Shown here: positions 1 through 64,000 of the stretch, one piece after another
How the letters are laid out: every line of letters starts with the position of its first letter
Numbering within the stretch: position 1 is the stretch's first letter
Source: Clostridia bacterium
Lineage (GTDB): Bacteria; Bacillota; Clostridia; Oscillospirales; CAG-272
Direction of reading: 5' to 3'
Length of the DNA: 64,000 bases
NCBI GenBank assembly: GCA_017387685.1
Contig: JAFOEU010000055.1
Coordinates: 17,602-81,601 of the forward strand
Made by a program: the position numbers and the translations under genes
Notes under the pieces: model-generated
Databases searched by the model: none
Told to the model about the DNA's origin: nothing
The model's input: the letters and a program-made list of their open reading frames with translations, nothing else

Positions 1-126
1 GCCGTAGCCGATCTGATCGAGAAAGTCCACGCGCGCTTCCTCCATCCATTTTATATAATTCGAATGGTGCGCGACGGACATTTTATCGGTTTCGTGGTAC
101 TGTACCTTGCGGATGTAGGGTTTCAT
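1..126 (-). CDS. acyl-CoA thioesterase, YbgC/4HBT family (5' part only; runs off window start)
   Basis: Manual translation MKPYIRKVQYHETDKMSVAHHSNYIKWMEEARVDFL matches the hotdog thioesterase ETD-x-M-x-V-x-H-x-NY motif; AAGGAG RBS upstream. Confidence 0.8.
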   Translation of the reverse strand, partial: MKPYIRKVQYHETDKMSVAHHSNYIKWMEEARVDFLDQIGYG

Positions 127-138
127 TGGATTTTCTCC

Positions 139-1242
139 TTATTTTGACGGAATTTCGACCGAAACGACCTCAATTTTGATCTTCGCGCCGCCCTCGGGCA
201 TAATAAAAGCAAAGGTGGTGTAATAATAATTTTCGTCGTTTTTGATCAGACTCAGCTCCTCTTCTCCGAGGAACACGCGGTAATATTGCTCTGTTACCGC
301 CATAAGCGTGAATTTAACACGCTCGCCCGCTCTGTATTTCGCATTTATATCGAAATCTGTCAGCGCGCTTGTGTCGTTGAAAAGGATTGAATATTGCTCG
401 TCGCTGATCTTTCTTGCGGGAACGCTCAGCCTGAAAATATTTTCATACTGCGTCAGCCAATATGTTTTTCCGTCGGGATTTGTGTTTCGGCTGTCGGTAT
501 TTTCAAAAAATACGATCACGTATTCGCCCACGGGGAGGTGGTGGAGGCTGTCAAAGTTCGAATGATCCTCAAAATGCTCAAAATTAGTGTCAAACACGCG
601 CACGCTGCCTATTTTTGAATGTTCGGGCGAGGTTACAGTGATTTTTCCGTCGGCAACGAGTACGGGAAGCTCCGTAAGCTTTGTTTCGGGATCGGAAAAA
701 ATGCCGTAGTAACCCATTCCGTCGGCGCAGATCAAGCTCTCGCCATCTATCGTGTATTCATTCGTATATGAGAGAGTTTCGATTGGCTGAATACCGCTGC
801 CCCCCGAGCTGACTATGGGCGAGCCGTAGGAATATTTTTCGTTTTTATTCTGCGCCGTGACGAGCAGGAGGGATTTTATATAATCAAGATCAAGCTCGCC
901 TTTTTTGACGGAATAAAATTCTCCGCCGTAATCAATATGCCCGTCAAAGGTTATATTTAAAGTTTTCACCTTCATTCCCGCGCTATTATAGATAACGAGT
1001 TGGTATTTAAGCTCGGTCATTCCGCCGCGGCGAATTTTTTTGAGAGTCAGAGAATTGAGGTTTTGGCAGAGATACTTTACCTGCTCTGAGTCCCTGACGG
1101 TAACTCTGTTTATTTCGCCCTGCCCCGAAGTTTCGTATTCAGTTATTTCGACCGCGCCCGCAACGGGAAGCTCGAGTCGCTTGCAGCCGACAAGCATAAC
1201 GGCGCACAACGCGAGTAGGATCGGTATCAAAAATTTTTTCAT
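139..1242 (-). CDS. hypothetical lipoprotein
   Basis: MKKFLIPILLALCAVMLVGC lipobox signal peptide; AAAGGAG RBS before the ATG at 1242. Confidence 0.75.
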   Translation of the reverse strand: MKKFLIPILLALCAVMLVGCKRLELPVAGAVEITEYETSGQGEINRVTVRDSEQVKYLCQNLNSLTLKKIRRGGMTELKYQLVIYNSAGMKVKTLNITFDGHIDYGGEFYSVKKGELDLDYIKSLLLVTAQNKNEKYSYGSPIVSSGGSGIQPIETLSYTNEYTIDGESLICADGMGYYGIFSDPETKLTELPVLVADGKITVTSPEHSKIGSVRVFDTNFEHFEDHSNFDSLHHLPVGEYVIVFFENTDSRNTNPDGKTYWLTQYENIFRLSVPARKISDEQYSILFNDTSALTDFDINAKYRAGERVKFTLMAVTEQYYRVFLGEEELSLIKNDENYYYTTFAFIMPEGGAKIKIEVVSVEIPSK

Positions 1243-1267
1243 AATTCCAACTCCTTTCATATATATA

Positions 1268-1295
1268 TAGACGGGATTTTGGATGAAAAGTTTCG
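1268..1295 (-). promoter_or_regulatory. ECF sigma-type promoter (GAAAC-N16-CGTC)
   Basis: Minus strand cGAAAC ttttcatccaaaatcc CGTCta, matching the Firmicute SigX/SigM/SigV-like consensus. Confidence 0.65.
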
Positions 1296-1387
1296 GGGTA
1301 CGGGATAATTATATCATAAAAATGTAAATATTTTATGTATGCCTGAAAATTGGTTTTTGATTTTAGGTACTCAAAATTTGCTTAATT

Positions 1388-1729
1388 AAATTATCACTGT
1401 ATGGAACGGTACCCCGACGTCCCGGACAGCACGAAATTATATAATTAATAATATTCAATCGTAATTATAAAATTATATCTGTAGGGGAGGGCGCCCTCGA
1501 CCTCCCGAGCCCAATGAAATTTTTGCTTTGAACTTAATCAAGGAAATATCATTAAATATTCTTGATTTTAGAAACATATATAATTTTGTGCTGTCGCGGG
1601 AGGTCGAGGACGCCCTCCCCTACAGATTTTTAATGAAATTATTATTCCTTAACCTAATCAAATTTTGACTTTCGTGCTGCCCGGGACTGTCGAGCTACGC
1701 AAGCGTGCCGTCCCCTACGGTGATAATTT
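1388..1729. repeat. nested GTAG-type REP doublets (REPIN-like)
   Basis: Inner inverted pair GTAGGGGAGGGCGCCCTCGACCTCCCG (1481-1507) and its near complement (1597-1624); outer degenerate pair ~1388-1436 / ~1670-1729; AT-rich spacers. Confidence 0.75.
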
Positions 1730-1775
1730 TGTTTGTGCATATTTGGTTTGTTGGGATATATAATATAGTACATCA

Positions 1776-1950
1776 GGGGTGAAGGAGCGAAATCCTCCCG
1801 CTTGCGGGAGGATTTACTCCTTCCAAAACGGCGCCGAGGGCGGCGCCGCTTTGAAGCACGGAGAGTGTTTCGACCGCTGCGGCGGTCGACTTAAGGCTCC
1901 GCCTTAAGAAACCGCAAACTTTTAAAAAAGTTTGATCAAAACTTTCCGCT
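1776..1950 (+). repeat. ~170-nt multi-hairpin intergenic element, copy 1
   Basis: GGGGTGAAGGAG...CTCCTTCC, followed by stem-loops and ending CAAAACTTTCCGCT; homologs at 27725, 31636, 49659, 52943, 55352. Confidence 0.8.
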
Positions 1951-1973
1951 ACTGTTTTTTTAATAAAATCGAA

Positions 1974-2052
1974 AAAATCCCGCCGGATCCGGCGGGATTT
2001 TAACCTTCAACTATCAACTAGCAACTAGCAACTAGTAACTAGCAACTAATAA
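1974..2052 (+). repeat. hairpin + ACCTTCA + six CTAGYAA-like heptamers (probably also the mtlD terminator)
   Basis: aaaatcccgccggatccggcgggatttt, then ACCTTCA, then CTATCAA CTAGCAA CTAGCAA CTAGTAA CTAGCAA CTAATAA next to the mtlD stop. Confidence 0.8.
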
Positions 2053-2055
2053 TTA

Positions 2056-3270
2056 TTACTCCGCGTACTCATTAAGTGCCGCGATAAGCTCCGCAAAGCT
2101 TGCCTTCGCCGCGAGCATATCGTAAAATCTCTTAATAAGTGCTACGTCTGCCTCGTCGGTGATCTGCGAATACTTTGCAAGTGCTGCTGCTACGCCCTCG
2201 GTCTTTGCGCATGCGCTGACCTCTGCGCCTGCTTCGTCGCCTTCGCAGTCCCAAAGAAGTCCTGCAGCGATGCCGACAGCGAGGTATGCGGGGGTCTTTC
2301 CGCTTTCCTTAACGCAATTGAACGCGCCGACAAGTCTGTCGGAGGGGCTGAGCTTACGCTTGGTATCCTTACCTACGCGAAGGAGGGTATCCTCAAGCAG
2401 AGGATTGTCAAGGCGGGGAATAAGGTTATCAATAAAGGAAAGAAGTCCGTCAAGATCTGCGCCGTGACGCTTTGCAAGACCGCGTGCGGACTCGTCAAGC
2501 GCGCGGAGGAGGATATACTTGATCTCGGGGTCTCTGCCGACCTCGTAGATGTAGCTCAGACCCTTCTGATAGCCGAGGTACGCCATAGTCGCGTGGCCCA
2601 TATTATGAAGCATCAGCTTGCGCTCGATGTAGAAATCAAAGGGAGTAAAGGGAACAAGACCGTTCATATCGGGCGTGGGTGCGCCGACGGGACGGAATGC
2701 GGCGAGGTCTGCGGGAAGCTCGTTATAATAGTCGGTGCAGACCGCGAGGGGATTTTCGTCGGTGAATTTCTTGGGTGTGGGAGGAACGGTGATTCCTACA
2801 CAGCAGGAAACGAAGCCGATCTGCTCCTCGAAATACTCAACGAGATCCTCGGCAATATAGGGGCGGACGTAGCCGCGAAGGATCTTTTCGGAGCCGATAA
2901 GGTTTTCGCAAATGAGAATATTGAGGGGCTTCGCGCCTGCGGCATAACGCGCGGCGATACCCTTTGCAAGATTTTCGGCAACGTAGGGAAGGACGTTGAC
3001 ACCGAGAGAGGTTGCGAGAATGTCGCACTCTGCGATGAGCTTAACGACGCCGTCAACGTCGCGTCCGTTGAAGCCGGTGCAATTGCCGACCCATTCCTTG
3101 ACGTATTCGTTGCCGCGGGTAACGTAGACGGGATAACCGCCGTCCTTTTTGAGCTGTTCAACTACAGCCTCGTTGATGTCAACGAATGTCACGTCCCAGC
3201 CCGAAAGGGAAAAACGCTTACCGATAAAACCTCTGCCGATATTGCCGGCACCGTACATTATTGCTTTCAT
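2056..3270 (-). CDS. mtlD: mannitol-1-phosphate 5-dehydrogenase family protein
   Basis: MKAIMYGAGNIGRGFIG Rossmann start, CEN motif, ERKLxxxNxGHA, RVGKDTKRKLSPSDRL; AGGAG RBS before 3270. Confidence 0.8.
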   Translation of the reverse strand: MKAIMYGAGNIGRGFIGKRFSLSGWDVTFVDINEAVVEQLKKDGGYPVYVTRGNEYVKEWVGNCTGFNGRDVDGVVKLIAECDILATSLGVNVLPYVAENLAKGIAARYAAGAKPLNILICENLIGSEKILRGYVRPYIAEDLVEYFEEQIGFVSCCVGITVPPTPKKFTDENPLAVCTDYYNELPADLAAFRPVGAPTPDMNGLVPFTPFDFYIERKLMLHNMGHATMAYLGYQKGLSYIYEVGRDPEIKYILLRALDESARGLAKRHGADLDGLLSFIDNLIPRLDNPLLEDTLLRVGKDTKRKLSPSDRLVGAFNCVKESGKTPAYLAVGIAAGLLWDCEGDEAGAEVSACAKTEGVAAALAKYSQITDEADVALIKRFYDMLAAKASFAELIAALNEYAE

Positions 3271-3376
3271 TTTATATCTCCTTGAAGATTGAATACATAG
3301 ATAATTATATTTTAGCACTTTTTCGGTTGATTTGCAATACCTTTTTCAATATTAATCAAAAATTACGATGAAGGTA

Positions 3377-3408
3377 AAAAGTGCTGACCCTTGAAAGTCA
3401 GCACTTTT
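3377..3408 (-). terminator. intrinsic terminator after the M23 gene
   Basis: aaaagtgctgac-ccttgaaa-gtcagcactttt. Confidence 0.7.
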
Positions 3409-3410
3409 AA

Positions 3411-4238
3411 TTATTCTATTGGTAGTGTTTCTGCGGTTTTGGCAAGGGCTTCAAGCGCGGATTTGGAGAAATATTCGATCGGGTCAACGTCCGCACCGCC
3501 TACCTTCATTTCAAAGTGTAGGTGTGGTTCTTCTGCAAGCTCGAGGATGCCGCCCTCGCCGACTGCACCGATGAGGCACCCTTCGTCAACCTTCGCGCCG
3601 ACCTCGATTCCCTCGGCAAGGTCATCCGAGAGTCCGCGATAGATGCTGACGGCGTCGCCCGAATGCTCGATCCACACGCATTTGCCCCAAAGGGGATCAT
3701 CCGAAATCTGACTGATCTCGCCTCCCGCCGCCGCATAAACTGGTGCAGAGACGTTGGTCATAATGTCGATTCCGAGGTGGACTCGCCATTCACCGAGAGT
3801 GTTTGAAAAAACCTGAACGCTCGGATCGTGCTCCTTGCCGAGCTCACCCTCTGCGGGGAGCGAAAAAACGGGAATTTTTGCCGCGACGGATACGTCGGTA
3901 TCGTTGCCCGAGGGACGGGCGGTTTCTGCGGGAGGTGCGGTCTCAACGGGCTTAGGAGAGGCAGTTTCGGGCGCAGGCGATTGTGTGGTTGGCGTTTTTT
4001 GGATGGTTTCTGCATCAGTAACGTCACCCGGCTGTCCCTTTTTTGCTCTGTTTGCCGCAGAGGTCATTGCAACCGCGACAGCGAGAACGATCAAAAGTAC
4101 GGCAACGGTAAGATAGACCGTTCTGTTGACGCGCTCCGCGCTTTCATTTTTTTCGGTGGGGATCTTCTCACCCGCCACCTTGATCCTTGAAGTTTTTGGA
4201 ACTTTGATCTTTTTCGATCTTAAGGGATTGAATTTCAT
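3411..4238 (-). CDS. M23/LytM family membrane-anchored peptidase, SpoIIQ-like
   Basis: N-terminal TM helix, Pro/Thr-rich linker, HLGID and PHLHFE motifs; AAGGAG RBS at 4238; possible sigmaF-like GAATA-N14-GGCAAAAATA upstream. Confidence 0.75.
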   Translation of the reverse strand: MKFNPLRSKKIKVPKTSRIKVAGEKIPTEKNESAERVNRTVYLTVAVLLIVLAVAVAMTSAANRAKKGQPGDVTDAETIQKTPTTQSPAPETASPKPVETAPPAETARPSGNDTDVSVAAKIPVFSLPAEGELGKEHDPSVQVFSNTLGEWRVHLGIDIMTNVSAPVYAAAGGEISQISDDPLWGKCVWIEHSGDAVSIYRGLSDDLAEGIEVGAKVDEGCLIGAVGEGGILELAEEPHLHFEMKVGGADVDPIEYFSKSALEALAKTAETLPIE

Positions 4239-4378
4239 TTTTTGCTCCTTTTTGTTAGTTACATTACTATTTTTGCCTCGATAGATAAATTTATTCAAAA
4301 ATTTAATTTTTCTCTTGAAATAATCGAATTTGTGTGTTATTATTATAATGGAAATAATTTTGCAAGGGAGTGATATAA

Positions 4379-5164
4379 ATGGCACTGTTTGCCGTATCGG
4401 ATATTCACGGTTATTATGACGAAACAATAAAAGCACTTAGCGAGGCGGGATTTTTTGATTCCGATGAAAATAATCTGATAGTTGTCGGCGACGCGCTCGA
4501 CAGAGGCAGTCAGCCGAACGAAATGATCGATTTTCTGCTCGGACTTCACCACGATGGCAGGCTCATTTATATCTACGGCAACCACGAGGAGCTTTTTTAT
4601 GACTGCCTGCAGGAGATCGCCGCGGGCGGTATCGGAATGATTGCGAGCGGAATGTCGCATCATTATCACAACAGAACCTTTCACACCCTCGTTGCCATCA
4701 GCGGTATGAGCTTGAACGAGGCGCTTCTCTACCCCGAGGAGCTTGTTTCAAGAGTTAAGGAAAGCGATTATTACAAAATACTGCTCCCCGCTACGGTCGA
4801 TTATTATGAAACCGAAAAATATATCTTCTGTCACGGCTGGCTCCCGCTTGATATAGAGATCGAGGATAGAATAGCAAACTTCATCTACCGCCCCGATTGG
4901 CGCGAAGCGGACGAAACCGAATGGCACAAGGCTCGCTGGCGCAACGGAATGGAAATGTGCTGTATGCACGGCGTTCGTGAAGCGGGAAAGACCGTAGTTT
5001 GCGGACATTGGAACTGCTCCTGGGGACACGCGCACGTCGACGGAATTTGCTCCGAGCGCGGCAAGGATGCGATCACTACACCCTTTTATGCCGACGGCAT
5101 CATCGCGATCGACGCCTGCACGGCTCGGTGGGAAAAAGTAAACTGCATTAAAATTGAAATATAA
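4379..5164 (+). CDS. calcineurin-like metallophosphoesterase (Ser/Thr phosphatase-like)
   Basis: SDIHG, GDALDRG, GNHE, CHG and GHW motifs. Confidence 0.85.
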   Translation: MALFAVSDIHGYYDETIKALSEAGFFDSDENNLIVVGDALDRGSQPNEMIDFLLGLHHDGRLIYIYGNHEELFYDCLQEIAAGGIGMIASGMSHHYHNRTFHTLVAISGMSLNEALLYPEELVSRVKESDYYKILLPATVDYYETEKYIFCHGWLPLDIEIEDRIANFIYRPDWREADETEWHKARWRNGMEMCCMHGVREAGKTVVCGHWNCSWGHAHVDGICSERGKDAITTPFYADGIIAIDACTARWEKVNCIKIEI

Positions 5165-5185
5165 ACTATAAATTAAGGTGAAGCT

Positions 5186-5743
5186 ATGAAAAACACGGTT
5201 TATATAGTTATCAGCCAAACGGGAACAGCACTTTCAAGAGTTTTAAAATTCATAACCGGCGCAAAATATAATCACGCATCGATCAGCCTTGTGCCCGATC
5301 TTTCAAAGATGTATTCGTTTGGCAGAACGAATCCCTACAATCCCGTTCACGGCGGATTTGTTGTCGAATCGCCTCATTACGGAACCTTCAAGCGTTTTTC
5401 GGGAACGAAGGTCGAGGTGCTTTCGGTCAGCGTTTCGGAGGGGCAGTATATCAATCTCAAGCAGATGCTTGAGGCGATGGAGAAAAATAAAAAGAGGTAT
5501 CATTATAATTATCTCGGACTCTTCCTTGCGGGCGCAAAGATCCATTACAGACGCGCAAACACCTATTATTGCTCGGAATTCGTCAAGGAAATGCTCGTGA
5601 AAAACGGCATCCGAAGTGCACGCGCGCTTAACGATATCATCGAGCCTATGCAATTCCTCACTCTGCCCGACGCAAACCACGTTTACAGCGGCAAATTGAA
5701 GGATTATTCAAACAGCTTTGCAGATAATGGGGGCAAATCATGA
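5186..5743 (+). CDS. permuted papain-like NlpC/P60 family protein
   Basis: His (YNHASISL) precedes Cys (YYCSEFV), with YHYNYLGL between. Confidence 0.6.
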   Translation: MKNTVYIVISQTGTALSRVLKFITGAKYNHASISLVPDLSKMYSFGRTNPYNPVHGGFVVESPHYGTFKRFSGTKVEVLSVSVSEGQYINLKQMLEAMEKNKKRYHYNYLGLFLAGAKIHYRRANTYYCSEFVKEMLVKNGIRSARALNDIIEPMQFLTLPDANHVYSGKLKDYSNSFADNGGKS

Positions 5744-7206
5744 TAAAATGCACACCCGAGGCGGCGGGAATAAGCAGCCGTCACGTTAAAAAATTCTACG
5801 ATTTTCTCGATGCCTGCAATCTCTCAACCCACAGCGTCATAATGTCGCGCGGCGGCAAAATATTCTCGGAATGCTACTATGAGCCCTTCGGCGCGGATTT
5901 TCTGCACAGAATGTACTCGGTCTCAAAGACCTTCGTTTCTATCGCCGTCGGATTTTGTATTCAGGACGGACTTTTATCGCTTGACGACACGATGGATAAA
6001 TTTTTCCCCGAGCATCTTAATAAGGACGGCGCGATAGTCCATAAGACCAAAATCCGCGAGCTTCTTTCGATGCAGACAGATCAAACGGGCACCAATTGGT
6101 TCAAAAAGCACCCCGAGGACAGAAGCGAGGTCTATTTTCACGCTCCCGCAACGAAAAAATCGGGAACGCTGTTTGATTACGACAGCTCGGGCTCGTATAT
6201 GCTCGGCGTCATTGTGGAAAAGCTGACGGGCAAGCCGTTTCTAAAATATCTGCAAGAAAAGGTGCTCGACGATATCGGTTTTTCAAAGGACTCGTACTGC
6301 ATAAAGGCACCGGGAGGGTACTCCTTCGGTGATTCGGGAGTTATGTGCACCGCGCGCGACTTGCATCTTTTCGCGCGGTTCGTGCTGAACGGCGGCGTGT
6401 GGAACGGAAAACGGTATTTGAATGAAGAATACATCCGTGCCGCGACCGATATGAAGGTATGCACAAGCGATTACGGCTTTCTCGACCACGGCTCATTCGG
6501 CTACGGATATCTGATCTGGGGCGCGCCCGAGGGATGCTTTGCGATGCTCGGAATGGGCAATCAGATAGCACTTTGCGATCCGAAGCACGATTTTATTTTC
6601 GTTATAAATTCGGATAACCAGGGCAACAGCCGCGGTTACGAGCAGATCTTCACCGCGCTCTACCTCTGCATAATCGATAATCTGGATGATCCTCTGCCCG
6701 AAAACGCGGAAGAATACGCGATTTTAGAGGAATCTATTAATAATAAGAAGTTATTTTACCTCAAGGGTGCAAAATCCTCGCCTTTTGCCGAAAAGATCAA
6801 CGGCGCGACCTTCATTTGCGATAATAATCCGATGAATATCAAGCATTTTCGCCTTGAATTTGACGGTAATGAGGGCATTTTTCACTATGAAAACGCAACG
6901 GGAGCAAAATCCCTTCGTTTCGGCTTCGGTCACAACGTCTTTATGTCCTTTCCCGAGGAGGGATATTCGGATCTGACCGCAAACGAATACGCGCCCGGCA
7001 ATTTCTACGCCTCCGCGATCTCCGCAGATTGGTGCGAAGAGCAAACTCTGCGCATCCGCGTGCAGATAATCGATAAATATTTCGGCAACCTCGCCATAAT
7101 TTTCGGCTTCAAGAACGAAAACGAGGCATCGGTCCGAATGACCAAAACCGCCGAGGACTTTCTCTCCGAATATAGCGGCGTGATGAATGCGGAAAGAAAA
7201 GTATAA
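5740..7206 (+). CDS. serine hydrolase, beta-lactamase class C-like family
   Basis: SVSK (SxxK), FDYDS, GYGY-IW and LGMGNQ motifs. Confidence 0.8.
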   Translation: MIKCTPEAAGISSRHVKKFYDFLDACNLSTHSVIMSRGGKIFSECYYEPFGADFLHRMYSVSKTFVSIAVGFCIQDGLLSLDDTMDKFFPEHLNKDGAIVHKTKIRELLSMQTDQTGTNWFKKHPEDRSEVYFHAPATKKSGTLFDYDSSGSYMLGVIVEKLTGKPFLKYLQEKVLDDIGFSKDSYCIKAPGGYSFGDSGVMCTARDLHLFARFVLNGGVWNGKRYLNEEYIRAATDMKVCTSDYGFLDHGSFGYGYLIWGAPEGCFAMLGMGNQIALCDPKHDFIFVINSDNQGNSRGYEQIFTALYLCIIDNLDDPLPENAEEYAILEESINNKKLFYLKGAKSSPFAEKINGATFICDNNPMNIKHFRLEFDGNEGIFHYENATGAKSLRFGFGHNVFMSFPEEGYSDLTANEYAPGNFYASAISADWCEEQTLRIRVQIIDKYFGNLAIIFGFKNENEASVRMTKTAEDFLSEYSGVMNAERKV

Positions 7207-7668
7207 AATGGGGCTGGCTCATTAAGAAAAATTTTACCAAAAGAAAGTGTATAGCTCTTCATTGATATTCACTTGGTGAAATTTGCACTAAACTGAAGTT
7301 GCGCGGGCTCCTTCCACCGCTTCCGCGGTCCCCCTCCCTCCCGGAGGGAGGCTTGGTTTGTGCAAATTCCGTCATTTCTGCGTCGCTCTTTAAACACATT
7401 TATAACTTTGCATAACAAAAAGGAATATTTTATTTGAATCAATTTGCACTCGTAATAGAGTTTCAGCAAACTTTTTCAATAAAATATTCCTATTTGCTTT
7501 TTATGGATTAAGTTAGAATGGTATTCGTCTGAATTTCCGAAGGAATTTGCAGTAACCCCTAAGCCTCCCTCCGGGAGGGAGGGGGACCACGGCAGTGGTG
7601 GAAGGAGCCCGCGCAACTTCGGGTTAGCTCATATTTTATTTATGTTAAATGAGCCAGCCTCATTTTAT
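7204..7668. repeat. nested inverted repeat / REP doublet between convergent genes
   Basis: Outer IR taaaatggggctggctcatt (7204) / aatgagccagcctcatttta (~7648); inner ~58-bp IR 7297-7354 / 7561-7619 (CCCCCTCCCTCCCGGAGGGAGGC type). Confidence 0.75.
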
Positions 7669-7832
7669 ATTTTTCGGTGGTCATATTACTACAATACACG
7701 ATAATTATTTAAACTCGTTGTATCGTTGGGTGCGAACATTGAGCTCATTTCAATAAAGATTTTTTAAATGAAAAATTTATTGATTATAATATTATTTTAG
7801 TCAGTACGAAAATTAAATAAAAAATTATTTCA

Positions 7833-8573
7833 TCAAGGATGCTCTCGGATATCAACAACTACCCACTCGCCGTTTTCGTTTTTTTCTACTTGCCAGAGCG
7901 ACGGAATGCGCCAGCTGCCGCAAATGCTTTTGCCGTTGTGATCAAAGGTTTCGGACGAATAGTAGACCCATATCCAACCCTCGTTTTCGTCAAGGTGAGC
8001 ACTCCAAAGATCGAGTGAATGCTCATTGAACGCCGCATCCTCGTAGCTGTCGGTCGGTGTTGCGTAGCGGGCAAGCAAGCCGTATGCTTCCTCATTTTCG
8101 GCTCTCGTGTGGCGAACGTCATTAAAGGCTTGGTTAGCCAAAAGGAGAACGGATATTACTTCCTCGCGATCGGATGCCGAGCCGATATAAAAAGCCATTT
8201 TCATCTGATCCTCGGTGTAATAATCGTTAAGACTGATCGCGGCGATTCGGTAAACAGGGAAAAAATGAAGCAAAAGGCTAACCGTAATCAAAACGGAGGC
8301 GATAACAGCCGCGATCACGGAACCGACGCGAAGAACCTTTTTTCGAAGTTTTCTTCGTATATTTTTTATTGATTTCAACACCTCGGCTTCAAAATCTGAC
8401 GCCTCGGGGCTGATTTTTTCGACCTTTTTTCCCGTTTTTAATCCTTCAAGCTCTGCGGCACATTCGGGGCATCCCTCAAGGTGCTCATTTATCGCCTCGG
8501 CGGTTTCTTCGCTGACCATATTTTCAAGGTAAAGCGGCAAAATATCGCGGACGACGTTGCATTCGTTTTTCAT
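7833..8573 (-). CDS. zf-HC2 (ZAS) anti-sigma factor with TM helix and extracellular domain
   Basis: ECNVVRDILPLY...EHLEGCPEC zinc motif, TM helix; ATGA overlap with the upstream sigma gene. Confidence 0.85.
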   Translation of the reverse strand: MKNECNVVRDILPLYLENMVSEETAEAINEHLEGCPECAAELEGLKTGKKVEKISPEASDFEAEVLKSIKNIRRKLRKKVLRVGSVIAAVIASVLITVSLLLHFFPVYRIAAISLNDYYTEDQMKMAFYIGSASDREEVISVLLLANQAFNDVRHTRAENEEAYGLLARYATPTDSYEDAAFNEHSLDLWSAHLDENEGWIWVYYSSETFDHNGKSICGSWRIPSLWQVEKNENGEWVVVDIREHP

Positions 8574-9055
8574 TTTCTTTCCTCCAATCGTTTTTGAATC
8601 ATTTTTACTGCCCGGTGGTAGGTAACGCAAGCCCAGTTATCGGTTTTTCCGTACATATCACCGATCTCCTTGAACGACAGCTCACCGAAAACGCGCCACA
8701 TAAAGACCTCTTTATACGGATCTTGCAGGCTGTGCATAATTTTTCGTATTTTCCGCGCGTCATCTTGGTCGCCGAAATCGATGCTGCCGTCGGGATCCGA
8801 AATATTCTGCAGGTCAGGAGAGTCGATGCTGACTACATTTTTGTGCTTTTTCAAATATGAATAATAGGTATTTTTCGCGATCTGACAAAGCCAAACGCGA
8901 ATATCGCAGTCGCCGCGAAAATCCTTGACCGAATTGATCGCCTTGAAAAATGTCTCGCTCGTGATCTCCTCGGCAATATGCTCGTTCCCCGAAAGCTGCA
9001 TTATATAAAGGTAGACAGATTTGAAATACGTTTTGTAAATATCATCAAACTCCAT
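8570..9055 (-). CDS. ECF RNA polymerase sigma-70 factor
   Basis: AEEITSETFFKA, WLCQIAKN and region 4 ELSFKEIG; GGAGGTG RBS. Confidence 0.9.
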   Translation of the reverse strand: MEFDDIYKTYFKSVYLYIMQLSGNEHIAEEITSETFFKAINSVKDFRGDCDIRVWLCQIAKNTYYSYLKKHKNVVSIDSPDLQNISDPDGSIDFGDQDDARKIRKIMHSLQDPYKEVFMWRVFGELSFKEIGDMYGKTDNWACVTYHRAVKMIQKRLEERK

Positions 9056-9082
9056 TGCGCTCCCACCTCCTTTCACACATAA

Positions 9083-9108
9083 GACTCCAAAAGGGAGAAA
9101 ATCTTACA
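9083..9108 (-). promoter_or_regulatory. putative autoregulatory ECF promoter (TGTAAG-N16-AGTC)
   Basis: Directly upstream of the ECF gene RBS with 16-nt spacing. Confidence 0.5.
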
Positions 9109-9413
9109 AGCTTTTTTGAGATTTTTGTTTTATTATAGCATAAAAATAAGGAATAGTCCACCATAATTGAATTATTTGCGTTATTTAACTGATGTGCAAT
9201 TGTGCGGCGCGATATATTTTGCTTCTCAAAAAGTGATAGAATCGGCTTGATTATGATCAAACTACGTCATTCTTGCCAAATACAATCATTTGTAACACTT
9301 TATTATTGAAATATCTCGGGAAAATATGGTATAATAAAAAATGGCGCGAAAAAATCGGGTTTTTCGTGTTTCAAAAAAACTTTTGAAAAAAATCAAAAAA
9401 ATTTCCGAAACCG

Positions 9414-9445
9414 TGCAACCAAACGAAAATTTTGTTGTGTATATA
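9414..9445 (+). promoter_or_regulatory. putative autoregulatory ECF promoter (TGCAAC-N16-TGTGTATATA)
   Basis: Directly upstream of the ECF gene at 9469. Confidence 0.55.
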
Positions 9446-9468
9446 GGTGTAGGGCAATGGAGGCAAAT

Positions 9469-10023
9469 ATGCAAGACAATAAGATCGTAGATCTGTATTT
9501 CGCCCGCGACGAGCAAGCGATCGCTCAGACGTCGGCTAAATACAATACCTACTGTATGAATATTGCAATGAATATTTTGCACAACCGCGAGGACAGCGAG
9601 GAATGTGTAAACGACACATTGCTTGCGGCTTGGAATTCGATACCGCCGCACCGTCCCGAAAATCTCTCGGCTTTCCTTGGTAAGCTCACGAGAAACTTTT
9701 CGATCAACCGCCACAAGGCAAATCATGCCGAGCGGCGAGGCGGAGGCGAGTTCGCTCTCTCTCTCGAGGAGCTTGACGAGTGTATCGAGGATCCGCGAAC
9801 GCTTGGGGATGACCCCGAGGAGCTCGGACGGATCATAAGCGAATTCCTTTATACTCAACCAAAGGAAATGAGGCAGGTTTTCGTCCGCCGATATTTCCAC
9901 AGCGAGTCGATCTCGGATATCGCAGAATACTTCGACATGACGGAGTCAAAGGTCAAGTCGATACTTCACCGAATGCGCCACTCACTTAAACCCTATCTCA
10001 CCGAACACGGAATACACATCTGA
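9469..10023 (+). CDS. ECF RNA polymerase sigma-70 factor
   Basis: MQDNKIVDLYFARDEQAI, DSEECVNDT, WNSIPP, RRYFHSESISDIA; GGAGG RBS. Confidence 0.9.
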   Translation: MQDNKIVDLYFARDEQAIAQTSAKYNTYCMNIAMNILHNREDSEECVNDTLLAAWNSIPPHRPENLSAFLGKLTRNFSINRHKANHAERRGGGEFALSLEELDECIEDPRTLGDDPEELGRIISEFLYTQPKEMRQVFVRRYFHSESISDIAEYFDMTESKVKSILHRMRHSLKPYLTEHGIHI

Positions 10024-10042
10024 CACAGAAAAGGCACTACCA

Positions 10043-10597
10043 ATGAAAAACGAAATTCTGGCGCAAGCTATGACGCACATCGACGATGCGCTGATAGCCG
10101 AAGCAGATGAAAGACGCTCGCGCGGATCAAAGATCACCGCTCGCAGTCTGATGAAAAATGCCTACCGTTGGGGCTCGATCGCCGCTTGTATGATACTCGC
10201 GGTCGTAGTTCTCATCACGGCTACTCTCAGCGGACAGGACGTCCTTCTCTACGGCGAAAGCATTGCCGATTCACCAAGAACCGTCAGCGAATATATGCCC
10301 CTCGCTCTGGCACATATCGTTGAGACCCTCGAGGCTCCGGACGTTCAGATCCCACTCGAGCTCGAATTTAAAAAGGAAACAAAGATAACACTCACGTCGG
10401 GCAGCATGATCGTTCTTGATGAGAACGGCGACACGCTCTGCGACGGCACCGAATATCTCGCATCGGGCAGCGTTTCCCTCATCGTCACCCTCCCCGGAGA
10501 TGCCGAGAAATGCATTATCGAAACCGACAGAGGTTACAATATCGTACTTACGCAGGACGGCGAGTCCCATATCTGGTACGTTAATATAGAAAAATAA
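10043..10597 (+). CDS. putative membrane anti-sigma factor
   Basis: Follows the ECF gene; AMTHIDDALIAEA N-terminus and IAACMIL TM segment typical of clostridial anti-sigmas. Confidence 0.65.
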   Translation: MKNEILAQAMTHIDDALIAEADERRSRGSKITARSLMKNAYRWGSIAACMILAVVVLITATLSGQDVLLYGESIADSPRTVSEYMPLALAHIVETLEAPDVQIPLELEFKKETKITLTSGSMIVLDENGDTLCDGTEYLASGSVSLIVTLPGDAEKCIIETDRGYNIVLTQDGESHIWYVNIEK

Positions 10598-10639
10598 AAA
10601 AGAGAAAATAATTTTCACACAAAAAGGAGAAAAAACAAA

Positions 10640-11302
10640 ATGAAAAAACTTATTGCACTCACTCTCGCACTTCTTATGCTCACCATGAGCTTTGTTGCTT
10701 GCACCGGTAACTCTGACGAGACCACCGAGGCTCCCGAGACTACCGTAGCTCCCGATACCACCGAAGAAGTAACTGAAGCTCCCGTAGTTCTTCCCTACGC
10801 AAACGCAGCAGAGCTTCTTCAGATCATCTTCGAGAAGTACAACGCAGCACAGGCAACCGACGACACCAAGCTTTGGGTTTGCGGCGGTAACATCAACAAC
10901 TTCGAAACCTGCAATCCCGAGGGTCCCGCAGCATTCGTTGCTCTTGACAACGAGGACTACAACCAGAACCTCGGTATTCCCGCTGCAGAGGCTGACAAGA
11001 TCGCTTCCGCTGCTTCCATGTTCAACATGATGAACGCTAACACCTTCAACTGCTTCACCGTTCAGCTTAACGACGGCGTTGACGCTGACGCTTTCATCTC
11101 CACCCTCAAGGACAACATCCTTGCTCGTCAGTGGATCTGCGGCGCACCCGAGAAGCTCGTTATCGCTAAGGCTCCCGGCAACTGCATCATCGCTGTTTGG
11201 GGCGTAGTTGAGTTCGGCGGTATCGTTGATCCCGTTGCTCAGAGCTTTGCAACCTCCGTTGAGGGCGTAGAGATCGTTGTTGAGCACAACTTCGCAAGAT
11301 AA
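10640..11302 (+). CDS. lipoprotein associated with the MBOAT cluster (DUF4358-like)
   Basis: Lipobox SFVAC, Glu/Thr/Pro linker; codon usage resembling highly expressed genes. Confidence 0.65.
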   Translation: MKKLIALTLALLMLTMSFVACTGNSDETTEAPETTVAPDTTEEVTEAPVVLPYANAAELLQIIFEKYNAAQATDDTKLWVCGGNINNFETCNPEGPAAFVALDNEDYNQNLGIPAAEADKIASAASMFNMMNANTFNCFTVQLNDGVDADAFISTLKDNILARQWICGAPEKLVIAKAPGNCIIAVWGVVEFGGIVDPVAQSFATSVEGVEIVVEHNFAR

Positions 11303-11390
11303 TTAATACTTACTTTTATAAGGGGATATCTGCCCATTTGGGCAATATCTCCTTTAAAAAGACAAAAATTCGCCCAAAGGAGCAAAATTA

Positions 11391-12788
11391 ATGCTTTTTT
11401 CAAGTATTTCATTCTTATTTTACTTCCTTCCCGCGATAATCCTGCTTTACTATATCGTACCCTTTAAGTTTAAAAATACCGTCCTGCTTGCGTTCTCTCT
11501 TTTCTTCTACGCCTGGGGCGGAGTAAAGTACGCGGGACTGATGATCATTGCGATCATCCTCGGATATATCTTCGGACTTCTTATCGAGAAGTTCCGTGAG
11601 CGTAAAATTGCCAAACTGTTCGTCGGACTTGCCGTAGCCTGCATAATTTCCTTTATGCTCTACTTCAAGTATATGGACTTCTTTATAGATAACTTCAACA
11701 AGGTCCTCGGAACCTCGATCCCGCTTCTTAAGATCGTTCTTCCGATCGGTATCTCCTTCTACACCTTCCAGATCATCTCCTACGTCGTTGACGTATACAG
11801 AGGCGAGCGTGCACAGAAGAACCCCATCAACCTTGCCGCTTACGTTGCAATGTTCCCCCAGCTCATCGCGGGCCCCATCGTCCGTTACCACGACGTTGCC
11901 CTTGAGCTTGAAAACAGAACTCACAGCTTCACAATGTTCAGCGAGGGCGCGCGCCGCTTCGTTATCGGTCTTGCAAAAAAGGTACTCATCGCAAACTCGA
12001 TGTACGACCTCAGCGAGATCATGTACGCAGCTGAGGAAAAGACTGTTCTTATGTACTGGATCTACGCTATCTCAGTAGCCCTCTATATCTACTTCGACTT
12101 CTCCGGTTATTCCGATATGGCTATCGGTCTCGGTAAGGTATTCGGCTTCCACTTCCTCGAAAACTTCAACTATCCCTTCATTTCCAAGAGCGCGACCGAG
12201 TTCTGGAGACGCTGGCATATGTCCCTCGGCTCCTGGTTCCGCGACTATCTCTATATCCCCCTCGGCGGAAACCGCGTATCCAAGGGCAGACACATCATCA
12301 ACATCTTTGCCGTTTGGCTCTTCACCGGCTTCTGGCACGGCGCATCCTGGAACTTCATCCTTTGGGGCGTATTCTTCGGAGTTCTCCTTCTTATCGAGAA
12401 GTTCTGGCTGCTTAAGGCACTTAACAAGAGCGTAGTGCTCTCGAGATTCTATATCCTTCTCGCGGCACTTCTCAGCTTTGTGGTCTTCCAGATCCCCACT
12501 CTCCCCGAGGCATTCTCCTACATCGGCGGTATGTTCGGCGCGGGCGGAATTTCATTTGCGAACGCTGAAACACTCTACTACCTTAAGAGCTTCGCGGTAC
12601 TCCTCATTATGGCGATGGTGGGTGCAACTCCCGTAGTAAAGACCCTCGCGATCAAGTTCTCCGAGTCGAAGAAGCTCTCTAAGATCGCAAACGTGCTCGA
12701 GCCCGTTATGATCGTGGTCCTCTTCTTCGTTGTGACCGCCTTCCTCGTTGACTCGTCCTCGAACCCCTTCCTCTACTTCAGATTCTAA
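11391..12788 (+). CDS. MBOAT family O-acyltransferase (AlgI/PatA/DltB-like)
   Basis: LPIGISFYTFQ, FPQLIAGPIVRY, DFSGYSDMAIG, EFWRRWHMSL, GFWHGA, NPFLYFRF. Confidence 0.92.
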   Translation: MLFSSISFLFYFLPAIILLYYIVPFKFKNTVLLAFSLFFYAWGGVKYAGLMIIAIILGYIFGLLIEKFRERKIAKLFVGLAVACIISFMLYFKYMDFFIDNFNKVLGTSIPLLKIVLPIGISFYTFQIISYVVDVYRGERAQKNPINLAAYVAMFPQLIAGPIVRYHDVALELENRTHSFTMFSEGARRFVIGLAKKVLIANSMYDLSEIMYAAEEKTVLMYWIYAISVALYIYFDFSGYSDMAIGLGKVFGFHFLENFNYPFISKSATEFWRRWHMSLGSWFRDYLYIPLGGNRVSKGRHIINIFAVWLFTGFWHGASWNFILWGVFFGVLLLIEKFWLLKALNKSVVLSRFYILLAALLSFVVFQIPTLPEAFSYIGGMFGAGGISFANAETLYYLKSFAVLLIMAMVGATPVVKTLAIKFSESKKLSKIANVLEPVMIVVLFFVVTAFLVDSSSNPFLYFRF

Positions 12789-12802
12789 GGAGGTAAAGAT
12801 AA

Positions 12803-13927
12803 ATGAATACTAAGATCAAAAATATAGTCAACGTCATTGTTTTCTGTGTTGCCGTCTTCGGATTTGCTCTGCTTTGCCTCATTCTTCCGAAGCCCGAATT
12901 TCTCGACAGCGAGCGCCGTCCCGCCGCAGCCTTCCCCACTCTCAATATGGAGAGCATTATGAAGGACGGTCTTGAATACGGCGACAGCTTCATGAAGCAG
13001 TTTGACGATAAATACACCCCCGATAACTTCCCCTTCCGCGATTTCTTCCGTAATCTCAAGTCCTTTGTAAACACCTACGTTTTCAATAAGTCCGACAAGG
13101 ACGGCGTTTACGTTGTAGACGGTATTGCGGGCGAGATGCAGGAGCAGATCGATGAGGATTCGATCAAGCACGCGGCTGAAAAGCTGACCTTCATCTACGA
13201 GAAATACCTCAAAGATAAGGGAATCAAGCCCTATATGTCGATCATTCCCGACAAGGGCTACTTCCTATCCGAGGCGAACGGCTACCTTTCGATGGACTAT
13301 CAGGAATTCATCAAGCAGATGCTCTCGAACGTTGAATTTATGCAGTATATCGATATCACCGGCAAGCTTTCCGTTGAGGATTTCTACGCAAGTGACACAC
13401 ACTGGCGTCAGGAGCAGATCATCGACGTTGCAGAGACCCTTATCAACGGTATGGGCGGTAATTTCAACAGCACCTTCGAAAAGAAGGAGCTTGACGTTGA
13501 CTTCTACGGCGTATACGCAAGCCGCGCACCGAAGCCCCTTGATCCCGAAACCATCTACTACCTCACAAACGGCAACCTTGAAAACGTCAAGGTGACCGAC
13601 TGGGAGAACGGTGGCAAGGAGATCAGCCTCTACGATATGGAAAAGGCGCACGGCAAGGACGCATACGATATGTTCCTCTCGGGCGAGCTTTCGAAGGTAA
13701 CTATCGAGAACCCGAACGCAAAGACAGACCGTGAACTCGTCATCTTCCGTGATTCCTACGGCAGAAGCATCCTTCCCCTTATGGTTGAGGATTATGCGAA
13801 GATCACCGTCATCGATATCCGTTATCAGATCCCGCAGATCCTTCTGATGGGCGTTAACTTTGAGAATGCGGACGTGCTCTTCCTTTACAGCACTCTTATT
13901 CTTAATAATAGCTCTGAGCTGAAGTAA
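12803..13927 (+). CDS. DHHW family (AlgJ/PatB-like) O-acetyltransferase partner
   Basis: N-terminal TM, DNFPFRD, SDTHW, FRDSY; adjacent to MBOAT. Confidence 0.8.
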   Translation: MNTKIKNIVNVIVFCVAVFGFALLCLILPKPEFLDSERRPAAAFPTLNMESIMKDGLEYGDSFMKQFDDKYTPDNFPFRDFFRNLKSFVNTYVFNKSDKDGVYVVDGIAGEMQEQIDEDSIKHAAEKLTFIYEKYLKDKGIKPYMSIIPDKGYFLSEANGYLSMDYQEFIKQMLSNVEFMQYIDITGKLSVEDFYASDTHWRQEQIIDVAETLINGMGGNFNSTFEKKELDVDFYGVYASRAPKPLDPETIYYLTNGNLENVKVTDWENGGKEISLYDMEKAHGKDAYDMFLSGELSKVTIENPNAKTDRELVIFRDSYGRSILPLMVEDYAKITVIDIRYQIPQILLMGVNFENADVLFLYSTLILNNSSELK

Positions 13928-14110
13928 GTTATGATCTCGCTTCGCGAGAGTTATAATCCGCCTTTCAGGCGGAGTGATAATGTATTTGCCTTCGGCAAAT
14001 GTCGACTCTGACTTCTCGGCTTATGCCTCCATTTTCCTTCGGAAAACCGTCAGAGCCGCTCGCTTCGGCAAAATAAAGGTGAATTTCCGCCCCTCGGGGC
14101 GGAAATTTTC
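13928..14110 (-). repeat. leader + TTATCAC/mini-hairpin array pointing at the DHHW stop, interrupted by a ~65-nt repeat
   Basis: tctcgcttcgcgaga GTTATAA tccgcctttcaggcgga GTGATAA ... TAAAGGTG aatttccgcccctcggggcggaaatt; 14001-14062 recurs inverted at ~55519-55580. Confidence 0.75.
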
Positions 14111-14139
14111 ATTTTTATAAAAATATTTTGAAAAAAGGC

Positions 14140-14168
14140 TTGACAAACCGATCGATTTGTGCTATAAT
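14140..14168 (+). promoter_or_regulatory. sigmaA promoter of tRNA-Arg
   Basis: TTGACA-N17-TATAAT with extended TG. Confidence 0.85.
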
Positions 14169-14198
14169 ATTTAAGCGTTATACGAGATATAACGAAAT

Positions 14199-14275
14199 GC
14201 GCCGTTAGCTCAGCCGGATAGAGTGTTTGGCTACGAACCAAAAGGCCGGGGGTTCGAGTCCCTCACGGCGCGCCA
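14199..14275 (+). tRNA. tRNA-Arg(ACG)
   Basis: Cloverleaf GCGCCGT...ACGGCGC-G-CCA; anticodon arm tttgg-ctACGaa-ccaaa; GGTTCGAG T loop. Confidence 0.95.
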
Positions 14276-14320
14276 CGAAAAAAGCACCGAAGCAAAGCTT
14301 CGGTGCTTTTTTCGTGCCAC
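14276..14320. terminator. bidirectional terminator after tRNA-Arg; duplicated at ~14477-14507
   Basis: cgaaaaaagcaccgaagc-aaa-gcttcggtgcttttttcg. Confidence 0.8.
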
Positions 14321-14507
14321 ACCGTTCGATAACTCGAACCCCGATGTGTTTTCGCTTGCGAAAACACATCACTGCTCGCGCTACCGCAGCACAAAATTAT
14401 CAAACCCAATAACGCGCGAGCTGGGGGTTCAGAGTCCCGGAGAAAATACCTTGCACCCAAACTTAGTTCGGGCGCTGCACCGAAGCAAAGCTTCGGTGCT
14501 TTTTTCG

Positions 14508-14584
14508 TGTCCCACCGTTCGATGCTCGAACCATAGACCTTCAGAGTCGGAGTCTGATGCGCTATCCGGCTGTTCCACGGGCAG
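14508..14584 (-). pseudogene. degenerate tRNA-Arg(CCG) copy
   Basis: 5' two-thirds nearly identical to 61241-61317 (anticodon arm identical); T stem and acceptor stem mispaired; ends ACA instead of CCA. Confidence 0.7.
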
Positions 14585-14696
14585 AAATATTACTTCATTA
14601 TTATACTATATAGATTGGTAAAAGTTAAGCATTTTGGTCGTGTGATATGGACAAAAACTTTGAAATATGTTATAATAAAATAAAAAGGAGTAAAAA

Positions 14697-15209
14697 ATGC
14701 CACACGGAATCGCCATTGTCGGGCTCAACGGCAGCGGAAAAACCACTCTCGGGCGTGCGCTTACGGATGCGCTCGGTTATTTCCGCATTGACGTTGAGGA
14801 TTATTACTTTCCCGCGGAGGGAGCATTTAATGAAGCGCGAAGCCGCGACGAGGTCGAGCAGTTGATGCTTGAAGATATTGAAAAGAACGGAAATTTCGTG
14901 CTTTCCTCTGTTTGCGCGGATTTCGCATCAATTGAAAAATATTATTGCCTCATAGTTTATCTTGAAGCACCAAAAGAGATGCGACTTGACCGTATAAGAA
15001 AAAGAAGCATTGATCGCTTTGGCGAACGTGTCCTTCCGGGCGGCGATCTTTACGAAAGCGAGGAGAATTTCTTCGCCTTTGCCGCAAAAAGAACGCCCGA
15101 AAAGATTGAAAATTGGTTGCCGAAATGCACCTGTCCCGTCCTCCGTATTGATTCGACCAAGCCCGTTTCGGAGCTCGTCGGCGCGATCTCAAGGGTTTAT
15201 AAAAAGTAA
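14697..15209 (+). CDS. P-loop nucleotide kinase-like protein (AAA_17/18)
   Basis: GLNGSGKTT Walker A, DVEDYYF, RFGERVLPGGDLYE. Confidence 0.75.
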   Translation: MPHGIAIVGLNGSGKTTLGRALTDALGYFRIDVEDYYFPAEGAFNEARSRDEVEQLMLEDIEKNGNFVLSSVCADFASIEKYYCLIVYLEAPKEMRLDRIRKRSIDRFGERVLPGGDLYESEENFFAFAAKRTPEKIENWLPKCTCPVLRIDSTKPVSELVGAISRVYKK

Positions 15210-15376
15210 GTCGCTCGACATATAAAAATATTAGAAATTCATCAAACAAATTTGCATAAAACACTTGACAAACGGCAAACTACATAGTACAATATATAGT
15301 AGATAATTCGACGAAAAAACACCAAATATTCGGTTTTTCGCCTTTACTATAAATTTAGTACACACGGGAGAAAAAA

Positions 15377-15901
15377 ATGTCATATAACAGACGTACACTC
15401 TCTCCCGACTCTCCATTTGCCATCGCGGCGGCGCTCCTTTTCTTTGCCGCAGCGGCTGTCAGGACGGTCGGTTTCGTTCTCTCATACAGCGGAGAATTCT
15501 TGCTTTTTGACCTTTTCATCGAGCTTTTAGTGCCTGCGCTTTGTTGCGTCGTCTTCGGCGCAATGCTCATTACAAGAAAAAAGAGCCTTATCCCGACGGT
15601 TTTCCCCATCGTCGGCGGCTCACTTTATATAATTTTCCGCGCCGTCGGTCTTGAACTCTGGCAGGCGGTGACGGTAACCATCCTTTACGCTATCTTCGCC
15701 ATCGTTTATATCCTCACGGTAACCGGAATTCTCAACACCCGCCGCGTGCTGATGTTTTTCTGCATCGGCGTTGCACTTCTTTGTCTTATCGCAAACAGAG
15801 TGGGCGAAAGCGGATCCTTAACGGGCGTGCTTTCGGTAGTATTCGTCCTTGTCGCCGTTTTCTTCGAGGCAATCGGTATGCGCCGCGGAAGGCTTTATTG
15901 A
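15377..15901 (+). CDS. hypothetical multi-pass membrane protein
   Basis: Several hydrophobic segments; GGGAG RBS. Confidence 0.65.
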   Translation: MSYNRRTLSPDSPFAIAAALLFFAAAAVRTVGFVLSYSGEFLLFDLFIELLVPALCCVVFGAMLITRKKSLIPTVFPIVGGSLYIIFRAVGLELWQAVTVTILYAIFAIVYILTVTGILNTRRVLMFFCIGVALLCLIANRVGESGSLTGVLSVVFVLVAVFFEAIGMRRGRLY

Positions 15902-15927
15902 GATAATAGTTAATAATGAATAAGAAG

Positions 15928-15958
15928 AAAAAATCCGCCGATTTCGGCGGATTTTTTC
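15928..15958. terminator. bidirectional terminator
   Basis: aaaaaatccgccga-tt-tcggcggatttttt between convergent genes. Confidence 0.8.
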
Positions 15959-15960
15959 AT

Positions 15961-16848
15961 TTAAAGATTGATTATCAAAAGTCCCAAGAACGTAATCGCG
16001 ATGCTGATCCCCGACTTGAGTGTCAGCTTTTCCTTGAATAGAAACGCCGACATCAGTGTTCCGATCGCCATCGTTCCGCCCTGACTGAGGGTGTAGAGCT
16101 TGGCGGCGGAGAGGTAGTTTGCGGCTTCTGTCTTGAAATAGGAGTTTGCATAGAGACAAACCGCCATTATCAGCACGAAATACCATGTCTTTTTCAGAAT
16201 CACCGTCGCGCCGTTCTTTTCCTCGGTCTTTTTGCCCGCGGTCATTGCGGTGTAGAGGACGATGAGCGTTACCGCGGCGAATACGTAGGAGCAAAGCTGG
16301 AACTGCGCCGTAGTGGTGTCGAGTCCCGAATAAATGAAGGCTTTCTGCGAAAAGTCGGTCATTCCGTTCGCAAGTCCGCAGAGGATGACCACGGCGAGCG
16401 TCTTCAGCGTCGGCTTGATCTTCGTTCCCGCGTGCATCAGGTACGCGGCGAAAACAAGTACGCAAAATCCGATGACGTCGCGGACGGTTATTTCTTCCTT
16501 ATAAATGACGAAGCTCATAAGGATAGTCACGCCGACTCCGAGCATCTGAAAGACCTCGAGCATCATATAACCGCTTGAATTTGCGGCGAAAAGCCACGCG
16601 GCAACGAGAATTGCGGTCGAAATGCCCGAAAAAGCGGCGTAACCGATCAGCTTCGGGGTGATCTCAAGACCGAAAAATCCGCCCGTGACGGCAAGAATGA
16701 TTGCCGAGGTGCCGATGCACATAAGCATTCGGAAGAAGCAGATGAGGAGCGTGTCATTCAGCTTTGCCGAATAACGGCTCATCTGCTTTCCGCAATAGCC
16801 CTTGATATTGTTCGTAAGCAGCGCGATTGATAGGAATATATAACCCAT
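15961..16848 (-). CDS. DMT/EamA family transporter (last gene of the arg cluster)
   Basis: About 10 TM helices in two repeats, FVIYKEEIT and FLFKEKLT motifs. Confidence 0.75.
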   Translation of the reverse strand: MGYIFLSIALLTNNIKGYCGKQMSRYSAKLNDTLLICFFRMLMCIGTSAIILAVTGGFFGLEITPKLIGYAAFSGISTAILVAAWLFAANSSGYMMLEVFQMLGVGVTILMSFVIYKEEITVRDVIGFCVLVFAAYLMHAGTKIKPTLKTLAVVILCGLANGMTDFSQKAFIYSGLDTTTAQFQLCSYVFAAVTLIVLYTAMTAGKKTEEKNGATVILKKTWYFVLIMAVCLYANSYFKTEAANYLSAAKLYTLSQGGTMAIGTLMSAFLFKEKLTLKSGISIAITFLGLLIINL

Positions 16849-16860
16849 TTTTATGCGTTA

Positions 16861-17763
16861 TTAAGACATCAGCTTGACCATAACAGCCTTCTGCGCGTGC
16901 AGACGGTTCTCTGCTTCCTCAAAGATCTCGGCGGCGTGAGCCTCGAAGACCTCGCTTGTGATCTCCTCCTCGCGGTGTGCGGGGAGACAGTGGAGCACGA
17001 GCGCGTCGGGTTTAGCATAGGTCATAACGGTGGAGTTGATCTGGTATCCCTTGAATGCCTCGCGGCGGATAGCGGCTTCGCCCTCCTGACCCATCGACGC
17101 CCAGACGTCGGTGTAGAGTGCATCTGCGTCCTTTGCGGCTTCCTCGATCGACTCGGTGCAGAGGAAACGTCCGGTAGCTTCTGCCCACTTCATAATTTCA
17201 GCATCGGGCTTATAAGCCGCGGGACAAGCGATCGCAACGCTCATTCCGGCGAGGATACAGCCGACGATGAGGGAGTTTGCCATATTGTTGCCGTCACCGA
17301 TGAAGCAAAGCTTCTTGCCGTGCAGATCGCCGCGGAGCTCGCGGATGGTCTGCAGGTCTGCGAGCACCTGACAGGGGTGAGCGTAGTCGGTAAGACCGTT
17401 TATGATCGGGATCGAGCCGAATTCTGCCATATCCTCGACCTCCTTCTGGTCGAAGGTACGGATCATAATGCCGTCGAGGTAGCGGGAGAGCACGCGGATG
17501 GTATCTGCGGTCTCCTCGCCTCTGCCGATCTGAAGGTCGTTGGAGGAGAGGAAGAGACCCTTACCGCCGAGCTCGTGGATGCCGACCTCGAAGGAAACGC
17601 GGGTACGGGTGGAGGACTTGCGGAAGATCATACCGAGGGTCTTGCCCGCAAGATAAGGCTTTTTGATGCCCGCCTTGCGCTCGGCTTTGAGCTCGTCAGC
17701 AAGGTCGAGGATGGAGTAAAGTTCTTCCGTTGTAAGATCGGAGAGTTTGAGCAAGTGTTTCAT
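16861..17763 (-). CDS. argF: ornithine carbamoyltransferase
   Basis: SSTRTRVSF, HPCQ, TDVWASMGQE, HCLP, EAENR. Confidence 0.96.
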   Translation of the reverse strand: MKHLLKLSDLTTEELYSILDLADELKAERKAGIKKPYLAGKTLGMIFRKSSTRTRVSFEVGIHELGGKGLFLSSNDLQIGRGEETADTIRVLSRYLDGIMIRTFDQKEVEDMAEFGSIPIINGLTDYAHPCQVLADLQTIRELRGDLHGKKLCFIGDGNNMANSLIVGCILAGMSVAIACPAAYKPDAEIMKWAEATGRFLCTESIEEAAKDADALYTDVWASMGQEGEAAIRREAFKGYQINSTVMTYAKPDALVLHCLPAHREEEITSEVFEAHAAEIFEEAENRLHAQKAVMVKLMS

Positions 17764-17785
17764 TATATTTTTCCCTTTCGGTTTG

Positions 17786-19384
17786 TTACGGTGATGTTTT
17801 TCCGTCCGAGCAGATTATGCTTTTGACGGTATTGTATTCCAGCCAATCCCTACCCTTGACGATCGTTCCCCATTCGGAGGTGGTGCCGCCGTATACGATC
17901 TCGGATAGCTGATTGCAATGGCTGAACATATATCTGCCGATCTCCGCGAGCGTCGCGGGGAAGTAGGCTTTTTTAAGATTGGGACAATGGAAAAATGTGT
18001 ATTCCGCGACACGCGAGACGTTTTTGCCGAGTGTTATTTCAACGAGCGAGGTGCAATTATCAAAAGCTCTTGCACCGATCGTCTTGACTTTGTCCGTAAT
18101 AATGACCTCGGTGAGGTTGCCGTCCATTTTGAACGCTTCCGCTCCGATATCAGTGGCTCCGACGGTAACCTTAACGAGCTCGGTGCATCTTCCGAATGCT
18201 CCGCTCCCGAGAGTTTCGACCGTATCGGGAATGATGACCTCAGTAAGAGATTGACAACTCATAAACGCCGAACCGCCGATCTCGGAAATTGAGTTTCCGA
18301 AGCTCAGTGAGCGCATCTGAGAGCAGTTATAGAATGCCTGACTGCCGATCTTTTTGAGGCTGTTTGGAAAGAGCGCCTCGGTGATCGCTGCATTGTAAAA
18401 TGCCGCTTCTCCGATTACCTCAAGCGAGGGCGAAAATATGACCGTTTCCAAATGCATACAATGCTCAAAAGCACGGTCGGCGATACTTTTGACGTTTTTG
18501 CCGAGAGTCAGAGATGATATTTGAGTGCTTTTGAAAGCGGTGATTCCGATTTCGGATACGCCGTTGCCGATATATACAGAGGTGAGAGGAGTTGAGCTAA
18601 AGGCACTTTCACCGATCACGGTTAATTTTTCCGGTTCATCGGCATCACCGATTACGGCATTTTCAAGAGAGTTGCAGAGATAAAAGGCGCAAAGACCGAT
18701 ATTCTTTACCGACGCGGGAATGACAACGCTCTTTATAGTATCGCAGCCTTTGAAAGCCTCAGTGCCGATCGCGGAGACGGGAATTCCGAGGTGTACTGCG
18801 GGAATAACGATATCGGTATCGGTACAAGAGCCGATGCCAACAACGGTGTAGGCACCGTTCGCAAGCTCAAACGCAAGATCGTGGTCTGCCCCCTCGCGCG
18901 AGCCGCACAGAGTGCATATTCCGTCCACAAAGCTGTGGGTATTTGCGATCTCAATCACCTGAGCCTCTTTTTCGACGTAGCCGCAATTTGAGCAGACCGC
19001 CCCCGCGCTCATTCCCTCCGAAATGCAGGTAGAAGAAAGCTCTTCCGTGACCGTGAGCGCGTGTCCGATCGGTGGCAGAGCCTCTTGCTCGAGCGTATGA
19101 ATTCCACAGACCGTGCAGAAGGCGCCCTCGGTTGCGCCCGCCTCCGTGCAGGTTGCGGGACGCGCGGGTATTACTTCCTCGCGGTGTGCGGCGGGGGAAC
19201 GCTCGGTTTCAATATTGCCGCAGAGTGTGCATACACGGCAACGGAAGTAGTTTTCCGAGCAAACGGGAGCGTCCGAAACCTCCCATTCTCCGAACTCATG
19301 GCGGCACTGCGTGTCATCCGAGCAAGAGCAAGCAATAAATATACATAAAACGGTGCTCAAAATGGCCCAAAAGGTCTTTTTCAT
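17786..19384 (-). CDS. BspA/TpLRR leucine-rich repeat lipoprotein with Cys/His-rich repeats
   Basis: Lipobox IACSC, ATCTEAG...CTVCG repeats, repeated IGxxAFxxCxxL. Confidence 0.85.
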   Translation of the reverse strand: MKKTFWAILSTVLCIFIACSCSDDTQCRHEFGEWEVSDAPVCSENYFRCRVCTLCGNIETERSPAAHREEVIPARPATCTEAGATEGAFCTVCGIHTLEQEALPPIGHALTVTEELSSTCISEGMSAGAVCSNCGYVEKEAQVIEIANTHSFVDGICTLCGSREGADHDLAFELANGAYTVVGIGSCTDTDIVIPAVHLGIPVSAIGTEAFKGCDTIKSVVIPASVKNIGLCAFYLCNSLENAVIGDADEPEKLTVIGESAFSSTPLTSVYIGNGVSEIGITAFKSTQISSLTLGKNVKSIADRAFEHCMHLETVIFSPSLEVIGEAAFYNAAITEALFPNSLKKIGSQAFYNCSQMRSLSFGNSISEIGGSAFMSCQSLTEVIIPDTVETLGSGAFGRCTELVKVTVGATDIGAEAFKMDGNLTEVIITDKVKTIGARAFDNCTSLVEITLGKNVSRVAEYTFFHCPNLKKAYFPATLAEIGRYMFSHCNQLSEIVYGGTTSEWGTIVKGRDWLEYNTVKSIICSDGKTSP

Positions 19385-19420
19385 AATATTATCCGTCCTT
19401 TACAAACATTAGTTTATAAT

Positions 19421-19449
19421 ATTATATCATAAAGTACGAATTTTTTCAA
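19421..19449 (-). promoter_or_regulatory. internal sigmaA promoter for the LRR gene (and argF)
   Basis: TTGAAA-N17-TATAAT with extended TG on the minus strand. Confidence 0.65.
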
Positions 19450-19469
19450 TAAGCGAACTGTTTAAGGTT

Positions 19470-20630
19470 TTATTCGGATAAAATGTCCGCGAGAACGGCG
19501 AGTGCTTCGTCGATCTCTTCGTAAGTGATATTGAGGGGAGGCAGGAGGCGAACCTTGTCTTTAGCGGAGAGGAAGAGAACGCCGCGCTCGATGCCCGCCG
19601 CGATGATCTCGGGGGTGGGCTTATCGGCTTTGATACCGATCATGAGTCCGAGACCGCTGACCGACTGCACGCCCTTCATTTCTGAAAGTTTTTTGAATAT
19701 ATATTCGCTCTTAGCGCGAATCTCGGTGAGGAAATTTTCGTCAAGACGGCTGATGACGTTGAGCGCGCCCGCCGCGCAAGCGGGATTTCCGCCGAAGGTC
19801 GAGCCGTGCGTGCCCGCGGAGAGCGTGTCCTTGACCTTTTCGCCGAGGATGACGGCACCGATCGGGAGTCCGCCGCCGAGTCCCTTTGCGGTCGATATGA
19901 TGTCGGGCTTGACGCCGAACTGCTCGAAAGCGTAGAGTGTACCTGTTCTGCCGTTTCCGGTCTGAACCTCGTCGGCGATGAGGAGGATATCCTTTTCCTC
20001 GCAAGCCTTCGCGATCGCGGTGACGTAGTCCTTATCAAGCGGATTGACGCCGCCCTCGCCCTGAACGAATTCGAGCATAACGGCGCAGACGTCATCGGTC
20101 AAAGCCGCGAGCATCGCATCGAGATCGTTCGCGGGGACGTGGCAGAATCCCTCGGTAAAGGGCATAAAGGTGGTGTGGAAAACGTCCTGACCCGTAGCCG
20201 CGAGGGTGGTTATGGTTCTTCCGTGGAAGGAGTTGACGAGGGTAACGATCTTGTGTCTGCCTTCGCCGTATTTGTCGAACGAGTACTTGCGCGCCGCCTT
20301 GATCGCGCCCTCGTTCGCCTCTGCGCCCGAGTTGCCGAAGAAAACGCGGCACATACCCGTGCGGTTGCAAAGCATTTCGGCGAGCTTTGCGCAGGGGGAG
20401 GTGTAGTAGAGGTTGGAGGTGTGGGAATAAGCGTTCAGCTGTGCGGTGACAGCCGCAACCCACTCGTCATCGGCATAACCGAAGGTGTTGGTCGCGATGC
20501 CCGAGCCCATGTCAATGTATTTTTTGCCGTTTACGTCGTAAGCGACCGCACCCTTACCCGAAACGATCTCGACGGGGAAACGGCGGTAAGTATTGGCGAC
20601 GTATTTATTATCAAGTTCGAAAGTATTCAT
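19470..20630 (-). CDS. argD: acetylornithine aminotransferase
   Basis: SGAEANE, SFHGRT, DEVQTG, AKGLGGG, HGSTFGGNP. Confidence 0.93.
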   Translation of the reverse strand: MNTFELDNKYVANTYRRFPVEIVSGKGAVAYDVNGKKYIDMGSGIATNTFGYADDEWVAAVTAQLNAYSHTSNLYYTSPCAKLAEMLCNRTGMCRVFFGNSGAEANEGAIKAARKYSFDKYGEGRHKIVTLVNSFHGRTITTLAATGQDVFHTTFMPFTEGFCHVPANDLDAMLAALTDDVCAVMLEFVQGEGGVNPLDKDYVTAIAKACEEKDILLIADEVQTGNGRTGTLYAFEQFGVKPDIISTAKGLGGGLPIGAVILGEKVKDTLSAGTHGSTFGGNPACAAGALNVISRLDENFLTEIRAKSEYIFKKLSEMKGVQSVSGLGLMIGIKADKPTPEIIAAGIERGVLFLSAKDKVRLLPPLNITYEEIDEALAVLADILSE

Positions 20631-20647
20631 TTTTGCACCTGATGAAA

Positions 20648-21172
20648 AAGTTGCTAGTTGCTAGTTACTAGTTACTAGTTGAAGGTAGATTTTCTCGCCC
20701 GAAGGCGAGAAAATCAATTAATTGAAGCTTCAATTCTAGTAATTAAAGATGTAAGCATACGAGCAATCTCTTGTGATAGCTGTTTGATGGGTTTAATATT
20801 GCTTGATGAAATATAGCCGATGCGCTCGCAAATCAATAGTTGGGTGAACAATTCAGCATTTGAGCCTTTAGCTATACATAAAAATTTGAGAAATTCTTTT
20901 TGACTGTTCCTGGAATGTCCTTCGGCAATATTGGAAGGGATAGAAACTGCAGCTCGACGCATTTGATTTGTGATGCCGTATAATTCTTCTCTGGGAAAGT
21001 GTTTGGTGAGGCTATATATCTCCACAGTAAGATCCATGGCTTTTTGCCAAACGTTAAGCTGTTCATATCCTTTTGCTTCCATTATATAACCATTATTTAT
21101 TAAAAATACTTTTCGAGCAACGCGAGAAAAGTTACCTTCAACTAGTAACTAGTAACTAGCAACTAGCAACTT
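20648..21172. mobile_element. cassette bounded by a perfect 40-bp heptamer-based inverted repeat, carrying a four-helix-bundle gene
   Basis: 20648-20687 AAGTTGCTAGTTGCTAGTTACTAGTTACTAGTTGAAGGTA is the exact reverse complement of 21133-21172; AT-richer interior. Confidence 0.6.
20714..21082 (-). CDS. four helix bundle protein (23S rRNA IVS protein / Avd-like fold)
   Basis: LNVWQKAMDL, FPREELYGITNQMRRAAVSIPSNIAEG, FLCIAKGSNAEL-TQL. Confidence 0.92.
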   Translation of the reverse strand: MEAKGYEQLNVWQKAMDLTVEIYSLTKHFPREELYGITNQMRRAAVSIPSNIAEGHSRNSQKEFLKFLCIAKGSNAELFTQLLICERIGYISSSNIKPIKQLSQEIARMLTSLITRIEASIN

Positions 21173-22028
21173 ATTCCAGCACCATTGTGCCAAGACCTTC
21201 ATCTGTCAAGATCTCAATCAAAATAGAGTGCGGAACTCGTCCGTCGATGATGAAGACGCGCTTTACGCCGCCTCGGACAAGATCCGCGCATCCGTTTACC
21301 TTCGGGATCATTCCGCCCGAGATCGTTCCGTCCGTGATCATCTTATCTATATCGTCAAGGTGTATCTGCGAGATGAGAGTGGAAGGGTCGTCCTTATTCG
21401 CAAGTATGCCGGGGGTGTCGGTCAGCGAGATGAATGCCTCCGCGCCGAGTGCCGCCGCAATCTCGCCCGCCATTGTGTCGGCGTTGATATTGTAGATCTC
21501 GCCCGTCTTATCGCACGCAACGCTCGAAATTACGGGAATATAGCCCTTATTCAGCACGTCGGTAATAAGTCCAGTATTGACCTTGGTGATCTCGCCGACG
21601 TATCCGAGTGCGGGATCAAGCTCCTTGACGTGGATCATATTCGCGTCAATTCCCGAAAGTCCCACAGCAAGTCCGCCGACCGAGCCAATCAGTCCGACCA
21701 GACCCTTATTGACCTTTCCCGCGAGGACCATCGTTGCGACCTTTGCGGTCTCTGCATCGGTCACGCGGAGTCCGTTTTCGAATTTGCTCTCGATATTCAT
21801 TCTCTTGAGCGTTTCGGTCAGCGCGGGGCCGCCGCCGTGGACGAGAACTACCTTGACTCCGATGCGGTTAAGCAGTGCAACGTCGCGCATAACGTCCTCT
21901 TTGAGGCTTTCGTCGATCATCGACGAGCCGCCGTATTTGATGACGATTATTTTGTCGGTGTATTTTTTAATATATGGAAGTGCCTCGACCAGCACTTTTG
22001 CGCGGTCTGCGTTTGAAATATTTATCAT
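21171..22028 (-). CDS. argB: acetylglutamate kinase
   Basis: VIKYGG, VHGGGP, GLRVTD, NINAD, GGMIPKV, DGRVPHS. Confidence 0.95.
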   Translation of the reverse strand: MINISNADRAKVLVEALPYIKKYTDKIIVIKYGGSSMIDESLKEDVMRDVALLNRIGVKVVLVHGGGPALTETLKRMNIESKFENGLRVTDAETAKVATMVLAGKVNKGLVGLIGSVGGLAVGLSGIDANMIHVKELDPALGYVGEITKVNTGLITDVLNKGYIPVISSVACDKTGEIYNINADTMAGEIAAALGAEAFISLTDTPGILANKDDPSTLISQIHLDDIDKMITDGTISGGMIPKVNGCADLVRGGVKRVFIIDGRVPHSILIEILTDEGLGTMVLE

Positions 22029-23242
22029 GTTCTGTAATCTCCGTTGATCTTGACGTAATCGTATGTCAGGTCACAGCCCCACGCGGATGCGGATTCCTCT
22101 CCCATGCCGAGGGTGATATTGACCTGAATTTCGTCACAAAGAAGGATCTCCTTTGCCACCTCTTCCGAGAAATCAACGCCTGCGCCGCCGCGGCAGACCT
22201 CGATCTCGCCCGCCTTCGATGCGAAACAAACGCCGATAGTGTTAACGTCCACCTTCGCTCCCGAGTAGCCGATGGCGCAGAGGACTCTGCCCCAGTTTGC
22301 GTCCGCGCCGAACATTGCCGCCTTGAAAAGGCTTGAGCAGATGACGGACTTTGCAACTACGCGCGCGGTGTCCTTGGTGTCCGCGCCGCTTACGTTGCAC
22401 TCGAGTAGCTTGGTCGCGCCCTCGCCGTCAGCCGCGATAGCACGGCAGAGCTTGGAGGTAACTGCGAAGAGTGCTTCCTTGAAGAGGGCGAAATCTGCGG
22501 AATTTTCGTCGATCATATCGTTGCCCGCCATACCGTTAGCCATTACGGAGAGCATATCATTGGTCGAGGTGTCGCCGTCGACCGAGATCATATTGAAGGA
22601 GTTCTTGACGTCCTCCTTGAGTGCGGCGTCGAGTGCCGCGGGGGTGATAGCAACGTCGGAGGTGACGAAAACGAGCATCGTTGCCATATTGGGGTGGATC
22701 ATACCCGAGCCCTTTGCGATACCGCCGATATGGCAGGTCTTGCCGCCGAGCTCAAACTCTACCGCAACGCTCTTGAGCTTGGTGTCGGTGGTCATAATGC
22801 CCCAAGCCGCATCGTCCGAGCCCTCGTAGGAAAGCTCCGAAACGAGCTGATCCATTCCGTTTGAGATGGGGGTAATATCAAGCTTCTGACCGATAACGCC
22901 GGTCGATGCAACGATAACGTCCTTTGCGGGGATGCCGGTCGCCTTATAAACGAGATCGCACATTGCCTCGGCGATCTGAATACCGTCGGCGTTGCAGGTA
23001 TTTGCGTTGCCGCTGTTGCAGATCATAGCTCTTGCGCATCCGTCCGCAAGATTTGCGCGGGTGACCTTGATGGGCGCACCGCATACGAGGTTGGTGGTGT
23101 AAACCGCCGCCGCGGATGCCTTAGTATCGCTGACGATCAGGGAGAGATCCTTTTTGGTCTTATTCTTGCGGATGCCGCAATGAACGCCGGCAGCCTTAAA
23201 TCCTTTAGCGGCGCAAACGCCGCCTTCGATATACTTTATCAT
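22025..23242 (-). CDS. argJ: bifunctional ornithine acetyltransferase / N-acetylglutamate synthase
   Basis: NSGNAN, STGVIG, IMTTDT, KGSGMIHPNMATML, DGDTSTND, YVKINGDYRT. Confidence 0.96.
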   Translation of the reverse strand: MIKYIEGGVCAAKGFKAAGVHCGIRKNKTKKDLSLIVSDTKASAAAVYTTNLVCGAPIKVTRANLADGCARAMICNSGNANTCNADGIQIAEAMCDLVYKATGIPAKDVIVASTGVIGQKLDITPISNGMDQLVSELSYEGSDDAAWGIMTTDTKLKSVAVEFELGGKTCHIGGIAKGSGMIHPNMATMLVFVTSDVAITPAALDAALKEDVKNSFNMISVDGDTSTNDMLSVMANGMAGNDMIDENSADFALFKEALFAVTSKLCRAIAADGEGATKLLECNVSGADTKDTARVVAKSVICSSLFKAAMFGADANWGRVLCAIGYSGAKVDVNTIGVCFASKAGEIEVCRGGAGVDFSEEVAKEILLCDEIQVNITLGMGEESASAWGCDLTYDYVKINGDYRT

Positions 23243-24183
23243 AATACAAGTCCTTTCACGGGGCAGGCCCCGATTGCTATGTTCATATTCTCGATCGCGG
23301 CGCCCGATGCACCCTTGCCGAGGTTGCAGAATAATGCATAAATATTCATCGTATATTCATTACCCGAAACGATGATCTGCATCGAATCCTTGCCCGAGAG
23401 CGAATTCGAGAAGATCAGCCCGTCGGGCGTGCCCTTTTCACATAGGGGAGCGACCGAGATGATGGGGCTGTTTTTGTAATGCTCGGTGTAAAGCGCGTGC
23501 ATTTCGGCGACCGAGAGCTGCTTTTTCGCGAGGCGCATCTGAACGGGTACGCATACGCACATTCCCGAATAAAAATCCGAAACGATCGGATTGAATGCGG
23601 GGGCAAAATCAAGCGAGCAGACCGACTTGATCTCGGGAAGATGCTTATGTGCGGCGGTCAGCGCGTACTGACAGGGAGAATCGAATTTGGTGTCGCGTCC
23701 GTCCGCCTCATAATCGGCGATCATCTTCTTTCCTCCGCCCGAATATCCGGTCAGGCTGTGGATGGCGAAAGGATAGTCGGCATCAAGGATTCCGTGCGCT
23801 ACGAGGGGGTAAAGGATCGCTATCGCTCCGCTTGCGTGGCAGCCGGGATTTGCGATGCGCTTCGAGGCTTTGATCTTCGCCTCGTGATCGGGCGAAAGCT
23901 CGGGAAAACCGTATGCCCAATTGGGATTTGTGCGGTGTGCGGTCGAACAGTCTATAATAACGGTGGAGTCACTTTTGCATAATGTCACAGCCTCGCGAGC
24001 CGCATCGTCGGGCAGACAGAGGAAGGTGACGTCCGACTCGGAAATAGCTCGTCCCCGCGCCTCTGCATCCTTGCGAAGCTCCTCGGGAAGAGTGATGAGC
24101 TCAATGTCCTCGCGGGAGGCGAGACGCTCGTGGATGCGCAGTCCCGTGGTGCCCGCGCTACCGTCGATAAATACTTTTTTCAT
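23239..24183 (-). CDS. argC: N-acetyl-gamma-glutamyl-phosphate reductase (type 2)
   Basis: VFIDGSAGTTGL, ANPGC, GYSGGGK, NLGKGASGAA. Confidence 0.95.
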   Translation of the reverse strand: MKKVFIDGSAGTTGLRIHERLASREDIELITLPEELRKDAEARGRAISESDVTFLCLPDDAAREAVTLCKSDSTVIIDCSTAHRTNPNWAYGFPELSPDHEAKIKASKRIANPGCHASGAIAILYPLVAHGILDADYPFAIHSLTGYSGGGKKMIADYEADGRDTKFDSPCQYALTAAHKHLPEIKSVCSLDFAPAFNPIVSDFYSGMCVCVPVQMRLAKKQLSVAEMHALYTEHYKNSPIISVAPLCEKGTPDGLIFSNSLSGKDSMQIIVSGNEYTMNIYALFCNLGKGASGAAIENMNIAIGACPVKGLVL

Positions 24184-24234
24184 CAAAAATTTTCTCCAAA
24201 AAGAAATAATATCTCATTAAAAAATATGTATTAT

Positions 24235-24263
24235 ATTATACTACAAAAAAGGCAAAAGGTCAA
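24235..24263 (-). promoter_or_regulatory. sigmaA promoter of the arg operon
   Basis: TTGACC-N17-TATAAT on the minus strand. Confidence 0.7.
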
Positions 24264-24270
24264 TAGGTTT

Positions 24271-24328
24271 GGTGAATATTCTTTCAAAAATGATGAATAA
24301 ATAATCATTATTTGCATAAAAATTCGTC
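24271..24328. promoter_or_regulatory. three tandem ARG-box-like ArgR operators
   Basis: GTGAATATTCTTTCAA, ATGAATAAATAATCAT, TTGCATAAAAATTCGT at ~20-bp spacing upstream of argC. Confidence 0.65.
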
Positions 24329-24377
24329 CCGAAAATTTCCCATTGACAAGAAAGGATAAATATGTTATTATAAAGGT

Positions 24378-24497
24378 AGAAAAAATCAGAATTTTTTTCA
24401 AAAAGACAGTAGCTGCATCCAAATTAATGAAGCAGTCCCTTCCCTTTTATGACAAAAAACAAACACCCGACCGCGTAATCGGTCGGGTGTTTGTTAA
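24378..24497 (+). ncRNA. candidate small RNA divergent from argC
   Basis: TTGACA-N17-TATTAT at 24343-24371, no plausible ORF, ends at the hairpin 24458-24494. Confidence 0.3.
24458..24494. terminator. bidirectional terminator
   Basis: aacaaacacccgacc-gcgtaatc-ggtcgggtgtttgtt. Confidence 0.75.
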
Positions 24498-24498
24498 T

Positions 24499-24615
24499 TT
24501 ATCCGCTCCGAACCCGAAGAAACGCCGGTAACTGCGTCTTACCTTTGTTTTTTTCGGATTCGGTGCGGTGGAGACTGTTGCGCACATTTTCCTTGACGCT
24601 ATCAATCACCGACAT
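24499..24615 (-). CDS. 38-aa small protein ending in an FtsZ-tail-like LPAFLR motif
   Basis: GGGAGG RBS, ATG, MSVIDSVKENVRNSLHRTESEKNKGKTQLPAFLRVRSG*, terminator directly after. Confidence 0.55.
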   Translation of the reverse strand: MSVIDSVKENVRNSLHRTESEKNKGKTQLPAFLRVRSG

Positions 24616-24641
24616 GTCAGACCTCCCGGGCGAGTTTGACG

Positions 24642-24716
24642 CTACTCACCCGGTGTCGCAGCAGTGTTGAAAGAAAACACGCGTTCCGTCATTACCACGA
24701 ATTTGTTGGGGTTCAA
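24642..24716 (-). CDS. putative 24-aa upstream leader ORF
   Basis: AGAGGGG RBS, TTG start, MNPNKFVVMTERVFSFNTAATPGE*; its stop lies in the hairpin that abuts the next RBS. Confidence 0.3.
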   Translation of the reverse strand: MNPNKFVVMTERVFSFNTAATPGE

Positions 24717-24730
24717 TTTTCCCCTCTACT

Positions 24731-24762
24731 TATATAGACAACTTTTTTTCAAAAAGGTTGCA
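24731..24762 (-). promoter_or_regulatory. ECF-type promoter (TGCAAC-N16-TGTCTATATA)
   Basis: Same -35/-10 and spacing as the promoter at 9414-9445. Confidence 0.6.
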
Positions 24763-25026
24763 TATTTTTAGAAAAAATTTGATTTTTTTCAGAAAGAATT
24801 TCTCGCCGAGATTAGACAATCCGACATCATAGAATTCTTTTATGATATTATACCACTTCTTTGCCCTACTGTCAAGAACTAATTAAGCGATTAGTCATTT
24901 TGACGATAAGTTTGTTTACAATAACTAAAATAAGTGGACTGATAAGTATAAAATACGACAAGTTGCACATACTTCCGCATTTCGTTGCCATTTAATGCTT
25001 TTTTTATAAATCAAGGGTGAATTTCT

Positions 25027-26034
25027 TTAATTTCCGCCCTCTGCAGGAGTATTTACGCTGCCGGTGTTACCGATAACGGGCAGAACGGTATCTGTACCGC
25101 TTACAACGGTATCGGGAAGCTTACCGTCCCAGCCGAGTGCCTCGTAGTACTTGATGAGCGCCTCGGTCAGCGATTCTGCGAGAGCCTTATTAGCCTCTGC
25201 CTCCTTCTCGCCCGCATACTTTTCGGCGTCTGCGGCGAGCTTCTTTGCCTCTGCCTCGGCGGCAGCCTTGATCTTTGCTACCTCTGCGTCAGCTGCAGCC
25301 TGAATTTCCTTGACCTCTGCTTCTGCAGCTGCCTGGATCTTTTCACGCTCTGCAGCCTTTTCCTGCTCCATCGTCTTCTGAGCCTGCTCGGTCTGTGCCT
25401 TCAGGAGAGCCTGCTCTGCAACGACCTTATCCTCAACGCTCATGGTGAAGGCGTCGGAGAAGTCGATATCCTCGACCGCGGTCGAAACTACGACGATGTT
25501 ATACGCGCCAAGCTGCTCGATGAGCGCGTCTGTGATCTGTGTCGAAAGTGCCTCACGGCTCTCGATCAGAGCCTCTGCGGTGTACTTCGCGATAACGCTC
25601 TTGACAACCTCCTGAATACGGGGCGCCATAACGGTGTTGTAATAGTCAACGCCGATCTCCTTATAGATCTTCTGCGCGTTTGCCTTTTCGATCTGATAGT
25701 TCATCGAATAGGAAACGAGGACCTCCTGAATGTCGCTCGAGAACGCGGAGAGCTCGAGGTGCGCGACCTGAGTTCTGTTATCCATACAAACGATCTCCTG
25801 GAAGGGAGATTTCATATGCATACCCGCCTCGAGGGTCTTATCCTCAACGCGACCGAAGGTGGTCAGAATACCCGTGTGACCGGTCGGAACGGTTGCAACC
25901 ATACCGCCGAGCGCGACGAGTGCGCCGAAGACGCAAAGAATCTGCTTGGGGCAAAGCTTCCACCCCGATTTTGAAGAGCCTAAAAGAACAAAAAGAACGA
26001 TAACGGCAATTGCCGCTGCAACAACCCAAAACAT
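25027..26034 (-). CDS. SPFH/prohibitin (band 7) family membrane protein
   Basis: VPTGHTGILTTFG, KYTAEALI, DIDFSDAF, Ala/Glu-rich coiled coil, WDGKLP. Confidence 0.88.
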   Translation of the reverse strand: MFWVVAAAIAVIVLFVLLGSSKSGWKLCPKQILCVFGALVALGGMVATVPTGHTGILTTFGRVEDKTLEAGMHMKSPFQEIVCMDNRTQVAHLELSAFSSDIQEVLVSYSMNYQIEKANAQKIYKEIGVDYYNTVMAPRIQEVVKSVIAKYTAEALIESREALSTQITDALIEQLGAYNIVVVSTAVEDIDFSDAFTMSVEDKVVAEQALLKAQTEQAQKTMEQEKAAEREKIQAAAEAEVKEIQAAADAEVAKIKAAAEAEAKKLAADAEKYAGEKEAEANKALAESLTEALIKYYEALGWDGKLPDTVVSGTDTVLPVIGNTGSVNTPAEGGN

Positions 26035-26212
26035 AATAAATACCTTCCTTTCATTGAGATGTCCGGGTTTTATTGGACTATTAATATTATATCACACGGT
26101 CAAGTGATTGTCAATATGTTTTGAAAAGATTTTTTGCAATTTTTGTTGAATTATGTGGGAATTGATGGTATAATATATATTGGAACAGTTTAATTTATAA
26201 GGAGGACTCGGC

Positions 26213-27499
26213 ATGATTGCAATCATTTACGATTACAAGACCGAAAGCACCTACACGTCACCGGTTTTTGCGATAAAAGACGGCGCGGAAGTTATTGCAT
26301 TCAATGCCGAGCGTACCGCCGTCCGTCGGATAAAATTATGGCACGTCTGCATCGTTTCGCAGACCGACGGAGAATTTGACAGCAAAAAGGGCAAATGGCG
26401 CGGCTATTCTTGGGTTATCGGTGATGAAAATCTGCTCAAATCTCTCAAATACGGCAAAAGTGCGTCTGTCGAAGCCTTCCCCGAATTCAAGAAGTACACG
26501 GACGAGATCCTTCTTCCCGAATGGTTCGAGGTAAAAACCGCCGATGACATCGCCGTTCTCGAAAACATCACCAATCTTACCGATGGCGAGCTGCAATATT
26601 CCCCGCGCGACGGCTCGGATATTTCGGTAAAAGCAGATACCGATCTTGGGTACTATGTAAATATCAGGCTTCTCGGTGTGTATGAGGAATCCCCCGCCGA
26701 ATCAATGGATCATCTATCCGGCATCGGCATCGAGCGTTATGACGGCGGTTTCGGCTTCATTCACAGCGACAAGCATATCAAGTGCCGCGGTATTTTGTGG
26801 AACGTCGAAGTTATTACCGTTCACTATCTTCGCGAACACCGTAATTATCCCGACATTTCGGCTCTTTACGAAGATATACGCCTCCAAACCGACCGCGCCG
26901 AGCTGATTGACGGAAAACTGATCATAAACGGCGAGGACAAGATCGAAGCCGAGCTGAAAAACGGCGAATACGTCATTACTGTGGGCGGAAAACGTGAAAA
27001 AGAAAGCGTTGAAGATCAGGATATTTACTATCACCTGCTTGATTACGTTTACGGCGAAAAACTTCCGCCGCCCGTATGGAAGTTTTCACACAGCCGATTT
27101 GTTTCGCTAATGAGCGGCATCAGAACTTCCGCAATTCCCGCCATTTTTGCCCTGCTTGCCCTTGCCGTCGCCGTGACGTCGGAAAGCCGTATGGGACTCG
27201 TCATCGGCGCTTTCTCTTTAGCAATATTTTCATTTATAATTTGTATCATAATATCTATATCTCTGTCAGTAAGAATTGCTTACGAGATAAACGATTCTGT
27301 CTTTATAATACACAAACTCGGCAGCTCCGAGATACTGCCGATTGCCGCAATAAACGAAGTTACGCTCAAACGCTCGCGCATCTTCAAAAAGCGCGGCACG
27401 GTTAAAATTAAAACCGACGGAAAAAATTATTATTTCCGATTCGTCATCGGTGCGGATGAGGCGTATGAGATAATTCTCGCAAAAATTCAAACAGCATAG
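26213..27499 (+). CDS. hypothetical protein with two C-terminal TM helices and a bacterial PH-like domain
   Basis: AGGAGG RBS, TM pair, then YEIN...I.EV.LKRS...GTVKI. Confidence 0.6.
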   Translation: MIAIIYDYKTESTYTSPVFAIKDGAEVIAFNAERTAVRRIKLWHVCIVSQTDGEFDSKKGKWRGYSWVIGDENLLKSLKYGKSASVEAFPEFKKYTDEILLPEWFEVKTADDIAVLENITNLTDGELQYSPRDGSDISVKADTDLGYYVNIRLLGVYEESPAESMDHLSGIGIERYDGGFGFIHSDKHIKCRGILWNVEVITVHYLREHRNYPDISALYEDIRLQTDRAELIDGKLIINGEDKIEAELKNGEYVITVGGKREKESVEDQDIYYHLLDYVYGEKLPPPVWKFSHSRFVSLMSGIRTSAIPAIFALLALAVAVTSESRMGLVIGAFSLAIFSFIICIIISISLSVRIAYEINDSVFIIHKLGSSEILPIAAINEVTLKRSRIFKKRGTVKIKTDGKNYYFRFVIGADEAYEIILAKIQTA

Positions 27500-27724
27500 A
27501 TGAGCAGTACTTGCAATCCTTGTTAAACGACGTTCAGAAAGCTGAACATTGAAGCTTGCGCTTTCTACTCCCCTTCCGGTTTACGGAAGGGGGCGGGGGT
27601 TGGTTCCTATTTGCCGAAACAAGATTATTAGGATATCGTGAATATCAATGTGTAGGCGCAAAATTACTTGTACGCACCCGCAGTATTTATATAATCTCTA
27701 TTTCCCTTCCGCGCCTGCGGGCGC

Positions 27725-27903
27725 GGGGGTGACAGAGCGCACTACTTCCCTACATTCGGGAAGTAGTGACTCTGTCCAAAATCCCGAAGCAGAGCTTCGT
27801 GATTTTGAAGCGCGGAAGCGCGAGCTGAAGCTCGCGCATTAGTCCGAGGCTCTGCCTCGTGCTCCGCGAACTTTTGAAAAAGTTCGATCAAAACTTTCCC
27901 GCT
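27725..27903 (+). repeat. ~170-nt multi-hairpin element, divergent copy 2
   Basis: GGGGGTGACAGAG...CTCTGTCC and conserved ending; stems differ in sequence but still pair. Confidence 0.7.
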
Positions 27904-27926
27904 TTCTTCCTTTTTATAATAATAGA

Positions 27927-28045
27927 AAATTTTCGAGCGCAGCGAGAAAATTCACCTTCATTTTGCCGAAGGCAAATTATCACTCTCGCGTAAGCGAGAT
28001 TATCACTTCGCCGCAGGCGAATTATCACTCGCGCGAAGCGCGACA
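27927..28045 (+). repeat. leader + CACCTTCA + TTATCAC/mini-hairpin array upstream of the acyltransferase RBS
   Basis: tttgccGAAggcaaa TTATCAC tctcgcgtaagcgaga TTATCAC ttcgccGCAggcgaa TTATCAC tcgcgcGAAgcgcga. Confidence 0.85.
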
Positions 28046-28060
28046 AACCAAGGAGTCCCC

Positions 28061-29269
28061 ATGAAAAAGAAACAAAAAAAGATCGGCAAACCCCTCGCCC
28101 TCCTCTACCACCCCGCCTTCCTCCTCGTCTCCCTCTACTACCGCCTCCGCTACCGCGTACATATCGACAATTCCGACCTCGATCCCGAGGCGGGTGCGGC
28201 TATCGTTCTTGCCACGCACACCTCAAACAAGGATCACTTCCTCACCGCGATGGCTCTCTATCCCCGACGCGTGACCTTCGTTATGAGTCAGCATTTCTTC
28301 GAGAAGAAGGCTCTCCGTCCCATCCTCCGTCTGATGTGCGCGATCCCGAAGAAAATGTTTTGTCCCGATGCTTCGTCGGTGCTCTCAATGATCCGCGCCA
28401 TCCGAGAGGGCAACACTCTCGTTCTATTCCCCGAGGGCAGACTGACCTGCAACGGCAAGTCCTGTCCCATCACCCCCGGCACCGCCGACCTCGTTCGCAG
28501 ACTCGGAGTTCCTGTCTACACCATAACTGCCGAGGGCGCGGGCAAGACCTTCCCGAAATGGGCAAAAAAGCCGCGTATCGGCAGAATCGACGTCCGTCTT
28601 CGCAAGCTTTTCGCGGGTCCCGAGCTGAAAAATATGGAGCTCCCCGACGTTGAGCAAGCAATAGCAGATGCAATCGCTCACAACGCGTGGGAGTCGCTTC
28701 CGAATGTAAAATTCAGATCGCGCAAGCCCGCCGAGGGACTCGACACCATCCTCTGGCGCTGCCCCCGTTGCGGCGCGGAGCACACTCTCGTCTGCAAAAA
28801 GGACACCGTCACCTGCACCCATTGTCAGCTTGAGGCGCGCGTTGACGCGCACGGACAGATCTCGGGTGTCAAAGGCATCAAGACGGTTTACGACTGGTAT
28901 GAGCACAACGCCCGAACTCTCGATCTTAATTTTCCGCTTGAGTGCGCGTGCAGTGTCAGAATTGCGCCCATCGATCCCAAAAAGAAGCAAGAATTGAGGG
29001 AAAGGCGCAAAAACGGCGCGAAGATCACCAACACGGGCGAGGGCAAGTTCTCGCTTTCGCGCGAAGGCATCGTTTTTGACGGCATCGTAAACGGCATCGG
29101 CGACCATTTTTCGCTCCTCGGCAAGGACGTCCCCGGCGCGCTCCCGATAACCCCCGGCGACCACTTCGACGTCTACTCAGGCAATGTCCTCTACTTCATC
29201 ACCCCCGAGCCCGACTCCCGCGACGCAGTAAAATTCGTCGCATATATGGATAAAATGCACGGAAATTAA
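28061..29269 (+). CDS. PlsC-like lysophospholipid acyltransferase with Zn-ribbon extension
   Basis: THTSNKD (HxxxxD), LFPEG, CPRC...CTHC. Confidence 0.8.
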   Translation: MKKKQKKIGKPLALLYHPAFLLVSLYYRLRYRVHIDNSDLDPEAGAAIVLATHTSNKDHFLTAMALYPRRVTFVMSQHFFEKKALRPILRLMCAIPKKMFCPDASSVLSMIRAIREGNTLVLFPEGRLTCNGKSCPITPGTADLVRRLGVPVYTITAEGAGKTFPKWAKKPRIGRIDVRLRKLFAGPELKNMELPDVEQAIADAIAHNAWESLPNVKFRSRKPAEGLDTILWRCPRCGAEHTLVCKKDTVTCTHCQLEARVDAHGQISGVKGIKTVYDWYEHNARTLDLNFPLECACSVRIAPIDPKKKQELRERRKNGAKITNTGEGKFSLSREGIVFDGIVNGIGDHFSLLGKDVPGALPITPGDHFDVYSGNVLYFITPEPDSRDAVKFVAYMDKMHGN

Positions 29270-29320
29270 TTGGGACGGGGCTTAGTCGCTTATTTTAGCG
29301 GTTTTGCTCAAATAAAAAGG

Positions 29321-29385
29321 AAAATTTTCGCCCGGGCGAAAATTCACCTTAACTTATCACTTATCACTTCGCGCCATAGGCGCGA
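29321..29385 (+). repeat. leader + CACCTTAA + bare TTATCAC heptamers
   Basis: attttcgcccgggcgaaaat tcaccttaac TTATCAC TTATCAC ttcgcgccataggcgcga. Confidence 0.75.
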
Positions 29386-29400
29386 CCAATGGGAGTCGAC

Positions 29401-31641
29401 ATGAAAAAGACCGTTATCTGCATAATTCTTGCGCTTTTGATAGTGATTTGTACCGTTGCAGCAAGCTTTTTGGCGCGCCCAGACAGAGAACCAAAAACAA
29501 AAAACAAGCTCTTCTCCTATCTTGAAGAAAACATTACCGTTTATCTCGACAACGGACTTTTGCTTGCTCTCTCGGAGGACGGGAAATCCTATAATGTGTC
29601 GGGAATCGGCACCTGCACCGACGAGCACGTCGTAATTCCCGAAAAATACAACGGCAAACCTATAACGCGTATCAATAAGAACGTATTTTCTGAATTCAAC
29701 ACACTCAAAACGCTAAGCATTCCCGACTCGATAACGGGCGTGGGATCGGGGTTCCCGCGTGGCTTGAAATACAATGTCTACGGCGACATACGGTATCTCG
29801 GCAACGAGAAAAATCCATATCTCGTTGCGGTAGATGCCGAAGCGCAGAGAATATTTGAGCTTTCGTTCCACCCCGACACGCGAGTTATTGCAGACGAGGC
29901 ATTTTCTACGCGTCAGCTTCTGGAATCCGTTGCCCTGCCCTCAAAGCTTGAATATATCGGCGCGTCGGCTTTCTCGGGATGCAGCACCATCTCGGGGATA
30001 AAGTTTCCGCGTTCGCTCAAGATGATCGGTGAGGGTGCTTTCATGGGATGCAGGTCAATCACCTCGATCGATCTGCCCGAAGGACTCATGGAAGTAAAAC
30101 CGAGCGCATTCCGTACTTGCAGTAACCTGACGTCGGTCACGATCCCTGACAGTATCAGCGTGATCGAACCCGGAGTTTTCGAAACATGTATTGAGCTGAC
30201 AACTATAAAATTCGGTAAAAATGTCGAAAAAATCGAAAAAGATGCTTTTCGCGGCTGTACCTCCCTTTTGAGTCTGACCTTTCCCGATTCGGTGACCTCG
30301 ATAGACAGGTATGCATTTGCCGAGTGTCAAAATCTGATGTATGTCACTCTGCCCGAGGGGATTGTATATTTGCACGTGTATGCATTCTATAGATGTAAAT
30401 CGTTGAATTACAACCGCCACGGCACTGCCTCATACCTCGGAACCGCGAATTATCCGTATTACTATCTTATGAACTTTGCCAAGAACTCTCCAAACGCCGA
30501 GCTTGAGCTTCATCCCGATACAGAAGCGATAGCTTATGGACTTTTTGCCGACTCACACACTTACTCGATCAAGACCGATTCACAATCAAAGTATTATTAC
30601 GAGGTTAATAATTGTCTTATCGACAAAAGAGATAATACTCTCGTTTACGGTACCGATCTCTCCGCAATTCCCGACGGAGTGAAAAAGTTCGGCGACTATG
30701 CTTTTTTTCAGTGCAACTCGGAAGAGCTTGTTATTCCGGATTCGGTCGTCAGTATCGGAGATTACAGCTTTACAATGTGCTATAATCTTGTTTCAGCCGA
30801 CCTTGGCAACGTGACTGAGATCGGAGAGTATGCTTTCGGCAGTTGCGAGAAGCTTCAAACCGTACTTCACGGAAACAGGCTTGAGACGATCGGAGACTTC
30901 GCGTTTACGGACTGCGATTCGCTCGCATCGTTTGATTTTCCCGAGTCGCTGAAGTCGATCGGTGAAAATTCCTTCACTTTTAGCGGGCTGGAGGAGATAC
31001 ACATCCCCGCATCCGTCGAAGAGATACCGAGTCACGCCTTTCGCGAGTGTTTTGCCCTTCGAAAGGTTACACTTGACGGGGTGAAATATATCGGATATAT
31101 GGCTTTTTTGCGTTGCGAAAACCTTACCGAGATCGAACTTCCTGACACACTTTTGGTTATCGGAGAAAACGCATTTGGAAATTGCGCGATGTCGGAGGTT
31201 ACTCTGCCGCAGAATCTGCTTTGCATCGGGACATACGCTTTTGCAAATACGGTGAATCTTCCCGCAATTTCTCTTCCGAGGTCTCTCGTTTACATCGGTG
31301 AACAAGCTTTCTGTAAAAGCGGTCTGCGCTCGATTACCCTGCCCGACCGTATTGATACTCTTACTGCGAAAATGCTATATTACTGCGAATCGCTCGAAGA
31401 AGTAACTCTTCCCGCTTCGATCAAAAAGATGGATGAGGGTGCGCTCGCAGCCTGCCCGTCGCTGAAGCTCATCAATTTCGCGGGCAGCGGAGCAGATTGG
31501 GAAAATATCAAAAAGCACTCCCTTTGGCGAGCTTCCACCCCCGTCCTCACCGTAATCTGCTCCGACGGAAGTATTTCTCTTCCCGAAAACACGGATAAGA
31601 TATCAGATAAAAATTATATTCCAATATTTCCTTTAGGATGA
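29401..31641 (+). CDS. BspA/TpLRR leucine-rich repeat surface protein
   Basis: N-terminal signal/TM, many IGxxAFxxCxxL repeats; GGGAG RBS before 29401. Confidence 0.88.
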   Translation: MKKTVICIILALLIVICTVAASFLARPDREPKTKNKLFSYLEENITVYLDNGLLLALSEDGKSYNVSGIGTCTDEHVVIPEKYNGKPITRINKNVFSEFNTLKTLSIPDSITGVGSGFPRGLKYNVYGDIRYLGNEKNPYLVAVDAEAQRIFELSFHPDTRVIADEAFSTRQLLESVALPSKLEYIGASAFSGCSTISGIKFPRSLKMIGEGAFMGCRSITSIDLPEGLMEVKPSAFRTCSNLTSVTIPDSISVIEPGVFETCIELTTIKFGKNVEKIEKDAFRGCTSLLSLTFPDSVTSIDRYAFAECQNLMYVTLPEGIVYLHVYAFYRCKSLNYNRHGTASYLGTANYPYYYLMNFAKNSPNAELELHPDTEAIAYGLFADSHTYSIKTDSQSKYYYEVNNCLIDKRDNTLVYGTDLSAIPDGVKKFGDYAFFQCNSEELVIPDSVVSIGDYSFTMCYNLVSADLGNVTEIGEYAFGSCEKLQTVLHGNRLETIGDFAFTDCDSLASFDFPESLKSIGENSFTFSGLEEIHIPASVEEIPSHAFRECFALRKVTLDGVKYIGYMAFLRCENLTEIELPDTLLVIGENAFGNCAMSEVTLPQNLLCIGTYAFANTVNLPAISLPRSLVYIGEQAFCKSGLRSITLPDRIDTLTAKMLYYCESLEEVTLPASIKKMDEGALAACPSLKLINFAGSGADWENIKKHSLWRASTPVLTVICSDGSISLPENTDKISDKNYIPIFPLG

Positions 31642-31799
31642 AGGAGCGAAAATCTCCCCCGGGGGAGATTTTACCCCTTCCGAAACGTCGGCGGGACGCC
31701 GCCGTTTCGAAGCACGGGGAGTGTTTCGACCTCTGCGGAGGTCGACTTAAGGAACTTTTTGAGAAAAGTTCCTTAAGAATCCTCAAAAACTTTCCCGCT
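31636..31799 (+). repeat. ~170-nt multi-hairpin element, copy 3
   Basis: Homologous to 1776-1950; its TGA serves as the stop codon of the LRR gene. Confidence 0.8.
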
Positions 31800-31819
31800 A
31801 TTGTTTTATAATAAAATCG

Positions 31820-31942
31820 AAAATTTCCGAGCGCAGCGACGGAAATTCACCTTCAATTTGCCGCAGGCAAATACATTATCACTCTCGCGAAGCGAGATTA
31901 TCACTCTGCCGAAGGCAGATTATCACTCACGCGAAGCGTGAC
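31820..31942 (+). repeat. leader + CACCTTCA + TTATCAC/mini-hairpin array upstream of rarA
   Basis: Four GCA/GAA-loop hairpins separated by TTATCAC. Confidence 0.85.
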
Positions 31943-31967
31943 AGAATCATATATTTCGAGGCAAACA

Positions 31968-33200
31968 ATGAAACGAACTCCACTCGCAGAACTCATCCGA
32001 CCGACCTCCTTCGATGACATCGTCGGTCAAGCCCATCTCTTCGGCAAAAACGGCGTAGTCCGCCGCCTTTGCGATTCGGGTCGCATTCCGAATATGATAT
32101 TCTACGGTCCTCCCGGCACGGGCAAGACCACGGCGGCGTCGCTCGTTGCGAAATACGCCGATATGACCTTCGCGCGCCTGAACGCGACTACTGCGTCGCT
32201 TCAGGATGTCAAGGACGTCCTCGCCTCGACCGAAAGCGTCTTCGGTTCGGAGGGAATTCTTCTCTATCTCGACGAGATTCAATATTTCAACCGCAAGCAG
32301 CAGCAATCCCTGCTCGAATACATCGAGGACGGGCGCGTTACGCTGATCGCGTCGACCACCGAAAATCCGCACTTCTACCTCTACGGCGCGCTCATTTCGC
32401 GCTCGACTCTCTTTGAGTTCAAGCCCGTGCCGCCCGCAGAGGTCGTCCGCGCGCTCGGCAGAGGTATGGACTACCTCAACCGCGAAACCAACCGCTCGCG
32501 CACGTTTGATGCGGGAGTTGCCGAGAAGATCGCGTTTGCCTCGGGCGGTGACGTGCGCCGTGCGCTGACTCTTTTTGAAAACGCCTACCTCTCCTCCGAG
32601 GGTGACGCTCTTCTCCTCTCCGACGTCACACCCTTTGAGTCGAATATCACCGAATACTCGGACGATATCCACTTCGACCTCCTCTCCGCTCTGCAAAAGT
32701 CGATCCGAGGCTCCGATCCCGACGCGGCTGTCTTTTATCTCAACAAGCTCCTCGCGGCGGGCGAGCTTCTTGCCGTTTGCCGCCGTATGCAGGTTATCGC
32801 GAGCGAGGATATCGGTCTTGCCTACCCGATGGCACCCGTCATCGTCCGCGCTTGCTGTGAATCTGCGCGCGAGCTCGGTATGCCCGAGGCGAGAATTCCG
32901 CTCTCAAACGCCGCCGTAATGCTTGCGACCGCGCCGAAATCGAACTCCGCCTACCTTGCCGCCGCCGCGGCGAACGAGGATATCGAGGCGGGACGCGGCA
33001 AGATACCGCCGAAGCATATCCAATCCCCCCTCTTCGAGGGCTACGTCTACCCGCACGATTTCCCCAACCACTACACGCGTCAGCAGTACCTCCCCGACGA
33101 TCTGAAAAACCGCGTTTACTACAAATACGCCCCCAACAAAACCGAATCTGCCGCCGCGGCGTATGCAGACTCGATAGGTTCTCGTAAAAAAGGATCGTAA
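31968..33200 (+). CDS. rarA: replication-associated recombination protein A (AAA+ ATPase)
   Basis: PLAELIRP, GPPGTGKTT, LDEI, STTENP, GDVRRAL, SALQKSIRGSDPDAA, YPHDFP. Confidence 0.93.
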   Translation: MKRTPLAELIRPTSFDDIVGQAHLFGKNGVVRRLCDSGRIPNMIFYGPPGTGKTTAASLVAKYADMTFARLNATTASLQDVKDVLASTESVFGSEGILLYLDEIQYFNRKQQQSLLEYIEDGRVTLIASTTENPHFYLYGALISRSTLFEFKPVPPAEVVRALGRGMDYLNRETNRSRTFDAGVAEKIAFASGGDVRRALTLFENAYLSSEGDALLLSDVTPFESNITEYSDDIHFDLLSALQKSIRGSDPDAAVFYLNKLLAAGELLAVCRRMQVIASEDIGLAYPMAPVIVRACCESARELGMPEARIPLSNAAVMLATAPKSNSAYLAAAAANEDIEAGRGKIPPKHIQSPLFEGYVYPHDFPNHYTRQQYLPDDLKNRVYYKYAPNKTESAAAAYADSIGSRKKGS

Positions 33201-33207
33201 AATAATT

Positions 33208-33889
33208 AGCGAGTGCGAACCCTCATCATTTGGGTAAAGTGATGAGTTTCTCCTACGGAGAAACGTGATGATTTGGCTTCGCCAAAGTGATGATTGCGCT
33301 TCGCGCAAGTGATGTTTCGTCCTTCGGACGAAGTTAAGGTAATTTTTCGCCGAGGCGAAAAATAATTTATTAAATGACAAGTGCGAACATAGCACACTTG
33401 GTGTCCCCTCATCACCCGCTGCGGCGGGAGCTTCTCCCAGGAGAAGCCTAGGGGGCAAGGCGGATGCCTTGCGTGAAATATTTCGCCTGCGGCGAAATGT
33501 GAAATTTTTGCTTCGCAAAAGTGAAATTCACGCTTCGCGTGAGTGAAATATTCCGCTAAAGCGGAATGTTAAGGAAGAAATTTGCCAAGGCAAATTTCAA
33601 ATTTTATAAAATCAATGTAGGCTGAACATAGAATTCGCAGTTCTAAACCTTAGGCTTCTCCTGGGAGAAGCTCCCGCCGCAGCGGGTGATGAGGGGACAC
33701 CAAGAAAGCTATGTTCGCACAAGCAATTTTTATTAAGATTGAAATTTACCTCGGCAAATTTCCACCTTAACTTCGCCCGAAGGGCGAAACATCACTTGCG
33801 CGAAGCGCAATCATCACTTTGGCGAAGCCAAATCATCACTTTTCTCCGCAGGAGAAAAACATCACTGATGATCTGTGTTCGCACTCGTT
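33208..33889. repeat. ~680-bp nested palindromic intergenic region
   Basis: Outer inverted CATCAC-linker arrays (33208-33363 / 33740-33889), inner ~70-bp REP-like inverted pair (33381-33450 / 33651-33720), central GTGAAAT-linker array (33472-33598). Confidence 0.85.
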
Positions 33890-33970
33890 TACTTACTACC
33901 TTGAACCGAAAAGCATAAAAATCAACCTCCCCGAATAATATTTCTTATCAGATATTATTCGGGGTTTTTT

Positions 33971-36613
33971 ATGCAAACACTTGAAAAGACAACTAAAATT
34001 GCACCGCGCGAGGGGCTTGACAGCGCATCGGTGCTTGAATCGAGGCAAAAATACGGTGAAAACGTCCTTCCGAAGGCGCGCGGGCGTTCTTTTTTGCGCG
34101 CATTTTTCGCAAATCTCGGCGATCCCGTTATAAAAATATTGCTTGGCGCGCTTGCGATCAATCTGATCTTTCTGTTTAAGTCCTCCGACGTCTGGGAGAC
34201 CGTCGGCATCGCGGTTTCGGTATTTACGGGCACGCTGATCTCGACTCTCTCCGAGCGCGGGAGCGAGCGAGCTTATGAACGGCTTGAAAATGACGTCGGC
34301 GAGGGGCGTTGCCGAGTCCGTAGGCGCGAGGGAGTTTTTGAGCTCCCCTTCTCCGAGGTCTGCGTCGGTGATATTGTCCTGCTCTCCGCGGGCGATGCGA
34401 TACCTGCCGACGGCTTGCTGATCTCGGGCGGCCTCTCGCTCGATATGAGCAGTATGACGGGTGAGGGACGCGAGGTGCAGAAAACCGTCAGCCGTGACAC
34501 CTCTCTTCTCCCTTCTGCGCCCTCTTCTCTGCTTCGAGGATCGCGCGTGACCTCGGGCGAGGGCGAAATGGAGGTCGTGCTCGTCGGTGCGGCGACTATG
34601 CTCGGCTCGATCTCGCGCGAGATTCAGCTTGAGGTGCGCGAAAGTCCGCTTAAGGTTCGTCTTCGCAAGCTTGCAAAACAGATCAGCCGCCTCGGCTACG
34701 TCGGTGCCGTGCTCGTTGCCGCGGCGTATCTTTTTAACGCCTTCGTCATAGACAGCGCGTTCCACGCCGACATTATTTTATCAAAAGTCACCGATCTTTC
34801 ATACCTCCTTCCCCGCCTGCTCGACGCATTCACCCTCGGTCTGACCGTCGTCGTTGTCGCAGTTCCCGAGGGACTCCCGATGATGATCGCGGTCGTGCTT
34901 TCCTCAAACGTCCGTCGGATGGCACGGCGGGGGGTGCTGGTCAAAAAAGCCGTCGGAATCGAGGCGGCGGGCAGTATGGATCTGCTTTTCACCGACAAAA
35001 CGGGCACTCTGACCGAGGGCGTGATGAAGGTTTCTTCGATCCTTGCGCCCGACGGCGAGCTTTTTGACACAGTCAGCGAATTTTTGCGCGAGCACCCCGA
35101 GGATGGGATGCTCTACACGCTCTGCGCCACGAAAAACACCTCGTCCGAGCTCGGTTTTTCGGGCGGACGGGAGCAGATAATCGGCGGAAACGCCACAGAC
35201 CGAGCACTTCTCTCCTCTGTCAAGGGTCGGAGGATCGACTGCGAGATCATCCGCAAGGTTCCCTTTGACAGCGCACGAAAATTCTCCGCCGCAGAGATCG
35301 TTCTGCGTGGCGAGCGGATCGTGATCTACAAGGGCGCGCCCGAGTATCTTTTGCCCCATATTTCGGGTTCAAAGCAGATTTTTATGAAAAATATGACCTC
35401 CGAAGCTTCGCGCGGTGCGCGCGGACTTGTCGTTGCGGTCAAAAGAGGCGCGAAGTTGACGGAAAGTGCGGGGATAGCGGACGGTCTCACCCTCGTCTGC
35501 GGCGTACTTCTCCGCGATCCGATCAGAAAAAGCGCGTCTGCCGCACTATCGCGGCTTCGCGGAGCGGGTGTTCAGGTAGTGATGGTCACGGGCGACTCGC
35601 GCGCGACCGCCGAGCATATTGCCAACGCTTGTTCATTGGCTACGCCGAGCCGACCGCTGATAATTGAATCATCCGAGCTCGCCCGTATGAGCGACCGCGA
35701 GGTTGCTGACGTATTGCCGCGCCTCTCGGTGGTTGCCAGAGCTCTGCCGAGCGACAAGAGCCGCCTTGTTCGGATCGCACAAGGGGAGGGGCGGGTCACG
35801 GGTATGACCGGCGACGGCATCAACGACGCTCCCGCCCTCCGCGCCGCCGACGTCGGATTCGCGATGGGATGCGGAAGCGCCGTGGCGAAGGATGCGGGCG
35901 ACGTTGTCATCCTCTCAAACGACCTCGACGGCATCGCAAACGCCGTCCTTTTCGGTCGAAATATCTTCAAGAGCATCAGGAAATTCATCTGCCTACAGCT
36001 TACCGTCAACCTCTCCGCCGTCGGCATCTCAATGGCGGGACCCTTTATCGGTATCGACTCGCCCGTGACTGTTGTTCAGATGCTGTGGCTCAACCTCATA
36101 ATGGACACCCTCGGCGGTCTTGCCTTTGCGGGCGAGGCGGCGGAGGAGCGCATAATGCGCGAGCGACCAAAGCGCCGCGACGAGGAGATCCTCTCGCCAT
36201 ATATGAAAAGCCGCATCACCTTCCTCGGGCTTTTCAGCCTCGCGATGTCGCTGTGGTTTCTGCTCTCCGACCGCGCCGCGTCGCATTTCATCGAAAGCGC
36301 GGGCGATATTCGTTTTCTGACGGGCTTTTTCGCATTCTTCGTCTTCCTCGGGCTCTTCAACTGCTTTAATTCGCGCTCCGACCGACTGAACATCTTCTCG
36401 GGACTTGGCAAAAACGCCGTTTTCGTCGCGATAATAACCTCGGTCGCGTTTGTGCAGCTGATTTTCACCTACATTGGCGGCGCCGTATTACGGACAGTTC
36501 CGCTGACCTCGAAGGAGCTGTTTTTCTCCCTTTCAGCCGCCCTCGCCGCGATCCCCGCGGGAATTATCCACACCCTCATCCGCCGTCTGCGCGGAAAAAG
36601 CGACGGCTTTTGA
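33971..36613 (+). CDS. P-type calcium-translocating ATPase (PMCA/YloB-like)
   Basis: TGE, PEGLP, DKTGTLT, KGAPE, TGDGINDAPAL, QMLWLNLIMDT. Confidence 0.9.
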   Translation: MQTLEKTTKIAPREGLDSASVLESRQKYGENVLPKARGRSFLRAFFANLGDPVIKILLGALAINLIFLFKSSDVWETVGIAVSVFTGTLISTLSERGSERAYERLENDVGEGRCRVRRREGVFELPFSEVCVGDIVLLSAGDAIPADGLLISGGLSLDMSSMTGEGREVQKTVSRDTSLLPSAPSSLLRGSRVTSGEGEMEVVLVGAATMLGSISREIQLEVRESPLKVRLRKLAKQISRLGYVGAVLVAAAYLFNAFVIDSAFHADIILSKVTDLSYLLPRLLDAFTLGLTVVVVAVPEGLPMMIAVVLSSNVRRMARRGVLVKKAVGIEAAGSMDLLFTDKTGTLTEGVMKVSSILAPDGELFDTVSEFLREHPEDGMLYTLCATKNTSSELGFSGGREQIIGGNATDRALLSSVKGRRIDCEIIRKVPFDSARKFSAAEIVLRGERIVIYKGAPEYLLPHISGSKQIFMKNMTSEASRGARGLVVAVKRGAKLTESAGIADGLTLVCGVLLRDPIRKSASAALSRLRGAGVQVVMVTGDSRATAEHIANACSLATPSRPLIIESSELARMSDREVADVLPRLSVVARALPSDKSRLVRIAQGEGRVTGMTGDGINDAPALRAADVGFAMGCGSAVAKDAGDVVILSNDLDGIANAVLFGRNIFKSIRKFICLQLTVNLSAVGISMAGPFIGIDSPVTVVQMLWLNLIMDTLGGLAFAGEAAEERIMRERPKRRDEEILSPYMKSRITFLGLFSLAMSLWFLLSDRAASHFIESAGDIRFLTGFFAFFVFLGLFNCFNSRSDRLNIFSGLGKNAVFVAIITSVAFVQLIFTYIGGAVLRTVPLTSKELFFSLSAALAAIPAGIIHTLIRRLRGKSDGF

Positions 36614-36776
36614 TTTTAATACCGTTCTGCGGGAAAGTTTTCACAGCTTTCCCGCATTTTATTGCTTTTTGCGCGTTTTTGTGATATATTATATAATGTA
36701 CCGCGGTCATCCTGCATAAATTCACATCTTCCTTTTTGTGCAGAGTGACAAAAATAAAAATTATTCAAAAAAATGC

Positions 36777-36801
36777 GTGACTTTTCAAAGTCTTTTCCGT
36801 C
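36777..36801 (+). promoter_or_regulatory. putative autoregulatory ECF promoter (GTGAC-N16-CGTC)
   Basis: Directly upstream of the ECF gene RBS. Confidence 0.55.
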
Positions 36802-36826
36802 AGTGGAAGTGAAAGGAGGTAGAAGC

Positions 36827-37384
36827 ATGACAGACGAACAAATCATTGAATTGCTGTTCCGGCGTGACGAGCGTGCGCTCTCCGAGATCGAATCCAAATA
36901 CAAGAGCTTGCTCAGATATATCGCCGAAAACTTCCTCTCCGCGCGCGAGGATGTGGAAGAATGCCTCAACGACGTTCTGCTCAGCGTCTGGAACGCCATT
37001 CCTCCCGAGAAACCCGAAGATCTGCGCGCTTACGTCTCTGCGGCTGTGCGAAACTGCGCGATCGACAAGCTTCGCTCGAATAAAGCCGACAAACGCGGCG
37101 GCGGATTTCGAACGGTCAGCGACGAATTTCTTTTGATGCTTGATGACGGTACCGATCTTGCAAGTGAATTTGAAGCGCGCCGTGCGGGCGAGATCATCAA
37201 CGCCTTTCTCGCACAGCAGAGCGAGGAAAGCCGCGATATCTTCGTAATGCGCCACTACCTCGGAATGAGCTACGCAGAGATATGCGATATTTTCGGCTGT
37301 TCGGAGGGAAAGGTGAAAATGTCACTTTTACGTTCAAGAAAAAAGCTTGCCGCAAAATTAAGAAAGGAAGGTATTTTTGTATGA
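36827..37384 (+). CDS. ECF RNA polymerase sigma-70 factor
   Basis: MTDEQIIELLFRRDERAL, DVEECLND, WNAIPP; paralog of 9469-10023; AAGGAGG RBS. Confidence 0.9.
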   Translation: MTDEQIIELLFRRDERALSEIESKYKSLLRYIAENFLSAREDVEECLNDVLLSVWNAIPPEKPEDLRAYVSAAVRNCAIDKLRSNKADKRGGGFRTVSDEFLLMLDDGTDLASEFEARRAGEIINAFLAQQSEESRDIFVMRHYLGMSYAEICDIFGCSEGKVKMSLLRSRKKLAAKLRKEGIFV

Positions 37385-38622
37385 GTTACACTGATAAACA
37401 AGAGGAGCTTCTTCGCTCTCTCGACTACGTCGAACCCGAAATGATCGCAGGCGCGGTCAGAAGAATCGACGAAAAGAAGAGCCTCACAAAGGCGGTCAAG
37501 AAAAATAAAGTCAATCTTTACTTTAAGCTCGCGGCAGCCGCCGTGGCATGTCTGGCGATCATCGCGATAGCCTGGCCGACATCGGTTCTTATAACCGAAT
37601 ACTCTGAATACTCCCAAAACTTTTTCGGTGCCGGGAACAGCGGCGCGGATATCGAAAAAATGCCCGAATACGACGGCAGCCGCGGACTGCTTTATGAGAT
37701 AAACGAGGACGGGACCGAGGCAGCATTCATTGGTTACGGAAGCTGTACCGACGAGACCGTTTATATTGCCTCGACCTACGACGGCTTGCCTGTTACGAGG
37801 ATGTATAATAAATCTCATTGGGATGCCGAATACCACCCCGCAGACGTTTACTTTGGCAGCTCCTACGTCAAGCATCTTGTGATCTCGGATACTGTCAAAA
37901 CTATAGATAATGAATGTCTCAGAGAGTGCCCGAAGCTTGAAAGCATTTATTTTGGTGCGGGTATTGAAAAGCTTATGCCGCTGTTTCATAATAGAGCAAA
38001 CAAGGAACTGGTGAAAATTGAGGTTTCTCCCGATAACCCGTATTACGCGGTAAAGGGTAACTGTCTTATTGATACGAGAACAAAGACTCTCGTCATCGGT
38101 ACTCCCACGAGCGTTATTCCGGATGACGGAAGCGTTGAGATTATCGGAAGCAATGCTTTCACCTGGGCAAGCCTTACTATGAAGTCCATCGTAATTCCCG
38201 AGGGGGTTAAGATCATCGAGAGGGAGGCATTTTTCTATTGCGAGGCACTTGAAAGCATTTCGCTTCCGAACAGTATTGAGGTCATTGACTCCCAAGCGTT
38301 CTACGCTTGTGTGAATTTGGAAAAAGCTGAGATCAATGCGGGCTTAAAAGTATTCAATAATGAAGCGTTCTTTTATCTTTGCGGAATTTTATACGGTACA
38401 AAAATATACTATAAAGGTACCGTGGAGCAATGGGAGTCCGTTATAAAGACTTTCAGGGATGAGGACGATATTCGATCCTATGCCATCCGATGCTCCGATG
38501 GCGAATCGCTTTCATCCGCAGGAAGCCTGCGGTGGAAAAATTGGTGGCGCGCTCCCGAATATCAATGGTATTGGGAGAGAAAGTACCCCGGCAGCCCATT
38601 CCTGGATCAGGGCCCGAATTGA
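37381..38622 (+). CDS. putative anti-sigma factor with extracellular BspA-type LRR domain
   Basis: ATGA overlap with the sigma gene; short N-domain, AAAVACL TM, then LRR repeats. Confidence 0.75.
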   Translation: MSYTDKQEELLRSLDYVEPEMIAGAVRRIDEKKSLTKAVKKNKVNLYFKLAAAAVACLAIIAIAWPTSVLITEYSEYSQNFFGAGNSGADIEKMPEYDGSRGLLYEINEDGTEAAFIGYGSCTDETVYIASTYDGLPVTRMYNKSHWDAEYHPADVYFGSSYVKHLVISDTVKTIDNECLRECPKLESIYFGAGIEKLMPLFHNRANKELVKIEVSPDNPYYAVKGNCLIDTRTKTLVIGTPTSVIPDDGSVEIIGSNAFTWASLTMKSIVIPEGVKIIEREAFFYCEALESISLPNSIEVIDSQAFYACVNLEKAEINAGLKVFNNEAFFYLCGILYGTKIYYKGTVEQWESVIKTFRDEDDIRSYAIRCSDGESLSSAGSLRWKNWWRAPEYQWYWERKYPGSPFLDQGPN

Positions 38623-38654
38623 ACCGGACTTCCCGAAGATCTTGAATAATACAC

Positions 38655-38683
38655 AAAAACTCCGCCGATCACGGCGGAGTTTT
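38655..38683 (+). terminator. intrinsic terminator
   Basis: aaaactccgccg-atca-cggcggagtttt. Confidence 0.75.
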
Positions 38684-38762
38684 GTTCTGCAAAAATCTTG
38701 ACTTTTCGCCCATTTTGTGCTATATTATATAAGGAATATTATTCTTATAAGGAAGAAAAATT

Positions 38763-39509
38763 ATGATACTTACATACCCTTCGCAGATCGACACCTCGAA
38801 GCTGAAGGTCATCGCCTTCGACCTTGACGGTACCCTGACTCAGCATCGCACTCCCCTTGACGATGCTAACCGCGCCGTTCTTGACAAGCTTTCGAAAAAA
38901 TACCGCATCCTGATGGTCGGTGCGGGTATGTGTGCGCGCATCTTCAACCAGATGGGCGGCTACCCGGTCGATATCCTCGGCAACTACGGCTTGCAGTACG
39001 CTAAATACAATCCCGAAACCAAAACGATCGACGTCATTCGCGACACCGTCCTTCCCTGCGACCGCGAATCGTCCGCAGAAAAGGTCGAGGCGATGCGCCG
39101 CGAGTTCGGACTGACCGAGTACGCGGGCGAGAGCATCGAGTTCCACGCTTCGGGCGCGATCACATTCCCCCTCCTCGGTAAGTCCGCGAAGATCGAGGAC
39201 AAGCTCGCCTTCGACCCCGACCGCGCAAAGCGCCGTCCGATGTACCCGCGCGTCAAGGAGCTTTTCCCCGAATACACCGTTTTCATCGGCGGCTCGTCCT
39301 CCTTTGATATGGTGCCCGCTCCAAACGATAAGTTCTACGCTCTCTCAAAGCTCTGCGCCGAGGAAGGCTACTCACACGACGAGGTCCTCTACGTCGGCGA
39401 CGACTACCTCGAGGGCGGCAACGACCACGCGGTTGCTGTTTCCGACATCGCTTTCGTAACGATTGACGATTACACAAAGCTCTCCGAGCGCCTCGCATTC
39501 CTCCTCTGA
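38763..39509 (+). CDS. HAD-IIB hydrolase, phosphomannomutase-like
   Basis: FDLDGTLT, FDPDRAKR, IGGSSSFD, VGDDYLEGGND. Confidence 0.78.
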   Translation: MILTYPSQIDTSKLKVIAFDLDGTLTQHRTPLDDANRAVLDKLSKKYRILMVGAGMCARIFNQMGGYPVDILGNYGLQYAKYNPETKTIDVIRDTVLPCDRESSAEKVEAMRREFGLTEYAGESIEFHASGAITFPLLGKSAKIEDKLAFDPDRAKRRPMYPRVKELFPEYTVFIGGSSSFDMVPAPNDKFYALSKLCAEEGYSHDEVLYVGDDYLEGGNDHAVAVSDIAFVTIDDYTKLSERLAFLL

Positions 39510-39539
39510 TCTCTTTTTCACCCGAAACGAGGTGATACC

Positions 39540-40877
39540 GTGAAAAAGACAGGCATATTTCTTTATGCATTTTACCTTATCATCTGCACCTTTTGCGGAC
39601 TTTCATTTCCGCTTTTGAGGGAAAATATCAATTATTTATACCTCTTTATCCCCGCTTTTATCGTCCTCAACCTCTTCGTCGGCGTTTTTTCGGCTAAAAT
39701 GCCGAGCCTGCGGCTTCGCGTATGCCGTCACGGCGCTCTGTTGCTTGCGGTCTTTCTGCCGAGCGCGTGCGTCGCGGTGATACACCACGTCGTCCTCGCG
39801 TTCAAAATGATCCCCGGCGATTGGAAGAACTGGCTCTGGCACGCACTTTTCGCCTTCGGATTTTATTTCGTGATCTTTTGGAACGGAATAATCTGCGTAT
39901 ATCTGACCTCTGCTCAGCTCGGTATCAGACAGCGCGCCATCGGTCTGATCTGCGGACTCATCCCCGTCGCGAACGTCTTCTGTCTTGTTTCGATAATAAA
40001 AACCACGCTCCGCGAGGTCAAATTTGAGGCAGAAAAGGAAGAGATCAACCGTGCACGCGCCGACGAGCGCGTTTGCGCGACGAAATACCCGATCCTGCTC
40101 GTCCACGGCGTCTGCTTCCGCGACAGCAAGATCTTCAACTATTGGGGACGCATCCCGCGCGAGCTCGAGCGCAACGGCGCGCGCGTCTTTTACGGCAACC
40201 ACCACTCCGCTTCCTCTGTCGCCTTCTGCGGCGAGGAGCTTGCCGAGCGCATCCGCGAGATCGTCCGTGAGACGGGCGCGGAAAAGGTCAACATCATAGC
40301 GCACTCCAAGGGCGGCCTTGATTGCCGTTACGCCATTGCAAAATGCGGCGTTGCCGACCTCGTTGCATCGTTAACTACCATAAATTCTCCTCACAAGGGC
40401 TGTCAGTACGCCGACACTCTCCTGACCGTCATCCCGAACCAAGTTCAGGACAAGGTCGCGACCACTTATAACAAGGCTATGCGCCATCTCGGCGATATTT
40501 CCCCCGACTTTCTCACCGCGATGTCGAATCTGACCGCATCCTATTGCGCAGAACTCGCCCTCGAGCTCGACGACGCTGTGGAAAAGCACGGAATATACCG
40601 CCAAAGCATCGGCTCGATCATGGGAAGCGCGAAAAGCGCGGGCTTTCCGCTGAACTACTTTTACCTCATCGTTAAGGATTTTGACGGCCCGAATGACGGT
40701 CTTGTCAGCGATAAGTCATTTGAATTCGGCGAAAAATTCACTCTGCTGACCCCTAAAACCCGTCGCGGAATATCGCATATGGACGTTATTGATATGGTGA
40801 AAATGGACGTTCCCGACTTTGACGTGCGCGAGTTTTACGTTGACCTCGTGCGCGATCTTCGTGAACGCGGACTCTAA
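39540..40877 (+). CDS. membrane-anchored triacylglycerol lipase (alpha/beta hydrolase)
   Basis: N-terminal TM helices, YPILLVHG, AHSKGG, NDGLV, SHMD. Confidence 0.82.
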   Translation: MKKTGIFLYAFYLIICTFCGLSFPLLRENINYLYLFIPAFIVLNLFVGVFSAKMPSLRLRVCRHGALLLAVFLPSACVAVIHHVVLAFKMIPGDWKNWLWHALFAFGFYFVIFWNGIICVYLTSAQLGIRQRAIGLICGLIPVANVFCLVSIIKTTLREVKFEAEKEEINRARADERVCATKYPILLVHGVCFRDSKIFNYWGRIPRELERNGARVFYGNHHSASSVAFCGEELAERIREIVRETGAEKVNIIAHSKGGLDCRYAIAKCGVADLVASLTTINSPHKGCQYADTLLTVIPNQVQDKVATTYNKAMRHLGDISPDFLTAMSNLTASYCAELALELDDAVEKHGIYRQSIGSIMGSAKSAGFPLNYFYLIVKDFDGPNDGLVSDKSFEFGEKFTLLTPKTRRGISHMDVIDMVKMDVPDFDVREFYVDLVRDLRERGL

Positions 40878-40909
40878 AAAATCGTATATATATTAAATAG
40901 GAAGAAAAA

Positions 40910-42778
40910 ATGAAACTAAAGACAAGTGTTGCCGTCGTCGGAGGCGGTCACGCGGGTGTCGAAGCGGCTCTCGCATGCGCCCGACTCGGCATTGACACAA
41001 CTCTCTTCTCGCTCTCGCTCGATCAGCTCGGCAATATGCCCTGCAATCCCTCGATCGGCGGCACGGCAAAGGGCCATCTCGTATATGAGATCGATGCCCT
41101 CGGCGGTGAGATGGGCAGAGCGGCTGATAAGGTCACTCTCCAATCGCGAACTCTCAACCTCGGCAAGGGTGCGGCGGTTCATTCAAAGCGCGTTCAAGCC
41201 GACCGCCGCAAATATCAGGAGGTAATCAAGCACACGCTTGAGTTGACCGAAAATCTCCGTTTGCTCCAGGCGGAGGTGACCGAGATAATTACCGCTCCTG
41301 ACGGTGAAAATCGCCGCGTTGTCGGTCTGCGCACCGCTTTCGGCGAGGAATATGAGTGCGAGAAGATCATAATTGCTACCGGAACCTATCTCGACAGCCG
41401 CATTTTTGTAGGTGATCGAGCGATAGTTGCGGGTCCCGACGGCTCTGTTGCCGCTTGCGCACTTACAAAGTCGCTCGCGGATGCGGGACTTTCGATCCGC
41501 CGCTTCAAAACGGGTACTCCTCCGAGAATTCTGCGCTCGTCGGTCGACTTCTCACAGCTTGAAATTCAGCTTGGCGAGGATGAGATCATCCCCTTCTCCG
41601 CTGACACGGAAGAGCAGTCGATGCAAGCGATCGAGCAGTTCCCTTGCCATATAGTCTATACAAATCTTGATACACATAAGATCATACTGGATAATATTAC
41701 CAAATCGGCAATGTATTCGGGTATGATCAGCGGTGTAGGACCCCGTTATTGCCCCTCGATTGAGGACAAGATCAAGCGTTTCGCCGACAAAGAGCGCCAT
41801 CAGCTCTTCCTCGAGCCGATGGGCGAAAACAATGAGGAGCTTTATCTTCAGGGCTTTTCCACTTCCCTGCCTCCCGATATTCAGGACAAGATGCTCCGCA
41901 CGCTGCCCGGATTCAAGGATGCTGTGATTACGCGCTACGCCTACGCGATCGAATATGATTGCGCCGATCCGACCGATCTCTACCCCACCCTCGAACACAA
42001 ACGCGTTTCGGGACTTTACGGTGCGGGACAGTTCAATGGTACTTCGGGCTATGAAGAGGCAGCTTCGCAAGGTTTGATCGCGGGAATCAATGCCGCACTG
42101 TCGCTCAAGGGCGAAGAACCCCTGATTTTGCACCGTTTTGACGGCTATATTGGTACTCTTATCGACGATCTCGTCACAAAAGGCACGAACGAGCCTTACA
42201 GAATGATGACATCGCGCTCCGAATACCGTCTTCTCCACCGTCAAGATAACGCAGATGCCCGTCTGACTCCTTATGGACGCCGCGTTGGTCTTATTTCCGA
42301 TGAAAGATTCGCGCGTTTTGAAAGCAGACAGCAGCTGATCGCGGATGAAAAGGCGAGAATAGAACAAGTGTTCGCACGCCCTGCGGATGCCACTTCCCTT
42401 CCCGAGGGTGTCGTTATCCCCGCTCACGGCGCGAGCGTGGCTGATCTGCTTCGCAGACCTGAAATATCCTATGATGACACCGCCGCGATTGATAAAAAGC
42501 GCCCCGCTCTTCCCCGCTCTATCACAAGAACGGTTCAATATGACGTCAAATACGCCGGATACCTCCGCAGACAGACCGCTGAGATCAACCGTCAGGCTCG
42601 TCTTGAGGAATTTAAGCTCCCCAACGATATAAATTATGCTGAAATTGGCGGACTTCGTATCGAAGCGGTTCAAAAGCTCTCAAAGATCCGACCCGTAACC
42701 CTCGGACAAGCGTCGCGAATCAGCGGAGTTTCTCCCGCAGACATTTCGGTTCTTTTGATCCGACTTGGTTTGAAATGA
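40910..42778 (+). CDS. mnmG: tRNA uridine-5-carboxymethylaminomethyl(34) synthesis enzyme
   Basis: GGGHAGVEAA, MPCNPSIGG, FKTGTPPR, GPRYCPSIEDK, GTSGYEEAA. Confidence 0.97.
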   Translation: MKLKTSVAVVGGGHAGVEAALACARLGIDTTLFSLSLDQLGNMPCNPSIGGTAKGHLVYEIDALGGEMGRAADKVTLQSRTLNLGKGAAVHSKRVQADRRKYQEVIKHTLELTENLRLLQAEVTEIITAPDGENRRVVGLRTAFGEEYECEKIIIATGTYLDSRIFVGDRAIVAGPDGSVAACALTKSLADAGLSIRRFKTGTPPRILRSSVDFSQLEIQLGEDEIIPFSADTEEQSMQAIEQFPCHIVYTNLDTHKIILDNITKSAMYSGMISGVGPRYCPSIEDKIKRFADKERHQLFLEPMGENNEELYLQGFSTSLPPDIQDKMLRTLPGFKDAVITRYAYAIEYDCADPTDLYPTLEHKRVSGLYGAGQFNGTSGYEEAASQGLIAGINAALSLKGEEPLILHRFDGYIGTLIDDLVTKGTNEPYRMMTSRSEYRLLHRQDNADARLTPYGRRVGLISDERFARFESRQQLIADEKARIEQVFARPADATSLPEGVVIPAHGASVADLLRRPEISYDDTAAIDKKRPALPRSITRTVQYDVKYAGYLRRQTAEINRQARLEEFKLPNDINYAEIGGLRIEAVQKLSKIRPVTLGQASRISGVSPADISVLLIRLGLK

Positions 42779-42787
42779 GGTGACTTT

Positions 42788-43531
42788 ATGACAGAAATTA
42801 TCCACAACGACAATTATGCGGCTTATCTTGCTTCTGTTCTTACTAAAAACGGTCTTTCGGCATACGCTACCGATGATATTTGCATAAAGCTATCTGAATT
42901 TTGCGATTATTTGCTTGAACAGAATAAATTCTTTAATTTAACGGCTATAAAAACCCCCGAATCTGCGGCTTTACTTCATTTTGCTGATAGCTTAACGTTA
43001 TCAAAGTATATTCCCACGAATGCAAATATCCTTGATATAGGCTCAGGTGCGGGATTCCCGGCGATTCCGCTTGCTATTGCAAGACCTGACATTACTGTAA
43101 CTGCGCTTGATTCCACGCTTAAACGCGTAAATTTCATTAATTCAGCAGCTGAAAAGCTTGGTTTGACTAATATCTCCGCCGTTTGTCACCGTGCAGAAGA
43201 TGTTACGGGTAAGGAATTCAAGGAATCCTTCGACATTGTGACAGCAAGAGCTGTTGCATCTTATCCGGTGCTCTTAGAGCTCGCGATACCTGCTGTAAAG
43301 GTTGGCGGAAGATTCGTTGCAATGAAATCCAAGGATGTTTCACGTGAAACGGATGGCATTGAAAAGATATTGAAGCTGATTTCGATAAGCAAGCCCACTT
43401 TCAATATTTCCGAGATTTCGAACGCTGAAGAAACTTTTGAAAGATGCATAGTCGAAGTTTCAAAGCTTGCATCGACACCGCCGAAATATCCGCGAGTATA
43501 CACCCAAATTAAGAAGAAATCAATATTCTAA
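42788..43531 (+). CDS. rsmG: 16S rRNA m7G527 methyltransferase
   Basis: NLTAI, HFADSL, DIGSGAGFP, TARAVA, TPPKYPR. Confidence 0.95.
   Translation: MTEIIHNDNYAAYLASVLTKNGLSAYATDDICIKLSEFCDYLLEQNKFFNLTAIKTPESAALLHFADSLTLSKYIPTNANILDIGSGAGFPAIPLAIARPDITVTALDSTLKRVNFINSAAEKLGLTNISAVCHRAEDVTGKEFKESFDIVTARAVASYPVLLELAIPAVKVGGRFVAMKSKDVSRETDGIEKILKLISISKPTFNISEISNAEETFERCIVEVSKLASTPPKYPRVYTQIKKKSIF
43336..43351. promoter_or_regulatory. parS site (inside rsmG)
   Basis: TGTTTCACGTGAAACG. Confidence 0.85.
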
Positions 43532-43544
43532 TATGAAATCCCGA

Positions 43545-43560
43545 TGTTTCACGTGAAACG
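43545..43560. promoter_or_regulatory. parS site (within a terminator-like hairpin)
   Basis: TGTTTCACGTGAAACG flanked by aaatcccga / tcgggattt. Confidence 0.88.
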
Positions 43561-43582
43561 TCGGGATTTTCTTGGTTCTGCA

Positions 43583-43598
43583 CGTTTCACGTGAAACA
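43583..43598. promoter_or_regulatory. parS site
   Basis: CGTTTCACGTGAAACA. Confidence 0.88.
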
Positions 43599-43695
43599 TG
43601 ATGTAAATATTATGTAATTTACAATATGTTATTGATTTGTAAGGCGAAAGATGATATAATAATATAGAATACATATCATCACGGAGGTGACACAC

Positions 43696-44484
43696 GTGGG
43701 AAAGATAATTTCATTTGCAAATCAGAAGGGAGGAGTCGGAAAAACGACTTCTGCCGTTAATATAGCAGCCTCGCTCGGTCTGCTTGATAAAAAAGTTCTT
43801 ATGGTAGACCTTGACCCTCAGGGAAACACCACAAGCGGAGTCGGCGTTCAGAAAAAGGGACTTAAGACCACAATCAGAGAGATTTTGCTTGCATCCGAGG
43901 TCGGAGGAGGAAAGACGCCTTATGAAATGGCGCAAAAAGCTATTGTTAAGACAGAATTTGACAATCTCTCTGTAATTCCGTCCACAATTTCGCTTGCAGG
44001 GGCTGAATTTGATCTATTTTCGATCGAAAACAGCGAATTCATACTCAAAGAGGCACTTACACCCCTCAAGGACGTCTATGATTATATCATTATCGACTGT
44101 CCTCCGTCGCTCGGAATGCTTACAGTAAATGCTCTTGCGGCAAGTGACGGTGTAATTATACCTATGCAGTGTGAATTTTACGCTCTTGAGGGACTTTCTC
44201 AGCTTGTAATAACTATTTCTCGCATAAAGCAGAAGTATAACAAAAATCTTACCGTCACGGGTATTCTTCTCACAATGTATAATGCGAGATTGCTCCTTAC
44301 CACTCAGGTTGTGGCTGAGCTTAAGAAGCATTACTATGAAAAGCTCTTTTCGACCGCAATTTCGCGCGGTGTAAGGCTTTCAGAGGCTCCTTCGTTCGGT
44401 ATGCCGGTATATTATCACGATCCTAACTCAAAGGGAAGCCGTGAATACCTTGAAGTAGCGCGAGAGCTGCTCGAAAGAATATAA
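43696..44484 (+). CDS. parA: chromosome partitioning ATPase ParA/Soj
   Basis: ANQKGGVGKTT, DLDPQGN, DCPPSLG, EAPSFG; GGAGGTG RBS before GTG. Confidence 0.95.
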   Translation: MGKIISFANQKGGVGKTTSAVNIAASLGLLDKKVLMVDLDPQGNTTSGVGVQKKGLKTTIREILLASEVGGGKTPYEMAQKAIVKTEFDNLSVIPSTISLAGAEFDLFSIENSEFILKEALTPLKDVYDYIIIDCPPSLGMLTVNALAASDGVIIPMQCEFYALEGLSQLVITISRIKQKYNKNLTVTGILLTMYNARLLLTTQVVAELKKHYYEKLFSTAISRGVRLSEAPSFGMPVYYHDPNSKGSREYLEVARELLERI

Positions 44485-44507
44485 AATAATAGCAGAAGAG
44501 GAAGAAA

Positions 44508-45410
44508 ATGGCAAAAACAAAGAAAGCAGGTCTCGGACGCGACTTTAATTCGCTCTTCGAAGACAATTTTATAGATACTAAGAAAAACCCCGCTGAGCTT
44601 ATCCGCATCAGCGACATTGAACCTAACCCCGATCAGCCTCGTAAAACCTTTGACGAGGCAGAACTTGCGTCTCTTGCGGCTTCGATAGCAGAGCACGGAC
44701 TTCTTCAGCCCATTCTCGTTGCTGAGAGTAGCGTTCTGACAGGAACTTACCGCATTATTGCGGGTGAAAGACGTTGGCGCGCCTCCAGAATGGCGGGGCT
44801 CGATGAAATTCCTTGCGTTATCTTCGACGGTGACGAGCTCGCTGAGGCTCAGGTAGCGCTTGTCGAGAATATTCAGCGAAGCAACCTCAACCCGATCGAA
44901 GAAGCGATGGGTTATAAGGCTCTTATCGAGCGATTCGGTATGACTCAGGAGAATCTTGCGCTTAAAATGGGCAAATCCCGTCCTGCAATCGCAAATTCTA
45001 TGCGACTTCTCGATCTTCCCGAGGAAATTTTACCTCTCGTTGCTGAGGGAAAGCTCAGCGCAGGCCACGCGAGAACTCTGCTCGGACTTGTTTCACGTGA
45101 AAACATTGCAATTCTTGCGGATAGAACCATTAACGAAGGCCTTTCGGTCCGCGCGCTTGAGGCTGAGGTTAAAAAGTATAATAAACCTGCACCCGCCCCG
45201 AAGCCCGCAAAGCCCCAAAAGCCTATTGACGAGCAGACCTCGGTTTATATGGAGCAGCTTGAGCGCCGTGCGGTCGAGCTTTCGGGCAGACGCGTTAAGA
45301 TCAAGGACATGGGCGTAGGGAAGAGAAGAATAGAGATTGATTTCGACGATACCGACGATCTCTCCGAGCTTCTCCTTACCCTCTGCGGCCCCGATATTTT
45401 CAATTTATAA
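44508..45410 (+). CDS. parB: chromosome partitioning protein ParB/Spo0J
   Basis: GLGR N-terminus, PNPDQPRK, IAGERRWRA, ENIQR, GHAR. Confidence 0.95.
   Translation: MAKTKKAGLGRDFNSLFEDNFIDTKKNPAELIRISDIEPNPDQPRKTFDEAELASLAASIAEHGLLQPILVAESSVLTGTYRIIAGERRWRASRMAGLDEIPCVIFDGDELAEAQVALVENIQRSNLNPIEEAMGYKALIERFGMTQENLALKMGKSRPAIANSMRLLDLPEEILPLVAEGKLSAGHARTLLGLVSRENIAILADRTINEGLSVRALEAEVKKYNKPAPAPKPAKPQKPIDEQTSVYMEQLERRAVELSGRRVKIKDMGVGKRRIEIDFDDTDDLSELLLTLCGPDIFNL
45089..45104. promoter_or_regulatory. parS-like site inside parB
   Basis: TGTTTCACGTGAAAAC. Confidence 0.6.
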
Positions 45411-45426
45411 TAAACAGGCAGATAAA

Positions 45427-46080
45427 ATGAAGTATTTAGCACTTTATTCGGAAGAAATCAACCTCCGCGAAATACTTGACGAGATATTTTCGCTTGATAT
45501 GGGACAGTACGATAATCTCGGATTTGGAGATTTCGCGTTCGCAAATCTGCGAAACATCATTTTCGGTCTTATTCTCGGCATAATTTTTGCCTCTTATCTC
45601 GTAATCTTCAATAAAAGAGTCTACGGAGAGTTCGTTCGTTCTTTGATTGGTGAGAATTGTTCATCGCCTGAAACGGCAAAAACTCTCGCCCAGCTCGGTT
45701 ATATGAAGAACAGCGCGGTGCGATCCGCCATCAAAACCGGCCACGAATACCGCGGAATCGTTCGTTGCCCCGAGGCAGATGAGTATTACGCCGCCCGAGA
45801 GCAGGCGAGAGGCGAGTATGAGGCGCGAGTAGCGGCATCGGGCGAGCGCGCTCCGGCGTTTTCATCTCTTGAGTTCAAATACGACTTCACGACGGCGCGA
45901 TTCTACATCCCGGAGGATAAGCATTTCACGGCAACAGAAAGATTTGAGAAAAAAGGAACAAGTGTTCTTTCCGCGATCGCGATTACCGCAATCTCACTCG
46001 TCCTGTTTTTCCTGATAATCAAATTCCTCCCCGATATTATGCAATTCCTCGATAATTTCGTGGGAATTATTAACAGTTAA
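45427..46080 (+). CDS. hypothetical membrane protein
   Basis: Two TM segments; operon spacing after parB. Confidence 0.6.
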   Translation: MKYLALYSEEINLREILDEIFSLDMGQYDNLGFGDFAFANLRNIIFGLILGIIFASYLVIFNKRVYGEFVRSLIGENCSSPETAKTLAQLGYMKNSAVRSAIKTGHEYRGIVRCPEADEYYAAREQARGEYEARVAASGERAPAFSSLEFKYDFTTARFYIPEDKHFTATERFEKKGTSVLSAIAITAISLVLFFLIIKFLPDIMQFLDNFVGIINS

Positions 46081-46090
46081 GAGGTAATTT

Positions 46091-46909
46091 ATGGAATACA
46101 AACAAAAACCATATCGCAATCTCAGGCTCAAGTATCCCTTCCTGACGATCGCGGGTCTGGCGTTGGCGGTATTTTTGCTCGGCATCGGCATCGCGGCGAT
46201 TTTCGGTGCTCGCGACACGAGCCTTACGCTCTCAGACGGCGAAGAGATCAGATTTACCGGTCTTTTTGACAAGGACGGCAAACCGATTTCGGGAACGATC
46301 TACTACGCCAACGGCCTTTCAGCCGAGATCGACCTCGAGGCGGGCAAGGTGACCTATTCGGACGGCACCGTCTTCTTCGGCGAGCTTGACTCCGATTACC
46401 GCAGAAGCGGAAAGGGAAGCATCACCTGGCAGAACGGTGACAGCTATGAGGGAGATTTTGTTTCTGATAAGCTTTCGGGAAGCGGAATTTACACCTTCAA
46501 AAGCGGAGACGTTTACGAGGGAGAATTCCTTGAAGGAAAGAAGCACGGCAAGGGAAAGTACACAGCCTCTGACGGCTCATATTACGATGGCGAATTTGAA
46601 AACAATCTGCGCCACGGCGCGGGCCTGCTCGTATCGAGCGATGGCGGCGTTTACGAAGGCGAATTTGTGAAGGGAATCAAATCCGGCTTCGGAAAATACA
46701 TATATCCGAACGGTGACGTCTACGAGGGCGAGTTCGCAGGTGATCTGCGCCACGGCGAAGGCAAATATATCTGGGCAAACGGCGAGACCTATACGGGCGA
46801 GTTTGCAAACGGAAATATGCACGGCTACGGCACCTACACATGGCCCGAGGGCAGACCGTCCTACACGGGATATTTTAAGGACGGCAAGATCGTCGTCGTT
46901 GATGATTGA
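46091..46909 (+). CDS. membrane-anchored MORN repeat protein
   Basis: Repeated YEGEF..G.(R/K)HG.G.Y...NG. Confidence 0.88.
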   Translation: MEYKQKPYRNLRLKYPFLTIAGLALAVFLLGIGIAAIFGARDTSLTLSDGEEIRFTGLFDKDGKPISGTIYYANGLSAEIDLEAGKVTYSDGTVFFGELDSDYRRSGKGSITWQNGDSYEGDFVSDKLSGSGIYTFKSGDVYEGEFLEGKKHGKGKYTASDGSYYDGEFENNLRHGAGLLVSSDGGVYEGEFVKGIKSGFGKYIYPNGDVYEGEFAGDLRHGEGKYIWANGETYTGEFANGNMHGYGTYTWPEGRPSYTGYFKDGKIVVVDD

Positions 46910-46947
46910 ATACAAGGCACTTCGCAAGAGGTGCCTTTATTTTTTCC

Positions 46948-46976
46948 TTGACAAAATCCGACCTTGATGATATAAT
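46948..46976 (+). promoter_or_regulatory. sigmaA promoter of the ABC operon
   Basis: TTGACA-N17-TATAAT. Confidence 0.75.
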
Positions 46977-47000
46977 TATTATGTATGGAAAGTTGGTGTT

Positions 47001-47942
47001 ATGATGAAAAAATATATTGCATTGATTCTTTGTTTCGCGGCGGTTTTGGCACTTTTCGGCTGTTCCGCCCGACAAAATGAGGACGCAAACGGCGTATTTT
47101 ACGCGTTTACCGACAGCGAGGGCAGGGAAGTGAAGCTTAAAGAAAAGCCCGAAAATGTCGCGGTGCTTTTCTCGTCCTATGCCGAGATGTGGAGCTTGGC
47201 GGGCGGCGAGGTCGGGGTGACCGTCGGGGAGAGCGTTGAGCGCGGTTTTGCGAGTGAAAACGTACCGCTTGTTGATGCGGGCGCGGGAAAAACCATCGAC
47301 CGCGAAGCACTTTTGGCGGCAAAGCCCGATTTCGTTATCGCGTCGGCAGACATTGCCGCGCAGGCGGAGCTTGCAGACTATCTCGATTCGCTCGGAATAC
47401 CTTGCGCGCTCTTCCGCGTGGACAGCTTCAAGGACTATTCGGGCGCGATGCTCCACCTTTGCGCGATCACACAGCGCACGGATCTTTACGAAAAAAACGT
47501 GACCGAAGTCGGCGCGAAGATCGAAAATATCCTTTCGGGAATTGACAAAACCGCTGCTCCGCGCATACTTTTCGTCCGTTGCGGCTCCTCTTACAGCGCA
47601 ACGAAGGCAAAAACTGCGGAGGAAAATTTCGTCTGCCGAATGCTTGAGGAGCTCGGCGCGGTCAATATCGCGGATGCCGCCCCCGAGCTTTCGGACGGGC
47701 TCTCCCTCGAGGCGATCCTCACAGCCGATCCCGATGCGATCTTCTTCTCAACTATGGGAAATGAAGCGAAATCGCGCGCGTATATGGATTCCGAGCTTGA
47801 GAGCGATGCTTGGCAATCTCTTTCGGCGGTGCGCGAGGGCAGATACGTTTACCTCGACAAAAATCTTTTTCAATTCAAGCCGAACGCCCGTTGGGGCGAG
47901 GCTTACCTGTTTTTAGCGGAGTATCTTTACGGTGAAAACTAA
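47001..47942 (+). CDS. iron-siderophore/cobalamin ABC transporter substrate-binding lipoprotein
   Basis: Lipobox LFGC, FTDSEGREV, EALLAAKPD, SLEAILTADPD, AVREGR. Confidence 0.85.
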   Translation: MMKKYIALILCFAAVLALFGCSARQNEDANGVFYAFTDSEGREVKLKEKPENVAVLFSSYAEMWSLAGGEVGVTVGESVERGFASENVPLVDAGAGKTIDREALLAAKPDFVIASADIAAQAELADYLDSLGIPCALFRVDSFKDYSGAMLHLCAITQRTDLYEKNVTEVGAKIENILSGIDKTAAPRILFVRCGSSYSATKAKTAEENFVCRMLEELGAVNIADAAPELSDGLSLEAILTADPDAIFFSTMGNEAKSRAYMDSELESDAWQSLSAVREGRYVYLDKNLFQFKPNARWGEAYLFLAEYLYGEN

Positions 47943-48921
47943 AAGGATTTTGATATTTTGCTCGCTCGGAGCGGTGCTTTTTTCGCTTTTTCTGCTCTCG
48001 ATGCGACTCGGAAGCGTGTTTTTTGACACGAAAAGCTTCTTTTCCGCGCTTTTGGGGCTCGACGGATACTCCACCGAGAGCGTGATAATCTACACGCTCC
48101 GTCTGCCGCGAACCGTCGCGGGACTTCTCGCGGGCGCGGGACTCGGCGTTTCGGGCGTACTGCTCCAGAGCGTGACCGACAACAAAATGGCGAGTCCGGG
48201 ACTGATCGGAGTCAATTCGGGCGCGGGATTTGCCGTAATTCTCGCGCTTTCCCTGCCGTTTTTCCCGATAAAATTGATCCCGCTCGCCGCATTTCTCGGC
48301 GCGTTTCTCGCCACGCTTGCGATCATCGCGATCGCGGGACGGATGGGAATGACGAAAAACACCGTCGTACTCAGCGGAATCGCCTTTTCAGCGATACTTT
48401 CGGCGGGAATTTCGCTTCTTTCACTGCTTGACGCCGACGTTCTCGTCAGCTACAACGCATTTTCGGTCGGTTCGCTCGCGGGCGCGGAGCTTGACGGACT
48501 TCTTTTGCCCGCGATCCTGATAATTTCAGCTATCGCCGCCGCGATCGCGGCGGCGCGAAGGATAAATCTCCTTGCCCTCGGCGCGCCGATCGCGACCTCG
48601 CTCGGAGTGAACGTCAAGGCTCTGCGCGTGGCTTGTATGCTCGTCGCATCGGCATCGGCGGGCGCGGCGGTCTCGGTCGTCGGGCTTCTCGGCTTCGTCG
48701 GATTGATGTCGCCCCACATCGCGCGCGCACTCGTCGGAGCTGATGCGCGAAGGCTGATCCCCGCCGCGGCAATCGTCGGAGCCGACCTCGTTCTCGCCGC
48801 CGACCTCTGCGGACGCGTGATCTTTGCGCCCGGTGAGATGCCCGTCGGAGTGCTGATGGCACTTCTCGGCGCGCCCTTCTTCCTCGGAATTCTGCTCAAA
48901 GGAGGTCACCGCGATGCTTAA
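47932..48921 (+). CDS. FecCD/BtuC family ABC permease
   Basis: LRLPR, LLQSVTDNKMASPGLIGVNSGA, GFVGLMSPH, PVGV. Confidence 0.9.
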   Translation: MKTKRILIFCSLGAVLFSLFLLSMRLGSVFFDTKSFFSALLGLDGYSTESVIIYTLRLPRTVAGLLAGAGLGVSGVLLQSVTDNKMASPGLIGVNSGAGFAVILALSLPFFPIKLIPLAAFLGAFLATLAIIAIAGRMGMTKNTVVLSGIAFSAILSAGISLLSLLDADVLVSYNAFSVGSLAGAELDGLLLPAILIISAIAAAIAAARRINLLALGAPIATSLGVNVKALRVACMLVASASAGAAVSVVGLLGFVGLMSPHIARALVGADARRLIPAAAIVGADLVLAADLCGRVIFAPGEMPVGVLMALLGAPFFLGILLKGGHRDA

Positions 48922-49651
48922 AATTGAAAAAATATCCGCCGCGTACGGTAAAAAGCAGGTCATTTTCGACCTTTCCGCGGAGCTTGGGAAAGGCAGATTC
49001 ACCGCCATCCTCGGCAGAAACGGCTCGGGTAAATCGAGTCTGCTCTCCTGCATTGGCGGAATAAAGGACTATTCGGGCAAAATTCTGCTCGGAAAACGCG
49101 AAATTTCGGCAATTCCGAGCCGTGAGAGAGCTAAAATGCTCTCATATCTACCGCAAAACCTACCCATAACGCAGTTTACCGTGCTCGAAACCGTCACTTT
49201 CGGTCGCGAGCCGTATGTATCGTTCAAGCTTACCGAAGCCGATCGCGAAATCATCGAAAGATCGATCGAAAAGTGCGGAATTTCGCATCTGAAAAATAAA
49301 AAGCTGACCGAGATTTCGGGCGGCGAGCGACAGATGGCGTATCTCGCGATGACGCTCGCGCAGGATGCCGACGTCATTATGCTCGATGAACCGACAACGT
49401 ACATGGATGCTCCGCACGCGCGGAAATTCCTCGATATACTCAAAAAATCGGTTGACGAAGGAAAATCGGTTGTCGCGGTGATGCACGATCTCACGCAAGC
49501 GGTAAAATACGCAGACGATATCATTCTCATCGACGGCGGCAGACTTGTTTTTGAAGGTACAAAAGAAAAATGCCTCGAGGAAAAAGCGATCGAAACGGTT
49601 ATGGAAGTCGAATCGCATACGCTTGAGGACGGAACTGTAGTTTTTATTTAA
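48914..49651 (+). CDS. ABC transporter ATP-binding protein (FecE/BtuD-like)
   Basis: GRNGSGKS, ISGGERQ, LDEPT, HDL. Confidence 0.92.
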   Translation: MLKIEKISAAYGKKQVIFDLSAELGKGRFTAILGRNGSGKSSLLSCIGGIKDYSGKILLGKREISAIPSRERAKMLSYLPQNLPITQFTVLETVTFGREPYVSFKLTEADREIIERSIEKCGISHLKNKKLTEISGGERQMAYLAMTLAQDADVIMLDEPTTYMDAPHARKFLDILKKSVDEGKSVVAVMHDLTQAVKYADDIILIDGGRLVFEGTKEKCLEEKAIETVMEVESHTLEDGTVVFI

Positions 49652-49658
49652 TTTTTTA

Positions 49659-49822
49659 GGGTGAAGGAGCAAAAATCTCCCCGAGGGGAGATTTTACTCC
49701 TTCCGAACAGCCGACGGGGCGTCGTCTGTTCGAAGCACGGAGAGAATTTCGCGCTCTGCGGAGCGCGACTTAAGGAACTTTTTGAAAAAAGTTCCTTAAG
49801 AATCTTCAAAAACTTTCCCGCT
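49659..49822 (+). repeat. ~170-nt multi-hairpin element, copy 4
   Basis: Homologous to 1776-1950 and 31636-31799. Confidence 0.8.
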
Positions 49823-49844
49823 GATGTTATTTTTACTTTAATTC

Positions 49845-49988
49845 GAAAATTTTCGAGCAAAGCGAGAAAATTAACCTTCATTTTGCCGAAGGCAAATTAT
49901 CATTCGCGCGAAGCGCGATTATCACTCTGCCGCAGGCAGATTATCACTCTTGCGAAGCAAGATTATAACTCGCGCCCTCGGCGCGACA
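49845..49988 (+). repeat. leader + AACCTTCA + TTATCAC/mini-hairpin array upstream of the flavin reductase
   Basis: Five hairpins separated by TTATCA(C/T) or TTATAAC. Confidence 0.85.
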
Positions 49989-50002
49989 GCAAGGAGCTAA
50001 AT

Positions 50003-50587
50003 ATGTCCAAACAAGAATGGAAAGGCGGCGCTCTCCTCGCGCCTCTGCCCGCAGTTATAGTAACCTCCGCCCGTGAGGGCGAAAAGCCAAACGCGATCAC
50101 CATCGCGTGGTGCGGCATCATATCCACTCATCCCCCCGCACTTTATATTTCCGTGCGCCCCTCGCGCCATTCATACGAGATCATAAAGGAAACGGGCGAA
50201 TTTTGCGTCAATCTCGTTCCCGTTTCGCTCGTCCGCGCCGCCGACACCTGCGGTGTGCTGACGGGCAGAAAGGTCGATAAGTTCGAAAAATGCAAGCTCA
50301 CGCCCGAAAAATGCTTCAAGATCTCCGCGCCCGCCATCGCCGAGTCGCCGCTGACGCTCGAATGCAAGCTCCGCGAGATCATTCCGCAGGGCTCGCACGA
50401 TATGTTCATCGCCGACATAGTTGCCACAGGCGTTGACGAGTCGCTGATCGACGAGAAGGGAAGTCTGCACCTCGGCAGAGCGAATCTTTCCGCATTCGCG
50501 CACGGCGAATACTTCGAGCTCGGAAAAACCATCGGCTCGTTCGGATATTCGGTCAGGAAAAAGAAGAAGAAAAATACAAAGAGGTAA
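50003..50587 (+). CDS. flavin reductase family protein
   Basis: PLPAVIVT, NAITIAW, ISVRPSRHS, ESPLTLEC, GSHDMF; AAGGAG RBS. Confidence 0.88.
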   Translation: MSKQEWKGGALLAPLPAVIVTSAREGEKPNAITIAWCGIISTHPPALYISVRPSRHSYEIIKETGEFCVNLVPVSLVRAADTCGVLTGRKVDKFEKCKLTPEKCFKISAPAIAESPLTLECKLREIIPQGSHDMFIADIVATGVDESLIDEKGSLHLGRANLSAFAHGEYFELGKTIGSFGYSVRKKKKKNTKR

Positions 50588-50592
50588 TTCCA

Positions 50593-51900
50593 ATGAAATC
50601 TACACGCATCCTCGCGCTCGTTTTTGCGCTGATTATGACACTTTCGCTCGTCGCTTGCGGCGGTGAGAGTGAAACCGAAACTACCGCCCCCGAAACAACC
50701 GAGGTGATCCCCGAGACCACCGCCGAGGTGATCGACTCGGATCTTCATATCGTTGAAGGCGGCGCGAGCGAGTGGGCGGGCATTCGTCCCGAGGTCAGCT
50801 CAAACGCGGAGATTGAGGGACTCAAAATTCTCAAAAATCTGATAAAGGATAAATACGGAATTACGATCCAGCTCGACACCGACGGCAAGCGTATGCCCGG
50901 CACCGATCCCGAGTATCAGATACTCATCGGCAGGACCGACGAGCCCGAAAGCGCCGGCGCGATCGAATTCATCAATTCCTTACCTCGCGGACAAGTCGCT
51001 TACCTTATCGAGGCGCTGGAAAAGAGACTCGTCATCGTTGCAAGCAACACATCGATGTACGAGGCGGCAATTGCGTATCTTGCGGAAAACTTTATGACGG
51101 AAAGCGGTTTTACGGTTCCGATCGGATTCAAATATACCGCCGATGCGGTTACGGTAAATCCCTCAAACCATATCGAGAAGGACAACGCCCTTGAGGTCAA
51201 AATGACCGAGATTTACACCGTCAAGACTCATACCGACGCAAACGGCGTCAATTGCCGCGTGATTCAGGGCGCGTGCACCGACGGTGAACATCTTTACGTT
51301 TGCCTCAACAACGGTGCTGACAGCGGCGCGGTCACCGCGATAGTTAAGACAGAGCTTTCGACGGGCCGTGTCGTTGCGACCTACGAAAACAAGCTCATCG
51401 ACCACGCAAACGACCTGACCTATAATCCGAAGACGAACGAGATCCTTGCAGTCCATAACGCTCCCTATCGCCAGAAGATTTCGATTTTTGATGCTGAAAC
51501 GATGGAGCTCAAGGAGATAAAGACCGTCCGTCACGACGTTTACGCGATCGAGTACGACGATGACGGCGATTGCTATTGGTTCGGCATTTCCCACGGCTAC
51601 GACTACGCGCGATACGATACCACGCTTAAGAAATACACCGAGTACCGTGGATTTAACAACGGCTTTACTAAGCAGGGAATGGATGCGGATGACAAATACG
51701 TCTATTTCGTACTCTACAAAACGAACTGCATCGCGGTCTACACCAAGGATGGCGAGTACGTCCGTCAGATCGATCTGCCCGTGACCGCGGGCGAGCCCGA
51801 GAACATCAGCCACGTCGGCGACGTTTTTTACATCGTCTACAACAATCCCTCCTGGACGGGCGGAATAGTTTATGAAACAGTCATCACCGAAAAGAAGTAA
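50593..51900 (+). CDS. lipoprotein with probable C-terminal beta-propeller
   Basis: Lipobox LVAC, EYQILIGRT domain, QGACTDG, HANDLTYN, QGMDAD. Confidence 0.65.
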   Translation: MKSTRILALVFALIMTLSLVACGGESETETTAPETTEVIPETTAEVIDSDLHIVEGGASEWAGIRPEVSSNAEIEGLKILKNLIKDKYGITIQLDTDGKRMPGTDPEYQILIGRTDEPESAGAIEFINSLPRGQVAYLIEALEKRLVIVASNTSMYEAAIAYLAENFMTESGFTVPIGFKYTADAVTVNPSNHIEKDNALEVKMTEIYTVKTHTDANGVNCRVIQGACTDGEHLYVCLNNGADSGAVTAIVKTELSTGRVVATYENKLIDHANDLTYNPKTNEILAVHNAPYRQKISIFDAETMELKEIKTVRHDVYAIEYDDDGDCYWFGISHGYDYARYDTTLKKYTEYRGFNNGFTKQGMDADDKYVYFVLYKTNCIAVYTKDGEYVRQIDLPVTAGEPENISHVGDVFYIVYNNPSWTGGIVYETVITEKK

Positions 51901-51901
51901 A

Positions 51902-52798
51902 ATGAAGCTTTTTGCACCTAAATATTACAGCGATTTCAAATGCATCGCCGATAAATGCCGCCATAGCTGCTGTGTCGGTTGGGAAATTGACATTGATGGC
52001 GAAACGCTCGCGAAATATTCCGAAATGAACGCGGAATATGCGGGGAACATCCGCGCGAGCATCGAGTGGGAGGGAACGCCCCATTTCAAGCTTTGCGCCG
52101 ACGGAAGATGCGCACATCTTGATGACCTCGGGCTTTGCCGCATTATTTCGAACATCGGAGAGGGCGCGCTTTGCGCGATCTGCCGTGAGCATCCGCGATT
52201 TTATCACACGGCGTGCGGCAAACGTGAGGTCGGGCTCGGACTTTGCTGTGAGGAGGCGTGCAGAATTGTCCTCTCCTCGGACGGATACGGCGACTTTACC
52301 GAAATCGGTGAGCTCGATGATGAAGGATATGAATTTGATTTCGATACCGCCGCGCAACGCGCAAAAATTTACTTGATCCTCTCCGACCGCGACCTGCCGT
52401 ATGACGAAAGACTGCAAAAAATATACGAAATCCACGGCTTCACCGCCGAAACGTTCGCAAGCGACGGGTGGAATGAGATTTTGGAAGACCTCGAATACCT
52501 CGAGGAAGAACACCGCGCTCTGATCTGCGATTTCTCCGATGCGAGTGGGGATGGGCACGAAAAAGAGCTCGAACGCGCGCTGGCGTATTTCGTTTACAGA
52601 CATTGCTCTCCCGCAGAAAACGCGGAAGAATTCCGCACGGGACTCGGATTTGCACTTTTCTGCGAGAGATTGCTCTCGTCAATGGCAAAAAACAATCCCG
52701 CCACCCCCATTACAGACCTCGCGCGGATACTATCCGAGGAGCTTGAATACTCCGAGGATAACTGCGAAGCGATCAAAACCGAGATTATGTTTTTGTGA
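51902..52798 (+). CDS. FliB family lysine-N-methylase-like Cys-cluster protein
   Basis: FKCIADKCRHSCCVGWEIDID, C-HL---LC, ICREHPRF, ELEYSEDN. Confidence 0.8.
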   Translation: MKLFAPKYYSDFKCIADKCRHSCCVGWEIDIDGETLAKYSEMNAEYAGNIRASIEWEGTPHFKLCADGRCAHLDDLGLCRIISNIGEGALCAICREHPRFYHTACGKREVGLGLCCEEACRIVLSSDGYGDFTEIGELDDEGYEFDFDTAAQRAKIYLILSDRDLPYDERLQKIYEIHGFTAETFASDGWNEILEDLEYLEEEHRALICDFSDASGDGHEKELERALAYFVYRHCSPAENAEEFRTGLGFALFCERLLSSMAKNNPATPITDLARILSEELEYSEDNCEAIKTEIMFL

Positions 52799-52803
52799 CA
52801 TTG

Positions 52804-52835
52804 AAAACCGACCCGATTTTTCGGGTCGGTTTTTT
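52804..52835 (+). terminator. intrinsic terminator
   Basis: aaaaccgacccga-tttt-tcgggtcggtttttt. Confidence 0.8.
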
Positions 52836-52942
52836 ATAGCAGAAGTAAGGTGAATTTTCGCCTTCGGCGAAAATTTTCAATAATATAATAAGTACGCTTG
52901 TCTTTTATGCAGTACAGAGTCGGCTTTTGCCGAAGGCAAATA

Positions 52943-53064
52943 CGTCGGCGGGGCGCCGCCGTTTTGAAGCGCAGGGGGTGCTTCGACCTCTGCGGAGGTC
53001 GACTTAAGGCTTCGCCTTAAGAATCCGCAAACTTTTGAAAAAGTTTGATCAAAACTTTTCCGCT
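52943..53064 (+). repeat. ~170-nt multi-hairpin element, 5'-truncated copy 5
   Basis: gtcggcggggcgccgccgttttgaagc...tcgacctctgcggaggtcga cttaaggcttcgccttaag...caaaacttttccgct. Confidence 0.75.
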
Positions 53065-53079
53065 GATGTTGTTTTTAAT

Positions 53080-53180
53080 TTAACTTCGCTTTCCGCGAAG
53101 CGGAAATTATCACTCGCTGTAAGGCGATTATCACTCTGCCGTAGGCAGATTATCACTCTCGCGCAAGCGAGAATATCACT
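53080..53180 (+). repeat. TTATCAC/mini-hairpin array running into the GH127 stop codon
   Basis: Four hairpins; the last ATATCAC contains the TCA stop complement at 53176-53178. Confidence 0.8.
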
Positions 53181-55035
53181 GCTCGCCCCGCGAGCACGGC
53201 AGCCATGCGGCAATCTCGCTTTCCCAGTCCTTACCTGCGGATTGGTAGTCGACGAGGTAGAACTTTTCACCGTTTTCGTCGGTGAATTCGAGTTTAAGGG
53301 TGTATTTTTCGTCCTCACAGATGCAGTAATCGTAGTTTTTGAAGCTATACTTACTATTTGCGTCCTTACCAAGCGAAGAATCGGCGGCGAGGGTGATAGG
53401 TCCGCGCGAGAGCGAGATGAAATTGTCGTCCTCATCGTAATGACGGACCGCGACGGGCGGCTTGCGCGTGCCGCAGGTGTTGATGTAGAGCACGTCAAGA
53501 TCCCATTTTTCCGGAAGCGTTTCGCGGATCGACATATCGAGGTCGAGTGCGATTTCGGTCGAGCCCGCTCCGACGTGATAGATCGCGTAGCCGTCCTTTT
53601 GCTTGATATTTTCATTCTGCGCCCACGCGGGAATGCGGAGCTTAAGGCAGAAATCGCATTCAGAGGTGATTTTAAGCAAAATCTTGCCGTCCGCGGGGTA
53701 TTTTGTTTCGGTTTTGATGGAAATTTTACCGCGCTCGGTGGTGATCTCCGACTCACCCTGCTCGTAGAAATTCAGGACAACACAGCCGTTATTATCAACC
53801 ACGGCGTGCTTGGCAAAGATTCCGACACCCGCCGCGCCGATGCAAACGCAGCATCCGTAATATCTTCCGTCCTCGAGGATCTGAAAACCGCCGACAGTGC
53901 GTCCTCGGCGTCCGGGGCGGAGCGGGGAATAGCTGTCGAAGGGGAGGGGGACGGGCACCATTTTGTCGAGCATATTGATCTTTGCGAATCGCTCGCGGAC
54001 GTAGCCGTCGCGGCTGACGAGCATTTTCTCATTGAGCGAGCCGAGGTAGGCGTTATAGAAGGAGTGCTCGATCGCGTCGGCGAAAACACTCTCGCCGGTC
54101 AGCATAAAGAGGCGCGAGCAGAACTTCATCCAGGTCACGGTCACGCAGGTCTCCTGCATAATGCCCTCGTAGAACTGCGTCTGTCGGGTCTTGGTGTGGT
54201 CGAAAAGCTCGTGCGTACAGCCCGAGGAGCCGATGACGGAAATTTCGCTGTCAAGAACAGCTTTTGCAAAGTTGACCACGGCTGTTTTGTACTTTTCGAT
54301 GCCCGTGACGTAGTAGAATTCAAGCAGTCCTTCAAAGCAGGACATCATCTCGTAAGCCTTCGCGACGCCGTACTGATAGGGGAGGAGCGTGTTTTCATAG
54401 GCGAGCTCAAAGACGTTGATCTCGCTGCCGCCCGATTCGACTATGTAGGCGGCGAAATCAAGATATTTCTGCGCGCCCGTCAGGTTGTAAAGACGTACCA
54501 TCGGCTCAAGGATCGAGGAAGAATTGAGACCGAGCCAATGCTTTGTAGCCTTGTTGATGTGAATTTTGCCTTCCTCTTTGCCGATGTGCGCGATTATGTA
54601 GTCGGCGGCACGGCTGATGGCGGCGATGATCTCGGATTTAAGCGCATCGTCGGAGCAGATATCGAGGTAGTATTCCAAGCCGAGGATAACGTATTTGCGG
54701 CACCAGAGATCCCACGCGCGAAATTCGGTGTCTTTTGTAAAGGAAGATATCCTGCCGTCGGGAGCGATGACGGAGATCATATCGCGAACGGTCTCGGTGA
54801 GGATGCAGAAAAGCTCCGCATCGCGGGAGTATTCGTAAACGAGGACAGCACCGCGCATCATCTTGCCCCAATATTCACCGCGCCAACCGTTGTTGACACC
54901 GTCAATGGGGCGGCGGAACTGATCGACGAAACGGCGCCACATATCACGGTCGGAGAGCTGATTTTTGGTAAGGAAATCGACAGCACGGGCGGTAAGACCC
55001 GAATATTTTTGTTTTAAGTTAAAATAATTCATCAT
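53176..55035 (-). CDS. GH127-like (beta-L-arabinofuranosidase family) glycoside hydrolase
   Basis: WRGEYWGK, KAYEMMSCFEGL, QETCVTVTWM, GCC, YP.DG.I, LRIPAW, RGPI.LA. Confidence 0.8.
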   Translation of the reverse strand: MMNYFNLKQKYSGLTARAVDFLTKNQLSDRDMWRRFVDQFRRPIDGVNNGWRGEYWGKMMRGAVLVYEYSRDAELFCILTETVRDMISVIAPDGRISSFTKDTEFRAWDLWCRKYVILGLEYYLDICSDDALKSEIIAAISRAADYIIAHIGKEEGKIHINKATKHWLGLNSSSILEPMVRLYNLTGAQKYLDFAAYIVESGGSEINVFELAYENTLLPYQYGVAKAYEMMSCFEGLLEFYYVTGIEKYKTAVVNFAKAVLDSEISVIGSSGCTHELFDHTKTRQTQFYEGIMQETCVTVTWMKFCSRLFMLTGESVFADAIEHSFYNAYLGSLNEKMLVSRDGYVRERFAKINMLDKMVPVPLPFDSYSPLRPGRRGRTVGGFQILEDGRYYGCCVCIGAAGVGIFAKHAVVDNNGCVVLNFYEQGESEITTERGKISIKTETKYPADGKILLKITSECDFCLKLRIPAWAQNENIKQKDGYAIYHVGAGSTEIALDLDMSIRETLPEKWDLDVLYINTCGTRKPPVAVRHYDEDDNFISLSRGPITLAADSSLGKDANSKYSFKNYDYCICEDEKYTLKLEFTDENGEKFYLVDYQSAGKDWESEIAAWLPCSRGEQ

Positions 55036-55157
55036 TTCGCCTCCAAAGGCTTTTTTATAATTATAACCTTTTTGAATTACGATGTCAACCCCACCGCACA
55101 AAAACAGCGGAAAAGTTTTGATCAAACTTTTTCAGAAAAGTATGCTTGCCTTCGCCC

Positions 55158-55296
55158 CGCGCCCGAAGGGCGCATGATGTTGCACTTCGTGCAAATGAAG
55201 TTGCCTGCGGCAAATGATGTTGTGCTTCGCACAAACGATGTTGCGCCCCGCGGGGGCGCAAATAAAGGAAAAAATCCGCCGCGGCGGATTTTTTTC
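55158..55296 (-). repeat. ATGATGT-linker mini-hairpin array with TAAAGG + leader hairpin
   Basis: gcgcccgaagggcgc ATGATG ttgcacttcgtgcaa ATGAAG ttgcctgcggcaa ATGATG ttgtgcttcgcacaa ... aaaaatccgccgcggcggattttt. Confidence 0.75.
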
Positions 55297-55351
55297 ATCT
55301 TAATTATATTTCGCCATTGGTTTTGTTTTGGTTGGATAATTTAATACATCA

Positions 55352-55512
55352 GGGGTGAAGGAGCGAAATCCTCCCGCGGGGGGGGGATTTACTCCTTCCA
55401 AAATGTCGGCGGGGCGCCGCCATTTTGAAGCGTGGGGGGAGTTTCGCGCTCTGCGGAGCGCGACTTAAGAAACTTTTTGAAAAAAGTTTCTTAAGGATCT
55501 TCAAAAACTTTC
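55352..55512 (+). repeat. ~170-nt multi-hairpin element, copy 6
   Basis: Shares TACATCAGGGGTGAAGGAGCGAAATCCTCCCGC with copy 1. Confidence 0.8.
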
Positions 55513-55723
55513 AACTCGCGCGGCTCTGGCGGTTTTCCGAAGGAAAATGGAGGCGGGAGCCGACAAGACAGAGTCGCAGCTTGCCGAAGGCAAGCATACC
55601 TTTTTGAAAAAGGTGGACGAAAACTTCACGCTTTTTGGTGAGGCAAAAGTATGAAAGTTTGAATATTTTTCCGTCGCTTGCAAAATAATAATTACAAACA
55701 ACGAAAGCGAAGGTAACTGATAC

Positions 55724-55996
55724 ATGCAAAGCTTTGATTATACGCTTAACTGCACCGGCGGGCTTCATGCGCGGCCGGCGGGGGCGATCGTGAATGCCGC
55801 TAAACATTTTTCCTCCGATATCCTCATCCGTAAGCTCTCCCCTGACGGTCCAAAAGAGGCGGATGCCAAACGCCTCATCTCTCTTATGAGCCTCGGCGCG
55901 AAGCGCGGGGAGACCATCACTTTTCTCATCAACGGCCCCGACGAGACCGATGCCGCAGAGAAAATGAAGCTCGTCTGCCGCGAGAGTGTGGGGTGA
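55724..55996 (+). CDS. ptsH: phosphocarrier protein HPr
   Basis: GLHARPA (His15), DAKRLISLMSLG. Confidence 0.9.
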   Translation: MQSFDYTLNCTGGLHARPAGAIVNAAKHFSSDILIRKLSPDGPKEADAKRLISLMSLGAKRGETITFLINGPDETDAAEKMKLVCRESVG

Positions 55997-56000
55997 CGGT

Positions 56001-57662
56001 ATGCCGCTTCGCGAACAGTCGAAGACAAAACGCCGCGAAATTCGCGGGATAGGCATCGGTGAATGGGCAGTCTGGGGTAAAATACGCTTCGTTTCATCGG
56101 AGATCCCCACAAAAACGCTCGCTTACCGCGGTATGCGCGAGGAAAAAGAGGCTCTTGCGTCGGCTCTTACCGAGGCGCGTGCCGAAATTGCGGCAATCGG
56201 AAGGCGCACTCTCGCCGCGGCGGGCAGGGAGGCGGCGTCAATCTTTGAAATTCACGAAATGCTCCTCTGTGATCCCGATTTTCTCGATCTCGTAAATTCC
56301 GCGATCGAGTCGGGCACCCCCGCCGCGGATGCCGTAGCGTCTGCGGGCGAGTCGCTTGCGGGCGTTTTCGAGGGGCTTGACGATGAATACCTATCTGCTC
56401 GTGCGGCTGATATGCGCGACGTCAGCTCGCGGGTGCGGCGCATTCTCCTCGGAGGCAAAAGCGAGAAAAAGAGCGGTGAAGGACAGATGATCCTTGTCGC
56501 TCGTGACCTCTCCCCCGGCGATACCGCAGGACTCGACACCGCTTGTGTGACGGGTTTTGTTACTTTTGCGGGTTCTGTCAACTCACATACCGCGATCCTT
56601 GCGCGCGCGATGGACATCCCCGCACTCGTCCGCGCCGAGGAGTTTTCAAAGGAGCTTGAAGGTGCGTCGGCGATCCTCGATCCCGAATCCGGGCGGCTTT
56701 TGATCAATCCGACGGCAGAGGAAATGAGCCGCCTTGCGGACATTACTGCCAAGCGCGAGGCTGAGCGGAGCCGACTTCGCACTCTTTCGGCACTCCCCGC
56801 CGTCACGAAAAGCGGGCGGCGCATCGCGCTTTACGCCAATATCGGCTCGCCCGCCGAGGCAGAGGCGGCACACCGAAGCGGCGCGGAGGGCATCGGGCTT
56901 TTCCGCAGTGAGTTTTTATTTATGGGCAGGGGCGATCTGCCGAGCGAGGACGAGCAATACGAGGCGTACAGCCGTGTGGCACGGCTTTTTTCGGATCGAA
57001 CGGGTCCTATCGTGATCCGAACGCTCGACGTCGGCGCGGACAAGGCACTCCCCGCGCTCGGAAGCGAAGCGGAGGACAATCCCGCGCTCGGTATGCGCGG
57101 AATCAGGCTTTGCCTTGAAAAAACCGCGATATTCCGCACCCAGCTTCGCGCCATCCTGCGCGCTTCTGCGCACGGACGGGTTGCGATAATGCTCCCGATG
57201 GTTACGAATATCGACGAAATTCGGCGCACCAAGCGTTTGATTGCCGAGGAAAAGAACCGACTTCGCTTTGAGGAGATCGAATTTGACGAAAATATCGGTG
57301 TCGGCATAATGATCGAAACGCCCGCCGCCGCGATAATGGCAAAGGAGCTCGCGGGCGAGTGCGACTTTTTCTCGGTCGGCACAAACGATCTCTTTCAGTA
57401 CACGCTTGCCGCCGACCGACAAAACTCGCGCCTCGCATATCTGACCGAAGCGGAAAGCGGTCTTGAACCCGTGCTTCGGCTCATTCGCCTTGCATCCGAC
57501 GGAATCCACGCGGCGGGCGAGGACAAATGGATAGGCATCTGCGGCGAAATGGCGGCGGACACCGCGCTGACCGAAGCACTTCTTGGTGCAGGCGCAGACG
57601 AGCTGTCGGTTTCGACGCCGTATATTGCGCGGGTGAAAGAGAAAATCAGAGGAATTGAGTAG
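56001..57662 (+). CDS. ptsI: PEP-protein phosphotransferase (PTS enzyme I)
   Basis: SHTAILAR, GIGLFRSEF, IRTLDVGADK, NPALGMRGIR, SVGTNDL, GICGE. Confidence 0.94.
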   Translation: MPLREQSKTKRREIRGIGIGEWAVWGKIRFVSSEIPTKTLAYRGMREEKEALASALTEARAEIAAIGRRTLAAAGREAASIFEIHEMLLCDPDFLDLVNSAIESGTPAADAVASAGESLAGVFEGLDDEYLSARAADMRDVSSRVRRILLGGKSEKKSGEGQMILVARDLSPGDTAGLDTACVTGFVTFAGSVNSHTAILARAMDIPALVRAEEFSKELEGASAILDPESGRLLINPTAEEMSRLADITAKREAERSRLRTLSALPAVTKSGRRIALYANIGSPAEAEAAHRSGAEGIGLFRSEFLFMGRGDLPSEDEQYEAYSRVARLFSDRTGPIVIRTLDVGADKALPALGSEAEDNPALGMRGIRLCLEKTAIFRTQLRAILRASAHGRVAIMLPMVTNIDEIRRTKRLIAEEKNRLRFEEIEFDENIGVGIMIETPAAAIMAKELAGECDFFSVGTNDLFQYTLAADRQNSRLAYLTEAESGLEPVLRLIRLASDGIHAAGEDKWIGICGEMAADTALTEALLGAGADELSVSTPYIARVKEKIRGIE

Positions 57663-57670
57663 CTTAGGGG

Positions 57671-57812
57671 AATCTCGCTTCGCGAGAGTGATAATCTCGC
57701 TTCGCTCGAGTGATAATCCGCCTTCGGCGGAGTGATAATCTCGCTTCGCGAGAGTGATAATTTGCCCCTTGGGGGCAAAATGAAGGTAAATTTTTGCTTC
57801 GCAAAAATTTTC
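57671..57812 (-). repeat. GTGATAA/mini-hairpin array + TGAAGGT + leader after the ptsI stop
   Basis: Five hairpins separated by GTGATAA; inverted partner at 58606-58689. Confidence 0.85.
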
Positions 57813-57919
57813 CACTATTAAAAAAGACCAAAGTTTTTGAGGTTTCAACTTTCTTATGCGCTCCACGTTTTTTCAAAAAACGGCGCAAGTCAAAATGATC
57901 GACTTGCACCGTAAAATTA

Positions 57920-58546
57920 TTAAATTACCTCTATACCGTTTGAAGCTGCAAAATAAAACTTTCCAAAATCCATTTTTGCTCCGTCGCTGATCCTGACAGC
58001 CGTTCGATGCGATTTTCCGTCAAAATTCAATTTCAACGGTTTGGTTATGTCTTTTATCCTTGAAACAAGGACCTGAAATGTCTCGAAATCGTCAAGAGCA
58101 TCTTGCGTAACGATACAGTCCGAATCGGGATATTCGACTTTCATAGGGAACGAAAGGCACAAACCGCAGGTGTTTTCGGGATATTGCAGGACGGAAAATG
58201 ACGTTGAAAGCGTGCCGCGATAGGGCAAAAAGCAGAAGGTATCAATTATCGGACAGGGCTCTGCAAAATTCGGCACACTCAATCTTGCGGTGGACTTGTA
58301 AACGCAGTTTTCGGGGTGTGCGGTAATTCCGACAGCGAAAAAACTGTTCGTCAGCTTTTCACCGCTTTTAAGCTTTTGATATAATTTCTCATAAGCGGAG
58401 AAAAATTCATTGGGATCACTCTCGGTGTAATTTTTAGGGACACCCGTATTGACAACGACGTGGTGAAAATCTTTTAGTATTTTAGGAAGCTCGTCGGGTG
58501 TGACGATAAAACAGAGGTTTTTCATCGCCAATTCAAAATATTGCAT
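57920..58546 (-). CDS. hypothetical protein inserted antisense within the pts cluster
   Basis: Open ~208-aa frame, AT-richer than flanks, own TTGAAA-N17-TATAAT promoter (58571-58599). Confidence 0.65.
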   Translation of the reverse strand: MQYFELAMKNLCFIVTPDELPKILKDFHHVVVNTGVPKNYTESDPNEFFSAYEKLYQKLKSGEKLTNSFFAVGITAHPENCVYKSTARLSVPNFAEPCPIIDTFCFLPYRGTLSTSFSVLQYPENTCGLCLSFPMKVEYPDSDCIVTQDALDDFETFQVLVSRIKDITKPLKLNFDGKSHRTAVRISDGAKMDFGKFYFAASNGIEVI

Positions 58547-58605
58547 CACAACACCGCCTTTCTTAATTTTATTATAGCATAAACCGCACGGTATTTCAAG
58601 TGCGT

Positions 58606-58689
58606 TTTTCGCGAAGCAAAATTATCACTCCGCCGAAGGCGGATTATCACTCTCACGAAGTGAGATTATCACTCGCGCAAAGCGCGACA
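58606..58689 (+). repeat. TTATCAC/mini-hairpin array upstream of the EIIA gene
   Basis: TTATCAC tccgccGAAggcgga TTATCAC tctcacGAAgtgaga TTATCAC tcgcgcaaagcgcga. Confidence 0.85.
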
Positions 58690-58704
58690 GAAAGGAACAA
58701 AATT

Positions 58705-59154
58705 ATGAAAACCACCATTCTTTCCCCCGTAGACGGCACCGTCATCTCCCTCGATCGCGTGCCCGACGAGGCGTTTGCTTCGGGGATGCTTGGCGACGGT
58801 TTTGCCGTCGAGCCCGAAAACGGGGATATTTGCGCGCCCGTGGCGGGCAAGATCGTGTCGATCAGCGAAAGCCGACACGCATATTCCATCGCCGCCGACT
58901 TCGGAGATCTGCTCGTTCATATCGGAATCGACACGATCGGGGTGCCCGAGGCATTTCTGCCCATCGCCATGGTCGGCGATTACGTCGCTGCGGGTCAGCC
59001 GATCGCACGCGCCGACCTTGATATGATCAAAAAAGCCGGACTTTCGCCCGTGATCCCCGTCCTGATCACCGATCTCCGCACATCGGGTACAATCAAGAAA
59101 AATTACGGCAAAGCGCGCGGCGGCAAGGATGTTGCGATGTATTTGACAAAATAG
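58705..59154 (+). CDS. crr: PTS glucose-family EIIA component
   Basis: VPDEAFASGMLGDGFA, RHAY, LVHIGIDT. Confidence 0.88.
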   Translation: MKTTILSPVDGTVISLDRVPDEAFASGMLGDGFAVEPENGDICAPVAGKIVSISESRHAYSIAADFGDLLVHIGIDTIGVPEAFLPIAMVGDYVAAGQPIARADLDMIKKAGLSPVIPVLITDLRTSGTIKKNYGKARGGKDVAMYLTK

Positions 59155-59181
59155 ACGAAATAAAGGTGAATTTTAATCAAA

Positions 59182-59263
59182 AGCAAGTGTGAACAAAGCG
59201 TTCTCGATGTTCCCTCCGCAGAGGGTGATGAGGGGACACCGAGAACGCTTTGTTCGCACTTGC
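59182..59263. repeat. collapsed REP-like hairpin of the same family as 33381-33720
   Basis: gcaagtgtgaacaaagcgttctcg ... gggtgatgaggggacac cgagaacgctttgttcgcacttgc. Confidence 0.7.
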
Positions 59264-59313
59264 AAACGACACTGTACATTACTTAATACGGGTAAAAGAA
59301 AGGAATTTTTAAT

Positions 59314-60960
59314 ATGAACGCAACAAAATCTGCTCCCGAGAAGCGCGATTCGAGGCTTTTTGGGGTGCTTCAAAGGGTCGGGCGATCGTTTATGCTCCCG
59401 ATCGCGCTATTGCCGATCGCGGGTCTCCTGCTCGGAGTCGGCGCGTCGCTGACGAATGCGGCAATGATCGAAAGCTACAATCTCGAGAGTATTCTCGGCG
59501 AGGGAACGGTGCTCAATTGGATTTTGACAGTCCTATCGGCGGTCGGCTCGATCATTTTCGACAATCTGCCGATCATTTTTGCAATGGGTGTCGCACTCGG
59601 TATGGCGGAAAGCGAAAAGGCGACCGCAACTCTCTCGGCAGCGATCGCGTTTTTCGTAATGCACGCGACGATCTCAACTCTCCTCGACCTCACCGGCAAG
59701 GCGACCGACGGAAGCCTCCACGAGGGAAGTATCGCGCAGGTCGTCGGCATCAACTCGCTCCAGATGGGCGTTTTCGGCGGAATAATCGTCGGTCTCGGCG
59801 TCGCCGCGCTCCATAACAAGTTCTATAAGATCAAGCTCCCCACCGTCATCTCCTTTTTCGGCGGCACGCGGTTTATTCCGATCATTTCGACGGTCGTTTA
59901 CGTCGTGGTCGGCGCTGTGATGTTCTTCGTTTGGCCCTTTATTCAGGAGGGAATCTTCGCGCTCGGTAATCTCGTGCTGAATTCAGGGTACGTCGGTACG
60001 GCGATCTACGGTTTTATCGAGCGAATTCTCATTCCCTTCGGACTTCATCACGTTTTCTACCTGCCATTCTGGCAGACGGGCGTGGGCGGTAACGCGATCG
60101 TGGACGGAAATCTCATCATGGGCGCGCAGAATATCTTCTTTGCCGAGCTTGCAAGCCCCTCGACCGAGGTCTTTTCGGTGTCGGCAACGAGATTTATGTC
60201 GGGTAAATTCCCCTTTATGATCTTCGGACTCCCCGGCGCGGCGCTTGCGATGTATACGACAGCGAAGCGCGAGCGCCGCAAGATCGCGGGCGGACTTCTG
60301 CTTTCGGCATCCCTCACGGCAATGCTGACGGGAATCACCGAGCCGATCGAGTTCACCTTTCTCTTCGTCGCGCCCGCGCTCTACCTTTTCCATTCGCTTT
60401 TTGCGGGACTTTCCTATATGTTCACGCACGTATTCAACGTCGGCGTCGGAATGACATTCTCGGGCGGTATCATCGACCTTTTGCTATTCGGAGTGCTTCA
60501 AGGCAACGAAAAGACGAACTGGACGGCAATAATTCCGATAGGAATCGCGTATTTTATCCTCTATTTCCTGCTTTTCAGATTTATGATAAGGAAATTCGAC
60601 TACCTCACGCCCGGCAGAGAAGAGGACGGCGAAACGAAGCTCTATACTCGTGCGGACTATAACGAAAAGAAAAAATCCGAGGTCGCGGGCGAGCCTCAGA
60701 TGTCGGCGGCGGACGTCGGACTTGAAAGCACGTCATCCCTCATAGTGCGCGGACTCGGTGGGCGGGAGAATATCAAGAACGTCGATTGCTGTGCGACCCG
60801 TCTGCGAGTGACCGTAAACGATTCAGCGCTCGTGAACGATGCTCTGCTGAAAAAAAGCGGCGCAGCGGGAGTGATCAGGCGAGGAAGCGGAGTTCAGGTA
60901 GTGTACGGTCCGCAGGTAAGCGTGATCAAGAGTGAGCTGGATGAGTTTTTGAAGGGGTGA
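59314..60960 (+). CDS. PTS glucose/maltose-family EIICB component
   Basis: LQRVGRSFMLPIALLP, PFGLHH, GITEPIEF, TPGRE linker, DCCATRLR. Confidence 0.92.
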   Translation: MNATKSAPEKRDSRLFGVLQRVGRSFMLPIALLPIAGLLLGVGASLTNAAMIESYNLESILGEGTVLNWILTVLSAVGSIIFDNLPIIFAMGVALGMAESEKATATLSAAIAFFVMHATISTLLDLTGKATDGSLHEGSIAQVVGINSLQMGVFGGIIVGLGVAALHNKFYKIKLPTVISFFGGTRFIPIISTVVYVVVGAVMFFVWPFIQEGIFALGNLVLNSGYVGTAIYGFIERILIPFGLHHVFYLPFWQTGVGGNAIVDGNLIMGAQNIFFAELASPSTEVFSVSATRFMSGKFPFMIFGLPGAALAMYTTAKRERRKIAGGLLLSASLTAMLTGITEPIEFTFLFVAPALYLFHSLFAGLSYMFTHVFNVGVGMTFSGGIIDLLLFGVLQGNEKTNWTAIIPIGIAYFILYFLLFRFMIRKFDYLTPGREEDGETKLYTRADYNEKKKSEVAGEPQMSAADVGLESTSSLIVRGLGGRENIKNVDCCATRLRVTVNDSALVNDALLKKSGAAGVIRRGSGVQVVYGPQVSVIKSELDEFLKG

Positions 60961-61042
60961 TTTCGCTTGCAGAAAAAGGATTCAGAACCTATATTTGCGC
61001 ACTTAATTGGGTGTTGAAAGCGTTCGTTCGGGTTAAAAATAT

Positions 61043-61206
61043 CACGCCGAAGGCGTGTATATCATCAATTCCGAAGGAATTGCATATCATCAACACGAAG
61101 TGTTGTATATCATCAAGCCGCAAAAATACACGCTTCGCGTGATGATATACGCCTTCGGCGATGATATACACGCTTCGCGTGATGATATACCAAGCCTGCG
61201 GCTTGG
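61043..61206. repeat. head-to-head TATATCATC / GATGATATAC-linker mini-hairpin arrays
   Basis: GAA-loop hairpins with TATATCATC linkers on the left, TTC-loop hairpins with GATGATATAC linkers on the right. Confidence 0.8.
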
Positions 61207-61207
61207 A

Positions 61208-61241
61208 TAAAAAATCCGAGAACAAAGTTCTCGGATTTTTT
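61208..61241 (-). terminator. terminator after tRNA-Arg(CCG)
   Basis: aaaaatccgagaac-aaa-gttctcggattttt. Confidence 0.8.
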
Positions 61242-61317
61242 GGCCTGCCCGAAAGGATTCGAACCTTCGACCTTCAGAGTCGGAGTCTGACGCGCTATCC
61301 AGCTGTGCCACGGGCAG
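61241..61317 (-). tRNA. tRNA-Arg(CCG)
   Basis: CTGCCCG...CGGGCAG-G-CCA; anticodon arm tcaga-ctCCGac-tctga; GGTTCGAATCC. Confidence 0.93.
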
Positions 61318-61441
61318 ATGTTTGGTTGACCTAATAATTATACAACTTCCCGTCCGAAAAGTCAAGTATTTTTTGTCGCACGGCTTGACTTTTTACCCAT
61401 ATTATTATATAATGAAGAAAACCACTTTCGGAGGTTACATT

Positions 61442-63121
61442 ATGAGCTTACTTGGACGCGCTTGCGATAAAGAATTTTGGGCTGAGGTCAGAGAAAAGGA
61501 CTGCTATGCCCGTTTTCGCAACGAAAATTTAGCCATCTGGAACAATTGCTGTGAGGGAAAGCCTATTTCCGAGCTGACCTACAGCCTTTTCAAGATATAT
61601 TCTGTCACGGGTAGCCGCAGCGAATTTGAAGATGTTTATTTTGATCGCCGCCGTCGAATGAATGCCTGCACCTTCCTTTCTCTGATCTATCCCGAGGAGG
61701 AAAAATATTTCGCGTATCTTCAGGACATCCTTTTCGCGGTTCTTGGCGAATACACATGGTGCTTGCCGGCACATTACAGCCACGCGGATAAGGATGGCAG
61801 CCTTATGGTCGACCTTTTTGCCGCAGAAACCGGCTTTGCGCTTGCGGAGATATACACGATGCTTCGCGACCGTCTTGATCCGATCGTTGAAGCACGTATC
61901 AAAAAAGAGATCGACCGCCGCATCATCAAGCCCTACGTCACCAAGCTCAATAGGCTTTGGTGGGAAAAAGGTGAAAACAACTGGGCGGCTGTTTGCGTTG
62001 GATCGGTTGGATGCACGATTATGCTTCTTTTCCCCGAGCTGTTCCCCGACCTTCGCGACCGTATTTCCGAAACTATGGAATGCTATCTTCGCGGCTTTGC
62101 GGATGACGGCTTCTGCGTTGAGGGATCGGGCTATTGGCACTACGGCTTCGGATTCTTCACCGTCTACGCCGATATGGTCAAGAAATTTACGGGCGGCGAG
62201 ATCGACTATTTCACCCGCCCCAAGGTTCGTGCGGTTGCGACCTATATCCAAAAAATGTTCCTCTCGGGTCATACCTCGGTCAGCTTTGCCGACTCGGGCG
62301 CGTATCTTTCATACCACATCGGTCTTGTTCACTATCTCAAGTCGGTCTATCCCGACGATGTGATCGCTTATGACCGCTCGCTTTCATATAATTACGACGG
62401 TTGCGCGCGCTTCTGCCTGCATCTTCGTGCCGCGCTTTGGTACTGTGAGGACTACGACACAGGCGAGCTTCCGAATGACTCCTGCACATTCTTTGCAGAG
62501 GGCGCGCAGTGGTACATCAAAAAGACCTCTGCCTACGGCTTCGCGGCGAAGGGCGGACACAACAAGGAATCGCACAACCACAACGACGTCGGATCGTTTA
62601 TTTTCGCGAAAAACGGTGTTCAGATCCTCGCCGACCCCGGCACGGGTAAATATTGCAAGCAGTATTTCAGTAAAGAAAGATACGAATTTTTCCATACCCG
62701 AACTCTCGGTCACAGCCTTCCCACCTTCGGCGGTGCAGAACAGAAGGAGGGACTTGACTATGCGGCGCGCGACGTGCGCGTCGAGGGCGAGGATTTCGTC
62801 CTCGATATCGCGCCTGCATACGGAATTTCAGAGCTTTCGAAGTGCGAGCGCCGATTCTCCTTCACCGAAACGAGCGCGACCGTCACCGACAGCTTTGATT
62901 ACAGCGGCGACGTAATAGTAGAGCGCGTGGTTTCCATGCGCGAGCCGACGGAGATCGAAAGCGGTAAGATCGCGATTCTCGACTCGGTTCTGACCTACGA
63001 TGCCGATGCGGTAGAGACGGTCAAGATCGAAAAGCAGTCATCCCCCGGCACAGCGGATTGCTATACAGTTGATTTCGTGCTCAAAAACGGCACTCTAAAA
63101 TTCGTTTATTCTATAAATTGA
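61442..63121 (+). CDS. heparinase II/III family protein
   Basis: WCLPAH, DLFAAET, NNWAAVC, EGSGYWHYG, KGGHNKESHNHNDVGSF; GGAGG RBS before 61442. Confidence 0.82.
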   Translation: MSLLGRACDKEFWAEVREKDCYARFRNENLAIWNNCCEGKPISELTYSLFKIYSVTGSRSEFEDVYFDRRRRMNACTFLSLIYPEEEKYFAYLQDILFAVLGEYTWCLPAHYSHADKDGSLMVDLFAAETGFALAEIYTMLRDRLDPIVEARIKKEIDRRIIKPYVTKLNRLWWEKGENNWAAVCVGSVGCTIMLLFPELFPDLRDRISETMECYLRGFADDGFCVEGSGYWHYGFGFFTVYADMVKKFTGGEIDYFTRPKVRAVATYIQKMFLSGHTSVSFADSGAYLSYHIGLVHYLKSVYPDDVIAYDRSLSYNYDGCARFCLHLRAALWYCEDYDTGELPNDSCTFFAEGAQWYIKKTSAYGFAAKGGHNKESHNHNDVGSFIFAKNGVQILADPGTGKYCKQYFSKERYEFFHTRTLGHSLPTFGGAEQKEGLDYAARDVRVEGEDFVLDIAPAYGISELSKCERRFSFTETSATVTDSFDYSGDVIVERVVSMREPTEIESGKIAILDSVLTYDADAVETVKIEKQSSPGTADCYTVDFVLKNGTLKFVYSIN

Positions 63122-63131
63122 GAGGCAAAAA

Positions 63132-64000
63132 ATGATCATCACGGTTGATTGCGGCACGACAAATATGCGCTGCCGCCTGTTTGACGAAAAAAAGCTTATA
63201 GATCAGGAGCGCGCGAAGTGCGGCATCCGCGACGGCGCGTTCCTCGGCTCGACCGACATATTAAAGGAAACGCTCTCGCGCTTGATAAAGACACTTCTCG
63301 AGCGCAATTCGCTCACCGAGGGCGATATCGAGGTCGTGATCTCCTCGGGAACGCTCGCAAGCGACGTCGGAATCCACAAAATTCCGCACGCGATCTGCCC
63401 CGCGTGGATCCCCGAGAGTGTAAAGGCGGCGGAAATGGTGAAAATGGAGGAGGTTACGGGCATTCCGATCCTCTTTATCCCCGGCGTTAAGACTCTACCC
63501 TCACCCGATGCCGACCTTGAAACCAAGATCGTGACCTACGAGTCGATGAGCGGCGAGGAAAGCGAGATCTACGGCATCAGCGAATCGCTCGGTCTGCCCG
63601 ATGACTTTATTATCACCCTCCCTGGCTCGCATAATAAGGTAATGGAGGTGACGGGCGGCAAGATCTGCTCGATCAGAAGCGGCCTTTGCGGCGAGTTTAT
63701 CGCATCGATCTCGGAGCACACGATGCTCAAGAGCGCACTTCCGAACCCCGTTATCCGCGAAATCCTGCCCGAAATGCTCACCCTCGGCTGGCGAATGGCG
63801 GATAAATACGGACTTTCCCCTATGCTCATCAAGGCGAGAATGCTCCAGCTCCTCGGCGGCTACAGTCAGGACGAGGCGGCAAACTTCTTCGTCGGCGCAC
63901 TTCTGCACGACGATATTCAGACCGTTGCCCGAATCGCGGCAAAGCCCGAATCGAAGGGCAAGCCCGTCGTAGTCGGCGGCGGAGATCCGCTCAAGACGGT
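63132..64000 (+). CDS. dgoK: 2-dehydro-3-deoxygalactonokinase-like protein (truncated by window end)
   Basis: Manual translation MIITVDCGTTNMRCRL...SGTLASDVGI..IPH...PGVK...MSGEESE...LPGSHNK. Confidence 0.7.
   Translation, partial: MIITVDCGTTNMRCRLFDEKKLIDQERAKCGIRDGAFLGSTDILKETLSRLIKTLLERNSLTEGDIEVVISSGTLASDVGIHKIPHAICPAWIPESVKAAEMVKMEEVTGIPILFIPGVKTLPSPDADLETKIVTYESMSGEESEIYGISESLGLPDDFIITLPGSHNKVMEVTGGKICSIRSGLCGEFIASISEHTMLKSALPNPVIREILPEMLTLGWRMADKYGLSPMLIKARMLQLLGGYSQDEAANFFVGALLHDDIQTVARIAAKPESKGKPVVVGGGDPLKT

Follow-up and report, generated by a model that had tools for sequence, protein, structure and literature searches.

The element of about 170 nt that recurs in the window (the whole stretch of 64,000 nucleotides analysed here) is, on balance, probably one class of module in a stem-loop repeat that is non-coding, interspersed and restricted to one clade, like BOX, Efa-1/YPAL, ERIC and REP/BIME. 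It appears to be a new family within a known type of bacterial repeat and not a novel RNA gene class.

A probable family of modular stem-loop repeats

We find all six copies noticed in the preliminary description, all on the + strand within the window, by direct reading, by repeat finding (families D2, D4, D5, D10, D12 and D13) and with covariance model R1 (at 19377, 45327, 49236, 67259, 70519 and 72953 of contig C48; genome G000), and a − strand tail match confirms the reversed 3′ fragment (Table 1). The stems and linkers named there were likewise seen on reading the copies. The family is not, however, one of six copies: the 2.58-Mb genome has 71 BLAST places for the element, 60 covariance-model matches (R1; E ≤0.01), and 48 near-full plus more than 20 partial copies. 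Nor does the common orientation extend beyond the window, since four copies elsewhere on C48 (70, 3088, 14750 and 91165) lie on the − strand. The 16-nt tail motif has six matches compared to 0.11 expected, and a 43-nt linker/P4 pattern has three compared to 0.00 expected; a tail-motif match at 36628 was rejected as a copy, as it belongs to an unrelated terminator hairpin.

Table 1. Element copies and associated modules in the window (window coordinate + 17601 = C48 coordinate)
Feature	Position	Strand	Type or parts	Recognition and membership
Copy 1	1776..1955	+	A-type	Direct reading; R1 125.6 bits (C48:19377-19496); row of alignments A2, A4
Module after copy 1	1974..2050	+	Hairpin, ACCTTCA, then CAACTAG/TAACTAG heptamer array	
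Copy 2	27725..27903	+	B-type	Direct reading; R1 72.4 bits; row of B-type alignment
Module after copy 2	27925..28048	+	H1 (GAAAATTTTCGAGC...), ACCTTCA, H2, three 22-nt units	Families D1, D7
Copy 3	31636..31799	+	A-type, long 3′ module	Direct reading; R1 125.6 bits
Module after copy 3	31819..31946	+	H1, ACCTTCA, H2, 22-nt hairpin array	
Copy 4	49659..49822	+	A-type, long 3′ module	Direct reading; R1 130.4 bits
Module after copy 4	49845..49989	+	H1, ACCTTCA, H2, 22-nt hairpin array; upstream of ATG at 50003	Families D1, D7
Copy 5 (partial)	52943..53064	+	P3 to tail, without P1/P2	Direct reading; R1 71.7 bits
Array after copy 5	53100..53195	+	22-nt hairpin units	Family D1
Copy 6	55352..55512	+	A-type, long 3′ module	Direct reading; R1 134.7 bits
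Reversed fragment	55105..55141	−	P6 + tail	Tail-motif match at 55106-55121

The full unit is non-coding, 165–185 nt long, and folds into five local hairpins in a row (P1/P2; P3, which has a 1x1 mismatch at a fixed place; P4; P5; and P6) with short conserved linkers between them. No long-range helix closes it, it contains no multi-helix junction, and its ends (GGGGTGAAGG... and ...AAAACTTTCCCGCT) are not mutual inverted repeats. Two subfamilies, A and B, have one common architecture and interchangeable 3′ modules. In copy 1, P1/P2 and P3 are followed by a purine-rich linker, P4, adjacent P5 and P6, and the tail AAAACTTTCCGCT; in the long 3′ module, as seen in copy 3, a P6-like palindrome is nested inside P5. 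The B-type copy 2 has P1 GACAGAG/CTCTGTC, the P2 loop CTACATTCG and the P4 loop TGAA. Copy 5 is 89% identical to copy 1 (repeat family D4), and copy 6 has a diverged tail. Among A-type copies GAAGC 3′ of P3 is invariant (28/28); the P4 loop is TGCG in 26/28 copies, and the P3 loop GGG is likewise conserved. Partial copies and copies with internal deletions are common.

Pairing and covariation

Pairing in the hairpins is conserved while their sequences vary. In the A-type alignment 96.1% of 1029 cells pair, compared to 78.2% when shuffled and 35–53% with slid partners; double changes occur at 26 of 37 pairs, and the 159 double-change cells (43 in shuffled alignments) were not equalled in any of 500 shuffles. 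Watson-Crick pairs fill 3292 of 3441 cells in 93 copies from other species and 739 of 750 cells over 42 pairs in the B-type alignment, such that hairpin complementarity is 96–98% across ∼140 copies of the two subfamilies. The compensatory covariation first claimed is thus real pairing, with double changes above shuffles, but part of it is whole-hairpin exchange between copies and not compensation at single pairs. Among orthologous copies, L209 and C87_7461 have ∼14 differences, all within P3, and are identical over the next ∼100 nt, and L193 differs from C48_67260 by swaps of both P3 and P4; two single compensated pairs each are found in L195 and L199.

The earlier proposal of selection for the fold holds in part, based on this pairing and on the P3 mismatch, which is pyrimidine-pyrimidine (or A.A) and is kept at its fixed place in 23/28, 78/93 and 17/18 copies, in both subfamilies. 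Its persistence argues against plain palindrome correction, which would erase such a mismatch. The conserved loops, linkers and P3 mismatch exceed the needs of a generic hairpin, and suggest a specific binding partner. Both strands are predicted to fold equally well (copy 3 against shuffled controls: z = −5.95 for the + strand, −6.90 for the − strand). G-U pairs make up <1% of cells, and among mismatch cells A.C outnumbers G.T by 59 to 20 in other-species copies and by 8 to 2 in B-type copies, an excess that would point, if anywhere, to the strand opposite the described one.

Genomic context and linked arrays

Copies are intergenic, in either orientation, with a preference for gene 3′ ends, and often abut stop codons. 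The element is over-represented in convergent spacers and seldom found in divergent ones: by crude longest-ORF gene calls, on which all context statistics rest, the 40 copies with both neighbours called occupy 13 convergent, 24 tandem and 3 divergent spacers, compared to 6.8, 22.3 and 11.0 expected in spacers ≥100 nt (chi-square P = 0.003). Tails lie ≤25 nt from the convergent gene's stop codon in 14/30 cases and heads ≤25 nt from a co-oriented upstream stop in 7/23, while the downstream gene is co-oriented with 16/46 copies and the upstream gene with 23/42. A strand bias relative to replication direction, raised in the preliminary description, did not emerge genome-wide; orientation matches the GC-skew sign in 29/48 copies and the local gene-strand bias in 20/48. 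Double matches in other-species loci were ordered − then +, with 5′ ends facing, in 13 of 13 cases, and G000 has three head-to-head pairs. These pairs sit in operon-like spacers, one of them occupying the whole spacer from stop codon to next ribosome-binding site, and the outward side of units often carries an AT-rich stretch, hairpin H1 and tandem arrays. The genes beside copies have unrelated functions, as judged from first residues only, and no paralogous gene family enriched near elements was found.

Five copies in the window are indeed followed by an array, as first described: a CAACTAG heptamer array after copy 1 and 22-nt hairpin arrays after copies 2–5, with none after copy 6. The array after copy 1 reaches the convergent gene's stop codon, and the hairpin that precedes it (1974–2001) is a terminator-like site on the − strand (2001..1974). 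The array after copy 2 stops just short of the ribosome-binding site and ATG at 28061, that after copy 3 lies upstream of the gene starting at 31968, and copy 4 itself starts 8 nt past the upstream gene's stop codon. A − strand gene has a perfect TTGACA-17-TATAAT promoter, with the reversed fragment ∼16 nt upstream of it.

The arrays are of two kinds, plain heptamers or heptamer-plus-hairpin units. Units of the second kind, which in the array after copy 2 join the heptamer ATTATCA to a hairpin of 15 nt, constitute the Gut-1 motif of Rfam (RF01706), which the arrays after copies 2–5 carry on the opposite strand. On one strand, 83 of 97 array hairpins have a GAA, GCA or GNRA loop with a C-G closing pair, and these presumably resemble the very stable d(GCGAAGC) DNA mini-hairpin. 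The window array 33471–33554 passes the Gut-1 gathering score (54.8 bits versus 50), and a sub-threshold match (26.9 bits) lies at 31871–31952 on the − strand. The element is thus physically linked to Gut-1-type arrays but distinct from them: the Gut-1 motif corresponds to the array alone and is found in 28/41 related genomes and 9/17 genera, compared to 11/41 genomes and essentially one genus for the element. The available excerpt of Weinberg et al. 2010 (PMC2864571) ranks Gut-1 among likely ncRNAs, gives human gut as its sole known source and states no function for it; gut habitat is common to the element's hosts.

Range and turnover

The element family is clade-restricted and all-or-none within its genus: 13 of 38 species have 24–83 matches each (E ≤1e-10) and the other 25 have zero, while each of 16 genomes in the order's other families has 0 or 1 weak match. 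The carriers form a group of uncultured Clostridia from animal guts. Among public species genomes, an exact-pattern scan yielded at least 117 stretches, and among the 80 matches listed all are from MAGs titled Clostridia, Eubacteriales or Acutalibacteraceae bacterium. No Rfam family matches the 170-nt element, and searches of phage, plasmid and viral collections gave no match to it.

Occupancy varies between related genomes. In related strains (runs X4 and X6), 58 other letters take the place of 52868–53196, the stretch with copy 5 and the array after it (joint 52867->53197). The element is present in 3/6 species in the spacer that precedes the gene at 31968 and in 4/6 in the spacer 49652–50002, with copy 4 orthologues in G002, G004 and G021; of the other two species at 49652–50002, one has an internally deleted copy and one has mirrored H1-array units instead. 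One species shows copy loss by microhomology deletion. For seven G002 copies with both flanks on one G000 contig, G000 has element pieces between the flanks in four cases and none in three, and one G002-occupied site is a plain bidirectional terminator in G000. Comparison of three non-shared sites revealed no clean insertion or excision boundary, no target duplication and no common target word. Some orthologous copies are better conserved than their flanks, which fell to 80–90% identity. The earlier idea of a mobile element therefore receives indirect support from the high copy number, the all-or-none range, the variable site occupancy and the strain contig joining across copy 5, but terminal repeats, target duplications, clean empty sites and a partner gene were not found.

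Transcription and candidate partner genes

In RNA-library contigs the element is joined directly to its flanks (with loose ends at 49816 and 49843), which is weak evidence of transcription because DNA carry-over is possible; the RNA/DNA depth ratio over elements is about that of flanking genes. We found no sigma-70-like promoter at either the head or the tail of the element, despite a perfect consensus promoter nearby. A hairpin with a T-run, a terminator-like feature, occurs inside only 21/48 copies on the + strand and 15/48 on the −; a simple terminator role is therefore not general. Canonical terminators adjoin copies 1 and 6.

The Y1_Tnp domain (PF01797) was not found in G000 (85% complete) or in the carriers G047 (94% complete, 83 copies) and G048, and the TnpB domain (PF07282) was not found in G000. 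The sole IS200-type gene in G004 was rejected as a partner, having unrelated flanks and no element nearby.

Weighing the explanations

If the element is a stem-loop repeat of the familiar kind, the family would have undergone one expansion in a single sub-clade of the genus, and upkeep and reshuffling would rest mostly on gene conversion or recombination between copies, with the conserved linkers serving as homology for exchange, and not on a dedicated transposase. The key event would be individual hairpins forming in single-stranded nucleic acid, most likely when co-transcribed in a 3′ UTR, intercistronic region or 5′ UTR, and the resulting stable structure block may protect transcripts or insulate neighbouring transcription units; the strand more tolerant of wobble pairs may be the reverse complement of the strand first described. 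Several points count against this reading. The all-or-none range with 24–83 copies per genome is the pattern expected from an active mobilising function in the clade, and gene conversion alone accounts for reshuffling but not for the original spread. The reading also does not name the binding partner that the conserved loops, linkers and P3 mismatch suggest, and the RNA/DNA depth ratio and the limited number of terminator-like copies weigh against it as well. The all-or-none range would suit a non-autonomous ssDNA element moved by a hairpin-recognising enzyme (REP/RAYT, IS200/IS605-type PATE, other HUH or unknown) that reads the conserved loops, linkers and P3 mismatch on one strand. Such an enzyme would fit variable stems with fixed loops and a fixed mismatch, ends without terminal inverted repeats, the A.C over G.T asymmetry and the one-strand loops of the array hairpins. 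We nevertheless consider it unlikely, given the outcome of the Y1_Tnp and TnpB searches, the unrelated G004 gene, the lack of an enriched gene family, the abutment of stop codons in both orientations, the sites compared, with neither common target word nor clean boundary, and an orientation without link to GC skew.

The structured ncRNA of the preliminary description fares less well, with no Rfam match, inconsistent gene orientation, equal folding of both strands and very rare G-U pairs, which are far commoner in typical functional RNAs. A structured RNA family in its own right, whether multi-copy sRNA genes or a protein-bound cis-regulatory leader or 3′ UTR element, is accordingly quite improbable, despite strong covariation, an architecture common to two diverged subfamilies, a + strand P4 c(UGCG)g loop in 26/28 copies, folding much more stable than in shuffled controls (z of about −6 to −7), presence in RNA-library contigs and the conservation of some orthologous copies; the missing promoters, the head-to-head pairs in operon-like spacers, the absence of a closing helix or multi-helix junction, the frequent partial and deleted copies and the unrelated neighbouring genes (judged from first residues only) all weigh against it. 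Least probable, by a little, are functionless DNA palindromes whose pairing is kept by intrastrand template switching (quasi-palindrome correction) and gene conversion, with covariation a mutational by-product and any role lying in double-stranded DNA, for instance as nucleoid-protein or gyrase sites as in BIMEs. The almost wholly Watson-Crick stems with very few wobble intermediates, strands that fold equally, placement in either orientation to genes, whole-hairpin swaps between orthologues and the microhomology deletion are what such palindromes would yield. However, correction would remove the P3 mismatch, which survives in both subfamilies, a strand-symmetric process would not produce unequal A.C and G.T mismatches, loops and linkers are conserved, and some copies persist at orthologous sites despite flanks at 80–90% identity.

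Comparison with known repeats

BOX elements are built of boxA, boxB and boxC modules. Like our element, they are modular non-coding intergenic repeats of ∼100–200 nt that carry no gene, occur in copy numbers from tens to hundreds, vary in module number and choice between copies and are predicted to form stable stem-loops if co-transcribed. BOX has pairing between end modules, whereas our element has five separate local hairpins, two subfamilies, strict head-to-head neighbours and linked hairpin or heptamer arrays; its host is an uncultured gut Clostridia clade, and no sequence relation to BOX is expected. The BOX elements of Streptococcus pneumoniae are listed by Cozzuto et al. 2008 (PMC2267715), and the available excerpt of that paper also gives models for Efa-1 of Enterococcus faecalis (163 nt, 65 matches) and YPAL of Yersinia pestis (168 nt, 101 matches). 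Efa-1 and YPAL, as presented in that excerpt, are similar to our element in size, copy number, intergenic location and a common predicted secondary structure foldable on both strands; Efa-1 is drawn there as two adjacent stem-loops, compared by description with the element's five, and the excerpt mentions neither exchange of hairpin cassettes nor conservation of an internal mismatch for either family.

Unlike in the REP/RAYT systems, searches of G000, G047 and G048 turned up neither a RAYT nor a Y1 transposase. REP units are ∼20–40 nt in size. They are single palindromes, in contrast to the ∼170-nt unit with five different hairpins, but REP and BIME sequences (PMC2817692) resemble our element as extragenic palindromes in mosaic arrays of alternating orientation, located at gene 3′ ends and intra-operon sites, with pairing kept while sequence varies. 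MITE-type repeats (ERIC, Correia/NEMIS and RUP) are similar as short non-autonomous intergenic repeats that form RNA hairpins and can affect how stable nearby transcripts are or how they terminate. MITEs are defined by terminal inverted repeats and target duplications, whereas the element's ends are not inverted repeats and the three sites compared had no duplication. ERIC in yersiniae is said, in the excerpt of PMC2267715, to alter stability or termination of neighbouring transcripts.

A large family of two element types

The element is present in the window at all six places given in the preliminary description, on the + strand in every case; the copies were read directly, repeat finding recovers pieces of them, and their six-way alignment has a mean column identity of 71%. 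The reversed fragment made of P6 and tail is also real. The family itself, however, is far larger than the six copies from which it was first described. BLAST with five copies as query finds 71 merged places in the genome to which the window belongs as C48:17602-81601 (G000; 2.58 Mb in 116 contigs, 50% G+C, 85% complete), 48 of them near-full-length copies, and a genome search with R1, a covariance model built on the P1-P4 core, returns 60 places at E≤0.01.

Five distinct hairpins make up the unit of 165-185 nt, and they form a row of local structures with no long-range closing helix. Hairpin order and linkers are common to two subfamilies. The 28 A-type copies mostly have GAAGGAG/CTCCTTC as P1 and carry the P4 loop TGCG in 26 cases; the 18-19 B-type copies have P1 GACAGAG or GACTTAAC, the P2 loop CTACAWTCG and the P4 loop TGAA. 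The 3' end is interchangeable, with P5 and P6 side by side or a P6-like palindrome nested in the P5 loop, and both forms occur together in many B-type copies. In some copies, extra hairpins are inserted in the P3 or P4 loops.

Pairing, covariation and a conserved mismatch

Hairpin formation in the element is under real constraint. In 28 A-type cores, 96.1% of 1029 cells hold standard pairs, compared to 78.2% in shuffled columns and 35-53% with slid partners. Changes on both sides are found in 26 of 37 pairs of these cores, and double-change cells number 159 versus 43 in shuffles, with 0 of 500 shuffles reaching 159. RNAalifold, run on two sets of 14 full-length copies, gives 52 and 51 pairs, with double changes in 32 and 23. 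Similarly, 739 of 750 cells are Watson-Crick across the 42 pairs of 18 B-type copies, as are 3292 of 3441 cells in 93 copies from other species. Folding of one copy yields a z score of -5.95 for the + strand and -6.90 for the - strand. The compensatory covariation claimed for the stems thus stands insofar as pairing exceeds chance and double changes exist, but much of the apparent covariation is due to ready-made hairpin alleles exchanged among about 50 copies. Since whole hairpins are swapped and both strands fold, the covariation statistics alone do not prove a functional RNA.

Wobble pairs are very rare in the element, rarer than A.C cells, and an A.C cell on the described strand is a G-U on the other strand. 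We counted 20 G.T versus 59 A.C cells in the 93 copies from other species, 2 versus 8 in the B-type and 10 versus 20 from the RNAalifold pair tables, although in all three sets the copies are related and the cells are not independent events. In both subfamilies, a 1x1 mismatch occupies one fixed position of P3. It is C.T in 12, T.C in 11 and a G-C pair in 5 of the 28 A-type copies of G000; T.C in 43, C.T in 32 and C.C in 3 of the 93 copies from other species; and mismatched in 17 of 18 B-type copies (C.T 11, A.A 5, T.C 1). The conserved mismatch, together with the conserved loops, hints at a specific binding partner.

Position and orientation among genes

The element is mainly intergenic and is found at gene ends. 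Based on crude longest-ORF gene calls, on which all of these context statistics rest, 43 of the 48 near-full-length copies lie outside every ORF and the other 5 overlap long predicted ORFs. For the 40 copies with both neighbours called, the spacers are convergent in 13, tandem in 24 and divergent in 3 cases, while 6.7, 26.6 and 6.7 are expected from all spacers (P = 0.016) and 6.8, 22.3 and 11.0 from spacers of at least 100 nt (P = 0.003). In 14 of 30 cases, a convergent gene has its stop codon within 25 nt of the element tail; in 7 of 23, a co-oriented upstream gene has its stop within 25 nt of the head.

The observation that copies always lie on the + strand holds inside the window but not genome-wide. 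A replication-strand bias was not borne out: orientation agrees with GC skew in 29 of 48 copies and with local gene-strand bias in 20 of 48, so the uniform orientation is local to the window. The genes of G000 themselves do not follow GC skew (960 of 1909).

Neighbouring copies are always arranged head to head. There are three such pairs in G000, and in other species the 13 two-match loci found among 80 loci are all ordered - then + (13/13), with heads mostly 20-55 nt apart. One of the G000 pairs exactly fills the spacer from a stop codon to the ribosome-binding site of the next gene; the flanking genes are taken to be argG and argH, judging from their end and start residues.

Turnover between species and strains

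Occupancy and content of the same spacers differ between related genomes. Upstream of the gene at 31968, the element is present in G000, G017 and G009 and absent from G002, G004 and G021; four of these six species retain H1, the hairpin that follows the element tail, with its array. The 49652-50002 spacer holds the element in G000, G002, G004 and G021, with the same P1/P2 stem and with different P3, P4 and 3' modules. G009 retains there just ~15 nt of the start and ~25 nt of the end, fused at a short direct repeat, and G017 has no element and two H1-array units mirrored around an AT-rich centre. In G004 and G021 (loci L185, G004:C34, and L186, G021:C29), an extra ORF of ~250 codons stands between the upstream stop and the orthologue of copy 4, with the T-rich run before the element retained; these spacers seem to be places of gene gain.

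We compared 30 copies of G002 with G000. Both flanks lie on one G000 contig for 7 copies, with element pieces in G000 at 4 of these sites and none at 3. The best-matching G000 copy is the positional one in just 3 of 21 G002 copies compared, with a near tie in 1 more. Among the four positional pairs, two differ by two single compensated pairs each and the other two by replacement of a whole hairpin; in one pair, ~14 differences all fall inside P3 and the next ~100 nt are identical. At the three sites where G002 has the element and G000 lacks it, the whole content of the spacer differs, and thus no insertion boundary can be read; at one of the non-shared sites, the counterpart of the G002 element in G000 is a plain bidirectional terminator.

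Replacement is also seen in related strains, where a contig links 52867 to 53197 through 58 other letters in place of 329 nt that include copy 5 and its array. Two sequencing runs show this joint, each in one contig, with 255 letters on the shorter side in X4 and 54 in X6; the assemblies of both runs break at the other copies of the element.

Modules downstream of the tail and Gut-1 arrays

In 14 of 48 copies, an AT-rich stretch and H1 (GAAAATTTCCGAGC...) come after the tail, with ACCTTCA and a tandem array next. Two or more 22-nt hairpin units lie within 300 nt downstream of 6 of 48 copies, and other copies are followed by plain heptamer arrays of CAACTAG, CCTCTGC, TTTTGCA or CCACTGA. H1 with its T-rich flank resembles an intrinsic terminator on the reverse strand, and a canonical terminator takes the place of H1 at copy 1.

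The 22-nt unit consists of the heptamer ATTATCA and a 15-nt hairpin, and its arrays, taken on the opposite strand, represent the Rfam motif Gut-1 (RF01706), for which the criterion is three tandem hairpins with UGAAAU/GUGAUAAU-like spacers and a score of 50 bits or more. Of the Gut-1-type arrays of the window, only that at 33471-33554 passes the Rfam threshold, with 54.8 bits; arrays beside elements score below it (26.9 and 32.9 bits, for example). This match is true of arrays only, as the 170-nt element itself does not match Gut-1. Gut-1 is also far wider in distribution than the element, with matches in 28 of 41 related genomes (9 of 17 genera) and up to 73 matches per genome. Weinberg et al. 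2010 (PMC2864571) list Gut-1 as a likely non-coding RNA known from human gut only, and another paper notes palindromic candidate RNAs in microbiomes (PMC8040213).

The stems of Gut-1-type arrays are Watson-Crick in 566 of 571 cells, with loops that are mostly GAA, GCA or GNRA on the ATTATCAC strand. The plain heptamer arrays (CAACTAG/TAACTAG, CCTCTGC, TTTTGCA, CCACTGA/T) are preceded by the H1-ACCTTCA module that stands before hairpin arrays at other places, and reach the stop codon of a convergent gene in the cases seen; an array of the CAACTAG type has UAG every 7 nt on both strands. There are also mirror-symmetric units that lack the 170-nt element, in which a reversed array and reversed H1, an AT-rich centre, and a forward H1 and forward array follow one another.

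Coordinates of features (window positions unless a contig is named)
Feature	Position	Strand or setting	Remark
Element copies 1-6 (starts)	1776, 27725, 31636, 49659, 52943, 55352	+	copy 2 B-type; copy 5 (52943) partial
Reversed P6 and tail fragment	55106-55121	-	
Gut-1-type 22-nt arrays	33237-33320, 33471-33554, 33784-33867, 57671-57780, 58599-58692, 13911-13976	both orientations among the set	independent of the element
Plain heptamer arrays	2003-2050; G000 C35:26477, C37:19168, C47:40842, C48:14960, C55:40030	downstream flanks	
Mirror-symmetric intergenic units	L183 (G017:C13); G000 C97:42900-43170	between co-directional genes	without the element
Long inverted repeat	33380-33730 and 59190-59270		85% identical
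Hairpin array of different spacer type	55150-55262		
Canonical bidirectional terminator	55267-55296		after the preceding array
Consensus promoter	55060-55088	-	TTGACA-17-TATAAT (12/12)
tRNA genes	14199-14272; 61244-61317	+; -	3' parts 92% identical
47-nt terminator-like repeat	14284-14330 and 14477-14523		duplicated 193 nt apart

Host range

The element is confined to a narrow group of hosts. R1 has matches in 11 of 41 sampled relatives, essentially seven species of the same genus with 13-64 matches each, and in each of 16 genomes that belong to other families of the order there is at most one match, a weak one. Across 38 species of the genus, 13 have 24-83 matches at E≤1e-10 and 25 have none; copy number is thus bimodal, at 0 or at least 24. 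Carrier genomes are 2.1-2.9 Mb and non-carriers 1.5-2.4 Mb, in rounded sizes uncorrected for completeness. An exact-pattern scan finds at least 117 stretches in public species genomes. The 80 matches listed are all from MAGs titled Clostridia, Eubacteriales or Acutalibacteraceae bacterium, and goat, sheep or yak gut is the source of several MAGs among them. Runs with DNA of the window are animal gut and manure metagenomes.

Classification of the element

By anatomy, numbers, taxonomic pattern and positions at gene ends, the element is best read as a member of the bacterial interspersed stem-loop repeat families. The copies are dispersed, share a secondary structure and are intergenic, as in the sense of Cozzuto et al. 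2008. The families to which we liken it are BOX, Efa-1, YPAL, ERIC and PU-BIME; Efa-1 has 163 nt and 65 copies, and YPAL 168 nt and 101 copies (PMC2267715).

The element fails the tests for a MITE, a REP/RAYT repeat, an IS200/605 derivative, an Rfam family and a leader RNA, and it is probably not a simple terminator. MITEs such as ERIC, Correia/NEMIS or RUP are rejected on the absence of terminal inverted repeats: in alignments the head (GGGGTGAAGGAG) and the tail (AAAACTTTCCCGCT) are not complementary, and every inverted repeat in the element is a local hairpin. Known mobile DNA is rejected on the lack of any match to the element among viral contigs, plasmids and phages. An ssDNA mobile element, as proposed in the preliminary description, might have longer copies with a transposase or nuclease gene, but we find no associated TnpA or TnpB, as the Y1 transposase domain PF01797 has no match in G000, G047 and G048 and the TnpB domain PF07282 none in G000. 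Of five carriers, G004 and G045 have a Y1 gene and G043 has a match just at the cut-off; none is found in G048 or in G047, which is 94% complete and has 83 copies of the element. The Y1 gene of G004 belongs to an ordinary IS200-type unit with unrelated flanks and no R1 match nearby, and no paralogous gene family is enriched within 3 kb of elements. RAYT, IS200 and TnpB are therefore rejected as partners. REP or BIME repeats with RAYT would involve a repeat-flanked Y1 gene, whereas G000, G047 and G048 have no Y1 gene and that of G004 has unrelated flanks, and a single short palindrome in place of a unit of five hairpins. An IS200/IS605 PATE or a TnpB guide RNA is rejected because neither PF01797 nor PF07282 has a match in G000, no gene family is enriched near the copies and the element has no Rfam match: no Rfam 15 family reaches its gathering threshold over the element, a scan of the whole window passed just two tRNAs and one Gut-1, and at E≤10 there is no credible match on the element in 31500-32000. 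Word searches of the literature retrieved no description of the element, which is weak evidence of absence as these match words and not sequence.

An ORF at 49661..50587 starts inside copy 4, yet the P2 and P3 loops differ in length between copies by numbers that are not multiples of three, and a peptide-coding reading is therefore rejected. A cis-regulatory 5' leader or riboswitch is rejected because the element has no consistent position ahead of a gene in its own orientation (16 of 46 copies have a co-oriented downstream gene). Neither the head nor the tail of the element has a sigma-70-like promoter, and the + strand of the tail and AT-rich stretch gives no match; the sole promoter matches in this region, GTGATA-18-GATAAT on the - strand of the arrays, are a by-product of the 22-nt period. 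For the conserved head flank of some copies, one scan gives no promoter match and another a weak 9/12. By scanning-tool criteria and as a G+C-rich hairpin followed directly by a T-run, a terminator-like signal lies within 21 (+ strand) and 15 (- strand) of the 48 copies, and an intrinsic terminator is thus not a general property of the element. RNA-library contigs hold the element joined to its flanks, but these contigs, the stretches that lack cover and the depth ratios reveal neither transcription, strand nor ends. Three observations, none of them decisive, lean towards the opposite of the strand first described: the asymmetry of mismatches, the resemblance of H1 to a terminator and the orientation in which Rfam has Gut-1.

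A more specific reading, which we consider improbable, is that an undescribed system of propagation or recognition has the element as its substrate. The substrate would be a five-hairpin single-stranded nucleic acid, either RNA or DNA of the strand opposite to the described one. A candidate protein, restricted to the carrier sub-clade, would read the fixed loops, the linkers and the pyrimidine-pyrimidine mismatch of P3, and would bring about its spread to gene ends with neither terminal repeats nor target duplications. Copies would trade hairpins as cassettes, and the element, H1 and the Gut-1 or heptamer arrays would make up mirror-symmetric units between genes, fixing transcript boundaries to either side. 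Should the conserved mismatch and loops indeed mark a partner, comparison of the 13 carriers and 25 non-carriers of the genus could reveal a new mobilisation or RNA-binding system.

As an interspersed stem-loop repeat, the element reaches tens of copies per genome in one clade of uncultured Clostridia from the gut of ruminants and pigs. It breaks their assemblies (many matches are at contig ends), and knowing the family aids assembly, binning and annotation. It is also a caution for the discovery of RNA motifs, as very strong apparent covariation arises in a repeat with swapped hairpins that folds on both strands. The orphan family Gut-1 gains a genomic context, that of high-copy intergenic modules built of heptamer and 15-nt hairpin units, often in mirror symmetry around an AT-rich centre.

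Other features of the window

A long inverted repeat surrounds GTGCGAACA...GGTGATGAGGGGACACC...TGTTCGCAC, and its arms at 33380-33730 enclose a Gut-1 array. The hairpin array that precedes the canonical terminator is of a different kind, with the spacer type (A)ATGATGTTG instead of ATTATCAC. The perfect consensus promoter serves a - strand gene and lies ~16 nt downstream of the reversed P6 and tail fragment. The duplicated terminator-like repeat is near the first of the two tRNA genes.

Follow-up and report, generated by a model that had tools for sequence, protein, structure and literature searches.

Several kinds of short repeat are known from the ends of bacterial genes. REP, BIME and REPIN elements are extragenic palindromes that form mosaics with short constant linkers, lie at the 3' ends of genes and occur in many non-autonomous copies per cognate RAYT gene, and the cyanobacterial STRR are 7-nt tandem units of a kind similar to those described below. 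Heptamer repeats of the type GGGNATC have been published for Xanthomonas and Nostoc (Rehm 2015, PMC4692102). They stand in tandem with about four units preferred, lie no more than 50 bp from a gene, on the sense strand behind its stop codon or on the antisense strand ahead of the ORF, and frequently form inverted pairs; S23 has no occurrence in the text of that paper. The orphan Rfam motif Gut-1 (RF01706) was described from metagenomes of the human gut alone and was classed as a probable non-coding RNA (Weinberg 2010, PMC2864571). The IVS of 23S rRNA genes in Coxiella, Leptospira and others is described in PMC4990558 as a patchily distributed element of about 430-520 nt, read as selfish, in which terminal inverted repeats form a long stem that is cut by RNase III and carries an S23p-family ORF in its loop, S23p being a homopentameric toroid. 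Avd, a DGR accessory protein of the S23p fold family, is a pentameric, positively charged barrel; the RNA stem-loop that it binds has bases flipped into crevices that separate the protomers (bioRxiv 10.1101/2023.10.23.563531).

The window, which is the whole stretch of 64,000 nt analyzed here, contains one complete element resembling the IVS in its long inverted-repeat stem and in the S23p-family ORF enclosed by it. This element is placed between the protein-coding genes 19470-20630 and 21171-22028, not in a 23S rRNA gene, and consists of the following parts:

20649-20686, minus strand: left arm, heptamer words and core (Tandem Repeats Finder, TRF, 20649-20681), its end 18 nt from the start codon of an aminotransferase gene (19470-20630).
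20688-20715, no strand assigned: subterminal hairpin, from the sequence.
20714-21082, minus strand: gene of an S23p / four-helix-bundle protein of 122 aa, inside the element (PF05635, 143.6 bits).
21108-21132, no strand assigned: second subterminal hairpin, from the sequence.
21134-21171, plus strand: right arm, core and heptamer words (TRF 21139-21171), the inverted complement of 20649-20686.

The encoded protein also scores 139.9 bits with TIGR02436 and matches PDB entry 2gsc_A (E 3.7e-26). The inverted-repeat alignment of the two arms extends over 55 nt with 52 matches, and the right arm shares 1 nt with the stop codon of an amino-acid-kinase gene (21171-22028). When folded as RNA the complete element reaches -170 kcal/mol versus -110.6 +/- 5.9 for shuffled sequences (z-score -10), and the arms are paired in the MFE structure. 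In contrast to the IVS, elements of this type are found between protein-coding genes or behind tRNA genes and not within 23S rRNA, their arms are built from 7-nt words or hairpin arrays and are accompanied by subterminal hairpins and a core, and the gene-less copies outnumber the gene-carrying ones by approximately 20:1 in this genome.

The remaining arrays of the window are:

1974-2001, no strand assigned: leader hairpin that reads as intrinsic terminator of the minus-strand gene 2056-3318.
2003-2050, plus strand: core ACCTTCA and CTAGYAA heptamer array (TRF 2008-2048), ending 7 nt from the stop of a convergent mannitol-dehydrogenase-like gene.
13930-14080, minus strand: three mini-hairpins directly 3' of the stop of gene 12803-13927, core at 14074-14080; the first hairpin is split by another repeat, and a tRNA-Arg is nearby at 14199-14275.
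27928-28043, plus strand: hairpin, core and four mini-hairpins with TTATCAC linkers (TRF 27958-28043), 17 nt before the ATG of an acyltransferase gene.
29322-29385, plus strand: hairpin, core variant, two bare TTATCAC words and one mini-hairpin (TRF 29352-29369), 15 nt before the ATG at 29401.
31821-31941, plus strand: hairpin, core and four mini-hairpins (TTATCAC; TRF 31875-31938), preceding the MgsA/RarA-like gene 31968-33200.
33237-33363, minus strand: hairpin array behind the stop of the MgsA gene, followed by a core variant and a hairpin (TRF 33265-33314); outer left arm of a nested palindrome of about 680 nt.
33471-33598, minus strand: array with GTGAAAT-type linkers (plus strand), then core variant and hairpin (TRF 33495-33549).
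33741-33866, plus strand: hairpin, core variant and four mini-hairpins (TRF 33770-33842), preceding a P-type ATPase gene; outer right arm of the same nested palindrome.
49848-49986, plus strand: hairpin, core and five mini-hairpins (TRF 49884-49975), before a flavin-reductase-like gene (ATG 50003).
53090-53196, plus strand: five mini-hairpins with no clear leader (TRF 53106-53186), in overlap with the stop of a convergent GH127 gene (53176-55125).
55159-55294, minus strand: five mini-hairpins with ATGATG-type linkers (plus strand) and a terminator-like hairpin (TRF 55174-55244).
57671-57811, minus strand: five mini-hairpins, core at 57781-57787 and hairpin (TRF 57671-57761), beginning 9 nt after the stop of gene 55986-57662.
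58606-58687, plus strand: four mini-hairpins (TTATCAC; TRF 58621-58674), ending 18 nt before the ATG (58705) of a PTS EIIA gene.
61043-61238, no strand assigned: head-to-head array pair with TATATCAT-type words (TRF 61056-61116 and 61126-61190), then a terminator shared with the convergent tRNA-Arg gene 61241-61317.

All 16 arrays named in a preliminary description of this DNA are present, and 15 of them are listed by Tandem Repeats Finder, which gives the hairpin-spaced arrays from 27958 on (except the heptamer array 29352-29369) a period of 21-23; the sixteenth, with three hairpins at 13930, was seen directly in the sequence. The common grammar proposed for them was borne out and recurs about 117 times in the 2.58-Mb genome, whose assembly is 85% complete: a hairpin is followed by a 7-nt core and by about four 7-nt words, which are either bare or separated by mini-hairpins. 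The 117 hairpin, core and array modules were counted with a custom-made detector, which is crude, as are our ORF-based gene calls, and 18 of the 117 have an unclassified array and include some false ones. ACCTTCA occurs 24 times in the window compared with 5.0 +/- 2.4 in 100 shuffles, none of which reached 24, and seven of these sites are located at an array. Genome-wide there are 441 chains of three or more perfect mini-hairpins (159 after block shuffling of the genome) and 38 chains of five or more (0 after shuffling). The linkers were said to be nearly homogeneous within an array and different between arrays, and so they are (46 mini-hairpin chains in the genome have homogeneous linkers); the degenerate leaders at a few arrays and the exceptional status of the head-to-head pair at 61043 were likewise correctly described. 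The constant part measures 6-9 nt. The variable parts are palindromic and belong to a small repertoire, whose order is frequently shared by different arrays. Nearly all stem pairs are Watson-Crick (1019/1048, with six G.T and two A.C wobbles), the loops are of the G..A type in 154 of 179 by our own summing, and many leader hairpins contain tandem G.A mismatches.

It is clear from the distances to neighbouring genes that the arrays face outward to gene boundaries, as first proposed. Among the 95 classified modules with genes on both sides, the array end is a median of 5 nt from the neighbouring gene (10 nt or less in 47), versus 181 nt for the hairpin side (10 nt or less in 2). The modules adjoin a convergent stop codon in 84 cases and a co-directional start in 32. 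A T-rich tail (at least 5 T in 8 nt) is present 3' of the hairpin on the gene-sense strand in 40 of the 117 modules, versus 4 of 117 on the other strand, and three leader hairpins of the window pass a simple terminator rule. Most copies would be part of the upstream gene's transcript, in which the stop codon comes first and array, core, hairpin and U-rich tail follow, and could act as its 3' end or, if both arms are present, as a processing stem of the RNase III type. The genome encodes an RNase III. On the other side, only 40 of the 117 hairpins have such a T-rich tail, and the strand favoured by the loops, the tandem G.A mismatches and the few wobbles is, for 84 of 116 modules, the one antisense to the gene that they abut. 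GC skew in this genome gave no assignment of replication strands.

The main new result is the link to S23p genes. Co-occurrence with four-helix-bundle genes had been suggested as a check, and each of the six PF05635 genes in the genome is either surrounded by arrays or adjacent to one. A strict array, defined as at least four words, lies within 300 nt of the PF05635 gene at 22 of 32 readable loci of the genus versus 47 of 600 random control genes taken from this genome, and at 13 of 30 PF05635 loci of the genus the gene is bracketed by arms that are 25 nt or longer and 85% or more complementary. Of 151 genomes belonging to the order, 58 have both Gut-1 and PF05635, 10 have Gut-1 without PF05635, 13 have PF05635 without Gut-1 and 70 have neither, which corresponds to an odds ratio of 31, and across 30 families Spearman rho is 0.70. 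Against the link stand the ten Gut-1-positive genomes (out of 68) without a PF05635 match, one of which is 98% complete. Among the matches listed, nine in eight genomes place Gut-1 upstream of a PF05635 gene of the same strand, at a distance of 138-231 nt.

The words flanking S23p genes vary between relatives. One orthologous S23p locus is flanked by TTATCAC in G000, CTTAAC in G004 and G017, TAACCAT in G009 and TCATCAT in G179, and the arms around S23p genes remain complementary, including their C/T pattern. In G000, G004 and G009 the word at the locus is the commonest or joint-commonest one among the dispersed gene-less hairpin arrays (the relatives being sampled over 196-283 kb). Other observations speak against such tracking. 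G017 has TTATCAT as its main dispersed word but another one at the orthologous locus, and for CTCTGCA, used by 14 modules of the present genome, and for GTGAAAT, used by some of its arrays, no resident S23p gene with the word was found in the 85%-complete assembly. Because the gene and its arms are physically linked, their co-variation would come from descent alone and is no proof of recognition.

We consider it probable that the arrays represent repeat arms, most of them without a gene today, of an IVS-like, selfish-looking and rapidly changing family of elements around an S23p gene, and the initial guess of ends of non-autonomous cassettes or protein-binding sites fits with such arms. A complete member would comprise a pair of inverted arms with about five 7-nt words apiece, contiguous or with 15-nt G..A-loop mini-hairpins between them, a conserved core beside a larger hairpin on each side, and a gene for an S23p-type four-helix-bundle protein between the hairpins. 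The window would thus hold one complete member (20649-21171), with the remaining arrays as gene-less two-armed copies or solo arms, presumably descended from gene-carrying copies.

Close relatives differ through gain, loss and resizing of arrays and through changes of their words, and an array may be present or absent where the flanking proteins are 95-99% identical. The unit-number polymorphism that had been proposed as a check is found at orthologous sites in this genome and in G168, with 4 vs 1 hairpins at 27928-28043, 5 vs 2 at 49848-49986 and 5 vs 3 at 53090-53196. G168 has the hairpin without core or array at the counterpart of 1974-2050, has no array at the sites of 29322-29385 and 55159-55294, uses a different word at 57671-57811 and keeps the 61043 pair with five compensated base-pair changes in three stems. 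The site of array 31821-31941 has other words or heptamers in relatives, and the nested-palindrome block 33210-33890 is missing in L093 and L101 and cut to about 60 nt in L013. Whole arrays are exchanged for another word type at the same site, bare heptamers can replace hairpin arrays, and all linkers of one array change jointly while the stems between them remain distinct. By our reading of the alignments, orthologous stems show nine compensated versus three uncompensated pair changes. No clean target-site duplication was seen when filled and empty sites were compared, which speaks against the reading as elements, as does the lack of a mobilizing enzyme (see below).

The variable unit number would also be expected if the arrays were short tandem repeats formed by replication slippage beside terminator hairpins, serving as neutral or mildly useful spacers with no dedicated protein and lying near S23p genes incidentally, with both accumulating in permissive intergenic DNA. 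The word closest to the hairpin overlaps the core and looks like the remaining words, as slippage could produce, and the heptamer repeats of Xanthomonas and Nostoc have the same placement and the same preference for four units (PMC4692102). However, the heptamer arrays are exactly 31 nt long in 24 of 65 cases in the genome and 30-34 nt in 41 of 65, which is unlike a slippage equilibrium, and neither the joint change of linkers around distinct stems, nor the maintained complementarity of the two arms, nor the excess of strict arrays at S23p loci speaks for slippage, which we regard as unlikely. The G-quadruplex explanation of the number four is inapplicable here because, in contrast to those of Xanthomonas and Nostoc, our units are not G-rich: the commonest, CTAGYAA and CTCTGCA, have no G runs. 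A G-rich word dialect is present in two relatives.

A spread of REP/BIME-like palindromes that fold as single-stranded DNA and are moved by an HUH transposase (RAYT or IS200/IS605-type) would agree with extragenic imperfect palindromes clustered with constant linkers at gene ends, and with stems that are almost purely Watson-Crick. The loops are GAA or GCA with a C-G closing pair, and such loops are exceptionally stable in DNA hairpins. Still, the units here, 15-nt hairpins and 7-nt words, are much smaller than those of REP/BIME/REPIN, the candidate partner is a four-helix-bundle toroid for which we know of no catalytic activity, and the repeats track PF05635 genes, whereas Y1_Tnp (PF01797) gave no match in the 85%-complete genome under conditions where control genomes did, so that no RAYT gene was found. 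We take such a spread to be very unlikely. The suggested co-occurrence with RAYT/HUH or reverse transcriptase genes was thus not seen in this assembly, where the Y1_Tnp/RAYT and reverse transcriptase searches yielded no enzyme able to move the elements. With respect to DGRs, the Avd model NF033474 scored 26.4 bits against a cut-off of 80, and RVT_1 had 0 matches in the genome.

The earlier statement that no named element has this grammar was only half right, as heptamer arrays were already published (see above) and the hairpin arrays match Gut-1. The match at 33471-33554 scores 54.8 bits, above the gathering score of 50, and the other nine matches in the window, at 22-48 bits (48.2 bits at 53090-53196), fall below this cut-off. 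The likeness consists of at least three mini-hairpins separated by GUGAAAU-type 7-nt linkers. Gut-1 here is one dialect of a multi-copy repeat that has many other linkers and a hairpin-free form, and it is tied to S23p genes here and to the 3' side of tRNA or tmRNA genes in other genera. If each hairpin array were a stand-alone small RNA gene on the GUGAAAU-linker strand, as Gut-1 was first classified (PMC2864571), this would account for the strand of the Rfam match, for the compensated changes that keep the stems and for the terminator-like hairpin 3' on the same strand. Against it, this genome has 51 Gut-1 matches at E <= 1 (up to 29 were scored per genome elsewhere), arrays are present or absent among close relatives, and bare heptamers substitute for hairpin arrays at the same site. 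Moreover, arrays start a few nt after stop codons or end at ribosome-binding sites, which leaves no room for promoters of an array RNA, and we find the small RNA gene highly improbable.

A CRISPR-like recorder that adds single units beside a fixed leader would explain the leader and core conserved at one end and the homogeneous constant part, but it is extremely improbable since the variable parts are self-complementary stems of a small, often identically ordered repertoire, array size is nearly fixed and orthologous arrays differ through whole-array replacement; the unit-by-unit addition suggested earlier accordingly has no direct support, and the 6-9 nt constant part with its palindromic variable part differs from CRISPR repeats of 23-50 nt with unique spacers.

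For the family of elements around S23p genes, the grammar, the gene-boundary placement, the Gut-1 match, the S23p-gene link, the arm complementarity and the rapid turnover are observations made here, and the words may be the cognate binding sites of the pentameric S23p protein. In this way three long-unexplained bacterial oddities would become connected and testable.

A gene for a protein of the 23S-rRNA-IVS family (S23p), annotated as a four helix bundle protein, lies exactly between the arrays at 20650 and 21142, and a complete element is thereby outlined:

20649-21171: element with inverted arms around an S23p ORF
20714-21082: S23p ORF, 122 aa; PF05635 at 143.6 bits, TIGR02436 ("four helix bundle protein") at 139.9 bits

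From the stop codon of an amino-acid-kinase gene the element runs through a heptamer arm, an ACCTTCA-type core and a hairpin into the S23p gene, and from there through a hairpin, a core and a heptamer arm to the ribosome-binding site of an aminotransferase gene. The arms are inverted complements of each other with 52 matches over 55 nt, and as RNA the element is predicted to fold into a long stem around the ORF (-170.2 against -110.6 +/- 5.9 kcal/mol). The same architecture, inverted terminal repeats around an S23p ORF, is described in PMC4990558 for the intervening sequences (IVSs) of 23S rRNA, which are excised by RNase III; the element at 20649-21171 is found in an mRNA context instead. A gene for RNase III is present in this genome. 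At the corresponding site the nearest relative, genome G168, carries other repeats and no such element. The encoded protein matched PDB 2gsc with an E value of 3.7e-26 and the DGR Avd model weakly, and a PADLOC search for defence systems gave no match for it. The C-terminal part (residues 134-242) of a 248-aa "DNA ligase subunit B" (PDB 9hu3_B / 9i5i) is also weakly similar to it (E 0.004), a possible hint that the S23p fold may serve nucleic-acid enzymes besides reverse transcriptase.

The preliminary description had proposed a test for co-occurrence with four-helix-bundle genes, and the outcome was positive, as all six PF05635 genes of this genome are embedded in or adjoin arrays. One of the other five is bracketed by heptamer arms, one has a hairpin array on either side, and the remaining three each follow a tRNA-type gene, then a terminator, then hairpin arrays in a palindromic pair; of this last group, one begins approximately 900 nt beyond the end of the window.

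The arrays themselves were recovered: 15 of the 16 named earlier were reported by Tandem Repeats Finder, and the 16th, at 13930, is plain in the sequence. ACCTTCA occurs 24 times in the window, where 5.0 +/- 2.4 occurrences are expected. A search of the whole genome (2.58 Mb in 116 contigs, 85% complete; the window is from contig C48) for a hairpin, an ACCTTCA-type core and then a periodic stretch returned 117 modules, including 18 with an unclassified array, some of them false. Bare heptamers are the commonest type of array (65 modules carry CTAGYAA, 14 carry CTCTGCA), and the linkers of the hairpin arrays include TTATCAC, CATCAT, TATATCAT and others. Perfect mini-hairpin chains of at least three units number 441 genome-wide against 159 in a shuffled genome, and those of at least five units 38 against none; near-identical linkers were present in 46 chains. 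The CTAGYAA arrays are exactly 31 nt long in 24 of the 65 modules and 30-34 nt long in 41, and 31 nt correspond to four full units and the start of a fifth. Since the opening letters of the core match the units on the opposite strand, an arm consists of five words with a period of 7. A device providing stops in all three frames would, by reading, fit CTAGYAA and most linkers but fails for the CTCTGCA family.

In 179 linker-delimited units the stem pairs (n = 1048) comprised 1019 Watson-Crick, 16 G.A or A.G, 6 G.T and 2 A.C pairs; the 8 pairs of wobble type in 1048 are too few to indicate the RNA strand. On the strand of the preliminary description, 108 units have a GAA loop, 18 a GCA loop and 16 a GNRA-like loop. 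In most modules, loop and mismatch asymmetry favours the antisense strand of the abutting gene.

The modules are placed with respect to genes. At their array end, 84 of them meet the stop codon of a convergent gene and 32 the start region of a co-directional gene, with no gene found for one. Where a classified module has genes on both sides (n = 95), the distance from the array end to the gene has a median of 5 nt (at most 10 nt in 47), against a median of 181 nt on the hairpin side (at most 10 nt in 2). With the array end at convergent stops, the order on the abutting gene's strand is in most modules stop codon, array, core, hairpin and T-rich tail. The consensus directly past the hairpin is T-rich, a tail of at least five T in 8 nt was found in 40 of the 117 modules on the abutting gene's strand against 4 on the other, and a terminator scan flagged three leaders of the window, on the abutting gene's strand. 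The host would use, or at least tolerate, most copies as transcript 3' ends. GC skew, examined as a guide to replication-strand bias, did not separate replichores in this fragmented assembly, as it bore no relation to the orientation of genes (542 vs 559). In two RNA runs with small shares (0.08 and 0.07) the contigs were mostly 90-95% alike to the window and consequently derive from relatives and from repeat copies elsewhere. Two further ideas, that the core mimics an anti-Shine-Dalgarno sequence and that the AT-rich tract ahead of the leader conceals a promoter, were weighed from the sequence, with no supporting test result for either. Readers of UAG-N4 of the HutP type were considered, and a HutP gene was not found. 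A shared regulon was rejected, the flanking genes being unrelated housekeeping genes.

Turnover of the arrays was followed in two ways, at loci around the MgsA/RarA-like gene in uncultured Clostridia/Eubacteriales genomes from ruminant hindguts (95-99% protein identity) and on syntenic contigs of G168 (83-91% DNA identity in genes). Upstream of MgsA the leader hairpin and core are kept and the array varies between genomes.

Array upstream of the MgsA/RarA-like gene in the window and at single loci (L) from other genomes
Window: 4 hairpins, TTATCAC
L098: 4 hairpins, TCATCAT
L099: 4 hairpins, TAACCAT
L093: CTAGYAA heptamers
L097: CTAGYCA heptamers
L095, L096: single hairpin

Downstream of MgsA, at 33210-33890, three arrays of the preliminary description turned out to form one nested palindrome of about 680 nt, the outermost 11-12 nt of which are inverted repeats. 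It is absent in L093 and L101 and cut to about 60 nt in L013, where the MgsA protein is 99% identical.

State of the window arrays in G168
No counterpart: 2003 (hairpin only), 13930, 20650, 21142, 29346, 33240-33866, 55170
Fewer units in G168 than in the window: 27954 (1 vs 4), 49880 (2 vs 5), 53090 (3 vs 5)
Another word: 31855, 57670, 58610
Conserved: 61043, with five compensated pair changes in three stems

Unit-number polymorphism and empty sites, both suggested earlier as things to look for, were thus found against G168 and the MgsA-locus relatives. By our reading of the alignments, orthologous stems show nine compensated and three uncompensated pair changes. Contigs of G168 terminate at two repeat-rich spacers of the window, showing that the repeats break assemblies. 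In its contig C22, the orthologue of 27575-28061 carries an insertion upstream of the acyltransferase gene, made up of an additional gene (about 1 kb) and a second hairpin-mosaic copy.

Such mosaics, about 200-250 nt with four to five different hairpins, precede many leader hairpins and belong to a dispersed repeat, of which this genome and its relatives have dozens of copies:

27700-27925: hairpin mosaic
31640-31820: hairpin mosaic
49660-49845: hairpin mosaic
52940-53080: hairpin mosaic

Another dispersed repeat of about 60 nt (14013-14073), a hairpin that encloses another short one, also occurs in contigs C1 and C7 of this genome, in L013 and in G168 contig C24; it recurs within or just past the first mini-hairpin after the core, as if this were its insertion site. 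The near-perfect long inverted repeat of about 320 nt at 7298-7617, with copies elsewhere in G168 and in a further genome, G169, scored 82.7 and 80.2 bits with plant microRNA models on both strands, far under their cut-offs, and is clearly a large hairpin-forming element of a different kind from the arrays.

The preliminary description knew of no named element with this grammar, which no longer holds: the hairpin arrays match Gut-1 (RF01706), and heptamer arrays in the same placement have been published (PMC4692102). Gut-1 was reported from human gut metagenomes as a probable non-coding RNA, no function being given in the relevant part of that paper (Weinberg 2010, PMC2864571). In the window RF01706 matches 33471-33554 with 54.8 bits, above the cut-off of 50, and nine further arrays with 22-48 bits, below it, in each case on the strand opposite to the orientation first described; genome-wide there are 51 matches at E <= 1. 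Gut-1 matches were present in 68 of 151 genomes of the order (43 of 96 genera), often more than ten per genome. The 20 top-scoring copies, from other genera, share one context: each directly follows a tRNA, tmRNA or similar gene with its terminator, and each is the first arm of a palindromic array pair. An integrated mobile element at tRNA genes was rejected, as ordinary genes and no integrase lie downstream of canonical Gut-1 in five other genomes. The best copies (L253-L272 and L273-L277; about 90 bits), preceded by tRNA-Tyr, tRNA-Pro, tRNA-Cys, tmRNA or similar genes with a terminator, are near-identical across several families, which speaks for horizontal spread or else a very strong constraint. 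In PMC4692102, the bare heptamers of Xanthomonas and Nostoc follow the same placement rule, prefer four units and often form inverted pairs, and the "four" is ascribed to G-quadruplexes; the units of this genome, in contrast, are not G-rich. In searches of open-access literature we found no paper that joins S23p genes with Gut-1 or heptamer arrays.

The link between S23p genes and arrays extends beyond this genome. PF05635 genes occur in 26 of 38 genomes of the genus, and a strict array (at least four words, at most one mismatch, period 7 or 19-25) was found within 300 nt of 22 of 32 readable loci, the control value being 47 of 600 genes drawn at random from this genome; by eye, an array is present at nearly all 32. 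An earlier, looser detector was discarded because 348 of 400 control genes were positive. Inverted arms bracket the gene at 13 of 30 loci. When the same 151 genomes of the order were searched for both, 58 had Gut-1 and PF05635, 10 Gut-1 only, 13 PF05635 only and 70 neither (odds ratio 31; Fisher p 2e-18, which overstates the case because relatives are not independent), and the two fractions correlate across 30 families with a rho of 0.70. In nine listed cases from eight genomes a PF05635 gene has a Gut-1 match on its own strand, 138-231 nt upstream. Within this genome, by our own detector, about 20 pairs of gene-less modules face outward with cores 64-234 nt apart, and the remaining gene-less modules are solo arms. 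We take the arrays as the arms of IVS-like elements and gene-less derivatives thereof. Several findings fit this poorly: the strand asymmetry of loops and mismatches favours the antisense side, PF05635 is missing from the 10 Gut-1-only genomes, two word families of this genome are without a resident gene, no mobility enzyme was found in the 85% complete genome, and no target-site duplication was seen. In four relatives (L315, L317, L335, L337) an S23p gene with TTTTGCA-type arms lies, by eye, between rpsO-like and pnp-like genes; in E. coli pnp is controlled through RNase III processing of the rpsO-pnp spacer.

Across the S23p loci of the genus, protein subfamilies pair with word families: one subfamily has CTAGYAA-like and GTCCACT-like arms, another TGCA-containing words and another CATCAT hairpin arrays. 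At one orthologous locus, placed by eye between the same upstream gene and a TPP-riboswitch-like leader, the flanking word is TTATCAC in this genome (G000), CTTAAC in relatives G004 and G017, TAACCAT in G009 and TCATCAT in G179. In G000, G004 and G009 the genome's own S23p-locus word is also the commonest or joint-commonest word of the dispersed gene-less hairpin arrays, G017 being the exception (for the relatives, in samples of 196-283 kb). Gene and arms being linked, their co-variation alone is no proof of recognition, but it does show the dispersed copies to follow those that carry the gene.

It is possible, if somewhat unlikely, that pentameric toroids of S23p or Avd-like proteins recognise five-word arrays by their sequence, each protomer taking one 7-nt word and the mini-hairpins being looped out as spacers, and that protein and array would make up a unit that propagates or regulates itself, in the manner of RAYT and REPINs. 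Five words per arm would fit five protomers. The Xanthomonas S23p is a homopentameric toroid, as quoted in PMC4990558, and PDB 2gsc and 2rld have five chains each. Avd, which has the S23p fold, is described in a preprint (bioRxiv 10.1101/2023.10.23.563531) as holding an RNA stem-loop, bases of which flip into the crevices separating its five protomers. If true, the five-word reader would give one explanation for the function of the IVS proteins, the Gut-1 motif and the preference of the heptamers for about four units, and would account for the joint change of all linkers in an array between species.

For annotation of this order of uncultured gut Clostridia the repeats are relevant in that they make up a large share of the intergenic DNA, break assemblies and provide 3' ends and 5' leaders to ordinary genes. 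To our knowledge, S23p proteins, discovered in rRNA intervening sequences, have lacked a function ever since; Gut-1 dates from 2010 and is still an orphan motif; and bacterial heptamer repeats at gene boundaries are still unexplained. If the three belong together, a binding study of the 122-residue protein could open all three questions.

Follow-up and report, generated by a model that had tools for sequence, protein, structure and literature searches.

The window analysed here, a stretch of DNA 64,000 nt in length, carries an arginine biosynthesis cluster in which argC (23239–24186), argJ (22025–23242), argB (acetylglutamate kinase; 21171–22028) and argD (acetylornithine transaminase; 19470–20630) all lie on the minus strand, each scoring above its NCBIfam cut-off. 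The spacer between argB, the upstream host gene, and argD, the downstream one, holds a 533-bp AT-rich cassette (20644–21176, in window coordinates) with a GC content of 36.4%, against 52.7% for argB and 56.8% for argD. The unit comprises an arm, a hairpin, a gene of the PF05635 family, a second hairpin and the arm again in inverted orientation. The gene (20714–21082, minus strand), which encodes a four-helix-bundle protein of 122 amino acids, is the only ORF within it.

A repeat finder places the arms at 20644–20698 and 21122–21176 (55 nt, 95% complementary, three mismatches). Within them the exact inverted run measures 40 nt (20648–20687 and 21133–21172), and in this, as in the four heptamers on each side, the initial annotation of this DNA proved correct to the base. 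Read inward, each arm begins with an outer AAG, continues through four TTRCTAG heptamers and a core, TTGAAGGT, and leads into a small hairpin. On the plus strand the argD-proximal arm displays this order directly (heptamers 20651–20678, core 20679–20686, then the start of the hairpin); the argB-proximal arm displays its mirror image, with the core as ACCTTCAA (21134–21141), four CTAGYAA heptamers (21142–21169) and an outer CTT. The mirroring is exact over the 40 nt and extends to the order of the G/A variants among the heptamers. With at most one mismatch allowed, the heptamer pattern CTAGYAACTAGYAA matches the window 11 times, where 100 shuffles lead one to expect 0.05, and alignment of one flank of the gene with the other gives a score of 95, compared with a maximum of 58 among 265 shifted control positions at other loci.

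The arms reach to the very edges of the host genes. The stop codon of argB (21171–21173) lies within the right arm, while the end of the left arm at 20644 is 2 nt from the Shine-Dalgarno sequence of argD itself, AGGTG (20637–20641) – an overlap on one side and a near miss on the other that had been read from the sequence at the outset and that the coordinates bear out. An inner hairpin is present on each side, again as first described. That downstream of the gene (20688–20715, minus strand) has a perfect 12-bp stem (20688–20699 paired with 20704–20715) and a 4-nt loop, overlaps the stop codon of the ORF and recurs in the predicted RNA fold; that upstream (about 21108–21132, minus strand) is imperfect and represents a module found also at the head of the arrays of 22-nt hairpins near 27926 and 49846. 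Of the 39 bases in 21101–21139, a stretch that takes in the right hairpin together with most of the core, 29 agree with the array leader at 27926–27965 and 31 with that at 49846–49885. A solo arm of the same type, previously placed at 1974–2052, is also real and occupies 1977–2052 on the minus strand, where a hairpin, a core and five heptamers abut the stop of a minus-strand open frame of 429 codons.

The gene, whose stem-loop layout resembles that of rRNA intervening sequences (IVSs), does belong to a four-helix-bundle family, by profile scores above cut-off: 144 bits against PF05635 (cut-off 33.8; residues 7–112 on profile positions 1–106), 139.9 bits against TIGR02436 (cut-off 24) and 152.3 bits against NF008911 (cut-off 137). 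PF05635 is a very large family for which we know of no established function, and the PADLOC defence models matched the protein with no family at E ≤ 0.01. Among cassette genes of the genus dN/dS lies between 0.04 and 0.10 (eight of nine pairs tried, those with computable dS); the gene is thus under strong purifying selection. The closest solved relative is 2gsc (XCC0516; match to chain 2gsc_A at E = 3.7e-26). Both 2gsc and a second solved relative, 2rld, have five chains per PDB entry, and passages of PMC4990558 describe the Xanthomonas homologue Xcc0516 as a homopentameric ring; by homology, the 122-aa protein is probably ring-shaped and pentameric as well.

A closer identity, with Avd of diversity-generating retroelements (DGRs), does not hold. 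Avd (bAvd) and the cassette protein do share a four-helix-bundle fold family, and the weak similarity of the latter to the bAvd and DivGenRetAVD models is what invites the reading of the locus as a DGR remnant whose protein acts as Avd. The Avd models nonetheless stay below their cut-offs (PF22296, 30.5 against 40; the DGR model NF033474, 26.4 against 80 bits), no match to a reverse transcriptase (RVT_1, PF00078) was found in the assembly, which is 84.7% complete, and no template/variable repeat pair was seen. We regard the probability of a DGR remnant as close to negligible.

At the level of the transcript, minus-strand RNA covering 20630–21190 is predicted to fold with a minimum free energy of −177 kcal/mol, against −116.8 ± 5.3 for shuffled sequences (z = −11.3), and the arms are paired in that fold, as had been anticipated. 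A simple, crude scan of the cassette for a promoter or terminator on the strand of the gene gave no match, and Rfam detects no rRNA in the window. The suggestion that the gene is looped out of the mRNA in the manner of an IVS meets with a mixed outcome: it is plausible, and an RNase III gene is encoded in the genome, but across the 292 mismatch columns of 64 arm pairs G:U wobbles are not in excess on the sense strand (73, against 79 on the antisense), so that pairing in the sense transcript gains no specific support.

The arms belong to a repeat family that extends throughout the genome. A strict search (at least three TTNCTAG units plus core) recovered 56 arms from the 2.58-Mb assembly, including 11 convergent pairs less than 5 kb apart, eight of which are only 156–299 bp long. 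A generic search (AG four times at 7-nt spacing, then the core) recovered 90, against four in a reversed-sequence control; by type these are AGTTRCT (42), AGTTRTT (26), AGGG-type (12), AGTGCAG (5), AGTGRCT (1) and other (4). The two commonest types are those of the two cassettes resident in the genome, and for about 17 arms, of the AGGGCAG-like and AGTGCAG types, the assembly contains no cassette. The second cassette surrounds the second-best PF05635 match of the assembly (C17) and lies between def and fmt; it has the same design, with TTRTTAG units and 78-nt arms that are 83% complementary, and its protein is 68% identical to that of the argB–argD cassette. A paralog flanked by heptamer inverted repeats, as the initial annotation had led one to look for, therefore exists.

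The abundance of arms brings to the fore a simple alternative, namely that they are independent copies of a module that settles behind stop codons, that the gene came to lie between two of them by chance, and that there is neither a cassette nor any link between protein and arm. The positions of the arms lend this some weight. Measured in the arm's own direction, with the frame ending between −40 and +21 nt, 42 of the 56 strict arms – the argB-proximal arm among them – come after an open frame 100 or more codons long, compared with 232 of 3000 random oriented positions; 12 arms have their AAG joined directly to the stop codon, in most cases TAA, as happens at argB. (A conserved first unit GAATAAG was considered as the supplier of the stop codon and rejected: only the outer AG is conserved, in 48 of 56 arms, and GAATAAG occurs three times.) Wider convergent pairs, of 3.3 and 1.8 kb, enclose ordinary genes, and pairs of unlike arms occur. 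These hybrids are nevertheless few. Among 20 convergent neighbouring pairs at most 700 nt apart, 16 combine two arms of one narrow heptamer type where 6.3 such pairs would be expected (P about 1e-4), and the other four consist of two with degenerate members of the same type and two clear hybrids; one further hybrid (L191) was seen in another species. Most pairs are thus units with matched arms and not chance neighbours: ORF-less versions of the cassette, with matched arms, are scattered through the genome beside stop codons. At the locus itself no real gene precedes the argD-proximal arm – the one frame that ends there runs antisense to argD and is the single spurious case among the 42 – and the exact 40-nt mirroring of the two arms, variant order included, is equally at odds with independent arrival.

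Homologues from elsewhere point in the same direction. Eighty loci encoding proteins 45–59% identical were fetched from many bacterial phyla and two archaea, and at the 76 usable ones the 220 nt upstream of the gene were aligned with the 220 nt downstream in reverse complement, with the 265 shifted positions as controls. The median score was 38, compared with 17 for the controls; 63 of the 76 loci exceeded the control 95th percentile and nine the control maximum, and such flanking inverted arrays, present across phyla, are not what chance neighbours of a gene would provide. With the genus loci included and stricter gap costs, 64 of 113 loci scored at least 35, and in these 64 the best self-period of the arm was 7 in 55, 8 in seven and 9 in two. 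In 28 of the 64 arms all three inward frames contain a stop, compared with 10 of 320 control segments; all-frame stops are accordingly not shared by every arm. An illustrative case is plasmid pANA02 of Anabaena sp. 90, where an annotated 'four helix bundle protein' gene lies between cas6 and cas4, with a long GGTGACA/GGGAACA array ahead of it and the array's reverse complement behind. Phage records contained no DNA relative of the cassette, and plasmids yielded one weak match (20% of the query, 73% identity).

The orientation of these genes bears on another possibility, that the segment is an invertible DNA switch, turned around by recombination at its 40-bp inverted repeats. A segment of 445 bp between perfectly matching 40-bp repeats is a structure on which such a switch might be built. 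Orientation relative to the neighbours is, however, fixed. Of 89 loci with enough flank, 33 had both neighbours called by a crude longest-frame rule, and these divide into 27 (+,+), four (−,+), two (+,−) and no (−,−); both resident cassettes point as their operons do, and the neighbours of the present one are arg genes and not a recombinase. We consider inversion extremely unlikely.

That arms and gene travel together is evident from related cassettes at different sites, whose similarity spans the whole unit, first heptamer to last, and stops there. One cassette at def–fmt in genome G002 (L124), for instance, can be compared with another of the same genome (L149) or the orthologue of the latter in G045 (L126), which occupy different sites: 3 of the 39 bases of the arm differ, against a pS of 0.60. 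The arms therefore belong to what moves, and their sequence is conserved. The sharing of arms and gene as a block by copies at different sites is a further difficulty for the idea of independently placed arms and, taking all these observations together, we judge that explanation unlikely, though it is not one to be dismissed lightly.

Within the genus the cassettes bear a range of heptamers – AGTTRCT, AGTTRTT, AGTGRCT, AGTGGAC, AGGGCAG, AGTGCAG and AAATGCA – and a change of heptamer always affects both arms together. The AAGGT core and the hairpin are retained in the AGTTRCT, AGTTRTT, AGTGRCT, AGGGCAG and AGTGCAG cassettes, are absent from those with AGTGGAC and are not evident in those with AAATGCA. 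A one-to-one mapping of protein cluster to heptamer type was rejected, given an AGTGCAG cassette (L134) whose protein is 79% identical to that of an AGGGCAG cassette (L129) and 78% identical to that of another AGTGCAG cassette (L150). At ten loci in other species with arms of exactly the argB–argD type, no four-helix-bundle gene lies within 700 nt. All 16 genomes of the genus with at least seven generic arm hits possess PF05635, and all 12 that lack PF05635 have at most three (controls, 0 to 6), a co-occurrence that is confounded by kinship among the genomes and may reflect shared ancestry.

The history of the argB–argD junction was reconstructed from 38 genomes of the genus, 12 of which have an argB 94–98% identical to that of the window; ten of these 12 are readable on both sides of the junction. 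None of these ten close relatives carries a PF05635 gene there. In seven the junction is occupied by a hairpin-rich element of about 380–440 nt with a terminal inverted repeat of its own, and in three (G004, G021 and G002) by an ORF-less mini-cassette of 155–188 nt with inner hairpins homologous to those of the argB–argD cassette and heptamers of ATGAATA type. In three distant congeners (L113, L114 and L116) argB and argD are 4 nt apart, that is, the site is empty. These junctions confirm that the gene is an insert, as had been proposed.

The junction between def and fmt tells a comparable story. It is empty in G010 and G018 (11 and 25 nt), is filled by an ORF-less ATGAATA mini-cassette in G021 and by hairpin elements in other relatives, and in G002 and G009 accommodates a four-helix-bundle cassette with AGTGGAC arms. 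The protein of the latter is 61% identical to that of the cassette at the same site in the genome studied here, while def itself is 94% identical. This rules out vertical inheritance; the site has been refilled. Two ORF-less elements of our genome were compared with five close relatives, in which the sites were occupied by different inserts or a small gene, or else fell at contig breaks. For these two elements and both cassette junctions, no clean empty site was found among the 5–12 close relatives available per site: at all four, the relatives either have a different insert or a small gene in place or are interrupted there by a contig break or rearranged. No direct repeat of the kind left by target duplication is visible at the borders of six cassettes, and close relatives offer no empty site for comparison. 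In this clade of gut Clostridia, structured inserts thus turn over rapidly at operon junctions, a point to bear in mind when transcript ends and operon organisation are interpreted in metagenome-assembled genomes.

Such turnover weighs heavily against the view that the cassette has been domesticated as an arg regulator, with the protein binding the heptamer stem in the mRNA and controlling argD expression or message stability on behalf of the host. A regulator of this kind might well sit between argB and argD with the argD ribosome-binding site left intact, and might be co-oriented with the host genes and under purifying selection, all of which is observed. The gene is absent, though, from the junction in ten of ten readable close relatives, the family is also found at def–fmt, at cas6–cas4 and in many unrelated contexts, and a GC content of 36% sets the cassette apart from its neighbours at 53–57%. 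A host regulatory role is, in our opinion, very unlikely.

On balance we think it probable, while granting considerable room for doubt, that 20644–21176 is a promoter-less selfish cassette of the IVS type that resides outside rRNA and is carried on the arg transcript. The way in which such an element might live can be sketched. Having no promoter of its own, the cassette would be transcribed together with argCJB–argD. Its stem of roughly 50 bp could then be cut by the RNase III of the cell, by analogy with the IVSs of rRNA, and a cut in the stem would separate the argB part of the arg message from the argD part. Arms with stops in each of the six frames, together with an intact ribosome-binding site downstream, would render insertion at gene ends harmless. 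Finally the ring protein, pentameric by homology, may act on the arms with their 7-nt period and so maintain or spread both the cassette and its ORF-less derivatives.

How does this element relate to those already described? MITEs and elements of the Correia/NEMIS type are small, many-copy and intergenic, have terminal inverted repeats and are co-transcribed with their neighbours, and Correia stems have been reported as substrates of RNase III. The cassette is MITE-like in having terminal inverted repeats, many copies and no transposase inside; it departs from MITEs and Correia elements in its tandem-heptamer arms and in a sole gene that does not encode a transposase, and no target duplication is visible at its borders. 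With the REP/BIME–RAYT systems it shares the occupation of gene spacers by hairpin modules that combine as mosaics, but no Y1 (HUH) transposase (PF01797) was found in the 84.7%-complete assembly. A functional analogy may also be drawn with the ring proteins HutP (UAG every 7 nt) and TRAP, which read spaced triplets in RNA: in each case a multi-subunit ring would meet periodic RNA containing NAG, the cassette repeat reading UAG plus 4 nt. The folds of HutP and TRAP are unrelated to PF05635, and heptamer binding by PF05635 is putative.

The nearest likeness is to the IVSs of rRNA. In those of Coxiella burnetii (with S23p) and Leptospira, as in the cassette, an ORF of the PF05635 family sits in the loop of a stem formed by terminal inverted repeats, and the Coxiella IVS also has in common with the cassette tandem heptamers, a poor Shine-Dalgarno sequence and a GC content below that of the host; IVSs are thought to spread horizontally and are excised by RNase III (passages of PMC4990558). 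According to the same source, the terminal stem of the Coxiella IVS is 28 bp long and its 5′ arm bears GACAGAT heptamers in tandem, two or three depending on the strain; RNase III cuts at the first of them. The differences are no less instructive. The cassette occupies an operon spacer in mRNA and not a helix of 23S or 16S rRNA; its arms extend to 55 nt, against the 28-bp stem of Coxiella (PMC4990558); dozens of ORF-less copies share those arms, unlike the situation in rRNA IVSs; and strong purifying selection acts on its gene, in contrast to the Coxiella ORF, which that source reports as decaying and unexpressed. IVSs with a PF05635 ORF are known from rRNA; what the present locus adds is an IVS-type cassette in an operon setting. 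In the full-text literature within reach, which leaves most subscription journals aside, no paper came to light that describes heptamer-armed PF05635 cassettes beyond rRNA as a general class.

Tandem heptamer repeats in the gene spacers of bacteria have been noted since about 1990, and we are aware of no explanation for them. Relevant passages of PMC4692102 describe GGGAATC pairs in Xanthomonas, 70–75 of them convergent and inverted, and GGGGAYT repeats in Nostoc; those of PMC4679880 describe TAACTGA repeats in Beggiatoaceae that supply stops in all frames and abut gene ends. Like the arms of the cassette, the repeats treated in these passages are tandem 7-nt units in gene spacers whose function is unexplained. 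Cassette units differ from them in their conserved core and hairpin. The terms 'intervening sequence', 'four helix' and 'S23' are absent from the texts of PMC4692102 and PMC4679880, neither of which links the repeats to PF05635.

It is tempting to bring all of these elements under one roof. PF05635 ring proteins would then be the trans-acting partners of transposase-less mobile cassettes whose ends consist of periodic words, either heptamers or 22-nt units of the Gut-1 type: gene-bearing cassettes would be autonomous, STRR-like, GGGAATC and TAACTGA repeats together with ORF-less heptamer-armed gene-end spacers would be their non-autonomous progeny, and the IVSs of rRNA would be copies that happened to land in rRNA. 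This is a tentative generalisation, and we would sooner expect it to fail in its full extent than to stand. Nonetheless, this one genome brings together a cassette that carries the gene, a second such cassette with the sister heptamer, and some 90 ORF-less arms of matching types, and that three-part set makes it a good place for testing the role of the protein; it opens to the bench the questions of whether the ring protein binds its own heptamers, whether RNase III cuts the stem and whether the cassette moves.

The paralogs bear on the 22-nt side of this generalisation. The assembly contains six PF05635 genes. The expectation that they would prove to be flanked by heptamers was borne out in two, those of argB–argD and def–fmt; the other four, whose proteins are 19–28% identical, have no heptamer arms and adjoin instead 22-nt hairpin arrays of the Gut-1 kind. 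The Rfam Gut-1 model matches one such array in the window. By TRF a 22-nt array lies within 400 nt of three of these four genes, against an estimated 4% of the genome lying that close to any of 93 TRF arrays. The earlier proposal that the protein is the trans-acting partner of the arrays accordingly has the standing of an association: all six paralogs lie beside some repeat array, two beside heptamers and four beside 22-nt hairpins.

Arrays of a 22-nt unit, in which a small variable hairpin is joined to a linker that is constant and some 9 nt long (for example ATTATCACT), are present in many gene spacers of the window: at 27958-28043, 31875-31938, 33265-33314, 33471-33554, 33770-33842, 49884-49975, 53106-53186, 57671-57761, 58621-58674 and 61056-61190. 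One of these arrays lies above the threshold of the Rfam Gut-1 model (RF01706, 54.8 bits). Arrays of such 22-nt hairpin units adjoin all four PF05635 (four-helix-bundle) paralogs of this assembly that have no heptamer arms (C37:18381-18671, C74:7980-8273, C35:56107-56406 and C48:82582-82866); at the third of these the two flanking arrays are mutually inverted, with AGTGATAAT on one side and ATTATCACT on the opposite side.

The argB-argD junction, which in the window holds the PF05635 cassette, is occupied in seven close relatives (loci L098, L100-L102 and L105-L107) by another kind of element, some 400 nt long and rich in hairpins, that has a terminal inverted repeat of its own. The motif at the end of this element, which resembles GATCAAAACTTTCC, is also found ahead of the window's hairpin arrays and its solo arm (1930-1950, 27880-27903 and 49800-49822). 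The repeat families are mosaics built of common modules.

Hybrid convergent pairs, whose two arms are of unlike heptamer type, were seen at C17:23740-23859 and C48:100258-100827 of the same assembly and at L191, a locus from a goat cecum Clostridia MAG; such arms cannot pair via their heptamers.

Mini-cassettes that lack an ORF carry an ATGAATA-type heptamer in relatives (L103, L104, L108 and L163), with inner hairpins that are nearly the same, and in one relative (G021) the heptamer array of such an element provides the stop codon of def. A 189-bp ORF-less element of the window's assembly is replaced in three relatives (L172, L174 and L175) by a small ORF, cysteine-rich and about 150 codons long.

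On plasmid pANA02 of Anabaena sp. 90 (L182, NC_019429.1 43509-45416) a four-helix-bundle gene is flanked by cas6 and cas4; about 280 nt of GGTGACA/GGGAACA heptamers lie ahead of it, and the array in inverted form follows it, near the annotated cas4 start. The family was formerly listed with cas-associated genes (PMC3936711), and this placement may account for that listing.

In another relative, a full-length PF05635 copy is directly adjoined by two short fragments of the family, which score 29 bits apiece (G047:C69:13161-13872); the fragments look like decayed tandem copies.
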